This document shows positions 1 through 64,000 of a stretch of DNA of 64,000 bases, piece by piece. The notes beneath the pieces are model-generated. The model saw only the letters and a list, made by a program, of their open reading frames with translations. It was not told the DNA's origin and made no database searches. The translations under genes were made by a program, and so were the position numbers. Each line of letters begins with the position of its first letter. Position 1 is the stretch's first letter. This DNA is from Octopus vulgaris (Eukaryota), in NCBI GenBank assembly GCA_951406725.2, contig OX597819.1, positions 7,440,001 to 7,504,000 on the forward strand. Reading direction: 5' to 3'.

Positions 1-421
1 GAGATAGAGATGCTCAATATAGAAAACTTGTAGTAGAACCCAAATGATTTGAACTTAAATTCAGAAATCTTTATTGAGGACAAAGTACATGGGATAAAGA
101 GTGGCTATAAAAGAAATTTAGGTGAGCTGCTATGGAGACAGTGATGCAAATGCACACTCTAATTTTGCACATTCCACCCCCAATTATGAACATTCTGACC
201 TCCCGATAACAGCAGAGTTAGAAATCGTATGCATTCTTTCCTTAGTATTCTGTATTTTTTTTATACTCCATGCAAATGTAAATTTATTTGTCTATATACA
301 TAAATATCTATGTGTTTATCTCCTGAATATATTTAGTTATTTGTATCTATACGTATCTGTGTGTGTGGATGTGTGTGTGCATGTGTGTGTATGTGTATTT
401 ATATATGAAACCTAATCCTGA

Positions 422-473
<52 letters not shown>

Positions 474-475
<2 letters not shown>

Positions 476-679
476 GGAGTAAACACATAAATGAGAAACA
501 AGGTGGAAAAAAGAGTACTCAAATACCAATGGTAGAGTAATATGCTTTATTTAAAGCAGCAGAAAATTCAACAAAACCTGTTACTCTGAGTTTTCTAGCA
601 AAAACTGTCCGATGAACGGCAACGGGAAACTCAGAGTAACAGGTTTTGTTGAATTTTCTGCTGCTTTAAATAAAGTATA
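474..679 (+). mobile_element. Penelope-derived fold-back element within (TA)n
   Basis: Inverted arms 541-593 / 627-679, hammerhead-like motif at 601-647, (TA)n on both sides. Confidence 0.7.
601..647 (+). ncRNA. minimal type I hammerhead-like motif (CCGA core variant)
   Basis: aaaactgt-CCGATGA-acggcaacgg-GAAA-ctcagag-TA-acaggtttt; stems I and III pair, stem II weak. Confidence 0.55.
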
Positions 680-741
680 TATATATTCAAAAATGAATTA
701 GAAGCAGTGCTAGTGTTGTAAACATTATTGACCACACATAC

Positions 742-1010
742 TCAATATATGCAATATATGTTCTCAGCTTGTTGGCCATAGGTCAGCATTTGGCATGGTG
801 GAGATGCCTTCCTCACAGCACCGGTAGTTAAATCACCTGAAAGTCATAAACAAGTGAAACATAAATGGTGAAACATCAATGTTCATCATTCCTGAATGGG
901 ATTTGGGATGAGCTATCTCACCTGTCTATGACTTTCAGGTGTTTTAAATCCTGGTGCTTCGAGGGAAACATCTCCACCATACCGGCAAATAAGCAAAACA
1001 CATACATTGA
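742..1010. repeat. imperfect fold-back (MITE-like hairpin)
   Basis: 792-857 is approximately the reverse complement of 918-983; weaker pairing extends outward. Confidence 0.7.
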
Positions 1011-1346
1011 TAATATATATATTTAATTCTTATTTCTAGCAATGTAGGTGCTACCCTGCACCGTCAATCACAATTAGTGATGATTGAATTTTTCCTCTTT
1101 GATTTTATATTGCGTATAGCTGTCTTCGTTATTTTATATATATATGCATACACACACACACAGAAGGATTGCCCAAAAGTAATGCAAAAGTGGGCATTTG
1201 TCATTAACTGACACAGGTTGTTTAAATAGCACGTGTTGGTAGAGTGACTTGTCTATACTCTCTGTAATTCTTTCTCTAAACTATTCAACATGAATCCAGC
1301 TCTCAAATTCTCTTTGAAAACATTTGGGTGCAGTTTCATGGTGGAT

Positions 1347-1758
1347 ACTCTTTACTCTTTTACTTGTTTCAGTCATTTGACTGCGGCCATGCTGGAGCAC
1401 CACCTTTAATCGAGCAACTCAACCCCGGGACTTATTTTTTTGTAAGCCCAGTACTTATTCTATCGGTCTCTTTTTACCGAACCGCTAAGTAACGGGGACA
1501 TAAACACACCAGCATCAGTTGTCAAGCAATGGTAGGGGGCCAAACACAGACACACAAACACACACACGCATATATATACATATATATATATATACGACAG
1601 GCTTCTTTCAGTTTCCGTCTACCAAATCCACTCATAAGGCTTTGGTCGGCCCAAGGCTATAGCAGAAGACACTTGCCCAAGATGCCACGCAGTGGGACTG
1701 AACCCTGAACCATGTGGTTGGTTAGCAAGCTACTTACCACACAGCCACTCCTGCACCT
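1347..1758 (-). mobile_element. tRNA-derived SINE family A
   Basis: Head GGYGCAGGAGTGGCTGTGTGGTAAG with A/B-box-like motifs, internal (TA)/(TG) tract, GTAAAAGA tail; more than 15 copies in window. Confidence 0.95.
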
Positions 1759-1984
1759 ATGTCAATTATTTTCAGATTCTTAGTCTATCTTTTTTCTCTA
1801 ATGGCTTCTCTATGCTTTTTAAGTGTCCCAGTGTTCCACTTGCTGTTCACAGTGAAGGCATTGTTGGAGAACATCAATGAGAGTAATACCCTTGTCATTC
1901 TGCAAAACAGTCATCAAGACTTCCTGGGCTCATCACTGGTTCTTGAACTTCTTAGGGTGCAGAGAAGAGGTGTGATGTATTGTC

Positions 1985-2352
1985 AACGCCGTTGCCGTGG
2001 AGATCTCATTCTTGCTCACAGCATCATAAGCGGAAAGTGTAACCTCTCAAAAGAGCTGTCCTTCACTCCTGCTCCAGAGCGTCGGCTGCGGGGTCATTCC
2101 AAAAAGCTCTATCTGCGACGATTTCATCTCAATCGAAGGAGAAGGGCTTTCTCCGTCCGGGTTGCGGATCCATGGAATAAACTGCTGGACGACATGGTGA
2201 AGATGCCGACGACCGCTTGGTTCAAAGTCTCCCTTGACCTCAAGTGGCCTGAACTTTTTACATGAACACCACCCTGTACATAACTCCATGTCCCCCTACA
2301 TGGCCTTGCTTTTTGCTTTTTGAGCCAAAAAATTAACTAACTAACTAACTAA
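1985..2352 (+). mobile_element. CR1-clade LINE 3' fragment
   Basis: RRCRGDLI..RLRGHSKKL..FSVRVADPWNKL C-terminus followed by (TAAC)n tail. Confidence 0.9.
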
Positions 2353-2441
2353 GTCTTCGTTTTCCAGACTGCAATGATTTGTCTACATTCTATATCCTAT
2401 CACCAGATCAGAAAATTTAAAAAAAGCATGTCTTCAATGGC

Positions 2442-2670
2442 TTAACCCTTTTGTTACTGTATATATTTTGAGATGCTCTGTGTTTCTCTCAATTACTTTA
2501 AATATAACAAAGAATTTAATAAAATAATTTCATTATCATTAAGCTGGTGTTAGGAACATAAATTGTGAATAAGATTTGGTGGAAGATTTTAATTCAGAAC
2601 TTTTGAAAACAAGACATTTATATTAAAGAGCCAGAGCTGGTTTCAGCCGGGTTGGTAACAAAAGGGTTAA
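2442..2670. mobile_element. TTAA-flanked piggyBac-like MITE, family 1
   Basis: TTAA-CCCTTT...AAAGGG-TTAA termini, ~228 bp, 8 copies in window. Confidence 0.9.
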
Positions 2671-3105
2671 ACTGCTTCCAGCAGATTGGTTCAGACTTCT
2701 ACTTCTAAAATAGTGTCAACTGTCAATGGACCCATTTTGCACAAACTTTCTCATATCCAAAGTCCTCTACTGTCTTCTGTAATGCATTGCAGTTACAGAC
2801 CAATTGTGCAGTAAATTTATGGAATATGATTTGTCTACCTGAATGAACCCATTCGTCCAGTCACACTTGATGCTTTCCTACAGCGTAGTTTGTCTTCAAC
2901 GCTGGTTTTCCTTTCTTTAAATTTCATCCATGTGTGCACACTAGTCTTGACAATAGTGTCCTCTCCATAAACAATCCATAACATTCAGTGAATGGCACCC
3001 TGCACTCATCTTTTGTTCACTCAATAACGACCAGTCACTTCTGCTTAGAACCCATTATTTGCCTGCAGTGAAGTAGAATAGGATGAATAGTTATTCTATT
3101 GATAT

Positions 3106-3506
3106 ACTCTTACTCTTTACAATTTTACTTGTTTCAGTCATTTGACTGCAGCCATGCTGGAGCACCGCCTTTAATCGAGCAAATCGACCCCAGGACTTAT
3201 TCTTTGTAAGTCCAGTACTTATTCTATCGGTCTCTTTTGACGAACCGCTAAGTGACGGGGACGTAAACACACCAGCATCGGTTGTCAAGCAATGCTAGGG
3301 GGACAAACACAGACACACAAACACACATATATATACATATATACGACGGGCTTCTTTCAGTTTCCGTCTACCAAATCCACTCACAAGGCTTTGGTCGGCC
3401 CGGGGCTATAGCAGAAGGCACTTGTCCAAGGTGCCACGCAGTGGGACTGAACCCGGAACCATGTGGTTGGTTAGCAAGCTACTTACCACACAGCCACTCC
3501 TGCGCC
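3106..3506 (-). mobile_element. SINE family A
   Basis: Near full-length match to other copies. Confidence 0.95.
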
Positions 3507-4369
3507 TTGTGTGCAATTTAACGAACTTTGTAGGTTAAAATAAAAAAATCATTTCCACTTTTGCATTACTTTGGCGCAACCTTCGAGTGTATTTACGCCC
3601 ACAAGCATACATAAATAGATGTACACATAAAGACGCGAAAAACACACACACACATGATAGAAAATTATAGTAATTATCAAAGCAAAAATTGCGCTTGTAA
3701 TTCATACTGTAAGAAGGGAAATAATTCACAAAGAACTTGCAGAATCACTTCCCCTGGTAACTGAAAGGAAATGACGAGCGAATACATCGATAAAAGTTGT
3801 ATTCACGTTCGATACTGGTAAAATGTGTCGCATAGAACAGGGTTTATTCTTAATGTTTTTGACAAAAGTTTGTATTTTAGAAGTTAGATAAGTGCCAATA
3901 CATGAAACTCTCAGCTTTTGACTTACTCTCTAACTTCTGCCGATGATATATATACATATATGTGTAAAAAATCTCATCATCCAATTGAACCAATGAAAGA
4001 GCCTCTACGTGGTCGCTCGACACACTAAAAATAGCAGCCAAAGTATCCCCCTACCTAAATCACAAACCCAAATATTCTTTATCATAATCAAAACACTGTA
4101 GCAAATTTAAAAGAGGATTATTGGTGGAAGATTTAATGATGGAAGAAATTTATCTTCATTTTGAAATGGAATTTCAACAAAAGTTTACATTCATCAAATA
4201 TGACACTGTTAGATGCATTAGATTGCATCAACATACTTGCAACATCTTTTATAAATGAAGTTTGCAGCTGCAGTACAACTCCTGGTTGCGGTAGACAAAC
4301 ACGACTAATGGTCCTCAACGATTAAAATTTTTGATTACTAAAACCACAAATTCACTTTCGAAAATCATG

Positions 4370-4980
4370 AAACATCTTCACTCAATACTGAACATGGAAT
4401 TTGCATCACTGGTCTGGAACCCCTATCTTGCCAAGGATATCAATCGTCTGGAAGCTGTTCAGCGACGTGCAACCAAAAGAATACCCTCCATCAGGCATTT
4501 GCCATATCCTGAACGCCTTACTTCCCTGGGCATGGACACATTGAAACTCCGACATCTGGCAGCTGATTTGGCAGACACCCATAAAATTATCAACCATTGT
4601 ACAAACAATAACTCTGAGCACCTTTTCAAACTCCACCCATCTAACACCCGTAAACATATTTACAAAGTCAGAAAACAGCACAACTCCCATGACTTTAGGA
4701 AACATTTTTTTCACGCTGAGAGTTGCTGAAGCATGGAACAAACTGCCGGCATCAGTTGTTAGTTGTCGGAGCACTGCATCCTTCAAGACTTCCATGCTTT
4801 CTGAGATTCGCCAACCCTACACCTGACTTTCTTCCCTCCATACACACACAGGCATGTATCTGACTCATACATTGTTCGCTTTCCAGACATTTTTACATTA
4901 CTGCATGTACTTTATACACACTTTCTGACAAGTTGTGGTGCACCTGAGCACTGTATACAATAATTTCATTATTATTATTT
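4370..4980 (+). mobile_element. CR1-clade LINE 3' fragment
   Basis: EFASLVWNPYLAKDINRLEAVQRRATK...RVAEAWNKLP, then (ATT)n tail. Confidence 0.92.
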
Positions 4981-5366
4981 TAACATGAAATTACTTCCAG
5001 AATTGAATTTCCTCCTGAATTTAAATATCTTGTTATTCAAATTCATAGATTTTTAATTAATCAAAATATTAATATGGAAGAAAGAATCAAATGTGATGTA
5101 ATGAACTTCAGTTCAAAAAAGCAGCAAATATTTGGCACAAATTTTACTCTAAAAGCTGCTGTTATTCATACAGGACCAACATCGAGAGCAGACCATTATA
5201 CCACACTCATTAAAACTGGAGGTGATATTTAGGATGAAATCAGTGACAACATCATTACAAAAAGACATACTAAATTTCCTCCCAAATTGCCTGACATTGT
5301 TTTATTATTTATGGAAAAAAATGTTAAAAAATTAAAAAACTAAATTCAGTGGAATTGTAACTAAAA

Positions 5367-5607
5367 ATGGCACGTTAAAAGCACCAAACGATCGTGGCCA
5401 ATGCCAGACCCCCCTGGCACCTGTGCAGGTGGCACGTAAAAAGCACCCACTGCACTCGCAGAGTGGTTGGCGTTAGGAAGGGCATCCAGCTGTAGAAACA
5501 CTGCCAGATCAGACTGGAGCCTGGTGCAGCACCTGGTTTCCCAGACCCCGGTCGAACCGTCCAACCTGTGCTAGCGCGGAAAAAGGACGTTAAACGATGA
5601 TGATGAT
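5367..5607 (+). mobile_element. RTE 3'-tail element
   Basis: Matches the 3' UTR of the RTE LINEs in this window; (GAT)n tail. Confidence 0.9.
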
Positions 5608-6942
5608 TGTATGATTGATCAATGATTATTTAGGAACAAAATTCACAAATAAAAAAACGAGAACATTTCCTTAAATTTGGAAATGGAAAATGGTTTTTAT
5701 GGTTTATAAAATGGTTTCATTATATGAAAAACCAAATATTTACAAAAAATTGAAGGTACAATAATAGTAATTTTTATTGCAAAATTAGGTTACTTAAGGT
5801 GAGCCTGGTAACTGATGGTTTTGATGTCTTGTTGTTTGTAACTTTTTGTGAGCCATGGTGCAACCAACAACATGGTAAAAATCCCTGCCATTAATTTGGT
5901 GTGGATGGGTAATATCAAATAATTCAGTCACAACATATATTTAAATCAAACATGAAAAAAATGAAATATTATCTTTCAGTATTTTATACGGTAAAATCAT
6001 AAATTATTAATCGACACATTATTAATTATCTTATAACAGCAATGCCTGGATAAATCATGGATTACATAGAAAAATGTGAGCATGAAAAGTAATATTCTTG
6101 AAACTATAAGCCTGGAAAAGTACAAGATTATAAACAAATGCCCGTTCTTCTAATTTATCACACTTTACAGTTCTCATGTTTTAAATTTATTGTACAAAAC
6201 TGTTCAGCTAATTTGTAAGTTTGTCTAATTAGTGACTATTTTTCTGTATTTAAGGTAGCAAATTAGCCGAATTCTACTTAAATAAGCACAGTGTTATTTG
6301 TAAACTATAATAATATAATTTTTGATATTCAAATTTTGATTTTAGCTACAATATTTTAAGTAAAAAGTTTCTTATTATTTACTTGAAGTAATAGTTTGAC
6401 CTATACTTTTACAGGTGTAATAACTTGTCTTGTACTTTTCCAGGTTTATAATCTTAAGAATATTACTTTTCATGCTTGCATTTTTCCATGTATTAAAATT
6501 ATTGTGTGTGTGTGTATGTATCACAAAATAAGAAAACTAAGAGATTAATTGCAGATGCCTAACAACAAAAACTTAAAATACAATACGAAGGGGAGTAACT
6601 CAGAGGAAAAACATTCTTCACTTATTTGATGAAAAGTAGACCAGCCTTCACCGTACTATATTTTAGCGCTATCTTGAACTACATTATTTAAAAAAGAAAC
6701 CAAGTGTGATTTGGATGCTATTTGAAGCATTGTTGCTTATTCAATCCTAAACTGGTAATTTTTATATCAATATTTCGATTCTTTCAATTGTTAATAATTT
6801 CCAAGGCGATTAAGAATTGTGAAAACAAAGTTATCAAAATGAAAATATCGAAGATATCAATTAAAATAGTTGTAATTAAATCCATGAAAACGACTTGATT
6901 ACCAATGTGTTCTAGTTTTGAGCTGTCTTTGTGAAACATAAA

Positions 6943-7341
6943 TCTTTATATATAAAAGTGAAGTTGTGTGTCTGTCTCCTACGATTTAGATTCCTAACTA
7001 CTCCCACATTTTGCGGTGCAGTTTAACCAAAACCGGGTATCTTATAGTCGTGATTCATATCGAGCCCTTCTGGGTATTAGCGCGCGTCTACGATGAGTCT
7101 ACGATTAAAAAAAAAAATTACCATAATATTTTTCCATTTTAATGCATTTTTGGCATATATAAGGGAAGTAACTCTCTAAAAATGTCTACGATGAGTCAAC
7201 GATTTAAAAAAAAAAATTACCATAATTTTTTTTTTCCATTTTTAATGCACTTTTTTGCTATTTTTTTGGCTATAACTCTCTAAAAATGGTTATATAGTTA
7301 TTTTCCTTACAAACCCGAGCAACGCCGGGCGATACTGCTAG
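6943..7341 (+). mobile_element. non-autonomous Helitron
   Basis: A|TC...CTAG|T termini with subterminal hairpin cccgagcaacgccggg; 4 copies. Confidence 0.88.
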
Positions 7342-7536
7342 TGTTCAATAAATATCTGGAAAAAAATTAGTTTGAAATATATTCAATGAGGAAAATTTGC
7401 CGCGCGCACGAGAGAGAATCAAAGAGGTATTCTAATTCTGTGCGTTCAAAAATACAAAAAATGCAATTAAAAAATATTCAGACTTGAAACCCACAATCTA
7501 ATGGCATCTAACACGATTTCAAATACAGTCAGTATA

Positions 7537-7707
7537 GGCGCAGGAGTGGCTGTGTGGTAAGTAGCTTGTTTACCAACCACATGGTTCCAGGTTCAGTCCC
7601 ACTGCGTGGCATCTTGGGCAAGTGTCTTCTACTATAGCCTCGGGTCAACCAAAACCTTGTGAGTGGAATTGGTAGACGGAAACTGAAAAGAAGCCTGTGT
7701 ATATATC

Positions 7708-7756
<49 letters not shown>

Positions 7757-7907
7757 TGTAGTGTGTGTTTGTCCCCCTAGCATTGCTTGACAACCAATGC
7801 TGGTGTGTTTATGTCCCCGTTACTTAGCGGTTCGGCAAAAGAGACCGATAGAATAAGTGCTGGGCTTACAAAAGAATAAGTCCCGGGGTCGAGTTGCTCG
7901 ATTAAAG
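7537..7907 (+). mobile_element. SINE family A, 3' truncated
   Basis: Head to core present, abuts a partial MITE. Confidence 0.9.
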
Positions 7908-8112
7908 CCAAAACCGGCTCTGGCTCTGTTGTACAAATGTCTTGTTTTCATAAGTTTTGAATTAAGATATTCCACCAAGCCTTAGTCACAATTAACGTTC
8001 CTAACACTAGCTTCATGATAATTAAGCTATTTTACTAAATTCTTTGTTATATTTTAAATAACTGAAAAAAACACAGAAGATCTCAAAATAAATACAGTAA
8101 TGAAAGGGTTAA
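7908..8112. mobile_element. TTAA MITE family 1, partial
   Basis: Family body and one terminus. Confidence 0.85.
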
Positions 8113-9052
8113 ATCCTCTGAAATTCACTGATGATATTGTAATCATTTCCAAGGGCATTACAGAATCAACAGCAATGCTCAAAGAATTCAAAGAAGAAAG
8201 CAAAAATTGTGGACTTAGAATTAATGTTAGTCAAATGAAGATAATCTCCAACCATCACAGCTGGAAATGTAGTAACAGATGATGAAATAGTTGAACATGT
8301 GAGACAATACACCTATCTTGGACAAACAATCTGCTTAACCCTTTCGATACCAACCCGGCTGAAACCGGCTCAGGGCTCTGAGTACAAATGTCTCGTTTTC
8401 ATAAGCTTTGAATTAAAATCTTCCACCAAACCTTAGTTACAATTTATGTTCCTAACACTAGCTGAATGATAACAAAGCTATTTTACTAAATTCTTTGTTA
8501 TATTTAAAGTAATTGAAAGAAACACAGAGCATCTCGAAATAAATGCAGTAATAAAAGGGTTAAAGGATAAAAATTAGACCAAAGAAGTTGAACAATGAAC
8601 GCAATTACAATGTGTATCCTTTGGTAAATTGAATCACATCATGAGCAATAACTTACCCATGTGTCTAAAAAGAAAGGTCCTCAACCAGTGTATGTTTCCT
8701 GCTATCATGTGGGCATCAGAAACATGGACTAACAAGAGCATTGGAAATAAATTAAGATCAACACCAAAGAGCCATGGAAAAGAGAAAGCTGACGATTAAT
8801 GAAGAAACAACTGGATAAGAGTTGCAATAGATTTAATGGATATTGGGGAATAAAAATCATGAAATGGTCCTTCACAGGATATTTAGGAAAATGGATGCTA
8901 GATAGAATAGCAAATTGACAGAGTGGATAGCTTATTCAGAAAAAAGGAGAAGACATCCAAACATGGATGAGGGAAACATCAGACCATGCTTGGTGGAGAG
9001 AACATATGAAGGCCTTCATCCAGCAGTGGACTGAACGTATGCAAGGGTGATG
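8113..9052 (+). mobile_element. old RTE-clade LINE 3' fossil
   Basis: LKFTDDIVII..KNCGLRIN, YTYLGQ, LKRKVLNQC..ASETWT; interrupted by MITE at 8335-8563. Confidence 0.8.
8335..8563. mobile_element. TTAA MITE family 1
   Basis: Both TTAA-CCCTTT termini. Confidence 0.9.
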
Positions 9053-9244
9053 TATATATGTGTGTATGTACTTGTGTATACAGTGCAGCACCTCTTTAGC
9101 TTAATCAATGTTATTAGCTAGGTTGATAGGTCAGTCGTACATTCTATATCACAACTTGGCTGTCATGCCCAACAAAGTGAGATTTGAATTAACTCCTAAT
9201 CCAATGTCTTCCTTTGACACAAGTTTCATCTACTGTTAGTGCAT

Positions 9245-9450
9245 ACTCTTTTACTTGTTTCAGTCATTTGACTGCGGCCATGCTGGAGCACCGCCTTTAG
9301 TCGACCAAATCGACCCCACCGGGACTTATTCTTTGTAAGCCCAGTACTTATTCTATGGGGTCTCTTTTGCCGAACTGCTAAGTGACGGGGACGTAAACAC
9401 ACCAGCATCAGTTGTCAAGCAATGCTAGGGGGACAAACACAGACACACAA

Positions 9451-9503
<53 letters not shown>

Positions 9504-9678
9504 TATATACATATATACGACAGGCTTCTTTCAGTTTCCGTGTACCAAATCCACTCACAAGGCATTGGTCGGCCCGGGGTTATAGCAGAAGACACTTGCC
9601 CAAGATGCCACGCAGTGGGACTGAACCCGGAACCGTGTGGTTGGTAATCAAGCTACTTACCACACAGCCACTCCTGCA
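9245..9678 (-). mobile_element. SINE family A
   Basis: Family match. Confidence 0.95.
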
Positions 9679-10260
9679 TGATTATGTTTTTATAAAAAAT
9701 TAAAAAAATGAATAAACATTATGAAAGCTAGTACCAAGAATTGAAAATACTTCTGATATTCTTGGGTAGATTGACTATTTGCAGTGTTTGCTTCATTTTG
9801 TGCCATGATCCCCTCCCACTTTCTTTTACTCTACAAGGTCAAACTGCAGTTAAAGGAAGATTTTATTACTCGGTATGCGGCACAATTGTTATTTTAATGG
9901 TTTAGTTAGGGAAGGGTAGCATTCATGACTTTTCTGCAGAGCTTCTTAAGAGTAAATTGATATCCTTAGATGGTAGACTTGGTATGAATAATTGCAGCTA
10001 AGTGAATTCCTGTAAAGGCAGAGAAAAACAACTAATTATGTCTATCACACAAAATGGATACAATCCACACTAATGAGTTACCGACTTTAACTGACAAGGA
10101 TTGGGTTGATCTAAAACTAAAGTAGAAACCATTTGTCCAAGGTATCACATAATGAGATTGAACCTTATGACAGCAAAATGACCTTAACAGAGCTAAAACT
10201 ATAGATGAATCAAAAGGCTGTATCTTCAGTGACACAATAGTGCTAACTAATTGATTATAT

Positions 10261-10526
10261 ATCATCATCATCATCGTTTAGCGTCCGCTTTCCATGCTAG
10301 CATGGGTTGGACGGTTCATCTGGGGTCTGGGAAGCCAGAAGGCTGCACCAGGCCCAGTTTGATCTGGCAATGTTTCTATGGCTGGATGCCCTTCCTAACG
10401 CCAACAACTCCATGAGTGTAGTGGGTGCTTTTTACGTTCCACCCGCACAGGTGCCAGACGGAGCTGGCAAACGGCCACGATCGGATGGTGCTTTTTATGT
10501 GCAATGGACACAGGTGCCAGACGAGG
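10261..10526 (-). mobile_element. RTE 3'-tail element
   Basis: (CAT)n followed by family body. Confidence 0.9.
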
Positions 10527-10932
10527 CTGACAGTCTGGCCCTGGGGCACAGCAGTGCACAATATCACATTTCTGGTTGTGATGCTCATAGCAGGTCCTCC
10601 AGGAACATACTTCCACTCTTGAAGTGCCTGTGCCACTCAAAACATTGTGTATGACCCATTGCTTTGGTGTCATAAACTTGCTGGAGCATGCTTACTGTCT
10701 CTGTAGCTGACTTCCCAAGTTTAATGCAAAATTTCACGTTAGCCGACCGTTAGCAGACCACAGCATACACACGATCAGAAAAACACAAATTTCACAACTT
10801 GCGAAGTATACCCAGTGATGTCACTTGGCCTCATGAAGATCTCTGCTAACTCTCAGTGTGCACACAATCATATGCTGCCATCTGTTGGCACACTACAGAA
10901 CTAGTTTGGAAACTTCTTGATACCATCTTGTA
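10527..10932 (-). mobile_element. internally deleted mariner element
   Basis: TIR-like tacaagatggtatcaagaagtttc; NVKFCIKLGKSATETVSMLQQVY..CFEWHRHFKSG HTH; VPQGQTV. Confidence 0.88.
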
Positions 10933-11001
10933 TATGTGTGCATGTGTTTTTGTCGGGTGTGTGCATGTATGCAACATATATATGCATATATATATATAGA
11001 A

Positions 11002-11232
11002 GGCGGCGATCTGGCAGAAACGTTAGCACGCTGGGCGAAATGCGTTGCCGTATTTCGTCTGCCGTTACGTTCCGAGTTCAAATTCTGCCGAGGTCGACTT
11101 TGCCTTTCATCCTTCCGGGGTCGATAAATTAAGTACCAGCTATGCACTGGGGTCGATGTAATTGACTTAATCAGTTTGTCTGTCCTTGTTTGTCCTCTCT
11201 GTGTTTAGCCCCTTGTGGGTAGTAAAGAAATA
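11002..11232 (+). mobile_element. SINE family C (Nin/Deu-like core)
   Basis: GGCGGCGA..CTGGCAGAAACGTTAG head and GTCGACTTTGCCTTTCATCC..GGGGTCGATAAA core. Confidence 0.9.
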
Positions 11233-11608
11233 TATATATGCATATATGCATGATTTTATGTTTGGGTGTGACAGATGTATGCTAGGGTAGTTGCAACTGT
11301 GTTGCTGGTGGGGGGGACATGTCTAGGTCTGAGGTTTGATGGTGTGGTGGGGAGGGAAGAGAGAAGGGCAGATGTATGGATGTGTATATGTGTGTCTGTG
11401 TGTGTGCGTGTGTAAGTATGTACATTTGTGTATAAATGTATGAGTGCATACATGTTTGTCTGGAAGAGCATACATGCTGCATGTTTTTGTCTGGTATGTG
11501 CATAAATATATATATGCAAGCTTTTAATATTTATGTATGCGGGTATGACAGATGTGTGTGTATATATATATATATATATATCACGTGACCGTGATATATA
11601 TATATATA

Positions 11609-11911
11609 CACGTGACACGTGACCGACCAGACCATCAGATGTTTTACACATCGCTGGTCACAATGCGTTCGCATTGTGGAGGCGCAATGGCCTAGTGGTT
11701 AGGGCAGCGGACTCGTGGTCGAAGGATCATGGTTTCGATTCCCAGACCGGGCGTTGTGAGTGTTTATTGAGTGAAAACACCTAAAAGCTCCACGAGGCTC
11801 CGGCAGGGGGTGGTGATCGCTGCTGTACTCTTTCACCACTCTTTCTCTCTTTTTCTTCTGTTGGCCTGCTTACTTAGCCAGCGGGGTGGCGTCATTCGAA
11901 GGCTAAAACAA
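11609..11911. mobile_element. SINE family B variant with apparent inversion
   Basis: tRNA-like head and body on + at 11678-11911; putative tail segment on - at 11609-11677. Confidence 0.75.
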
Positions 11912-11940
11912 ACAAACACACATATATATATATATATATA

Positions 11941-14900
11941 GGTATAAAGTCTTCTGGCAAGGTAACATGGATGGGGTAGGGGGTGTTGGCATATCCTTGC
12001 GGAGAAATGGGTGGATAAGGTCATAGAGGCTGTCAGGGTATGTGATAGAGTGCTTAAGCTCAGGCTAGTCCTACAGAACAGCACAGCTACAATTATCTCT
12101 GCCTACGCCCCACATGCGTGGCTACCAAATGATCAGAAGAACCACTTTTATGATACCCTTCTGCAGTCTACCTCAAAGACGAGTGGAAATGACCTCATCT
12201 TTGTGGCTGGAGACTTTAATGGGCATGTTGGATGGGAATCTGGTATCTTTACTGGGGTACACAGTGGCCATGGTATTGGCACCCGAAATGATGAGGGGAC
12301 TAGTCTACTGGAATTCTGTGATGCATGTAACCTTTTAATCTGCAACACTAACTTCAGGAAGCCAGACAGTCACCTTATAACCTATGAATCAGGGGACTCT
12401 GCAAGCCAGACTGATTTCATCCTCACCAGACAGTGGGACGCAGGGTTGCTCTTAAATACAAAGACCCTCCCGGGTGAAGAATGTACTCCCCAGCATAGGC
12501 TAGTCATTAGTGACTTTAGGCTTGAGGCCAGAAGGATACCAAGAAGCAGACCAATCCAGAAAAGAAGGATTTGGAAGCTAAAGAACCCTTCACATGGTCA
12601 GAGGTTTAGGGACATCCTCATCAAGAAATTTGATGAGAGGGAGGAGGAGCTTTGGACATAGAAGGTAGCTGGAAATTCCTATGGGACAGCTTGCTGAGTG
12701 CTACAGACCAAGTCTGCGGATGGTGCAAAGTCCATTCCAGACCCAGAGTTACATGGTGGTGGAATAGTATGGTAGACAAAGCCATTAGAGGAAAGAAACA
12801 GGCCTGGAAAGCCTGGAGGGATCGGGGTAGCAGGGAACTGTACCAAGTAGCCAAAAGGGAGGCTGGGCGGCAGGTATATACATAGCCAAAGATGTAGCAG
12901 AAAAGAAGAAGTTTGCCAATGTCCAGCGACGTGAGGACCAAAGAACTGAGGTATTTCGGATCGCGAGACAGTGTGTGAGAGAAAATAGCGATGTCACAGG
13001 AGAGAAATGCATCTGCATGGATGATGGTGCACTTGCCTTCAATGTTTCTGAAAAGAAAGAGGCTTGGAGAAGCCATTATGAAAGACTGTTGAATATGGAG
13101 AATGAATGGGAGGAGGAGAGTCTGCCAAATGCTGACCCAGTAGAGGAACCAGCTATCCCAATACACAGCTCCCTAGTAGATAAAGCAATTAAGGGTATGA
13201 AGCCAGGAAAAGCCCCTGGCCCATCAGGAATCACTGCTGAGATGCTTAAAACATCTGATGGTGTGGGCTATGGCCTAGTCAACCACATTGTAAACCAGGT
13301 AGTTCATAATGGAGTCATACCCAATGACTGGCATAGCAGCACCATAGTCAACTGCTACAAGAGTAAAAGTGATGCTCTAGATAGAAATAACTACAGGGGT
13401 ATTAAACTGCTGGATCAGGTGATGAAGGTCATAGTCCATCTCATTAGGGAGAGAGTCTGCTTAGATGAGATGCAGTTCGGTTTTGTTCCGGGTAAAAGCA
13501 CCACTGATGCCATATTCCTGGTTCGACAACTGCAGGAGAAATACCTAGCTAAAGATAAACCCCTCTACTCAGCTTTTGTGGACTTGGAGAAAGCCTTTGG
13601 CAGGGTCCCCCGATCCCTTATCTGGTGAGCAATGTGGGAATTGGAGATTGACAAATGGTTGATAAGGGTTGTACAAGCCCTATACAGAGAGGCCATAAGG
13701 TTGGGATTGGCAACGAGTATAGTGAAGAATTCTGGGTAGAAGTAGGGGCCCACCAAGGTTCAGCCCTCAGTCCCCTTCTATTCATCATAGTCCTCCAGGC
13801 AATAACAGAGGAATTCAAGATGGGGTGCCCCTGGGAGCTCCTCTATGCTGATGACCTGGCCCTCATAGCAGAATCACTACCGGAACTAGAGAAGAAATTT
13901 CGGGTGTGGAAGCTAGGTTTAGAATCAAAAGGCCTTAGAGTAAATGTAGCAAAGACCAAAGTTATAGTAAGCAGGATGGCGAACTCATCACACACCCCTC
14001 AGGAAGGTGGCCCTGCTCAATCTGTAGAAAAGGTGTAGGTAGAAACTCCATAAGATGTACCCAGTGTAAGCTATGGATGCATAAGAGGTAGAGCAACATC
14101 AAAGGAAAATTAACCGAGAAGATAGCTTTCGTGTGCAGCAGATGCACAGAGGTTCAGAAAACAGATTCGATCACACTCCAGGGGAAGAAACTAAAAGTAG
14201 TTGATAGTTTCCGCTACCTAGTTGATCAAGTTAGTGTTGGAGGTGGATGCTCAGAGAGTGTTACCACTAGAGTACGAATAGCCTGAGCAAAGTTTAGAAA
14301 GCTTCTACCCCTACTGGTGACAAAGGGTCTCTCGCTCAGAGTGAAAGGTAGATTGTACGATGGATGTGTGTGAACTGCCATGCTTCACGGTAGTGAAACA
14401 TGGGCTGTGACTGCAGAGAACATGTGTAGGCTTGAAAGAAATGAAGCTAGCATGATCCGCTGGATGTCAGTGTGCATACACAACAGAATGTAAGCGTCCT
14501 GAGAAAAATGCTGGACATAAGAAGCATCAGATGTGGTGTGCAAGAGAGACGTTTGCGCTGGTATGGCCATGCACTGCGGATGGATGAGGAGAGATGTGTG
14601 AAGAAGTGCCACTCCCAAACAGTTGAAGGTATCCGAGGGAGAGGTAGACCCAGGAAGACACGGGATGAGGTGGTCAAGCATGACCTTTGAACGTTGGGCC
14701 TCACAAAGGCAATGATGAAAGACTGAGATCTCTGGAGATATGCTGTGACTGCAAAGACCCGATAAATAATGTGAGTTCATGGCTGTTTCATGCACCAGTT
14801 TCACATAGCCCCAGCCCATCAAAGTATCTTGAATTGCAGAACGACCAGCTGTGCTTACCTTGGGTTGTAGGGTGACCTGCTGTGCTTGAGGAGAGTCAAG

Positions 14901-15138
14901 TACATCAACATCAAAATAAATATCAAATGGAAATTGTAGTTGTGATACCTGTTCCGGTGGCACGTAAAAGGCACCCACTACACTCACGGAGTGGTTGACG
15001 TTAGAAAGGGTATCCAGCTGCAGAAACACTGCCAGATCAGACTGGAGCCTGGTGCAGCCTCCTGGCTTCCCAGACACTGGTCGAACCGTCCAACCCGTGC
15101 TAGCACGGAAAACGGACGTTAAACGATGATGATGATGA
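11941..15138 (+). mobile_element. RTE-clade LINE, 5' truncated and decayed (APE endonuclease + RT)
   Basis: IISAYAP, AGDFNGHVG, NYRGIKLL, QGSALSPLLF, YADD; several stops and frameshifts; (GAT)n tail; flanked by (TA)n. Confidence 0.97.
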
Positions 15139-15202
15139 TATATATATATGTACACATATGTGTGTCAATGTCATTTTGATGCTTCTTTATTAATATTACC
15201 TA

Positions 15203-15608
15203 GGCGCAGGAGTGGCTGTGTGGTAAGTAGCTTGCTAACCAACCACATGGTTCCGGGTTCAGTCCCACTGCGTGGCATCTTGGGCAAGTGTCTTCTGCTA
15301 TAGCCCCGGGCCGACCAATGCCTTGTGAGTGGATTTGGTAGACGGAAACTGAAAGAAGCCTGTTGTATATATGTATATATATATATATATATGTATGTGT
15401 ATGTGTTTGTGTTTGTCCCCCTAGCATTGCTTGACAACCGATGCTGGTGTGTTTACGTCCCCGTCACTTAGCGGTTCGGCAAAAGAGACTGATAGAATAA
15501 GTACTGGGCTTACAAAAGAATAAGTCCCGCGGTCGAGTTGCTCAATTAAAGGTGGTGTTCCAGCATGGCCACAGTCAAATGACTGAAACAAGTAAAAGAG
15601 TAAAGAGA
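15203..15608 (+). mobile_element. SINE family A
   Basis: Full length. Confidence 0.95.
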
Positions 15609-16081
15609 AGGAGAAGGAGAGTTAAAACTGTGTCTTTGATTACATTAACCATAGTTTCAGCTTTTTATATATGAGGATTACAAATGACAGCAAAATAGCT
15701 TAATTGAAAAACAGGTAAGGATGGAAAGATAGATGTTAAAATGATGATACATACACACCTTTACTTAATTCTTAATAGTGAATGTTATATGTAAAATAAG
15801 AAATATTATTTCAAGCCAATGAACTTGGTTCTAAATCTTTCCAAACATGACTGTATTTATTCATATGCAATATGCACTTTTTGCAGGGAGACTTTTAAAT
15901 TTTAAAATTGGGAAAATTGCTGCATTATACACGAGAACTAAATCTCACCTGTTTTTCTAGTCTCAAGTGTGTGGTCATAATTAAGGAGGCATAGATATTT
16001 TCTAAAGTCAACTGATGTGTAGCAAAAAGTTTTAAATTACTATAACAATGTTACATTTTTCACCTTGATAGAAATCATAAT

Positions 16082-16282
16082 TTAACCCTTTCGTTACTGT
16101 ATTTATTTTGAGATGTTCAGTGTTTCTTTCAATTACTTTAAATATAAGAAAGAATTTAGTAAAATAACTTAGTTATCACTAAATTAGTGTTAGGGACATG
16201 AATTGTGACTAAGGTTTGGTGGAAATTTTGAATTCAAAACTTATGAAAACAAGACATTTGTACTACAGAGCAAAAGGGTTAA
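16082..16282. mobile_element. TTAA MITE family 1
   Basis: Both termini, small internal deletion. Confidence 0.88.
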
Positions 16283-16947
16283 ATAGCATTTTCCATAATG
16301 AAAGCATTTTCAGTTTCAACTAAAATATTTAACGAACATAGGTATTTCATTTTAGGTTTGTTCATATTCTGATAAGGAAAATATTAATTTTGTTTCAACA
16401 ATGAAAGTATTACATACTGGCCTTCCATACTGAATTTTGTTGATAGTAATTCCATAGGATGTGTGTTTGTCAGCTGTGCAGTTAATGCTGCTTTTGAAAT
16501 TGTTTTTTGTTTAGTAAAGGATTTGTAAACTTTTTCAATGTACTTATTTGACAGAGCTATTATAATCAATTTGACTAAACTCCTGGTGCATATTATACAG
16601 GAGACATTCCTGCGGTTTCATTGTCCATAAAATGGTTCACATTATATGTGAGTGCATATTTTACATAAATATACACACAACTTCCATTTCATTTCATTGC
16701 TGTTTCAAGTTGGAATGTATAGAACTGTCTACAAGAATTTGGATATCTCTGTTCTTTTGGAACAACTATTTTTACAATGGATAGCTTTTTTTTTTCTCCT
16801 GCTAACTCCTGAAATGTGAAAACAGGATGGAACTGGTTTTTAGTCCATGGGGTTAATGAAAAGGACAACAAACTAACCGGCTAATTGCAACACCATCATC
16901 TATTGTTGCACTGTCAGTTTATATATTACTGGTAGACAGATGAATCA

Positions 16948-16966
16948 CTGCTGCCTCTAGTGGCCA
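16948..16966 (-). promoter_or_regulatory. CTCF-like motif
   Basis: Minus strand TGGCCACTAGAGGCAGCAG in apparently unique DNA; motif resemblance only. Confidence 0.3.
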
Positions 16967-17317
16967 AGTGTCCATCACTGACGAGACCAAATAAGGTCAA
17001 AATCATGGGATCTGGTGGTCTTGTCACTGGAGGTAGCAAGGATTTATCTTGCTAGTGATATAAATAAAGAGTGCATTTTGCTCCAAAGAGCCAATATGAG
17101 AGTTTCTCTCAAGGTAACTACCACAGTATAGTTTGTTCTAATAGAACATCCATGTTTAAGTGGGGATAAATATTACAACATTATGAGTACATGACATTTG
17201 AACTAATGACTCTCTGGTCAGGTTTCCAGCTTTTCAACTCAAAGAACCTTAAAAATAATTAGGAATCTTGACGTGATAATAAATTATACAATCTTATTCA
17301 ATTCCTTTTATATCTAA

Positions 17318-17717
17318 CTGGCAGTATCGCCCGGCGTTGCTGGGGTTTGTAAAGGAAATAACTATATAAGCATTTTTAGAGAGTTATAGCCAAAAAATAG
17401 CAAAAAAATGCATTAAAAATGGAAAAAAAATGATGGTAAATTTTTTTTTAAATCGTTGACTCATCGTAGACAATTTTAGAGAGTTACTTCCCTTATATAA
17501 TAGCGAAAAATGCATTAAAATGGAAAAAAATGATGGTAAATTATTTTTAAAATCGTAGACTCATCGTAGACACGCGCTAATACCCTGAAGGGCTCGATAT
17601 GAATCACGACTATAAGATACCCGGTTTTGGTTAAACTGCACCGCAAAATGTGGGAGTAGTTAGGAATCTAAATCGTAGGAGACAGACAGCACACAACCTC
17701 TCTTTTATATATAAAGA
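17318..17717 (-). mobile_element. non-autonomous Helitron
   Basis: Reverse complement of 6943-7341; ends CCAG. Confidence 0.88.
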
Positions 17718-18167
17718 TTTCTCTTTGTCGAGCTGTGTTGTGATGTGTCTCTGAACAAAGACACATAATTCTTGCTAGCTTAGTCCAGCAAGCTTTTGAT
17801 AAATCTCATCAAAAGGTATAGCTCTTATCTGTATAAGATTTCTTATATATAAAGATTTCTATTTTCAGCTGTTGCAGGTGAAGAATGAAAAGGTAAACAT
17901 AAAACAAAATGAAAATATAAATAAGGCAAATGACTTACAAAATGAAAAGAAATGCACACTGATATACGTGTAGGATGATGACTTGAATAAAACAATGAAA
18001 AATAAACTTAGTGTTATGAAATTTCTAAAAATACACTGACCAAGCAATTCCTGATATATGTCTAGATCTGTGTTCACATGAAGTAGTTTGGTAGGCACCT
18101 TGCTCACGCTGCCGAATGAATACGCCTTGAAGCAAGCAAAAATTCCAGTTGAATCTTTACTTGATAT

Positions 18168-18377
18168 ACTCTTTTACTCTTTTACTTGTTTCAGTCATTT
18201 GACTGCGGCCATGCTGGAACACCACCTTTAGTCGAGAAATCGACCCTGGGACTTATTCTTTTTTGTAAGCCCAGTACTTATTCTATCGATCTCTTTTGCC
18301 GAACCGCTAAGTGACGGGGATGTAAACACACCAGCATTGGTTGTCAAGCAATGCTAGGGGGACAAACACAAACACAC

Positions 18378-18428
<51 letters not shown>

Positions 18429-18593
18429 TACGACAGGCTTCTTTCAGTTTCCGTCTACCAAATCCACTCACAAGGCATTGGTCGGCCCGGGGCTATAGCA
18501 GAAGACATTTGCCCAAAATGCCACGCAGTGGGACTGAACCCAGAACCATGTGGTTGGTTAGCAAGCTATCTACCACACAGCCACTCCTGCGCC
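18168..18593 (-). mobile_element. SINE family A
   Basis: Full length. Confidence 0.95.
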
Positions 18594-19633
18594 TGTTAAG
18601 ATTGTTTTTTTTACGGCTAGATCAATCTGTGAGAATAGGAAGAATTTATTCTCAGACCAAAGATTCAACTTCAACGCTTGTAACAGAAAGGACTCTGCTA
18701 AAGACCACATGAGAAAGGTGATCTTGTAAAACAGTGAAATGAATTGTCTACTACCACCACCACTTTCAACCACGAACAAAACTGGTATTATCCAACAGAC
18801 TTCTACACAATTTCTATCAAACAAATTTCATTAACAAGTCTTTGGTTAACCAAAGGCTATGGTAGAAGAAACTTGCTCAAGGTCCAATATAACAGTAGTG
18901 AAACACCTTAACCACAGCACAGATATGACCTTGGCATTAGCATATAATAATAATTCTCAAAATTAATTTTCACCTGTACATTAAAAATCAATGAATGTAA
19001 ACTGACTGTAACCTGTTTGACCTTGTCAACATAAGTCCATGACTCATTTCTTTCATTTCCTTCTCAATGATGACTTCTATGAGTTTCATAGAACCAGATA
19101 CTTACAAGATTTCTCCCTGTCATACACTACTGGTTTCATTTCTTTCGAAAATTCCAATTATCAGTAATCATCAACCCAAAACACAAATATCTCTTAAGTC
19201 CTTGAAGGACTTAGGGTTGATGATTATACCAGGTCTCAAAGTCTTAGTTGCATAAGAGATAGGGTACCAAGTGATCTTAGATAACATTCCTTGTAGCCAG
19301 GTAAACTAAGGCAATGTAGAATTCAGTGTTGTGTCCAATACACAATTATATGGCAGTAGTAAATTTGAATTTAAAATCTAAGACCTGATAATCCAATTCT
19401 TATATTCAGCTGGCCATTTCATGTGTACAAGCTTCAGCTGACACAAGCATCCTGGATGTTATAGAACTTTGCATTCCTGAAAATCTTGTCATTACACAGA
19501 ATTCTGTAATGTGAAATCTAAATTATGAAAACAATGTTTCATGAGAAAAAAACCCCCCACAGCTTTGTATGATATCTCATAATTAGAACCACAAGTGCAA
19601 GTCATAATACTTCTGCTAACATTTCATGGTGGT

Positions 19634-19936
19634 TCACGCACGCATAACCAAGATTGCATCACAAAAGCGGACTCTCATCTCAGAACCAAAATCTTTAGCA
19701 GTAGCAGACTGTATGGAATGGTAAAACACGAATACCACAAACAGATTAAATGCTGGTCTAGTGTATGGTGATACGCTAAAGTATTGCTCTCGGGTGTAGT
19801 GTATTGGGGATGAGGAGCTGTGCCGCTGAACAGAGAGAGCTAGCGAAAGGCTTTCTCCCGCATTACACTTTTTGAAAAAAATCAGCCTTTTGCTACTACT
19901 AAAACAGCTGCTGTTCTTTTTATAATCTGCCGACAT
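19634..19936 (-). CDS. candidate coding exon, unknown product
   Basis: 100-codon ORF in non-repeat DNA; upstream acceptor tgttttcag near 19976; hydrophobic stretch FNLFVVFVFY..ATA; weak donor GTGCGT; no recognised homology. Confidence 0.2.
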   Translation of the reverse strand: MSADYKKNSSCFSSSKRLIFFKKCNAGESLSLALSVQRHSSSSPIHYTREQYFSVSPYTRPAFNLFVVFVFYHSIQSATAKDFGSEMRVRFCDAILVMRA

Positions 19937-20898
19937 AATCCTGCCCTTTTTGTGTTAACCCTGTCTAACAACAGACTGAAAACATTTTGTTCAATCTTTC
20001 CTCATTTAGAACTTCCCTGTTTATATATATTCCCCCTTAAACATTAAGCTGGAAAAATCCAAATAATCATTAAGCTACAGTAAATCTCACTCAAGTTATC
20101 TTTAGAACTCCCGTACAACAAAGGGACTCTGAAAGTGCTGCGGGCATTTTCTATACAACAAAGTAGGAAGAAAAATGAAGTGAAATTATATATAAATAAA
20201 TAGAAAAAAACCCAGAAAATTCATTTAATATAGCATTGATATCAAAGTCATGTCATCCAGTTGCAAATGGTAGCGAGATCGATATCACAAACACCGTTAT
20301 TATTAATAATAATAGGGACAAGCAGACACATATAGGAAAAAAGACAATATAAATAAGGTATCAATAAAGAGAAAGTAAGAATGAATGACTATAAAAATAA
20401 TGACGTCTTGGCTCGGCTGAATTCTGAATTTTAAGAGAATCACATTCACCTTGAATGATTATCGAAAGCAAGTTAGAGGTGAATTTACGATGGAAATAAA
20501 TCCAGGTCTTTTACGATTTAATTAATTTCTATAAAGACATAAACAAGATGCGACATCAAATTGTCATTATATACACAACAGAAGGCGTAAACAGTCCGGT
20601 TCTTTCGTAAAATAGAAAGTATTTAAATGTTCATAGCAAACCTAGCAGCTGTTTGTGTGTTTCATTGAGGAAATTAATTCGATCTTTCTTCTCCGTTTTC
20701 GGTGTTTATTCCGAAGGAGGAAGAAAAAAATAGGGAAGTTTTCTTTTGTTTTTTTTTTTTTTTTTTTTGTATCAATCACTGAACCTAAAAACGTAGTAAA
20801 ATAAATCGGTTTCCAATTTAGGGAAGAAAACTTCTTAACAGGGGACGAAATGACAAATATTATGGTTGTGGAGGGTTCTGCTAATATTATAAAGAGGC

Positions 20899-21280
20899 GG
20901 AGGCGCAATGGCCCAGTGGTTAGGGCAGCGGACTCGCGGTCGTAGGATCGCGGTTTCGATTCCCAAACCGGGCGTTGTGAGTGTTTATTGAGCGAAAACA
21001 CCTAAAGCTCCATGAGGCTCCGGCAGGGGATGGTGGTGATCCCTGCTGTACTCTTTCACCACAACTTTCTCTCACTCTTACTTCCTGTTTCTGTTGTACC
21101 TGTATTTCAAAGGGCCGGACTTGTCACTCTCTGTGTCATGCTGAATATCCCCGAGAACTGCGTTAAGGGTACACGTGTCTGTGGAGTGCTCAGCCACTTA
21201 CACGTTAATTTCACGAGCAGGCTGTTCCGTTGATTTGGATCAACCGGAACCCTCGTCGTCGTAACCGACGGAGTGCTTCC
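20899..21280 (+). mobile_element. tRNA-derived SINE family B
   Basis: GGAGGCGCAATGGCCCAGTGGTTAGG..GGTTTCGATTCC head; CpGs intact. Confidence 0.93.
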
Positions 21281-23008
21281 AACCACACATGAAAGAGACT
21301 GAGGTTTGTTTTCGTTTCTGAGTTTTCTGCTTCTTGTCCCAAACAGTCCCACATGTCCCACATGTTGCTGTCGGGGGCGGCGAAATAAACCCCCCTCCCC
21401 CCTCACTCGGCAATTTAAAAGCAGAAACACAAATTAGGAGCAGGAAATCAGGGGTGACGCTAGCAATTAATTAAATTACTAAAATATAATGAATGTTTGA
21501 GAAGATTCGGTTGAAGCAAAGAGAAAACTTACGACGATTCTTGGAGAGATCCACATGGAAGAGCGGACGAAAACTGTTGGCGGAAGTTTGGAATTATACT
21601 CTCAAACCAAAAGCAATTACTTTAAATTTACTTTTAAAAATCCAGATTTTTTATTTCCTTTCTAGTTAGAATCAAAGAAAGTGACAGCCGAAATACATCA
21701 ACGTCTCTAACTGATAAACAAAAGTCGACATTTACTTTAATTTTCGTTGATATAACAATAAGCAACTGCTTAAAGAGTTATTTTTCGGTGCCATTAGATG
21801 TTTATACTCCCCGATTTTAAAAGTTTGCTTTCTCAGTAAAAGACTTCAAATAAAGTCTGCTTGTATTTTTCAGCTGCTAATTTAACCACATAAGATACCT
21901 TTTAAAAATGATAATGATTTGTAAATTATTTAAGCATAATTTCTCGTTTTAATTTTGTTTTCCTTCTAAAGAGCGGCATGGGCTAACTAAATTTCAGAGG
22001 GTGGAAGACTTTTAAAAGAATAGCCTTAAGAAAGAACTTCCTTTTTAGTAATAATTACTTCAGTTCGGACCAAGGCAGAAAAGGTGAGCGATAAAATACT
22101 TTTGTTTCTTGCACGAAACAAGCTAGAAATTTCATTACTCTGTTAGAATTTAACTTCATTCTTGCAGTTTCCATTCATTCCTTAATCAAACACACTTTTT
22201 TCATTGTTGAGAGTCTTAATATGGGCAATAATACAGATGTTTATTAATTTTAAAATTATTAAACTTTTATTTTCACTCAACGATTTAAAAAAAAAAATTG
22301 CAATTAATTAGCATTCTAAGCAGACGTCATTGATTAAGTTCTGCTATCAGAATTGATAATGTTTTACTGCAAAGAGTTTGCTTTTACTGTGTTGAAATGT
22401 CACTTGCAAGTGCGCCTAATCCGTCGCTTTCCCCTTCGCCGCCTTCTGCGCTGATCGGCAGCCAACAAAGCTAACTTTTCCAACTTTATAACGACGACGC
22501 CTTTGAAAGAAAATCTATCGGAATCACACACACGTAGATTGAAAAAGAAAAAAAGTAGTTTGTTACTTTTCCATTCTTATACTACAAATTGCTTTCATTT
22601 TCCCATATTTCTCCCCAACAGTATAATATTGTTTAGATACTTTTCCAATCGGGAACTGGAATGTCTGCAGACTTGCCATTTAGATTTCTAAAGGATTAAT
22701 TTTGCACACACACACACACAGAGCCGATCTATTGAAATCATTATTAATATTTTTCTTTCTGCATATATTTGAGTTCTATTTAAATTGTTTTCTAATCCCA
22801 CAAACTATTAAAGTTACAAATACTCATTCATAGTATGATGATAGAAAAAAGTGTTAACTAATTCATTTTTCATGTTTAGCTTTTAGGTAATAGTATCGTA
22901 GTACCTAGCTTTTATATATATATGTCTTTTTTTTAGCAATGTATCTTTTATAGCTACCTATAAATGCACGCAATCATTGTGTTATAGAAAAAACTTTTTA
23001 TGCGTGTG

Positions 23009-23235
23009 TGAGCTGGCAGAAACGTTAGCACGTCGGGCGAAATGCTTAGCGGTATTTCGTCTGCCGTTACGTTGTGAGTTCAAATTCCGCCGAGGTCGAC
23101 TTTGCCTTTCACCCTTTCGGGGGTCGATAAATTAAGTACCATTAACGTACTGGGGTCGATGTAATCGATTTAATCCCTTTGTCTGTCCTTGTTTGTCCCC
23201 TCTGTGTTTAGCCCCTTGTGGGTAATTAAGAAATA
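23009..23235 (+). mobile_element. SINE family C
   Basis: Family match. Confidence 0.92.
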
Positions 23236-23519
23236 TATTAATTGTCGTCTTTTTTCTACTTTGAAGACTGAGAGATTCGCAAAGCTGAGCCCATGCACCT
23301 ACGCACGCTTTGTGTTAGCTTGCTTACAAGTGCCAGTTAAACGAAAACCAACCATCAGCCAGTAAATCTATGACGTCTTACTGACTTGCTACAATCTGTT
23401 CACAAGGAATTGTCTGACTCGAACAGACCAGAACCAGTTGTGGTGAGGCAGTCAAACCAATCACACGGTTCCTGTTGATGGTGCAAACGGTTATTCTCCA
23501 CTCGGAGTACCTACCAAAA

Positions 23520-23565
23520 ATGGAACTAAGCTTTCTCATCCTTCTTAATTTAGCCACACTTTGGG
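23520..23565 (+). CDS. candidate signal-peptide first exon MELSFLILLNLATLW, phase 1
   Basis: caaaaATGg start context, hydrophobic peptide, donor G|GTAAGT at 23566, CpG-retaining unique flanks. Confidence 0.35.
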
Positions 23566-24340
23566 GTAAGTATTTTCTCTTTTCCAAATTATTCTCTTCT
23601 AATTCCGTTTTATATCTTGGATGTCGCATATGAGAGCAGCATCAGTTCTCACCAATTTTCAATCGTATGCTTTCGGAATCTGTTTATGTAACCAGCGCAT
23701 TAGTGCGAACGTTTAGCGCACGGAGGTCTCATGGCTTCGATTCTTTGATGGACCAATCTCACTTCACTCATTTTGAGAAAAGCATGAATATCGCACATTA
23801 ATCCTAATTCTATAATTACCGGCTTCAATGGAAGATCTTCGCTTAGGTAAATGTCAAAGAATGTTTTGACAATGTTAAAAGGAAAATATTTGGAAATGTA
23901 GTTATAAGGGGTAATTTGAGGTGCTAAATCTAGAGTTCCCCCAGTTGTTGTTTAGCCCCAGGTCAGCTGTAATTGACCAAATCTATCTTCAGAGGCGCTA
24001 AGCCGTGGCCATCCAATTCTATTTTCTAGTATACTTCCGTAAATTGAAAGAAAAATGGTCTGCTTTTTCTAGCGGGTTGAGTCTCTATGTAGAGCATGTA
24101 TGGGTAACCTTTTTCTAGAAACAAGGCTTATCAGGTGGGCCGCACTCCTAAATAAGTTTTAAGGTAAATTTCCGTTTGGTGTGCCATTCAGGAAGGAGTC
24201 CCCGCGTACTGCTATTTTCCCTTAACCAATGTAGGGGCTCTCCCTTTGACTTGATGAAAAGAACATTTTTAAAGGTAAATCTCGATAATTACGAAATACA
24301 CACCCGATGTGTCTATGGTCAGTGTGATGGTCACAGCTAA

Positions 24341-24688
24341 TCTTTAACTACTCCCACATTTTGCGGTGCAGTTTAACCAAAACCGGGTATCTTATAGTCG
24401 TGATTCATATCGAGCCCTTCTGGGTTTTAGCGCGCGTCTACGATGAGTACGATTTTAAAAATAATTTACCATTATTTTTTTCCATTTTAATGCATTTTTT
24501 CGCTATTATATAAGGGAAGTAACTCTCTAAAAATGTCTACGATGAGTCAACGATTTTTATAAAAATTTATCATAGTTTATTTTTTCATTTTTAATGCATT
24601 TTTTTGCTATTTTTTGGCTATAACTCTCTAAAAATGCTTTATAGTTAGTTCCCTTACAAATCCGAGCAACGCCGGGCGATACTGCTAG
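24341..24688 (+). mobile_element. non-autonomous Helitron with deletion near the 5' end
   Basis: A|TCTTT joined to family body; hairpin then CTAG|T. Confidence 0.86.
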
Positions 24689-25401
24689 TGTATAAATATA
24701 GGAAAAGGAAGGATACAAGTGAAAATTGTTTGAAAGTTTTAACTAAATATAATTTCGGTGGAATTTTTCTCACACCATTTACTTCAGAGAACCCCGCATT
24801 CAGGATTACCACTTTCTGTGCAATATATATTTTCTTGAAAGAACTTTTCATATTATAGAAAACGCACTGTACTAATACTTTCATTATTTTTCTCGGGTGT
24901 CCTTCAATAGATCCCTTACCTTATGGAATTCAGGAATATGAATGAAAGATACGTCTTAACTGGGATTTGGACACAAATTTTATTAGAAATGAACCGGATT
25001 TTTTTTTTTTAGCAAAGTCTGTAATCTGACGTTCCACTCTCGATCGTCTCCCCCAATGTTATATCAAAAGTAGTTATCAATATAAAGAATACTGTTGTGA
25101 AATTATGTAGTGATCCAATGTACAGAGAACAAAAGCTGTCAGAAGAATTAGTGGGGAAGCTGGTGGTAGATAAAACAAATGCTTTTTAACTGGGATACCA
25201 ATTTTAAGATCAGTGCTGTAATAGATTTAGAATTGATTAAAATAGTTTCTTTCCAACAGATTTTCATTGTTTTCAAGTTGAAACTTGAGAAAATTGTTAT
25301 CTCAATGTTTGGACTGCTTGTTGCTTGTTTTATACCAGAGTCAAAATACCGAACAAAGTATAAAAAGTAAACTTTTCGTTTTATATATGTATATATATAT
25401 A

Positions 25402-25972
25402 TATCTATACAATATGTTACATTACTCGGTAGTCAAGATAAAACTCTGAGTTTCAGATGCCGAAGTGGAAATCCACAACACCATCTCTTCGGAGCAGGTC
25501 CGCTTCGAAATCTTCCAAGCCTTTAATCCTAGGAGGGAATTTTTTGGATTTTATCCGATAGCAAATGTTTTCCTTGGTGTTCGCTTGTTTTTGGTCCCCT
25601 AAAGAAAACGGATAGAACATGCTTTCTGTGTTATGTCCCAAGAAGATTTTATATATTTTTATATATTTTTATATATTTTTTTATGTATTTTTATATAATT
25701 TTTATGACGAAAAATGCGAGCGATGTATAAGTACGCAGGCAAAGCAGAGTTATAACAGAGTAATTTCCCTTCATTTTTAACGGTATTTTTTCATAACGTT
25801 TTCAAATAGCCAGATAACCGAAGAGATGGTGTTGTGGATTTCCACTTCGGCATCTGAAACTCAGAGTTTTATCTTGACTACCGAGTAATGTAACATATTG
25901 TATAGATAAATTTCCTCTATTTACATAATATTGAGGTCTCTTTCTTTCTTTTGTTATCTTACCGTTTTATCA
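25402..25972. mobile_element. Penelope-like element remnant with inverted pLTR
   Basis: Perfect 91-bp inverted arms 25402-25492 / 25818-25908; minus-strand IKSKKFPPRIKGLEDFEADLL resembles the Penelope ORF N-terminal region; (TA)n flanks. Confidence 0.8.
25812..25874 (+). ncRNA. type I hammerhead-like motif (CCGA core variant)
   Basis: agataa-CCGAAGA-gatg..catct-GAAA-ctcagag-TT-ttatct. Confidence 0.55.
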
Positions 25973-26079
25973 ATATATATATATATATATATATATTTCT
26001 CCTACAAAAATTTTACTTCGTCATTAGTAAAAAGAGACAAGTATTGATTGATTCTCTTGTCTCTCGTTGTGTGTTTATA

Positions 26080-26112
<33 letters not shown>

Positions 26113-26514
26113 TAATGAGACATACGCACGCACGCAGCATAATACTGGTGCTGTAAGAAGGCTAATTAAGAATTCATTGTGAAAACAAGACTATCTTAGG
26201 GTTAAAAGAGAGTTGAGAGAATTTCAAAAGAGGCCATAGGATTGGTTAAAATTCGAAAAATTAAACTACGTTAAACTTACAAATTACAATTTTCTCAAGA
26301 AAGCCAAGAGAAAAAAATGTTTTAATTTGACACAGTCTACCACTATACGAAGTTTAAAAGTGTTTAGTTAACTAGAAATTGTGTTGAAAACTGCCGTTCA
26401 AAAGGAAAAGATCCCAAAGAAGTTACAAGCATTTTCGTCATCAGAAAGTTTGAGAAAAATGAAATTTTTTTGAAATTCAAGTGGCTAGAAGAAATTTGAC
26501 TACATAAGTTACAG

Positions 26515-26870
26515 GTGCTGGCATGACTATGTGGTTAGAAGCTTGCTTTCCAACTACATGGTTCCGGGTTCAGTCCCACTACGTGGCACCTTTGGCAAGT
26601 GATTTTTACTAAACAGCCTCGAGCCGACCAAAGCCTTGTGAGTGGATTTGGTAGTGAGAAAGTGTAAGAAGCCCGTCGTATATGTGTGTGTGTGTGTGTT
26701 TGAGGAAGTCCCCCACAACGTGTTGCTATGTTTACGTTCCTCGACAAAAGAAACCGATATAAGTACCTTTAAAAGAAAAGTACTGGGATCGATTCTTTCG
26801 ACTAAAAATTCAAGGCGGTACTCTAGTATGGCTACAGTCTAATGACTGAAACAAGTAAAAAATAAAAGAA
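26515..26870 (+). mobile_element. SINE family A, diverged
   Basis: Recognisable head, core and tail. Confidence 0.88.
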
Positions 26871-26965
26871 AAATTTTTTATCTTAAAGTCAAACTATTAA
26901 TTTGTAAAGAGTTCAAATAGTTCAATAAATCTTATGCCGCGAGAAAGAAAAAAAGTTCAACGTCT

Positions 26966-27364
26966 CTCTCTTTACTCTTTTACTTGTTTCAGTCATTTGA
27001 CTGCGGCCATGCTGGAGCACCGCCTTTAGTCGAGCAACTCAACCCCGGGACTTATTCTTTTTGTAAGCCCAGTACTTATTCTATCGGTCTCTTTTTGCCA
27101 AACCGCTAAGTGACGGGGACGTAAACACACCAGCATCGGTTGTCAAGCAATGCTAAGGGGACAAACACACACACACATACATATATATACATATACATAT
27201 ATACGATAGGCTTCTTTCAGTTTCCGTCTACCAAATCCACTCACAAGGCTTTGGTCGGCCCGAGGCGATAGCAGAAGACACTTGCCCAAAATGCCACGCA
27301 GTGGGACTGAACCCGGAACCATGTGGTTGGTTAGCAAACTACTTACCACACAGCCACTCCTGCG
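26966..27364 (-). mobile_element. SINE family A
   Basis: Full length. Confidence 0.95.
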
Positions 27365-27579
27365 TCTCGAGCTGAATACTTTGGTTTGGAGCTGTTCCAG
27401 TCTGAATCATTTCGTTTCTCTTTGACGAAAGATCCTGTCTGAAACAATAGATTTTTCTTCTTCTCCTCCAGGGCCTAAGATATATTCCACCGCTTGAATT
27501 ATTTACATCACTATACTTATAAGGCAGAATGTCACTAGTCTCCTCAGATTCTACTGTTTCACTGTCACAATTGTTTTCA

Positions 27580-27790
27580 GTCGTGGTCTGTGGACAAGAT
27601 ATCTCAAGAACCGCCGGAGGGATTCGGATGAAACTTTCAGAGATGTTTGGCCCCCCTGACTGGCTCGAACTGATTAGATTTTGGGATCGATCTGGTACCG
27701 GACAAGGATCCTGGTTATTATTTGGAAGATTTCTTGGCATAACTCCAAATGTATGCCCAGCTCCAATTTTGCTTCCTCATAACTTTGTGA
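27580..27790 (+). mobile_element. DINE-1/Helentron-like non-autonomous fragment
   Basis: ggacaagatatctcaagaacc..ggattcggatgaaactt..tgattagattttgg core typical of such elements, from memory. Confidence 0.45.
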
Positions 27791-28023
27791 AAAAGCGATA
27801 TTTTAAAGTAAAATTTTCAACAGATTCTCTTCAGGTGGTGTAAGTTACGATCATATCAGAATTTGATGTGGAAGAGAAAAATAGTATAGGAACGGGAGCG
27901 GATAATTCACACCCCTCATCAAAGCGTGTGTGGGAACAAAGTCGAGGTTTGTGAACTATCCGAACCGCAACCCTTTTTTTCTTTCACATCAAATTCCAAG
28001 ACAGTCATAACCTAAAATATATA

Positions 28024-28419
28024 CTCTCTTTACTCTTTTATTTGTGTCAGTCATTTGACTGTGGCCATGCTGGAGCACCGCCTTTAGTCGAGCAAATCGA
28101 CCCCGGGACTTATTGTTTGTAAGCCTAGTACTTATTCTATCGGTCTCTTTTGCCGAACCGCTAAGTGACGGGGACGTAAACACACCAGCATCGGTTGTCA
28201 AACAATGCTAGGAGGACAAACACAGACACACACGCATATATATATACACATATATACGACGGGCTTCTTTGAGTTTCCGTCTACCAAATCCACTCACAAG
28301 GCATTGGTCGGCCCGGGGCTATAGCAGAAGACACTTGCCCAAGATGCCACGCAGTGGGACTGAACCCAGAACCATGTGGTTGGTAGGCAAGCTACTTACC
28401 AGACAGCCACTCCTGCGCC
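28024..28419 (-). mobile_element. SINE family A, followed by two older tail fragments to ~28740
   Basis: Family match. Confidence 0.93.
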
Positions 28420-29710
28420 TCTTTATTTATTTATTTATTTATTTTACTTGTTTCAGTCATTAGAATGCAGCCATACTGGTGCACCACCTTTAAGAAATTT
28501 AGTTGAACGAATCGACCCCTGTGCTTATTTTGTAAAGCCTGTTAATTAGTCTATCGGTCTGTTTTGTCTGCGGTGACGGACAAATTCACACACACACACA
28601 CCCATCTTTTACTTGTTTCAGTCATTAGACTGCAGCCTTGCTAGCGCACTGTCTTAAAGAGTTTTAGACGAACTAATCGATCTCAGGACTTAATTTTTTA
28701 AGCCTAGTACTTATTCTCGACCTCTTCTCAACCGCTAAAGAAATATGTATTTTTCAGAAAGTTATATAGAAATAAAATCGATGCGGGGCACATATCTGTA
28801 GTTATGTCTGTTAATTTTATAGTAAATTAAATTAAACCCTTGTTGTTGGTTCGCCCTAAGTTGTAAAAGTTAATTTTACAAACTAAGTGTATAAGATTCA
28901 ATGAGATAGCTTTTGAAATTTGAGAACACCGACAATAATTAATCGAATCGGACAACTATTATTGTACAGATACATGTAGACTAAATTGCTAAAAAGAATT
29001 GATACACCATAAAAACGAAATCATATCAGTTTATAATATGTAGTCCCGAGCAAACTGTGAATGAATGAAATTTCGATAAAAAGACATTCCTAACTTTGTA
29101 CCGAAAGTCTGCATTCTCCAGTCTATCCTTAAAACGGTAGGGTTGTGGCTTGGATGAAATTTGCCTGATCGTGGAGGATAAAAAAAATATAGGAGGGAAA
29201 AGGTCTGGGTTTTTCAGTTTAATGGTCTTCTTTTGAAGGCAAAAAGGATTTCGTCTTGAAAATAATAAAGTTATCAATCTGGTTCTTGTTTTGAATAACC
29301 TGTTAAATATATCCAACAACGATGGAAAGTGTTTAAATTTGGCGATTTAAACCATTTTTTCTGCTTCGTTCAAGTTTTTGACATGTAATGAAATATTTAT
29401 TTATAGATTTCTAGCTGTAAGTGGACCCTGGTCGAGAAGACTTATAAAGAAAACACATTTCAATCACAACTGTTTAAACCCTTTTTGTTTTTTTTAGGGT
29501 ACATCGAATTATTATCTAATGTAGATATTTTTTTAAAGATTGTAGTATGCTTTATTTTTAAGGAGATTTGATTAGTTTTTCTAGCAGTCGAGTGACGGGG
29601 CTTTCTCTTTAATATTAGTTTATTGCTAGGCAGAATATTTATGATGAATCGCTTAAAAAAGAAAGCCACAAGACTGCTACAAGTAAATTAGATTATTATT
29701 TTTTTTAAAG

Positions 29711-29795
29711 CCATCTTTGCTTTTAGTTCTTTGTCTCTGCTTCTGCTGATATTTATGTCAATCGATGTATGTTGTGAAGGCAGTCGTGCAGAATG
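29711..29795 (+). other. candidate exon or 3' part of a first exon
   Basis: ttttttaaag acceptor, open frame IFAFSSLSLLLLIFMSIDVCCEGSRAE, donor TG|GTAAGG at 29796, at the CpG-rich to CpG-poor boundary. Confidence 0.3.
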
Positions 29796-30214
29796 GTAAG
29801 GAATGGTTAGAAAGCCATTCATTCACTAAAAAGATTGTTTCTGACGCTATCTAGGAAACCAGATAGCGTGTGAAACATTTTTAACTGTCTGAACAACTTT
29901 CCCATGGCTTTGTTGAACCCCCCTCTCTCTCTCCTCATCGCGTCGATGCTTTAAGAAATATTCGGTTGACATTCTGTTACAAATATTCTGCAATTAAATA
30001 TTCTACAGCACTTGAATTATAAGGGATGTGCATGTACAGGTTTTATTTTTCCTTAGTTGATATAAACTATTATTTAGTGAAAATTTATGGGATATAAAAA
30101 CTTACACTGAGGTAAATTTATTTATGACAATAAATTAAATAATTCAACTGTATACATTTGTGTAAAAGAACTACCAGTATACACTGAACGTTCAGTATAA
30201 TACATATTAAAATG

Positions 30215-30431
30215 TATTTCTTCACTACCCACAAGGGGCTAAACACAGAGGGGACAAACAAGGACAGACACACGGATTAAGTCGATTACATCGATCTCCA
30301 GTGCGTAACTGGTACTTAATTTATCTACCCCGAAAGGATGAAAGGCGGAATGTGAACTCAGAACGTAACGGCAGACGAAATACGGCTACGCATTTCGCCC
30401 GGCCTGCTAACGTTTCTGCCAGCTCGCCGCC
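30215..30431 (-). mobile_element. SINE family C
   Basis: Family match; 17-bp TSD 30198-30214 / 30506-30522. Confidence 0.92.
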
Positions 30432-30565
30432 ACACAAAGATGATAAAGAGTAGATTATTCATGAGTCCCTTGTTTCTACAATAACACTATATAACATATT
30501 AATATTAATACATATTAAAATGGTCTCAACTGTTCATGCCTGCATGCATTCGCTCGAGCACACGC

Positions 30566-31592
30566 ACGCAATGTGCATTCCAGAAATTTTGAGACTTTTT
30601 CAGAGGAGACATTAATTTCAAAGCAGTACAAAGCTCTAATCTCCTAAGAAGGATCCTCTGACACTAGCATAGCTAGAAGTGTGTGGGGGGCTGTGTGGCT
30701 ACCCCAGGCAGCATTTTTATGGGGGTGGTACCACTTTTGGGGCTGCTGTAGGCAATATGTATTTTTTGTGGCAGCCTGTAGGCGGCAAACTCAAGGGTCG
30801 GTCTAGTCGGCACACACTCTGGTTGCGGTAGTGTCCTCTCACTTCAATGCTCTTGTAGTGCTCCAGCTATTTTGTGAAGGCTTCAAGGAAGTCTTCCATA
30901 TTGAAGGTGTCCAGGACCTTTGTCACAACCTCCTTCATCCTTCAGAAATCATGGGGCGCATGTCTGGACTGTAGGTTGGCTGAGGGACAATTTTGATGTC
31001 CATCTCAGTTAAGTAACTGGTTACCAGGCTGCTCTTCATTGAGCCCCCTTGAAACAAACTTTGCACATATTCAGATCTTCATGAATGATTCTGTGTACAG
31101 TTGCTATACCAGCTCCAAACTGCATGCTTATTGTCTTTATAGACATGCAACAATCTTCATCCAGCAAATTGCAAAATGCTCAACCAGCTCTGATGATCTG
31201 ATGTCCCTCTCCCTCCCACACTTCTCATTGTCTCTCACCTCCTCTCTACTGTCCTTGAACCTCTTGTAGTAGAGAAAACGTTGATCCATAAGCAATCTGG
31301 AACATCTCAAAAGTTTCTGTAGTGTTTTTGCTCAGTTGAACACAAAACTTTATTGCATAGTCAGTTTGTCAATGTCTTGACTGCATTCCTCTGACTAATC
31401 AGCTGTGACTAGCAGTGTTTAGTAGACTGTGTTTAAAGTGGTGTTACAACTGTCTCCTTCAATCTGGAATAACAGAAGTTGTCAGGCCAGCTTCTTAGAA
31501 GTATAATAATGACATACTAAAATTATAATAATCTAGACCAGTTATAACAGCTTCTACTAAAAAAGTCTTAAAACTTTTAGAACGCATGTGTA
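30566..31592 (-). mobile_element. degraded mariner element
   Basis: Imperfect TIRs; KNTTETFEMFQIAYG, TVHRIIHEDLNMCKV, MKEVVTKVLDTF..EVRG. Confidence 0.88.
30662..30833. mobile_element. hAT-like MITE nested in mariner
   Basis: Imperfect TIRs cactagcatagctaga / tctggttgcggtagtg; 8-bp TSD tcctctga / tcctctca. Confidence 0.7.
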
Positions 31593-32477
31593 TGTGCACA
31601 CGAGCACACACACACAAAGATAATAAGGAGTAGATTATTCATGAGTCCCTTGTTTCTACAATAACACTATATAACACAAGTATCTTTACCTCTTGAAACA
31701 CAAGAGCTTAAAACACTGGGTAGATTGAATACTTTTAATTTTCACATTAAGTGTAATCTTGTCCACATTATCAATACAAGTTTTTTCTCAAAATAAGAGA
31801 TGTACTACCTCACAATGTACACCATCACCGTCCTCCACATTTTTTTCAAGGTTCAAGTTTTATTCTGATTTCATCAGCATTATCCAGTCAATGTTCCAAT
31901 CCCATCATTTGCAAGCATAACATTGTTGTTTCCAGCTTGCATTACAAAGATAGTAATTTCTGCTGCTGAACCGTTATTTTTTATGTCTTTATAAACAGCA
32001 CATCTGCTCATCCATAGACCAAGCCATAAGCAAGATTCATGCCTTGGAATAGGACATGATCCTATTCTAAGCAGAATGACTTTTTAACCTGTCAACATGA
32101 GGACTATTTTTTATAATAACTAAACAGTAATTGATTGTTTGCCCTGAAGTGAAAACACCCTTAAACCCATTTTAAATGTTTGAACCATTCATTCTGCAGT
32201 CCCATTTGATTGCAGGTGATAAGGGGGCATTTTGTAAGGAAATGCAACATAGACTACTGTTATGAAAATGCATGGGTGTTGTTTAAAACCAAAACCTTTC
32301 TGAATGAAAATTTACTTTGTAACACCTGTTTTCAGTTGACTTCTTCCAATCAGGAACACAAATAATTTCTGACCACTCTGAAAATGAATCCAATGTGATA
32401 ACTGATACCATTAACATGGTCATGATCTATTATTGTTTAGGGGCTTAACTCTTGGGCTGTGAACGGAGCCTGTTTAT

Positions 32478-32706
32478 TTAACCCTTTAGTGATCGCATTA
32501 TTCTGCCAAAACTAATGCTTTTTTATCCAGATTGTTTTGAACTAATCATTCATTATCTTGTAGCTGTGAGATTTTGATGAGGTAGCTGTTAAATTTTAAA
32601 ACAATATTGTAGGGTTGGTGTGAGAGACCAGATCTGGCCAGTTTGAACATAAAACAAGCAGAATACTTTTGGCCGGATATGGCCGGTTTAAACGCTAAAG
32701 GGTTAA
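32478..32706. mobile_element. TTAA MITE family 2
   Basis: TTAA-CCCTTTAG...CTAAAGGG-TTAA. Confidence 0.88.
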
Positions 32707-33257
32707 ACATTTATTTCCACTCATTTAGGACATTTAAATATGTAGTCCTCGGTGCAGTGTGAATAGCTTGAACACCATGCTTCAATTTTTATGCAATTTC
32801 ATAGCAGTAATGCTATAATGAACATCATTATGAATACTTTTAATGATTTGCCTTTTAGATACTTCAGGTGAAACATTGAGATCACCATGGTAAAGAATAT
32901 CATTTTTTTTCTGTGTTAATTTATGTTTGACACACTTACAAAGTGTTTCAGTATCAGAGAAATTTCTACAGACATTCTTTTTCAGTCTGGAAATGATATT
33001 TATGTAATGCTGGATTATGCAGTGTTTTGAAACAAGGCTGCCTTGACATAACACATCCAGTTCCTATTCAGTGTATGAAATAATCATCAACCAGAACTTG
33101 TATTCTGCAGTTGCTGTCTAAAATTTAGTGAACAGTGTGTCAATGTAAGAAATGGAATTTTCCTTGAATTTTGGTATTAAAATTAAATACTGTCAAGTGT
33201 TTGGTTGGTCCACCTCAGTATTCTTGAAGAAATAACCTTTTGAAGTTCTTTGCTTAG

Positions 33258-33490
33258 ATCTGTGGACCCCTTTGATTCCTATTTTACTCAACTAATTAGT
33301 ATGGACCCCCATACTAATTTGATGTTTAAAAAAATCCCATTACATTTTATGATTAAATTTTATTAGGAATTGTATAAAAAAATATTTTGAGTATTATAGA
33401 AATATAATCAATTTATTGCAGATAAACTTTATCAACAAAACCTTATATGAACCCTCAAGGGTCATGAGAACCCCAGTTGAGAATCACTGA
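33258..33490. mobile_element. hAT-like MITE remnant
   Basis: Terminus gttgagaatcactg; related to the split copy at 34390-37690. Confidence 0.6.
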
Positions 33491-34428
33491 CTAGATGAAT
33501 TCAAGGTTTTTTTTTTACCTAATAAAAAAATTTGAATGTCAATGCTTGAATTAAGTCAACAGCATAAAATAGCATTGTGATAAAATCACTGATATAAATT
33601 TTTCACTAGCATCAGTTGTCAATAGGACAATTTTGTTGGCATCAAATACATTTGTAGCAGGTTTCTCAATAAGACTACTTACCAAATGCACTTAACTAAT
33701 TTATCAAATGCACTTTGCTGAATATCCCACCTTATTCAACATTTCTCTTGTGCAGTTTGCAAATTATTCCACCATTTCAGAATATTTTGGCAAACATTGA
33801 CCTAAAATATCACCAACTTTAAAAAGGTCTCCAGTTCTTTCTTATTAGAATAAACATCTATTACTTTTTGGATCAAATCTAGAGAAACAATTTCCTTTTA
33901 AATTGTGTATTCTCAAAACCTTGTAACTGTTAAATAAAAATTTATCTGAATTAATGATTGTCGTATTTAAATCACTCGCTTCATCCATTCCAAGTTTGGT
34001 CTTTTGGTTCAATTCCTCTTTAGGATAATCTGTCTTTCTGATATATTATTTTATTTTTTATATCATCTCTCATTCTTTTCTTTTTTATTTTACATGCTCA
34101 AAAATAACACTTCCCACCTACATGATTCTGGGTTCAGTCCCACTGCATGGTATCTTGTGCAAATGTCTTTTGCAATAGCCCTGGACCAAAGCTTTGTGAG
34201 TGGATTTGGTAGATGGACACTGAAAGAAGCTGTCAACAAATGTAGGTTTGTTTACCGCCCTGTAACTTACCAGTTTGACAAGAGATACTGACAGAAAAAT
34301 GTGCCAGGCATTAAAACATAAGTACTGGTGTCAGTTCTTTTGACTAAAACGTTTCAAGGCAGTGACCCAGCATGGCCTTTGTCAAATGGGTCTCAATCAG
34401 GGTCCATATGACCCTTGTGGGGCTCTAT

Positions 34429-34843
34429 ACTCTTACTCTCTTTGTACTCTTTTACTTGTTTCAGTCATTTGACTGCGGCCCTGCTGGAGCACCGCCTTTA
34501 GTCGAGCAAATCGACCCCAGGACTTATTCTATTGTACTTATTCTATTGGTTTCTTTTGCTGAACTGCTAAGTGACGGGGACGTAAACACACCAGCATCGG
34601 TTGTCAAGCAATGCTAGGGGGACAAACACAGACACACAAACATATACACACACATACATATATATATACACATATATACAACGGGCTTCTTTTCAGTTTC
34701 CATCTACCAAATCCACTCACAAGGCTTTGGTTGGCCCGAGGCTATAGCAGAAGACACTTGCCCAAGATGCCACGCATTGGGACTGAACCCGGAACCTTGT
34801 GGTTGGTTAGCAAGCTACTTACCACACAGCCACTCCTGCGCCT
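34429..34843 (-). mobile_element. SINE family A
   Basis: Family match; older + copy at ~34110-34390. Confidence 0.93.
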
Positions 34844-34956
34844 ATGAATTTTGTTGTTAAAATTTTGGTGCAATAAATTGTTTATACTTCTACAATGCAC
34901 AAAATATTTTAATGATTTTTTTTTTATTTATACAATTCTTAATATTTAATTATATA

Positions 34957-37612
34957 AGACAGTGTGTGAGAGAGAATCGTGATGTGGTAGGAGAGAAATG
35001 TGTTCGCATGGAGGATGGTTCACTTGCGCTAAATGAGGATGCAAAGAGAGAAGCTTGGAGACGCCACTATGAAAGGTTGCTGAATGAGGAAAATGAATGG
35101 GATAAAGAGAGTCTGCCGAATGTTGACCCTACAGAGGGACCAGCTATCCGAGTTGATAGTTCCGTGGTAGCTAAGGCAATTAGAAGCATGAAGACAGGGA
35201 AAGCCCCAGGCCCATCAGGAATTACTGCAGAGATGCTCAAAATATCTGGCAGTGTCGGCTATAACCTAGTCACCCGTATAGTCAACCAGGTGATACACGA
35301 AGGAGTCATACCCAATGACTGGTGCAGCAGCATACTAGTCAACTGCTACAAAGGTAAAGGTGATGCCCTAGATACAAATAATTACAGAGGTATCAAGCTG
35401 TTGGATCAAGTAATGAAGGTTACGGAGAGGGTCATAGCCCAACTAATTAGAGAGAGAGTTAGTTTAGATGAGATGCAGTTTGGGTTCGTGCCAGGGAAAA
35501 GTACCACTGATGCTATATTCCTGGTAAGGCAGCTGCAGGAGAAATACCTAGCCAAAGATAAGCCCCTGTACCTGGCTTTCGTTGACATGGAGAAAGCTTT
35601 TGATAGGGTCCCCCGATCCCTTATCTGGTGGTCAATGAGGAAACTAGGGATAGATGAATGGCTGGTGAGGACTGTGCAAGTCATGTACAGAGATGCCGTA
35701 AGTAAGGTTAGGGTTGGCAACATGTACACAGAAGAATTCAAAGTAGAGGTTGGGGTTCACCAGGGTTCAGTACTCAGCCCCCTCCTATTTATCATAGTAC
35801 TCCAGGCAATTACGGAGGAATTCAAGACAGGCTGTCCCTGGGAGCTCCTCTACGCTGACGACCTTGCTCTTATTGCTGAGTCACTATCAGAACTGGAGAA
35901 GTTCCAGGTGTGGAAGGAGGGTTTAGAATCAAGAGGCCTTAGAGTCAACCTAGCTAAAACCAAAGTACTAATAAGTAGGAAGGTAGACAATCCACAAATA
36001 TCTTCAGGAAGATGGCCCTGCTCGATCTGTAGAAAGGTGTAGGTAGAAACTCTATAAGATGTACCCAGTGTAAGCTATGGACACATAAGAGGTGCAGCAA
36101 TGTCAAAGGTAGGCTAACTGGGAAGATAGTTTTTGTATGTGGCAGATGCTTGGGAGCATTAACCTCCGAAAATCTGCAGAAAACAACTTCCGTCACTTTC
36201 CAGGGGGAAAAACTAGAAGTAGTTGATAGCTTCCGTTATCTAGGTGACCAAGTCAGTAGTGGGGGTGGGTGCGCTGAAAGTGTAACTGCTAGAATAAGAA
36301 TAGCCTGGGCAAAGTTTAGGGAGCTCTTACCTCTGCTGGTGACTAAAGGCCTCTCGCTCAGAGTAAAAGGCAGACTGTATGATGCGTGTGTACGAACAGC
36401 CATGCTACATGGCAGCGAAACATGGGCCGTGACTGCTGAGGACATGCGTAAGCTCGTGAGGAATGAAGCCAGTATGCTCCGATGGATGTGTAATGTCAGT
36501 GTACATACTCGACAGAGCGTTAGCACCTTGAGAGAAATGTTGTACCTAAGAAGCATCAGTTGTGGTGTGCAAGAGAGACGATTGCGCTGGTATGGTCATG
36601 TGGCGAGAATGGATGAAGATAGGTGTGTGAGAAAGTGCCAATCCCTAGCAGTTGAGGGAACCCGTGGAAGAGGTAGACCCAGGAAAACCTGGGACGAGGT
36701 GGTGAAGCACGACCTTCGAACTTTAGGCCTCACTGAGGAAATGACCAGCGACCGAGACCTTTGGAAATATTCTGTACGTGAGAAGACCAGGCAGGACAAG
36801 TGAGCCCAGCCCACTTATGAATGCCTTTCCTCCCTTGGACACAAAGACCTGTTGAGGCAAGCGAAGTCGATATAGAACCTCATCCGACGACAGACACCCA
36901 TGCCAACCCCCCATGCTTGCGAAGACATGTTGGGGCAAGCGAAACCGAATTGAACCAGCCAGGATCCCTGGCCTGGTGGTACGTAAAAAGCACTATCCGA
37001 CTCGTGGCCGTGGCACGTAAAATACTCCAATGCGACCGTACGACAGGCACCCATGCCAACCCCCTTTGCTTGTGAAGACATGTTGGGGCAAGCGAAATCG
37101 AAATCGAATTGAACCAGCCAGGATCCCTGGTCTGGTGGTACGTAAAAAGCACTATCCGACTCGTGGCCGTGGCACGTAAAATACTCCAATGCGACCGTAC
37201 GACAGGCACCCATACCAACCCCCTTTGCTTGTGAAGACATGTTGGGGCAAGCGAAATCGAAATCGAATTGAACCAGCCAGGATCCCTGGTCTGGTGGTAC
37301 GTAAAAAGCACTATCCGACTCGTGGCCGATGCCAGCACCGCCTCGACTGGCTTCCGTGCTGGTGGCACATAAAATACACCAATCTGACCGTGGCCGTTGC
37401 CAGCCTCGCCTGGCACCTGTGCAGGTGGCACGTAAAAAGCACCCACTACACTCACGGAGTGGTTGGCGTTAGGAAGGGCATCCAGCTGTAGAAACATTGC
37501 CAGATTAGACTGGAGCCTGGTGCAGCCTTCTGGCTTCCCAGAACCCCGGTCGAACCGTCCAACCCATGCTAGCATGGAGAACGGACGTTAAATGATGATG
37601 ATGATGATGATG
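34957..37612 (+). mobile_element. young 5'-truncated RTE LINE (RT, PHD-like finger, C-terminus, 3' UTR)
   Basis: Open over 34957-36803 except a 1-nt frameshift at ~36034; YADD at 35851; (GAT)n tail. Confidence 0.97.
36895..37329 (+). repeat. ~153-159-bp tandem repeat (about 2.8 units) in the RTE 3' UTR
   Basis: Units start at ~36895, 37048 and 37207. Confidence 0.9.
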
Positions 37613-38232
37613 AGAATTTTTTTAAACGTCAAATGACTATAAGGGTCCATTTGAGTAAAATAGATAAAAAATGGTTTAGAATTACTGCCCTAGTCCAGTG
37701 ATAGAAGCAAGTAAAAGATTTTAAAAAGTCACAAAGTTTGTATTTTGGTAACTTCTTCATCTTATATGATAGGCATTGACAATTGTAGACTCTACTTCAG
37801 AAGGAATGTCAACTGTTGAAACACAATATCATCTCCCATTGTTGCTGTCTGAAATTTACAGATGCATCGAGTGACATATTTCTCAACTACCGTTGTTCCA
37901 ACATCCTTCACCCAAGGGATGTTATATATGCTTTCAAAGACTTTTTTTGTATTACTTTTGTAAGCATATTGAACTTGCATTATCAGGTTCCATTACGAAA
38001 ATGATGCAAACATTTATTTATATACATTCAGTGTCATTTTTATAGCAACAACTAAGCTTCAGTGAATCTATTAATCTACTTGTATTTTAAGTGTGAACAT
38101 GGTCGATTTGTTAATATATTGAACAATTTTAAGAATACTTTTTTAAAAATTATACATACATACAGGTATGTCATATTTTGTTTGTTGTCTTTTTATTTAA
38201 TCCTGAAAAAAAAAAAAATGTATATATATATA

Positions 38233-38633
38233 GGCGCAGGAGTGGCTGTGTGGTAAGTAGCTTGCTAACCAACCACATGGTTCCGGGTTCAGTCCCACTG
38301 CGTGGCATCTTGGGCAAGTGTCTTCTGCTATAGCTCCGGGCCGACCAATGCCTTGTGAGTGGATTTGGTAGACGGAAACTGAAAGAAGCCCGTCGTATAT
38401 GTGTGTATATATATATATATGCATGTGTGTGTTTGTGTGTCTGTGTTTGTCCCCCTAGCAATGCTTGACAACCGATGCTGGTGTGTTTATGTCCCCGTTA
38501 CTTAGCAGTTCGATAAAAGAGACCGATAGAATAAGTACTAGGCTTACAAAGAATAAGTCCCGGGGTCGATTTGCTCGACTAAAGGTGGTGCTCCAGCATG
38601 GCCGCAGTCAAATAACTGAAACAAGTAAAAGAG
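38233..38633 (+). mobile_element. SINE family A
   Basis: Full length. Confidence 0.95.
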
Positions 38634-39200
38634 AATATATATATACTCATTCACTCACAAACGCACTTACTCCCCACCCCCACAAAAACGGTCAAAATAA
38701 ATAAAGATATTCAGTGAAATATTTATCAACAGTCCTAATTTTCTGTGTTAATAATTCTCATAGCTAGAAGAAATAATTCATCTGAATTAAAATGATTTTG
38801 TCGTGTGTTCCCAGAGTGACTTCATCTATTACAATTCTTGCTCAGGAAGAGGTGTTACATATTTGTGCTAAATATAAAGTCTCTTGATCATCTGCAGGAA
38901 ATAGTAAATGTGTTTATTTTCAAATGGTGTGGGCAGTAGGTCGGTCTGAGTGGGTGGCCTTCGAATGATTTGGTACTGAAATACCAGTAATTTGGAAACA
39001 CTAGAAAATGAGGGTGAGAAAATATTTCTTAGAAGTACATTTTAAAGCAAATTATTTAAGAAGATTACCATTTGCAAACTTCTTATATTGAATCGTAAAG
39101 TGTTTTTCAAATGATATATAATGGGAGTGGGCTTGACTGTGTGATTAAGAAGTTTGTTTCACAACTATGTTTCCTGGTGTGATCTCACTGTGTGGCACTT

Positions 39201-39423
39201 TAAACCTTTAGCATTTAGATTTCTCTGTCAAATTCAATATTTATTAATTTGCAGTTTTAAGTTAATTATGCATTATCTTGTAATTTTGAGATGCCAGTGA
39301 TATGAGTATGTATTTTTAGAATGACATTTTAAGGTAGATGTAAGATTTTGACAGTTTGAACATAAAACTAACTGGTAGGATATTTGGGCTGGATATGGCC
39401 AGTTTTAAATACTAAAAAGTTAA
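39201..39423. mobile_element. TTAA MITE family 2, diverged
   Basis: Body matches 32478-32706. Confidence 0.75.
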
Positions 39424-39457
39424 GCAAAAGTCTTAGTAAGTATCTCATTTATTTCTT

Positions 39458-39526
39458 TTACCACATGTATCACTGACGAAGAGAGGGCTCTTAGTAGCTA
39501 ACTCTGAAATCAGTCCGATATGGTAA
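39458..39526 (+). ncRNA. type I hammerhead ribozyme motif, canonical core
   Basis: ttacca-catg-tatca-CTGACGA-agag..ctct-GAAA-tcag-TC-cgata-tggtaa. Confidence 0.7.
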
Positions 39527-39835
39527 TAATGGAATTTTTTACAAATTTCTGTCGACCTTTTTTCGAGTAGCGTGCGTATTGTGAAAACATTATATGGTTA
39601 ATGGACAATATGTCCAATTTTTCGGCATATTTGGCATTAGAAATTTTTTCTTTGGAATAGAAAAAAATGTCTATCTTTATTTATTCTTTTGCTGGTGTCT
39701 CAAACTTAGGTTAAATCAGTGTTTCTCAAAGGAGAGGCCTAGGGAATGGTCGGACAAGTTGTTTTTAGAAAATTTGGTTTAAATGTTTGACAACTCTGCA
39801 CCGTCCATTGGACGGTGGGGGGAGGGGGCATTTTG

Positions 39836-39878
<43 letters not shown>

Positions 39879-40667
39879 ATATATATATATATATATAATA
39901 TATTTATTTGTTTCTTTATCAATAACAATGGTGAGTTTATTTTGCCTGTTGCCAGTATCCTGTATCTCTCAGTAAGCTACTTAATTCTGTTTACCTCTTC
40001 TCAACATGTATTAGCTAAAATGAAATGGCAACACAAACCTATTTTATCTGCAGGTGTTTCTTTCGTTGGGTATTGGGACATTAAACTCAATTCTTTGTGC
40101 CTTGCTTCATATACCGAATAAAGTGTCAGTTTATTTGGGAATGTTATATGAGACAGCTTGGCAATCTTATCCACTGAAAACATGAAACCACATTGAGCAT
40201 TGACCTTTAAAAGCCCACCAGAGACATTTTATACTTTGATGAAATGTTATAAGGGAGATCTTTTCAAGAATGTTACCTTTAACAGATATTAGCATTCTAC
40301 CCAGGATTTGTTAACTTCCTATACCTATTAATATTACAGAAATGGGTATTGAGTGACTGGTCTATCTACAACCTATACCTTGTTGGATGTTACATGATAT
40401 CTTTTGTTTTGACCAGGCTAATTATTCTAGAAAAATCTAGTTGATTATAATATATGGCCTGTGGATATCAATTCTTTAACCCTTTAATATATTGTATACC
40501 TCCAGCTCCTTTATTTATAATTGAACTAATCACATATTTTTTGTATTCACTGAAGCCACACAATTCACATGGCTAGTGTGAATCTTCAGCTTACCTTCTT
40601 ACATCCCAGTCCGTTAAAGTTTCAACTTAAATGTCATAGTTCTATTGCTGTGGCATTTTTGTATATA

Positions 40668-40895
40668 TTAACCCTTTCGTTACTGTATTTATTTTGAGAT
40701 GCTCTCTGTTTCTTTCAATTACTTTAAATATAACAAAGAATTTAGTAAAATAACTTAGTTATAATTAAGCTAGTGTTAAGCATATAAATTGTGACTAAGG
40801 TTTAGTGGAAGATATTAATATAAAACTTATGAAAACAAGACATTTGTACTCAGAGCCAGAGCCGTTTTCAGCCAGGTTGGTAACGAAAGTGTTAA
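40668..40895. mobile_element. TTAA MITE family 1
   Basis: Both termini. Confidence 0.9.
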
Positions 40896-41104
40896 AGTTA
40901 CAGATAATTAAGCATAAGGCAAAATTTGAAAAATTGTAGATGGGGCTTTTATTTTAAGACTAAACTATAAAAAAAGCAAAAATGAAAATAAAATCCTAGA
41001 ACATCTTTGTTTGCCAGTTCAAAAATCTAAAATACTTTAAACTTAAAAGGCTACATACATAAAGTAACTTAACAAATGACTATTTTAAAAGAAATAAACT
41101 CAGA

Positions 41105-41334
41105 TTAACTCTTTCATTACTGGATTTATTTTGAGATGCTCTGTGTTTCTTTCAATTAATTTTAAATATAACAAAGAATTTAGTAAAATAACTTAGTTAT
41201 CATTAATCTAGTGTTAGGAACATAAATTGTGACTAAGGTTTGGTGGAAGATTTTAATTCAAAACTTATGAAAACAAGACATTTGTATTACAGAACCAGAG
41301 CCGGTTTCAGCCGGGTTGGTAACAAAAGGGTTAA
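41105..41334. mobile_element. TTAA MITE family 1
   Basis: Both termini. Confidence 0.9.
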
Positions 41335-41552
41335 AGGGGTTGCTGAAAAGTTCCTGGCTTTAGGGGTATCACGAAAGGCCTAGTTGGAGGCCAAACCTTC
41401 CAAGTTCTTTTACAAGGCTTAGTAAAATTGAAGGACTGCTACAATAAACGTGTGTATCTGAGGGTTAGGGAATATGTTGAATAAAATCATAATTAACTGA
41501 TTCTCCTGTATTTTCTTGTACTCAAAGCCAGGAACTTTTCAGCACTTCCTTA
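41334..41552. mobile_element. mariner-type MITE
   Basis: TIR tgctgaaaagttcctggcttt / aaagccaggaacttttcagca with TA flanks. Confidence 0.85.
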
Positions 41553-42599
41553 TATATAACCCTTATTCTTTGAGGTTAAAGCATTGTTTGAATATAAAAT
41601 TCCAGTAAATATAGTAGGAAGATTATATGAAATAGAATAAAAACTCTCTTGTTCAGGATTAAAAAGTTTAGCCCTAAAAAATTTATTAAAGAAACATTGT
41701 ATCTATTGAATAGGTGTTAAATAGAAAAATTTGAATATAAAATTTATGAACATTTGGTTCTTAGAGACAGAATAATGTTTGTTGTATCCTAAAATGTGAT
41801 GAGATTATTTTAAAATTAGTATCTGTGAAATTGGAAATTTTAACATGTTCTATATTACATTTGGAGTTGGTATATTTTTTTTACTAGTTCTAGTAATCCA
41901 ATAATAAATCCTTCTGGCTGCAATTTTTCAACTCCACGGCCTTGATTATTCGGTATAAATTCCTTTAGATAAATGAAAGGCAAAGCTGGTCTTGTTAGAA
42001 TTTGAGCCCAGACTGATACTGAACTAGATTCACCCATAAAAAAAAATATCTGACATTCCACTCTCTTGCCAATGTTTCACAGCTTTAAGGATAGGTTAAC
42101 TATGTTATTTGCTATAAATGGAATTTGAGGGTATGTTTGGTGCTGTAGAAATGTCATTTTTCTTTTCTTCTTTTTCATTATAGAGATAACTCTCTTAGTT
42201 TGCCTTAACATCATACATTAATTAGTTTGACTTGTGTTAGTTTCCAACTGTTATTTGATACTAATCTATGTGTTTATATAATAAACCTATTACATATTTC
42301 ATTTTTATATGGAATGGATTTAAATAACAAAATTGTTGGATTTTGTTTTTTTTTTTTTTGGTGTGTGGACACATTGAGCTTATATATTAATTTCTTATTT
42401 TCATCATTATTTAATGTTTATGTCCCATACTGAAATGGCCTGGGTGGTATGACAGGAACTGATGTGATCCAGGACTGCATCAGTCGCCAATGTCTGCTTT
42501 GGCATGTATATCAGAAAGAAATTCTGAAGTATTTTTGTTTGTGCTTCAACTTAAAACATTGTTTAAAAACAAAAAAAAAAAAAACTGCATGAGGCTAAT

Positions 42600-43459
42600 G
42601 TTTAAATGTTGCATGAAGAAGTGTTGACCACTTAAAGTGGAGGTAAGTTATGGAAGAGAGACATCTAGGAAGACCTGAGATGAAGTATTGAAGACTGATC
42701 TCAAAACGCTGGGCGTTACAAAGATGACAGAAGACTGAGCTATGTGGTGCATTGCTGTTCTCAAGAAGACCTGCACACCACAACAAAATTGATATCCTAA
42801 AACCAAGGTGCTACATAGTGGAGGTGCAATGGCCCAGTGGTTAGGGCAGTGGACTCGCAGTCATAGGATCGTGGTTTCAATTCCCAGACTGGGCGTTGTG
42901 AGTGTTTATTAAGCGAAAACACCTAAAAGCTCCACGAGGCTCCGGCAGGGGATGGTGGTGATCCCTGCTGTACTCTTTCACCACAACTTTCTCTCACTCT
43001 TACTTCCTGTTTCTGTTGTACCTGTATTTCAAGGGGCCGGCCTTGTCACTCTCTGTGTCACGCTGAATATCCCCGAGAACTACGTTAAGGGTGCACGTGT
43101 CTGTGGAGTGCTCAGCCACTTACACATTAATTTCACGAGCAGGCTGTTCCGTTGATTCGGATCAACCGGAACCCTCGTCGTCGTAACCGACGAAGTGCTT
43201 CCATCCACATAAAAAGCACTGGTGCTGGTGCTACACAAAATGTACTGGTACTGGTGCCACATAAAAGGCACTGGTGATGGTTCCACATAAAAACCACCCA
43301 GTACACTCTGTAAAGTGGTTGGCATCAGGAAGGGCATCCAGCCATAGAAACCATAACAAACTATGGGACCTGTTGCGGCTCCTGGCCTGAGCAGCTCCTG
43401 TCAAGCTCTCCAACTCATGCCAGCATAGAAAATGGTTGTTAAATGTTAATGATGATGAT
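42600..43459 (+). mobile_element. old RTE 3' end, interrupted by SINE B
   Basis: Remnant similar to GRGRPRKTWDEV..DLKTLG; diverged tail at 43205-43459. Confidence 0.7.
42820..43202 (+). mobile_element. SINE family B
   Basis: Matches 20899-21280 with CpG decay. Confidence 0.93.
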
Positions 43460-43611
43460 CTGTGAAATTTCTTGCTTAGACTGGTTTCTTGCTGTGAAGA
43501 TGTTTAGAAGACAGATGGGTGTATAGCAATAGTTTCATTAACCTCCTCCACAGGAAATAGCAATTCATGTTAAACTAAATAACTGTAAAGCAATCTCACT
43601 CAGATTGATGT

Positions 43612-44110
43612 AACAGTTGCTCATTTGTATGCATCATGCATATTTGACATCATTGTGTAGGTGTTTGTATTTCTGAGAAAAATACCAAATTGCTGGTTGT
43701 GGTTTCCTATTTTCTTTTCTCTTTTTGTTAGGCAAGGTCTGTATTTATATATGATTATGAATTCAAAAGTTGATATATTTTAATTCATAGTAACCTGTTT
43801 TTAATATATTTTGAAAGGTTTTTAATAAATACAGTTGTTGGACAATAGAAATCAAAATATACTGGCAGTATAAACTAGTGTGGGAGTAGGTGTTAAATTT
43901 CTTAAGGGATTTGATGTCAAAAATTATAAAATGCACCATATTTTGTACTGATACTTTTTGTCATTTATCAACTTGATTGGCATTCTCTCTTCAGTACATT
44001 TTTTGTCTTTATTTCATAGAATTTATTATAGTTATTAAATTGGAAGAAATAAATGTTAACTTCATCGGTCTGCTCTAAGTTGATGCTTCAAGTCCTCTGT
44101 TTCTTCCATG
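43612..44110 (+). repeat. local duplication copy 1 (order A-B)
   Basis: A 43612-43925 matches 47784-48096; B 43956-44110 matches 47278-47357 plus 47708-47782. Confidence 0.85.
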
Positions 44111-44117
44111 TAATCCG

Positions 44118-44688
44118 ATCATCATCATCATCATCGTTTAGTGTCCGCTTTCCATGCTGGCATGAATGAGTTGGATGGTGCAACTGGGGTCTGGGAAGCC
44201 AGAAGGCTGCACCAGGCCCAGTCTGATCTGGCACTGTCTCTACGGCTGGATGCCCTTCCTAACGCCAACCACTCCATGAGTGTAGTGGGTGCTTTTTACG
44301 TGCCACCGGCACAGGTGCCAGATAAGGCTGACAAACGGCCACGGTCGGATGGTGCTTTTTACGTGCCACCGGCACAGGTGCCAGATAAGGCTGACAAACG
44401 GCCACGGTCGGATGGTGCTTTTTACGTGCCACCGGCACAGGTGCCAGATAAGGCTGACAAACGGCCACGGTCGGATGGTGCTTTTTACGTGCCACCGGCA
44501 CAGGTGCCAGATAAGGCTGACAAACGGCCACGGTCGGATGGTGCTTTTTACGTGCCACCGGCACAGGTGCCAGATAAGGCTGACAAACGGCCACGGTCGG
44601 ATGGTGCTTTTTACGTGCCACCGGCACAGGTGCCAGATGAGGCTGACAAATGGCCACAGTCGGATGGTGCTTTTTACGTGCCACTGGC
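44118..44688 (-). mobile_element. RTE 3'-tail element with 63-bp minisatellite
   Basis: About 6.3 near-identical 63-bp units at 44288-44687. Confidence 0.93.
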
Positions 44689-45148
44689 AAACAATGGAAT
44701 TCTAGGGAAAGCTGCAAAATTTTAACAAATCAGTATATCATAGATTCTGTTTTAAATGGAAACACACATCATTTAATGAAAGATATGCAAGTTTTTTTCT
44801 TCTTGGTTAGTCAGATCAGTCCTGATTGAGTAAATCTGATGAAGTGTTCTGGTCATCTTTAAGAAAATTTTTTCAGCTACAGTTTAGTTATGATACATTA
44901 TTCAAAGCTTTTTTTTTCTCTTAAGACTGTAGAGTATAATTTTAGATTTGACTGCTATTTCTAGTAGGTTATGCAATCGCTCCTTCAACTCATAGGTGGT
45001 TTCTAGTGCTACATATTGCAATTCAGAAAGCAGCAGCTACCAAAACAGATCAAACTTGGTGATATCAATTAAAAATGGAATCTAATAATTTCATATTTAT
45101 TCTTTCTATATGTTATTCTCATTGGGTCAGTTTTGCATAGGAATAAGT

Positions 45149-45510
45149 TCATCATCATCATCGTTTAGCGTCCGCTTTCCATGCTGGCATGGGTTGGACG
45201 GTGCAACTGGGGTCTGGGAAGCCAGAAGGCTGCACCAGGCCAGTCTGATCTGGCAGTGTCTCTACGGCTGGATGCCCTTCCTAATGCCAACCACTCCATG
45301 AGTGTAGTGGATGCTTTTTATGTGCCACCTGCACAGGTGCCAGACAAGTCTGGCAAACGGCCACAGTCGGATGGTGCTTTTTATGTGCCACAGGCATGGA
45401 AGCCAGTCAGGGCGGCACTGGCAACAGCCACGTTCGGATGGTTCTCTTATGTGCCACCAGCACTGATGTCACAGCGGCAATTTCCATTCTTGATCGATCG
45501 ATTTTGATTT
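45149..45510 (-). mobile_element. RTE 3'-tail element
   Basis: Family match. Confidence 0.9.
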
Positions 45511-45885
45511 TTGATTTTTTCATTTTGTTAGTTCTAATTGAGTAGACTCATGTTCAAAGACAGACTTTTTGTGTGTTTTTGACTATATTACCTAAACATA
45601 GCCTTACTTTTTTTTCAAGATAGTAGGTTGTGATTTGAGCTGCTATGTCTAGCAGATTGAGCAGCTGTATAGATGATCCTTTAATAGCTCATATAATTGC
45701 TGAATTGGTTGTGCTAACAAAAATGGAATTTTCAATCTGGAACATTCAGAAAACAAAAACAAAATAACATTTACATGTTAATACATGAATTAGTTACATA
45801 AATTTTCCATGAACCCTACGTTTATTATTTATTTGTGCATTTCAGACATGGAGCAGTCAGCTGCCCTCTGTTCTGCATTTCATTA

Positions 45886-46304
45886 ATACCTATTTCTTTA
45901 CTACCCACAAGGGGCTAAACACAGAGGGGACAAACAAGGACAGACATAGGTATTAAGTCGATTACATTGACCCCAGTGCGTAATTGGTACTTAATTAATC
46001 GACCCCGAAAGGATGAAAGGCAAAGTCAACCTCGGCGGAATTTGAACTCACAACGTAACGCAGACGAAATACCTATTTCTTTATTACCCACATGGGGCTA
46101 AACATAGAGGGGACAAACAAGGACAGACATAGGTATTAAGTCGATTACATCGACCCCAGTGCATAATTGGTACTTAATTAATCGACCCCGAAAGGATGAA
46201 AGGCAAAGTCAACCTCGGCGGAATTTGAACTCCCAACATAACGACAGGCGAAATACCGCTAAGCATTTCGCCTGGCATGCTAACAATTCTGCCAGCTTGC
46301 CGCC
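45886..46304 (-). mobile_element. tandem dimer of SINE family C
   Basis: Two head-to-tail copies joined at gacgaaatac/aatacctatttc near 46065-46080. Confidence 0.9.
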
Positions 46305-46869
46305 TTTTATAATTTCATTAATACCATATAGTGTTTTAGTCTCTTTTGTTTTATATGCTTGGATTTGAAATGTTAATAATTTAATGTAGTTGCTGTTGAG
46401 GCCATGAAACGGAAAGGGTTAACCAACTGACAATAGAGATTTACATATAGGTAATAGCCGTTATTAGACTTGATAGCTTTTAAAGGTCATTCAAAGTATG
46501 CCAAGAAAATTACTCATTACATCGTAGACATTGTAATAAACTTCTTGTGGTCAAATATGTTTCACTTGTGTAGTAGTCATTACAAATTTGTAATTTCAAG
46601 TACTTAATCATACAATAAAACTTTAAAGAGGAGCACTCATCTTTCTTTGTGACTAAACTCAAGATTCTTTGATGAGACTTTATAATAAATTGATATGATT
46701 GTCAGGAAATACGTCTTCTTTCCATTACTTATATTTTAATGCAATAGAAACATGTATAAGTGTAATTTAAATGTTTTATTTATAGAAAGAGGAAATATTC
46801 AGTTTACAATTACACAGGTCTTTTTAACTCTTTTGTGATGACATTTTTAGTGAAATACACTGTATATAT

Positions 46870-47253
46870 CAGAAATACTAAATTTCTAAATCTCTCGTAG
46901 AGACATGTACGGTGGTGGGGCGATAGAATGGTTGTATACTGTCATTCTAACACAAACGTAACAGTAGGGGGTACACCACCGCTGTTTAGCCCTAGGAAGC
47001 ATTGACGCCTCCTGATGGCTTTGACACATTTTTCCTGTGTCCTTATATACATTTACGAAGGGGAGACAAACACTCCCAGCCGCCCAGGGCTGCATCTAGG
47101 GACACGTGTTTCAGGATGATTGTCCTTCGTCGGTATATAATGACACAGGAAAAATGTGTCAAAGCCATCAGGAGTCGTCGATGCTTCCTAGGGCTAAACA
47201 GTGGTGGTGTACCCCCTACTGTCACGTTCGTGTTAGATTGACAGTATACAACC
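46870..47253. mobile_element. Penelope-derived fold-back element
   Basis: ~130-bp inverted arms 46929-47061 / 47124-47254; 13-bp TSD acactgtatatat at 46857 and 47254; hammerhead core on - strand. Confidence 0.75.
47101..47140 (-). ncRNA. hammerhead core lacking local stem I
   Basis: CCGACGA-agga-caatca-tcct-GAAA-cacgtg-TC with palindromic stem III. Confidence 0.5.
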
Positions 47254-47277
47254 ACACTGTATATATTTTTCAATTAA

Positions 47278-48096
47278 TTTTGCCATTTATCTACTTGATT
47301 GGCATTCTCTTTCAGTACCTTTTTTGTCTTTATTTATTTCATAAAACGTATATACAGGTGTGATCGATGCCAGTGCTGCCCGACTGGCTCCTGTGGTGGT
47401 GGCACGTAGAAAGCGCCGTTCAAGTGTGGCTGATGTCAGTGCTGCCTGACTAACTCCTGTGCTGGTGGCATGTAAAAAGCAACATTTGAGTGTCAATGCC
47501 AGTGTTGTCTTTGTGCTGGTGGCACGTAAAAAGCACCCACTACACTCTTGGAGTGGTTGGCATTAGGAAGGGCATCCAGCTGTAGAAACCTTGCAAGACC
47601 AGATTGGATCCTGGTGCAGCTTCCTGGCTTGCTAGTCCTCAGTCAAACTGTCCAATCCATGCCAGCATGGAAAGTGGACGTTAGACAATGATGATGATGA
47701 GGATGATGATTAAACTGGAAGAAGTAAATGTTTCATCGGTCTGCTCTAAGTTGATGCTTCAAGTCATCTGTTTCTTTCAATGAAACAGTTGTGGATTTGT
47801 ATGCATCATGCATATTTGTCATCATTGTGTAGGTGTTTGTATTTCTGAGAAAAATACCAAATTGCTGGTTGTTTTCATTTTTCATTTTTTTCTTTTCTTA
47901 CCAGGTCTGTATTTATCTATGATTATGAATTCAAAAGTTGATATATTTTAATTCATTGTTTTTAATATATTATGAGAGGTTTTCAATAAATACAGTTGTT
48001 GGACAATAGAAATCAATATATATTGGCAGTATAAACTAATGTGGGACCAAGTGTCAAAAGGTGTCAAATTTATTCTGGGAATTGATATCAAAAATT
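47278..48096 (+). repeat. local duplication copy 2 (order B-A)
   Basis: See copy 1; interrupted by an RTE-tail element. Confidence 0.85.
47362..47710 (+). mobile_element. RTE 3'-tail element, diverged
   Basis: Family match, (GAT)n tail. Confidence 0.85.
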
Positions 48097-49677
48097 TGAG
48101 ACCATTCAAAAATTTGGAAGGATTTCGTAAAAGCTAGCTTATTAAAGCTAGTGTTTGAAACTTTAACTTTTAAAAACAGTAATTCATAAAATTCTGATAA
48201 GTTTTTTTTTTAGATCAGATTTGAACTCTTTAAAATTGGCAGTTTCATGTCCAACACATTTTGTATGAAAATGACTCCTAGCTTCTTAATCTTAAGGTTT
48301 TACTTTCTGATGGATATAAGATCTGTTGCTGAGAGGGGACTGATTCCACTTGTACATGTATATGTAACATTTGAAACTGCTACAATTGATAGATACACTT
48401 TTTCTTTTAATAAAGGAATCTGACCTTATTGCCATGCAATGAGTATAGGGTAGTATTGAGGATGTTGGGACACCCATGATAGCAATTTGTATGAAAGTAG
48501 AATAGATAAAAAACACTTTTTAAAAAAAAGCAAAGCAATTTAGAGACATTGTGTCTGAAAAGAAAGACAGAATGGCTGTAGCTGGAATACTTTTGATTAC
48601 AATCTAGTTGATTAGAGCTGACTTGAGTAAAACAACATATATTAAAAAATGCAAATTTTATAAAGTATGTTAGCATAGAATATAAAAGTTGGGTTTAACG
48701 TGAGATCTATAATATATTTTTGTCCTAGAGATCTTTGAAATATTTCAGTTCGCCTAAATCTTGGGTAATTTATTAATATACATTTATTAGACATTATGGT
48801 TTGCTACTATTTCTACCCTATAACTATGTCCATTCTCTTTCGTATTATTTGTAAATGTTGTATATTGTCATTCATGATGGATTGAAAGAATTGGTGGAAT
48901 GTCAGACTACTACTCTATTTATATTCTGAGTGCAGTTCCCTCTGATATTGACTTTGCATCTTTCTAGCACTAATAAAAGTACCAGTGAAGTGATGTATCT
49001 AACTGTACTCCATACGCTTAATTGAAGATCTTGTATTTATGTTAAAAATCATTCATGGGATTTATTTTGCAAACCTAATATTTAACATATTCTCGTTTCA
49101 TCGGTGCTCCACTGTTAGAAATTGCTTTATATGTTTATGAAACTTTTTCATCTGAACCATAAAACCTTGTACTTGTTAATGGGCTTAAATGGAGATATCA
49201 GCTTTACAGCTTCTCTTTATATTTTCTGTGATAATGTTCATGGAAGCTCACTGATAATGTTTACTCAGTGACCTGACGACTTGGTTGGTTCTTTTAAACT
49301 TTTGGGTAGTTAATGTCAAATTTGAAGAGAAATGATATTTAGTACATAGATAACAATATAAATTTAGACATTTTATTTGGATTTTGACTGACTAATTAAC
49401 TTTACTGAATTCTCCTCAGATATTGCTCATAATGGTTTACATATGGTTTTGGTTCTGCTGTAAACTTTTCTCTTGTAATAACCCGTACAAAAAGCACTAA
49501 TGGCACTCAATCTCTTTTCTTGTTTCTAAGTAAATATAAAGCAATGTTTAGCTTTCTTTTGTAGTGTATGGGTTGGAGAGGATATCTAAATGTTGTTTAG
49601 ATGTATAATCAAAGACATTCCTGACCATCCTCCTTGTTTTGTATATCTGGGACTACTATAATCCAGTGTATCCTTCT

Positions 49678-49891
49678 TTAACCCTTTCGTTACTAAATTT
49701 ATTTTGAGATGCTCAGTGTTTCTTCCAATTATGTTAAATATAACAAAGAATTAAGTAAAATAACATCGTTATCATTAGGCTAGAGTTAGGGACATAAATT
49801 GTGACTAAGGTTTGGTGGAAGGTTTTAATTCAGAACTTTTGAAAACCAGACATTTGTACTAAATCAGCCAGGTTGGTAATGAAAGGGTTAA
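49678..49891. mobile_element. TTAA MITE family 1
   Basis: Both termini. Confidence 0.88.
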
Positions 49892-50191
49892 GGCAGTATG
49901 ATTTGAGGGAATCTGATTGCTGCTTTTGGCATGTTGAGTGATTGCATGCAGGCTCACTTGTTATTATGTTTTATCTAGATCATGTTTTAAAGATCATCTT
50001 TGTCAACAAGGGTAAATGATTCTTGGGGTTAAAATGTAGTTAAACAATCAATAGCCATAATGTTCACAGAAAGAGTTCTCTGGAGAATTTTGAAATCCAA
50101 GATGAAGACAATTATTTGGTTGAATTTCATAAACGGAAATCTGACGGCCTTTGACTCTGTTTCCCTTTTCTGATATTTGTAATCCATAGAT

Positions 50192-50410
50192 ACTCTTTTA
50201 CTCTTTTATTTGTTTCAGTCATTTGACTGCGGCCATGCTGGAGCACCGCCTTTAATCGAGCAACTCGACCCTGGGACTTATTCTTTGTAAGCCCAGTACT
50301 TATTCTATCGGTCTCTTTTGCCGAACCGCTAAGTAATGGGGACATAAACACACCAGCATCGATTATCAAGCAATGCTAGGGGGATAAACACAGACACACA
50401 AACACACACA

Positions 50411-50441
<31 letters not shown>

Positions 50442-50535
50442 GACGGGATTCTTTCAGTTTTCGTCTACCAAATCCACTCACAAGGCTTTGGTCAGCCTGA
50501 GGCTATAGTAGAAGACACTTGCCCAAGGTGCCAAG
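50192..50535 (-). mobile_element. SINE family A lacking head
   Basis: Family match. Confidence 0.9.
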
Positions 50536-51075
50536 ATGTTAAAAATCTTTCAGAATTGTAACAAATTTTATAATGGTTACTATTTATAACTTTTCTAATT
50601 GTAAATCTTTCAGTGGTTAATCGAAGTCCTGGAAGGGGAATAAAATTTACAAAGAAAGGGACAAAGAAAGTTTTAAATCATATGACCTAAAATGTTCATG
50701 CAGGCATAGAAAATAGATGTTGAATGATGAGAATGATGATGATGATTTGTCTCCTGCATCAATTTACTGGTTGTACACTAAATATGTAATGTTGATTTCA
50801 TAAGAGGTTTACTGAAAGTGAGACACTTATATTTTTCTCTGATGATATCAGTGTCACTAGTAAGTAAATTAAAATCCTGAGCTGGTGACTGGAGAAGGAG
50901 GAGGAGGCTGTCCCCTGAGCCAGCATGCTGCTATATGATGTACTCTGGTGGTGATGTTATTCCACATTTTCTGATCTCATTGCTGCTTGAATGACTCCTT
51001 GCGCTCATTCAACTACAGTGGAGGGCAATGATCAAAGTCTTTCCTGCCTTAAAACTACACTATATTTTTGTGCGT

Positions 51076-51459
51076 GGAGGCGCAATGGCCCAGTGGTTAG
51101 GGCAGCGGACTCGCGGTCATAGGATCACGGTTTCGATTCCCAGACCAGGCGTTGTGAGTGTTTATTGAGCGAAAACACCTAAAAAGCTCCACGAGGCTCC
51201 GGCAGGGGATGGTGGTGATCCCTGCTGTACTCTTTCACCACAACTTTCTCTCACTCTTACTTCCTGTTTCTGTTGTACCTGTATTTCAAAGGGCCGGCCT
51301 TGTCACTCTCTGTGTCACGCTAAATATCCCTGAGAACTACGTTAAGGGTACATGTGTCTGTGGAGTGCTCAGCCACTTACACGTTAATTTCACAAGCAGG
51401 CTGTTCCGTTGATTCGGATCAACCGGAACCCTCGTTGTCGTAACCGACGGAGTGCTTCC
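51076..51459 (+). mobile_element. SINE family B
   Basis: Full length. Confidence 0.93.
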
Positions 51460-52620
51460 ACCACATATTTTTGTACATCAGTAACTATATTACATTGGAT
51501 TATTTAAAATACAGAAGGCAGCAAGCTGGCAGAATCTTTAGCATGCTGGACACAATGCTTAGTGGAATTTTTTCCATAAATATCGGTTGAGCACTGGGGT
51601 TGATGCAATTGGCAACACCCACTCTCCAAAATTTCAGGCCTTGTGCCTATTGTAGAAAGGATTATTTAATACAGAGGATGTGATGTGAAGGGGATTTGGT
51701 TGCTATTTCTAACAGATGGAGCAATGCAGGCTCTCTCCCCCATTAAGCCTACATCTTGCTTTTTGGTGGGTCTTAAAAGTATCATTGATAACTACATTTT
51801 CTAAAATGTTTATTGTATCTCTAACTCTTCCCTACTGTACTAACTAAGATAAAAACATCAAGACATCTTTGCTGAATCATGTACACACTCAGAAACTCTT
51901 AATTGCACTTCCTCTTGTAGCTTCAGTGGTCTGATGAAAATTTCTGAAATTTTCTCTATATTTTGATACACTTATTTTTCTTTTTCCTCAGTGTTGTATG
52001 ACTCATTTCAGTTTCCTCTTTTTTTTTGGGGGGGGGTTTTACTTTTCCTTGTCTCTCTGATATCAACAAGTTCTGTATATTTTACCTAAAATGGTTTCAT
52101 AAAAAGGTTTTAAATAAAACTCCCTAGATAACAGGAATTGGGAAAGTTATAAAACCTAGACTTGTTGATTTCTGTTGTGTTCTCTGAGGAGACAGCTTTG
52201 ATCTTATATGTTTATTTTATTCCAGAATAAGTTTGAATTTCTAACTTGTATACACATTTATAGTTGTATTTCTTCTCTTGTTGCAAAGCTGAAGGAGTCA
52301 AATTTCTCATCTCTATCTAGATCATGCCAAATGATGACTCAGGAATTCTTTGAAACAGGGCTGGGTAGCTGGCTTCTTGACCTATCTATCCTACTACTGT
52401 TCCCTAGTTGCTGCTTAAAAAAAAAAGTAGGTTGAAGCAAAGGGAAAAATACTCTTTCCCATAACAAAAAAAAAACAAAAAAAAAATTTAGAATGGTTTT
52501 TGCAGTCAGTGAAATCTTCTTCCCCAAATTGAGGATGCATACATTCACACCCTCTTTTTTTTTTCTCCCCTGAAGAAGTTTGCATATATCTTCATGGAAA
52601 CTTCTGTATGTAAGCTTGCT

Positions 52621-52621
<1 letters not shown>

Positions 52622-52667
<46 letters not shown>

Positions 52668-52688
52668 TATCTCTCTCTCTCTCTCTCT

Positions 52689-52737
<49 letters not shown>
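52622..52737. repeat. compound (TA)n-(TC)n-(TA)n microsatellite
   Basis: Seen directly. Confidence 0.95.
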
Positions 52738-53214
52738 GATATGCTGGTGGGGATGCATATAAAAAGTCTGAATCTCCCTACCATCTATTTAAATATGAAA
52801 GAAAACAAACCTAAAGGAATAAATTTCTCTAAATATTATGGTAGTATTACATGACAAAAAATCCTTATTCCCTTTGGAGATAGACTTGTTTTGTTTCATA
52901 GTTGGCAATGGCTTCAGCATTAACTTGTTAATTATGTTGTTCCATACAAAAAGGGAAATGTGTTGTAAGGATTTTAGTAGGATGCAGAGATGTGCATCCA
53001 AGATAGGCTGCTTACTCATTTATGCATTATAGCTAGCTATTTTCTACACTTTTAATAAATTTAGTATGGTGTTGTACCAACAAGAGATCCTCTTCTGTAG
53101 TAGTGATTCCTAAAGGTTTTTCCATGTAGCGCATATAAAACTATTTTAGTGTAAATCGTGCATGAAGTAAACCAATGAATTGGAAAGAATATATTTTAGC
53201 CTGTTAACAAGTGC

Positions 53215-53440
53215 ATTTAACGTCTGTTTTCCATGCTGGCATGGGTTGGATGGTTTGACAGAGAACTGGCAAGTCGGGGAGTTGCACCAGGTTCCAATCT
53301 GATTAGGTATGGTTTTTTATGGCTGGATGCTTTTCCTAATGCCAGTCACTCCAAGAGTGTAGTGATTGCTTTTTACATGTTACCAGCATGGGTGCCAGTT
53401 GCATGTTACCAGCATCAACCACGACTATGATTTCCCTTGT
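53215..53440 (-). mobile_element. old RTE 3'-tail element
   Basis: Diverged family match. Confidence 0.75.
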
Positions 53441-54364
53441 TCTGATATGACTTAAAGTTTAGCCATAATTGGTTTTTCAAACAGTTGTAAAACTTTAAAG
53501 TATCAGTAATCTGTTTGTGAATCATTGCTCTTACATGATCATGTTACCTGCTAGAAACAACAACCAAATCTCTCTCAAATAACACCTTAATATCTTAAAA
53601 TAGGAAGGACATATTCGAATATTGTAGTTTTATGTGCACTTTTTTAATAGAATACAAAATAGTAGAGAAAAGTATTTGACCATAGATAGGTCTGTACAAT
53701 TGAGTCTGATCTGTCATTCTGTCATTTAATATTTGATTTGAAGATCATTTAGTGTCACTATTGATTTTCTTTTCATCTGAACACAAGAATATTTTAGAGA
53801 ATGAGTACAGTTGATATAACTGATCCCAATGTTTGCCAGTATTTTACTGAGCCTCTAGGGGAAGAAAGCATAGTTAGAGCCTTAAATAGTGTACTGCATT
53901 TAGCCTGGTTTTCCACTATTTCTGTAAAACTTACTACCCTATTTAGCATTACTCTTAAAGGGTTGAAGTTTTTTTCTGTCCCGTGTGTCTCATACACAAG
54001 GCATATATGTCCCTGGCATCCGTGCATCATATATGATACATATTCTTAGCTTTTTTTCAACCACCAAAGTATCTTGTGATTTATGAAAGAAAAACTTTAT
54101 ATTACTCAAAATGTATGAAACAAGGGCTAACTAAAAACCTGAAAACAAGTATAAATGTTTAGGACAAACTTGTGAGAATGCTTTTGACAGGCAAAGGGTT
54201 AACCCCATGTTGCTCTTGATCCAAAAAGCTGACATTAGGCTAAACAAGAAAAATAATTTATGGTCAAGAGTATTCCAGTTGTAGCTTTCTATTTTTATTG
54301 TTTAAGCATAGAACACCCAGTGTTACATTATCCAGTGTTCTTTTTTAAGATGGTTTGGTGAGGT

Positions 54365-54593
54365 TTAACCCTTTCGTTACCGTATTTATTTTGAGATGCT
54401 CTGTGTTTCATTCAATTAATTTTAATTATAATAAGGAATTTAGTAAAGAACTTAGTTATCATTAAGCTAGAGTTGGGAACATAAATTGTGATTAAGGTTT
54501 GGTGGAAGATTCTAATTCAATACTTATGAAAGTAAGACATTTGTACTACAGAGCCAGAGGCGGTTTTGGCCGGGTTGGTATCAAAAGGGTTAA
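54365..54593. mobile_element. TTAA MITE family 1
   Basis: Both termini. Confidence 0.9.
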
Positions 54594-54717
54594 TGGAGAT
54601 TTGGTCGCAATTTCTAGCAAGTCAAGTGACCATGGTGAGGCTCTTTCAATGGCTCAAGTGGTGGGTAATTGATTGTAATAGGAAGAATAACTGTATAGAC
54701 TAATGATTATAATTAAT

Positions 54718-55201
54718 TCGAAATTGAACCAATCCTATGACTGGCACCCGGCAGATGCCAGGACCCCTGGACTGGAGATACGTAAAAAGCACTATCTGAA
54801 TCGTGGCCGATGCCAGCGCCGCCTCGACTGGCCTCCGTGTCGCTGGCACGTAAAATGCACCAATCTGACCGTGGCCGATGCCAGCCTCGCCTGGCACCAG
54901 TGCAGGTGGCACATAAAATGCACCAATCCGACCGTGGCCGATGCCAGCCTCGCCTGGCACCAGTGCAGGTGGCACGTAAAATGCACCAATCCGATCGTGG
55001 CCAATGCCAGCCTCGCCTGGCACCAGTGCCAGTGGCACGTAAAAAGCACCCACTACACTCACGGAGTGGTTGGCGTTAGGAAGGGCATCCAGCTGTAGAA
55101 ACATTGCCAGATAAGACCGGAGCCTGGTGCAGCCTTCTGGCTTCCCAGATCCCCGGTCGAACCGTCCAACCCATGCTAGCATGGAGAACGGACGTTAAAC
55201 G
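54718..55201 (+). mobile_element. RTE 3'-tail element with 63-bp repeats
   Basis: 15-bp TSD atgattataattaat at 54703 and 55202. Confidence 0.93.
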
Positions 55202-56021
55202 ATGATTATAATTAATATTTGGTGTAGGACCCCAAGATGGAATCAAGGTAAGTGTGCATTAACAATGGAATGTAGGATGACAAAGTTGATGAAATACATT
55301 TTGTTGCTCATGATGACTGTTTTCTCTCTGAATATGGTTTGCCCTGTGTACATGATGGCATGAGTCAACCACTCCTAAATATGATTGCTCACTTTCCTTT
55401 CCTACTGTGCTTAGCAAATCTTAATTATATCCTTTAATGTTAAAGTAATTATTCTCATTACTGAAGTGTTGTGAGATATTAATTCATTTGTCGATTTGGT
55501 GGTTGTGTTTGAGTAATTGTGCTTCAGTGAATGTTTTATTTATTTATTTATTTATTTCTAGCAGTGTGTCTGGATGTAACTAGGTATGTGAATCGGTATT
55601 GACAGTGTTTGTATGCTGAAGTGGGAGCCAGCCTGCTTAAAACTTAGAAAGCCTTAGAAGTTGAATCAATTAAAAGTCTGCTTGTAATGAAAAGAAAGGG
55701 ACATTGACATTAGTGATAATTTTTGTTAAGAAAGACAAGAAAAACAACTCTGAATTCCTAATTGATTAAAAGTTGAATAGGGAGATGCAGCAAGTTCTGT
55801 ATCTGTGCTCAGCAAACAATTATGAAATAATCAAGAATACTCAAGTTTATATGAGTAATAAACAGCTATGTTTATAATACTAATAATATTTTGTTTCACT
55901 TTCCATCTTAGGGTCAGCTTTGCTTGTCATTCACAATCAGTAGAATTACAAAATAAGCTAACTCACTATAACTTTCATTTTACAAAAAGAAAAGGGCTTT
56001 GCTACAAAGTAACTGCTCATA

Positions 56022-56427
56022 TCTCTTTTACTCTTTTACTTCTTTCAGTCATTTGACTGCGGCCATGCTGGAGCACTGCCTTTAGTCGAGCAAATTGACC
56101 CCGGGACTTATTCTTTGTAAGCCCAGTACTTATTCTATCGGTCTCTTTTGCCGAACCGCTAAGTGACGAGGACGTAAACACACCAGCATCGGTTGTCAAG
56201 CAATGCTAGGGGAACAAACACAGACACACAAACACATACATATATATATATATACATATATACGACAGGCTTCTTTCAGTTTCCGTCTACCAAATCCACT
56301 CACAAGGCTTTGGTCAGCCCGAAGCTATAGCAGAAGGCACTTGTCCAAGGTGCCACGCAGTGGGACTGAAACTGGAACCATGTGATTGGTAAGCAAGCTA
56401 CTTACCACACAGCAACTCCTATGCCTA
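56022..56427 (-). mobile_element. SINE family A
   Basis: Family match. Confidence 0.93.
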
Positions 56428-57016
56428 CATGTCTATTTTATCACACTGGCATGGATTAGATATTGGATAAATGTAAGACATGCTGTCTGCAGTAATAGGT
56501 GGGTTGTTTCTGACTGCAGTGTTTTTGTATAGAGCAGTATTTGGATTTGAACATCAACAAGAAACCTATAATGATGCCACCTGCCAAGAATGGCATTGTT
56601 TTCTTTCTCTTACTATTAACATCATTGGTGTCAGAAACTCTCATGCCATCTCTTCAGTTAATTCCTTAATTAATGTTTTGTTAATTGTTTCCAGCTTTAC
56701 GGGTTATCTAATTATTGTTTCAAGAAATAGGAACCTTCAATTAAACTTTAGTTTGCACTTGTTACATCCCCCCTTTTAATCTGTTATAGGTTTAAGTGGT
56801 TCAATTTTATTATTTTTCATTATTTATTCGTGTAGACAATGTTTAAAATTGTTCAACTTTGGAATGTTGACAATTTTCTATAGTTTCTCTTTTCATTTTG
56901 GTTTTTAAGATTTCTGCCTCAGGCACACAATGCCGTGTGATGGTCATGCCTTCTCCAAAGACATTAATAAAATTCGAATGATAATTGGGCCACAGTTTAC
57001 TAGCAGGAAATTGCCA

Positions 57017-57446
57017 TTAACCCTTTAGCATTCAGATTATTCTGTCAAATGTAATGCTTATTTATTTGCATTGCTCTGAATTAACTGTGCATTTACCTTG
57101 TAGCTTTGAGATTTTCATGATATGATTGCTTATTTTTAGAAGGACATTGTAGGGTAGGTGTGGAAGGCTGCATCTAGCTAGTTTGAACATAAAACAGTAA
57201 AAATATTTAGGCCAGACATGGCTGGTTTAGCATTTAATCTGGCCATATCTGGCCCAAATATTCTACATGTTTTATGTTAAAACTGGCCAAATCCAACCTC
57301 TTAGACCTATACTAATATATCATTCTAGAATTATAAAAACATACCATTGAAATCTTGAAGCTGTAAGATAATGCATGAGAAATTCAAATCAATGTAAATA
57401 AATAAGCAAACATTTGACAAAAGAAATCTGAGTGCGAAAGGGTTAA
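57017..57446. mobile_element. inverted dimer of TTAA MITE family 2
   Basis: Two opposed copies fused at ~57225-57235 with outer TTAA ends. Confidence 0.85.
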
Positions 57447-57491
57447 ATCATTTATTACTTTTCTACACATTGATGAATGTATTTATTTTAA

Positions 57492-57862
57492 GTGGCACAT
57501 AAAAAGCAACATTCGAACGTGGCCGATGCCAGCGCCACCTCGACTGGCTCCAGTGCCAGTGGCACATAAAAAGCACCATCCGAACGTGGCCGATGCCAGC
57601 GCCGCCTTGGCTGGCTTCCGTGCCGGTGGCACGTTAAAAGCACCAACCGATTGTGGCCGATGCCGGACTCCCCTGGCACCTGTGCAGGTGGCACGTAAAA
57701 AGCACCCACTACACTCATGGAGTGGTTGGCGTTAGGAAGGGCATCCAGCTGTAGAAACTCTGCCAGATCAGACTGGAACCTGGTGCAGCCCCTGGCTTCC
57801 CAGACCCCTGTCGAACCGTCCAGCCCATGCTAGCGCGGAAAACGGACATTAAACGATGATGA
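57492..57862 (+). mobile_element. RTE 3'-tail element
   Basis: Family match. Confidence 0.9.
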
Positions 57863-58104
57863 TAAGCACCGAGGGACACTTAACAAAAGTACCCCGCATG
57901 GTATACGTTTTGTGTGTTCATGTATATTCTGTGCCATGGTTCTAATTTCCAATTGGGATAAACTCATTTGTGCCAATGGCTTTAGGAGAAACAAGTCTCA
58001 ACTTCTCACTTCCACACTTGTCATAAAAATCTTGATTTGTGTCAAGAAGAGATGATGCTCTTATGACAATGCCTGAATTTAAATGGAAAATTTATGTGTA
58101 AGCA

Positions 58105-58450
58105 CGTTTAAATATTTGTCATGCAAGATTTTTTATGTGAAGTCGTGTGTTGAAACAGATATTGTTATATTTCGGAATGGTCATTTTGCCAGTTTAGCCA
58201 ATAAAAACACACGCGCTATATATTTGGTGTTATTTTGCTTCAGTGTTATATATTTTTTACATTAATCTTAATCTTATTTCGGAAAGGACCACTGATGTGG
58301 TCACAGGAGTGTGACAAAAGAACTCTGGCCGAAATAAGATTAAGATTAATGTAAAAAATAAATAACACTGAAGCAAAGTAACACCAAATATATAGTGTGT
58401 GTGTTTTTATTGGCTAAACTGGCAAAATGACCATTCCGAAATATAACAAA
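58105..58450. mobile_element. fold-back element, probably Penelope-derived
   Basis: 121-bp inverted arms 58162-58282 / 58329-58449; 13-bp TSD ttatgtgtaagca at 58092 and 58451. Confidence 0.75.
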
Positions 58451-59452
58451 TTATGTGTAAGCATTTTTGTATAAAAGTTTCATTTTCTTAAAATCCAGAG
58501 TTACACTAAAGTCAAGATTTCAGATGAAGGTTTAGTAGCACTACCTTGGCCGAGTGTGAGGTTTGTGGTAGCAGAAAACCTTCACATAAGATGCTGTTCT
58601 ATAGTTAACAAATAGATACCAAATCCTGTTATAATAAATACTTCAAGCAGGAAGTTTGTATTGGAAACAACCACCAAATCTCACTTATATTATATTCTAC
58701 TGTCTTAAAAAAATACATATTGCATAGTATAATCCAGGATACACTATTCCAGGGATGGGGCAGGAAGGTGAGATTAGAATGTCTTAGGTAGTTTGCCTGG
58801 TCTGAGATTAACCCTGTTTCACAATACCATATAACTATGTGAAGTGCAATGTGTGTTAGTGTACATATACTGAGAGAAAAACTGGTTTATTGTCTCTGTA
58901 GGTTTGTGTTAACTAACTGGAAAAAAAATAATAAATAAATGAGCAACTACAAAACACACCTAAAGATATTTATTTTTGCCTGTTTCACTGTTTGAAATAA
59001 TATTTCTTCATTTTAGTTGCCAAATAACAAATGGAATCTTTATTATTTATATTAAAGCTTTGTCCTCAATTAATGCTAATGCTTTTGGGAAGGACTAATA
59101 ATTTTAACATATTTTTTTGCTCTAATTCTAAAACTTTATGGCTAATTAAGTATAAAGTGGTGGGTTTCATTGCTTCTGATGTTTCATCATCCAAAAACTA
59201 CAGTAGTATTACATAGAGCACATAAATCCTTATTTATGGATTCATTTATTACTGATTCAAGGTAACATATTACTCTGAATTGTGAAACATGTTACACATA
59301 TCACAGATTGATCTGTGATAACATGAGTCAGTAATCAGTCAAACATTCCCACTTGTACCTCAAAAGCATGCCTCAGTGACTATCCACAATACTCAACTAT
59401 CCAGAATGCACTGGCTGTTGCTTGTGTTTACATCACCAGGCTGCAAGTCTGC

Positions 59453-59630
59453 ATCATCATCATCATTTAGCGTCCGCTTTCCTTGCTAGCATGGGTTGGA
59501 CGGTTCAACTGGGGTCTGGGAAGCCAGGAGGCTGCACCAGGCCCAGTCTGATCTGGCAGTGTTTCTACGGCTGGATGCTCTTCCTAACGACAACCACTCC
59601 GTGAGTGTAGTGGGTGCTTTTTACATGCCT
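59453..59630 (-). mobile_element. RTE 3'-tail element
   Basis: Family match. Confidence 0.9.
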
Positions 59631-59710
59631 ATTTTTTTTTATATAGATTTATGTACTTGTCAGCATCCACCAAAGAACAGAAAAACTATAAAAGCACCTG
59701 ATCCTAACAA

Positions 59711-59820
59711 ATGATGCAGGAAAAGGTAGAGATGATTAAGAAAATGCATAAGGGTGGAAACTTTGCAGCTGTGGGCCATGAGTTTAGCATCAATGACTCT
59801 ACCATTTGTTCCATTTACAT
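59711..59820 (+). mobile_element. Tigger/pogo transposase N-terminal HTH fossil
   Basis: MQEKVEMIKKMHKGGNFAAVGHEFSINDSTICSI resembles the CENP-B/psq HTH. Confidence 0.7.
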
Positions 59821-60220
59821 AATGCATGGAGATGATAACTGTTTATCTTCATGATAAGCAAGGATAGCTGTATTGGAGCTTAGTTAACATTATTGATGTT
59901 ATTCTATTGGAAAACAAGAGAAAACACTTTTTTTTATGTTGGGTGATTTTGGCTCTTATCAGCTGAAGTATATAATTTTACCCTTGCTTGCTCAGTCTGA
60001 AGTAACCAACTTAGTATTTGGCAATGTTGTAAAAGACTAAGAAATGAGACCACTATTGGATGTGTCAAACTCCTCTCACTCACTTTCATCTATCAACTTT
60101 TTAAGAATAAAAGTCAATGAATGAAACCTTTATGACCTCACTTTTCAGTTGTGATATCAGACACATATATAGAACTTGTGCTAATATCATATTTTTCCAC
60201 TCATATCAAATTATCTTTAA

Positions 60221-60618
60221 TCTTTATATATAAAAGTGAGGTTGTGTGCTGTCTGTCTCCTATGATTTAGATTCCTAACTACTCCCACATTTTGCGGTGC
60301 AGTTTAACCAAAACCGGGTATCTTATAGTCGTGATTCATATCGAGCCCGTCTGGGTATTAGCGCGCGTCTACGATGAGTCTACAATTTAAAAAATAATTT
60401 ACCATCATTTTTTTCCATTTTAATGCATTTTTTCGCTATTATATAAGGGAAGTAATTCTCTAAAAATGTCTACGATGAGTCAACGATTTAAAAAAAATTA
60501 CCATAATTTTTTTTCCATTTTTAATGCATTTTTTTGCTACTTTTTGGCTATAACTCTCTAAAAATGCTTTATAGTGATTTCCCTTACAAGCCCGAGCAAC
60601 GCCGGGCGATACTGCTAG
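60221..60618 (+). mobile_element. non-autonomous Helitron
   Basis: A|TC...hairpin...CTAG|T. Confidence 0.88.
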
Positions 60619-61472
60619 TATTTGATAAAATTATAACTCTCCTCCCTTTAAAAATGTGATTTATTTCATAAATACATATTCAGGTTTGCCTTAGGACAAT
60701 GTTAAGCTCAAAATCAGCTCTAGTCAAGGAGACGTATCAAGCTGTGTGCATTGTATGTTTCTAGGGTTATTTAGCATTTCATCATCTAATGTGTTCTGTT
60801 CTTATTCAGGATGGTTGAATGTAATCTGATGCAATGTAATTTGGTTATTTTTAACGGTTTCAGTGACCAAGTAAGGGTTCCCCTGTTGCACTTGTGAGAT
60901 TCTCTCTGTTCAACAAGGTCTTTTTCTGTATGAAACTTAGTATTACTGAGTATAAAGTGTTGCTTCTATATCAACATCCATTTCTGGATATATAAATAAC
61001 TATGATTAGCCTGAAATGTCACTGCACTAATTAAAGTGACCTTTCTATTTTGGAATAACGAAAGCCAAGAAAGATTGGTCATTATATCAAATATCTCTCT
61101 CTTCTAATTTTGGAAAGAGGGTTCCAAAAGCTGGGTTACTATGTGTTAAGATATATAACCTGTGTGTATTACATGAAATATATTTTATGTAATATATATC
61201 AATGTTTGCAAATATTACAGTGAATATCATTTTTAATCAACATGACTGAGACTCTCTTATAAGTTCTTTTTATGATCTTTTCATATATGTATGACATGAG
61301 AATAATTTATTTTGAAGGAATATAAAACTAGATTACATTAGCTGTTATTTTTTTATGCAGTGGGCTGTAGCCATGCTAAAGTAACCCCTCCCAAAAAAAG
61401 AAAAAAAAAAGAGCGAGTTTATTGTTGCTAGAAGAGTATTAATTATAATTTATATAACAAAATTATTGCCTC

Positions 61473-61810
61473 ATTATCATCATCATCATCATCATCATCA
61501 CATTTGACATCCATTTTCCATTCTGGTATGAATAGGACTGCTTGACAGTAACTGGCAAGGCTGGGGGGCTACACCAGGTTCCACATTCTATTTTGGCTTG
61601 GTTTCTACAGCTGGATGCCCTTCCTAATGTCAACCTTGTTACAGTGTACTGGCTGTTTTCCATGTGACATCAGCACCGGTACTTTCTACATGACACCAGC
61701 ACCAATGCTTTTTACATTGTACCTTGGTTTTAGGATTGCAGTTTTGCTGTGGTGTGCAGATCTTTATTTCAACAATGCACCACATATCTCAGTCCTCTGT
61801 CATCTCCTTC
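61473..61810 (-). mobile_element. old RTE 3' end
   Basis: (CAT)n followed by diverged tail. Confidence 0.75.
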
Positions 61811-61905
61811 ATAATATTATAATATATAACAAGTATAACATATAGATATATAACAGAACTGATGATAATCATCATCATCACCATTTAATGCCTGCTTCCC
61901 ATGTT

Positions 61906-62140
61906 GGTGGTGAGCTGGCAGAAACGTTAGCACGCCGGGTGAAATGCGTAGCCGTATTTTGTCTGCTGTTACGTTCTGAGTTCAAATTCCACCGAGGTCG
62001 ACTTTGCCTTTCATCCTTTCGGGGTCGATTAAATAAGTACCAGTTTCGCACTGGGGGTCGATGTAATCGACTTAATACCTATGTCTGTCCTTGTATGTAC
62101 CCTCTATGTTTAGCCCCTTGTGGGTAATAAAGAAATAGGT
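61906..62140 (+). mobile_element. SINE family C inside an RTE-tail remnant
   Basis: Family match. Confidence 0.9.
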
Positions 62141-62884
62141 ACTGGCATCAGCCATGCTCAGATGGTGCTTTTTACGTGCCACCCACATGGGTGCCAGTTA
62201 GGTGTCACTGGCATCGGCCATGACTACAATTTCACTCAGTTCCACAAGTCTTCACAAATATGCCATATTGCCAGCACATGGGTTATACAGTTATTCTTTT
62301 ACTGATGTCATTAATAAGACTGGCCAAGCTGGGGCATCACCTTCAAGAGTTTAACTGATCACGTTGGTCATGGTATTTATTTCAGTCTGAACCTGATAGA
62401 GGTCTGTTTATTGAACTACTAAGTTATTTGCAATACACATAAAGGGTATTTTGAGCCAATGTGCGAGTCTACTTCTTAGAGATCATAGCTAAATCTCCCT
62501 CATATCACACCTTATTATCTTCATATTAGGGAAGAAACATTGAAAGATGTAGTCCTAAATATACAATGCTTGAAAAATAGTCCTGGCTGAAATGCCTTTG
62601 GTCATAGCCATGTTCAATCAAGACTTTGACCTGGATGATATAAATTTTAAAAGATATACAAAGGTGAACAAACCACTAAAACAGCACACTTGAAACAAGT
62701 GTATTTAATCCATTTGATATCAACGCACCCCCATCCCCCCGCAACTCTGGTTTATATGATACAAACTTCCTGCTTTAAAGTGAATTAACCTTTTAGTGTC
62801 TATGATTACTTTGTCAAATGTAATACTTATTTATTCACATTGTATTGAATTAATCATGCATTACTTCCTAGCTTCAAGATTTCA

Positions 62885-63269
62885 CTCTCTTTTACTTGTT
62901 TCAGTCATTTGACTGCGGCCATGCTGGGGCACCACCTTTAATCGAGCAACTCGACCCTGGAACTTATTCTTTTGTAAGCCCAGTACTTATTCTATCGGTC
63001 TCTTTTGCCGAACCGCTAAGTGACGGGGACGTAAACACACCAGCATCGGTTGTCAACCAATGCTAGAGGGACAAACACACACATACATATATATACACAT
63101 ATATACGACGGGCTTCTTTCAGTTTCTGTCTACCAAATCTACTCACAAGGCTTTGGTCGGCCCGAGGCTATAGTAGAAGACACTTGCCCAAGGTGCTACG
63201 CAGTGGGACTGAACCCACAACCATGTGGTTGGTAGACAGGCTACTTACCACACAGCCACTCCTGCACCT
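62885..63269 (-). mobile_element. SINE family A nested in MITE family 2 (62785-63400)
   Basis: MITE halves continue on both sides. Confidence 0.92.
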
Positions 63270-63463
63270 ACTGATGTGATTGTTTCTTTTTTAGAACAAC
63301 ATTGTAAGGTAGGTGTGAGAGGTCAGATCCATCCAGTTTGAATGAAAAACAGGTAAAACATTTGGGCTGGATACGGCTGGTTGAAATGCTACAAGGTTAA
63401 ATGAAAACCTTCAATAAAAATTTCTACTTAATTTATGTTCCAAGCAACAACTTAATAATGACT

Positions 63464-63856
63464 AGGAGTGGCTGTGTGGTAAGTAGCTTGCTTACGAACC
63501 ACATGGTTCCGGGTTCAGTCGCACTGCATAGCACCTTGGGCAAGTGTCTTCTGCTATAGCCTAGGGCCGACCAAAGCCTTGTGAGTGGATTTGGTAGACG
63601 GAAACTGAAAGAAGCCCGTCGTATATATGTATATATATATATGTGTGTGTGTTTGTGTGTCTGTGTTTGTCCCCCTAGCATTGCTTGACAACCGATGCTG
63701 GTGTGTTTACGTCCCCGTCACTTAGCGGTTCGGCAAAAGAGACCGATAGAATAAGTACTGGGCTTACAAAGAATAAGTCCCGGGGTCGATTTGCTCGACT
63801 AAAGGCGGTGCTCCAGCATGGCCGCAGTCAACTGACTGAAACAAGTAAAAGAGTAA
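63464..63856 (+). mobile_element. SINE family A
   Basis: Near full length. Confidence 0.95.
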
Positions 63857-64000
63857 GCTATTTTATTAGATTCTTCATTATTTTCAAAATAAGTTGAAAC
63901 AAAAGACGGTGTATTTCAACAGAAATATGATATGATGATCAAAGGATTAAAGTGGGTCTTGGCAGGATCCTCTTTTAAGAAAGAGATTGGGTGCTAGTTG

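What the first reader, a model, noticed from the sequence alone, without database searches (positions are those of the whole stretch)
474..58463. Recurring architecture: short fold-back retroelements built around hammerhead-like motifs, with a shared CCGA core variant
Seen: four elements with unrelated arm sequences (474-679, 25402-25972, 46870-47253, 58105-58450) each have inverted arms of about 50-130 bp whose inner breakpoint falls in or beside a hammerhead-like core. Three read CCGANGA rather than CUGANGA and have a near-palindromic stem III (actcagagt twice, acacgtgt). Two have 13-bp TSDs and two sit in (TA)n. Established: Penelope-like elements carry minimal type I hammerheads with palindromic stem III in their pLTRs and often have inverted partial pLTRs. 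Inference: these could be a mobile non-autonomous, retrozyme-like system with a fixed U4C variant, in which the antisense arm either switches off the ribozyme or forms dsRNA.
Basis: partly seen in the sequence, partly recalled or inferred. Interest (0 to 1): 0.72.

Follow-up and report, generated by a model that had tools for sequence, protein, structure and literature searches.

The report
Penelope stubs with U4C hammerheads
The four fold-backs are broken-off ends of Penelope-type jumping genes and of one short repeat that likely rides on them, each joined head to head at its own breakpoint, a layout already in print; the unusual part is that about half of some 20,000 matching hammerhead (predicted self-cutting RNA) motifs in this genome carry C at a core position that is U in relatives, and whether they still cut is untested.

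Summary
The arms, cores and TSDs are real, with corrections. The four are not one mobile fold-back unit. Elements 1 and 2 are 5'-truncated head-to-head insertions of two Hydra-clade Penelope-like elements (PLEs) that have intact ORFs elsewhere in the genome (3.37 and 2.59 kb units). Element 4 belongs to a third PLE whose core is CUGA but degenerate. Element 3 is a piece of a 360-nt tandem repeat with retrozyme features. Junctions vary (31 and 28 classes); outer ends are fixed, one with a tail. This layout is published. U4C is real: 10,937 of 20,464 genome-wide motif matches, near-fixed in families 2 and 3, a 35% subfamily in family 1, and at chance level in 78 Hydra-type loci from metagenomes. 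I found it in print only for a viroid; one key paper was unavailable. Breakpoints pile up at or just upstream of the hammerhead in families 1 and 2 (8- and 14-fold), not at the predicted cut, and not in family 3. This likely marks the 5' end of an uncleaved transcript. Cleavage, circles and small RNAs are untested. Earlier unreviewed scan notes report U4C Hydra stubs elsewhere in this genome.

The parts
474..593 (-). Element 1, tailed arm: 3' end of family 1 (F1, Hydra-clade PLE), from about +18 of the core (C3 = 0) through the pLTR end (+67) to the tail end (+138)
   Evidence: 95% to the F1 unit of L153; end positions
593..680 (+). Element 1, tail-less arm: F1 from about -14/-16 to the pLTR end, followed by (TA)n
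605..642 (+). Minimal type I hammerhead motif, core CCGAUGA (U4C), 4-bp stem I, 2-bp stem II, near-palindromic stem III; predicted cut after 638
   Evidence: same layout as Hydra-2_aMil in PMC8557442 File S2
25402..25492 (-). Element 2, tail-less arm: family 2 (F2, Hydra-clade PLE) from the core (0) to the pLTR end (+90)
   Evidence: 100% to the F2 unit of L162
25486..25586 (-). Element 2, fragment of the F2 ORF (residues 46-78) joined to the arm above
   Evidence: 98% DNA; tblastn 94%
25587..25978 (+). Element 2, tailed arm: last bases of the F2 ORF, 3' UTR, pLTR and tail (-229 to +160), followed by (TA)n
   Evidence: 99% to the F2 unit
25812..25874 (+). Type I hammerhead motif, core CCGAAGA (U4C), 6-bp stem I, extended stem II, near-palindromic stem III; predicted cut after 25868
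46857..46869 (.). Left 13-bp target-site duplication of element 3 (right copy 47254-47266)
46870..47133 (-). Element 3, tailed arm: family 3 (F3, 360-nt retrozyme-like repeat) from the core (0) to +264
   Evidence: 95% to the F3 unit of L163
47095..47133 (-). Truncated hammerhead motif, core CCGACGA (U4C), 4-bp stem II, palindromic stem III; the 5' strand of stem I is missing in this copy
47133..47253 (+). Element 3, tail-less arm: F3 from about +83 to about +205
   Evidence: 96% to the F3 unit
58092..58104 (.). Left 13-bp target-site duplication of element 4 (right copy 58451-58463)
58105..58282 (-). Element 4, tailed arm of family 4 (F4, PLE with a C-terminal GIY-YIG-type region), starting about +37 of the core
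   Evidence: 97% to L164
58283..58450 (+). Element 4, tail-less arm, starting 9 nt upstream of the core
   Evidence: 98% to L164
58286..58330 (+). Degenerate hammerhead-like motif: U4, but U at position 9, A at position 12 and a 3-bp stem I

Best explanation
The four fold-backs are separate, 5'-truncated, head-to-head insertions from three protein-coding Penelope-like families and one 360-nt repeat that is likely copied by the same machinery, and each fold-back was likely made at the moment of insertion rather than copied as a unit. Shown: parents, fixed outer ends, one tail per pair, variable inner junctions, U4C frequencies. Inferred mechanism: the RT-endonuclease nicks both strands of an AT-rich target and primes two cDNAs at two internal sites 54-71 nt apart (the tail is the interval), likely on the same uncleaved RNA. 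Both cDNAs run towards the RNA's 5' end and are joined there by microhomology. In F1 and F2 the transcript likely begins 10-30 nt upstream of the hammerhead core, so priming in the upstream pLTR gives 70-170-nt arms that end beside the core. F3 has a tandem or circular template with no fixed 5' end and shows no such pile-up. U4C likely arose in source copies and was amplified; the ribozyme is likely weak or protein-gated and not needed for insertion. Confidence: identity about 0.9, two-primer run-off mechanism about 0.5.
For: Parents: open frames of 717 aa (F2) and 727 aa (F1) in tandem units of 2,589 and 3,365 nt, with the Hydra motifs RWK, DKT, CxCX5C, CxxC and CxH; model pLDDT 88.8, best fold match telomerase RT, E 8e-10. 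F4: 6 of 30 loci match an RT/GIY-YIG-type ORF. Junctions: 31 classes among 65 abutted arms of 100 (F1), 28 among 42 of 75 (F2); exactly one tail in 29 of 31 and 28 of 28 classes. The commonest F1 junction (-14/-14, a CTAG palindrome) occurs in both a C4 and a U4 copy. 5' ends in -30..+30: 69 of 100 (F1) and 28 of 75 (F2), against 10 and 4 in -200..-31; per-base hazard ratios 8 and 14. Tailed and tail-less arms stop at the same coordinate (medians -3.5/-2.5 and -9.5/-10.5) although their lengths differ by about 70 nt; mixed short/long pairs are 0 of 29 and 1 of 28. Ends exactly at the predicted cut: 0 of 100, 1 of 75, 0 of 30. F3 5' ends spread from -124 to +156. Published: inverted truncated copy, tail, TSD and palindromic junctions (PMC3846280, PMC8557442); both-strand priming, two internal start sites and cleavage-independent insertion in vitro (PMC11167929).
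Against: No transcription start was mapped; the RNA data were contigs only. Samples come from the first matches on one contig and from exact patterns, so they favour young copies. Older C4 copies of F1 diverge from my U4 reference upstream, which can shorten BLAST extents for the 35 of 100 arms with no abutting partner. Short A/T microhomologies blur ends by a few bases. No parent was found for F3, and none of the C4 loci of F1 showed its own ORF, so that subfamily's autonomy is open. A 3' splice-site-like AG lies about 10 nt upstream of the core in F1 and F2 (read from the sequences) and could also shape the pile-up. Covariation in 19 F2-lineage motifs is modest: 4 pairs with changes on both sides, reached by 6 of 500 shuffles, which ignore relatedness.
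Confidence: 0.75

Rival explanations
1. The fold-backs are mobile non-autonomous units: a short hairpin RNA with an antisense arm is itself copied, and the arm gates the U4C ribozyme or makes dsRNA.
For: At least 37 of 40 scored places match nearly the whole of element 1. A few junctions recur: -14/-14 and -16/-14 in three or four F1 insertions each, and L002, L004 and L010 are nearly alike by eye. All four copies are predicted to fold into long hairpins.
Against: 31 and 28 junction classes; spacers run from tens of bases to over 3 kb; the recurrent junction sits on a palindrome and appears in both subfamilies; element 2 holds ORF fragments.
Confidence: 0.05
2. The second arm is made by snap-back: one cDNA folds on itself, or an antisense transcript self-primes (proposed in PMC3846280), and the folded hammerhead stalls the RT.
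For: The two 5' ends are coupled (Spearman 0.44 and 0.73); junctions favour palindromes; the pile-up overlaps the structured motif.
Against: In 13 of 29 and 11 of 28 pairs the tailed arm is more than 5 nt shorter at its 5' end than the tail-less arm, which snap-back from one sense-templated cDNA cannot give. F3 has the best-formed hammerhead and no pile-up there. An antisense template is not excluded.
Confidence: 0.25
3. The U4C motifs are inactive relics: cleavage is dispensable, so position 4 drifts by transitions in source copies and is amplified neutrally.
For: Position 4 differs between subfamilies in both lineages: C in the more diverged and U in the less diverged, ORF-bearing F1 group (33 of 33 and 25 of 25 linked); U in diverged F2 relatives and C in young F2. 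The young F1 group has lost the first stem II pair. F4 lacks A9. No copy class begins at the cut.
Against: The other core bases and stem III stay invariant across F2-lineage variants while stems vary; F3 keeps a 6-bp stem I, a 4-bp stem II and a palindromic stem III. U4C keeps enough activity for viroid infectivity (PMC3088659 citing Ambros and Flores). This reading is compatible with the best explanation; it differs only on activity.
Confidence: 0.4

Closest known systems
Hydra-clade Penelope-like elements (Craig et al. 2021, PMC8557442; includes Hydra-1_Obim from an octopus)
   Same: F1 and F2: single ORF of about 710 aa with RWK, DKT, CxCX5C, CxxC and CxH; (TA)n targets; 3' hammerhead with actc-N-gagt stem III (Penelope-3_HM has actc-a-gagt; Hydra-2_aMil has F1's ctgt/acag stem I); inverted truncated copies.
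   Different: All 26 Hydra rows of File S2 have a ctga core (their descriptor required it); F2 and part of F1 have ccga. The F1 unit is 3.37 kb, longer than the usual <3 kb.
Insertion units of endonuclease-positive PLEs (Arkhipova et al. 2013, PMC3846280; Frangieh et al. 2024, PMC11167929)
   Same: Head-to-head inverted pLTRs, tail on one arm, TSD, palindromic junctions, AT-rich targets, two internal RT start sites.
   Different: Tails here are 54-71 nt rather than 30-40. A pile-up of both arms' 5' ends just upstream of the hammerhead was not in the passages I read.
Non-LTR retrozymes (Cervera and de la Pena 2020, PMC7229834; Li et al. preprint 10.64898/2026.07.22.740005)
   Same: F3: 360-366-nt head-to-tail unit, type I hammerhead with 6-bp stem I and 4-bp stem II, highly self-paired fold, no ORF of its own, PLE-type ends.
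   Different: U4C core; mostly monomers and short tandems with inverted arms; some copies carry a 1.75-kb ORF1-like insert; circular RNA and cleavage not shown.
U4C hammerhead variant of a viroid (Ambros and Flores 1998, as summarised in PMC3088659)
   Same: Same core change; reported as much slower in vitro yet sufficient in vivo.
   Different: One natural viroid variant, against about 11,000 genomic matches in at least three repeat families here.

Membership tests
Hydra-clade PLE (F1, F2; elements 1 and 2) | Single ORF with telomerase-like RT and a C-terminal endonuclease region | tested here: met
   Open frames of 727 and 717 aa; fold search ranks telomerase RT first. Pfam gave no hit; the endonuclease region is assigned by motif only.
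Hydra-clade PLE (F1, F2; elements 1 and 2) | RWK, DKT, CxCX5C linker, CxxC and CxH around the conserved E and N | tested here: met
   Read in the translations against the definition; some F1 copies have a changed linker cysteine.
Hydra-clade PLE (F1, F2; elements 1 and 2) | Tandem or partial-tandem pLTR structure, inverted truncated copy, tail, (TA)n target | tested here: met
Hydra-clade PLE (F1, F2; elements 1 and 2) | Placement in the Hydra clade on an RT tree | not tested
   No tree was built; similarity to Hydra-1_Obim was judged by eye from the supplement passage.
Hydra-clade PLE (F1, F2; elements 1 and 2) | Canonical CUGANGA hammerhead in the pLTR | tested here: inconclusive
   Motif present; U4 in the ORF-bearing F1 group, C4 in F2 and in 35% of F1 matches.
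Endonuclease-positive PLE, clade open (F4; element 4) | RT ORF followed by a cysteine linker and GIY-YIG-type domain, then pLTR and tail | tested here: met
   611-aa open stretch with weak RVT_1 (E 7e-4), CX4CxxC and a GIY-YIG-type continuation read by eye; 6 of 30 loci. No intact full ORF was fetched.
Non-LTR retrozyme (F3; element 3) | 170-400-nt head-to-tail unit without ORF | tested here: met
   31 of 50 hammerhead copies are preceded by the unit's own 3' end, 4 by the ORF1-like insert; spacings of 363-366 nt; no PLE ORF continuous with the unit in the loci tested.
Non-LTR retrozyme (F3; element 3) | Canonical type I hammerhead | tested here: inconclusive
   Helix sizes canonical, core U4C in 65 of 66 and 97 of 100 listed matches.
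Non-LTR retrozyme (F3; element 3) | Highly self-paired monomer | tested here: met
   One unit folded: -118 kcal/mol, z -4.68.
Non-LTR retrozyme (F3; element 3) | Self-cleavage and abundant circular RNA | not testable with these tools
   Only contigs of runs guessed to be RNA were available.
   31 and 28 junction classes; no class above four insertions.

The most novel reading that the evidence does not exclude
This genome holds a ribozyme-retroelement system built on a U4C hammerhead that works: F3 is a circular 360-nt retrozyme with an active U4C core, copied by Hydra-type PLE proteins and able to carry a 1.75-kb zinc-knuckle ORF as cargo, while U4C was favoured more than once (F1, F2, F3 and at least two further families) as a slowed or protein-gated switch that keeps the template uncut until both arms are copied.
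Probability: 0.2. Interest if true: 0.72.

Novelty: new variant of a known kind. Interest (0 to 1): 0.42.

Why it matters
The fold-back layout is ordinary for PLEs. Two things are useful. First, about 11,000 U4C motifs, including in a young family with an intact ORF and in a retrozyme-like repeat, would be missed by CUGANGA descriptors, and sister subfamilies with U4 and C4 give a natural pair for asking whether PLE hammerheads need to cut. Second, the junction census (both arms ending at one coordinate whatever their length, almost no mixed pairs, no ends at the cut) makes a testable prediction about how PLE inverted insertions form, which is still open.

Tried and rejected
Rfam scan: no hammerhead match at the four elements. 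DNA search with element 2 returned no candidates, an artefact of the common-word filter; patterns worked instead. Pfam found nothing in the F1 and F2 proteins; PDB sequence search gave nothing relevant; 1,037 homologues carried no names in the 120 rows shown. Sequencing runs: no RNA holder listed on record; contigs of guessed RNA runs cover parts of F3 and F2 but cannot show starts, circles, strand or small RNAs, and no splice joint appeared. One script's output was swamped by (TA)n matches and repeated with masking. A TSD survey of F3 and F4 loci was mostly uninformative because of (TA)n flanks. CpG decay copy by copy as the source of U4 in F1 was rejected: U4 is fully linked to two other bases. 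A rearranged-order hammerhead for F4 was considered by eye and gave no better pairing. Lunse et al. 2017 and Ambros and Flores 1998 were not held, so U4C in PLE hammerheads may be described there. Five DNA-family or motif look-ups in earlier scan notes: three found nothing.
Full report
Setting. The window is G000:C6:7,440,001-7,504,000 in a 2.8-Gb genome of 227 contigs. I take the host to be octopus-like from recalled repeat motifs and from by-eye similarity of the F2 protein to published Hydra-1_Obim; this was not verified. Positions below are relative to C3 of the hammerhead core (C3 = 0).

Observation. The four inverted-arm pairs, three CCGA cores, two 13-bp TSDs and two (TA)n contexts are in the sequence. 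Rfam does not see these motifs. Element 2's long arm starts at -229 and its spacer holds ORF pieces, 98-100% identical to an intact element. Element 3's core has lost the 5' strand of stem I. Element 4's core is U4 but lacks A9 and G12.

Parents. Exact patterns found 4,493 matches for the F1 core and 2,272 for the F2 core, with 0 for the reversed controls. Fetching 15 stretches chosen for close match pairs showed tandem units of 3,365 nt (F1) and 2,589 nt (F2) with open frames of 727 and 717 aa. Both carry RWK, DKT, CxCX5C, CxxC and CxH, the Hydra-clade marks of PMC8557442 (section 11 read). An AlphaFold model of the F2 protein (40 sequences, pLDDT 88.8) matches telomerase RT best. F4 follows an RT ORF with a CX4CxxC linker and a GIY-YIG-type region in 6 of 30 loci; its clade is open. 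F3 is different: 31 of 50 distinct hammerhead copies are preceded by the unit's own 3' end, 4 by an unrelated ORF1-like insert and 15 are truncated too close to tell. A 3' pattern has 1,904 matches, with neighbours 363-366 nt apart, and one 360-nt unit folds with z -4.68. That is the layout of non-LTR retrozymes (PMC7229834, passages; preprint 10.64898/2026.07.22.740005, abstract and first part of Results).

Is the fold-back a mobile unit? The 30 best whole-length matches of element 1 share both outer ends, but their inner junctions mostly differ by eye. To avoid selecting on the junction I anchored on 3' patterns (8,202 matches for F1, 1,835 for F2) and analysed arms from the first 100 listed matches on contig C1, fetching 76 more stretches. 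This gave 100 F1 arms and 75 F2 arms. 65 and 42 of them abut an opposite arm, in 31 and 28 junction classes; exactly one arm is tailed in 29 of 31 and 28 of 28 classes. No class holds more than four insertions, and the commonest (-14/-14, on a CTAG palindrome) occurs in both a C4 and a U4 copy within one locus. Spacers reach several kb. So the fold-back is remade at each insertion. Head-to-head inverted pLTRs with one tail, a TSD and palindromic junctions are described in PMC3846280 and PMC8557442 (passages), and opposite-strand minimal hammerhead pairs 100-700 bp apart in PMC4209133 (parts 1-2 of 4 read).

Do breakpoints favour the hammerhead? In F1 and F2, yes. 69 of 100 and 28 of 75 5' ends fall in -30..+30, against 10 and 4 in the next 170 nt upstream; hazard ratios are 8 and 14. 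The stop depends on position, not length: tailed and tail-less arms end at the same median coordinate although they differ by about 70 nt. Among one-tail junction classes (2 F1 classes left out), mixed short/long pairs are 0 of 29 and 1 of 28. Ends do not sit at the predicted cut (+30, +51, +33): 0 of 100, 1 of 75 and 0 of 30. In F3 the 30 sampled 5' ends run from -124 to +156 with 3 within 6 nt of the core, so element 3's break at C3 is probably incidental. Summed contig depth in one likely DNA run also rises about fourfold near -19 in F2, a weak check because such depth is not copy number.

Mechanism. PMC11167929 (parts 1-2 of 4 read) shows for a lizard PLE that both target strands are cut and extended, that RT starts at two internal sites whose interval is the tail, that the hammerhead cuts only with protein, and that dead hammerheads do not impair insertion. 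I infer two cDNAs primed from the two target ends on one uncleaved RNA, running to its 5' end and joined by microhomology. A transcript starting 10-30 nt upstream of the core in the upstream pLTR explains the short class, and PLE promoters lie in the pLTR (PMC2377424, passages). An initiator-like CCATTCT spans -19..-13 in F1 (read; consensus recalled). Snap-back from a single cDNA fits the coupling but not the 13 of 29 and 11 of 28 pairs in which the tailed arm is the shorter at its 5' end. Priming on antisense RNA (PMC3846280) is not excluded. None of these steps was observed.

U4C. Genome-wide, 10,937 of 20,464 matches to a Hydra-type motif pattern have C4 (controls 10 and 98). F2: 100 of 100 listed, including the ORF-intact copies. 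F3: 65 of 66 and 97 of 100 listed of 541. F1: 1,556 of 4,493. F4: 0 of 30. In 69 F1 arms, position 4 is linked to other bases (33 of 33 C, 25 of 25 U; 11 arms in smaller groups), and the U4 group is less diverged and holds the intact ORFs. Diverged F2 relatives have U4. At least two further CCGA families appear in the listing. Outside this genome, 63 of 78 Hydra-type metagenome loci gave motifs under a scan with position 4 free: 54 CUGA, 2 of the U3-A8 type, 1 CCGA and 3 others, with about 2 chance motifs per shuffle. All 26 Hydra rows of File S2 of PMC8557442 are ctga, and actc-N-gagt stems are already there. So the palindromic stem III is known and U4C is lineage-specific. Searches for U4C and related terms found only PMC3088659 (section 8 and passages read), which cites a viroid variant that is slower in vitro but infectious. 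Lunse et al. 2017, on PLE hammerhead variants, was not held, and one supplement of PMC4209133 could not be searched; either may bear on novelty. Structure support is modest: in 19 F2-lineage motifs chosen as distinct and not truncated (4 of 23 left out), 92% of cells pair and 4 pairs change on both sides. Stem III dimers are predicted at -7.4 (F1, F2) and -10.3 kcal/mol (F3), and unfavourable for F4.

State of the four copies. All are predicted to zip into long hairpins if transcribed across. Element 3 and element 4 lack core parts. Elements 1 and 2 keep a full motif whose stem III and 3' strand of stem I are sequestered by the antisense arm. I found no evidence that this is a selected switch.

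Earlier notes. Unreviewed notes from this scan report U4C cores and fold-back stubs of Hydra-type elements on other pieces of this genome. They agree with a reading I had reached before looking and are not independent support. Other papers seen as passages only: PMC13282606, PMC6765202, PMC6155905.

Verdict. Known architecture, known clade, one retrozyme-like family, and a core variant that I could not find described in retroelements. New variant of a known kind; interest 0.42.

Noticed in passing
L243:1530-7359; L465-L494 (outside the window): A roughly 1.75-kb element with one 410-480-aa ORF (weak zinc knuckle) and an AATAAA end sits inside the F3 unit 18 nt upstream of the core, between direct repeats of about 16 nt. 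16 of the 30 best protein matches have F3 flanks, several with inverted F3 arms, on many contigs; others lie at different targets, often in tandem. It looks like an ORF1-only L1/Tx1-type element (label recalled; one neighbour runs into an APE-like start) carried as cargo by F3. One paper search found no such case.
   Followed up: partly
L151-L152 (G000:C1:57,207,500-57,224,000): A head-to-head array of F2 with four units on one strand and two on the other, period about 2,580 nt, several with intact 717-aa frames: a candidate source locus.
   Followed up: partly
L440, L454, L463, L438: Further hammerhead families with Hydra-type stem III: two with CCGAAGA cores and short stem II, one with a CUGA core and long stem II; L438 and L440 are also head-to-head pairs.
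   Followed up: no
window 16972-17018 (+): Weak Rfam Hammerhead_1 match (22.2 bits, gathering 34): CUGACGA core and 4-bp stem II but A in place of G12; possibly a decayed hammerhead or chance.
   Followed up: partly
window 62887-63853: The longest inverted repeat of the window is two opposite copies of a common SINE-like repeat, with no hammerhead-like core.
   Followed up: partly
window 792-983, 6063-6492, 57093-57371: Three more imperfect inverted repeats without hammerhead-like cores; probably MITE-like or decayed elements.
   Followed up: no
L153 and L162, about 10 nt upstream of the core: A pyrimidine run followed by TAG precedes stem I in both F1 and F2, like the intron end at helix I of Drosophila virilis Penelope (PMC4209133); no splice joint was seen in contigs for F2.
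   Followed up: partly
L244, L194, L220: ORF fragments 27-36% identical to the F1 and F2 proteins show further, older Hydra-type families in this genome.
   Followed up: no
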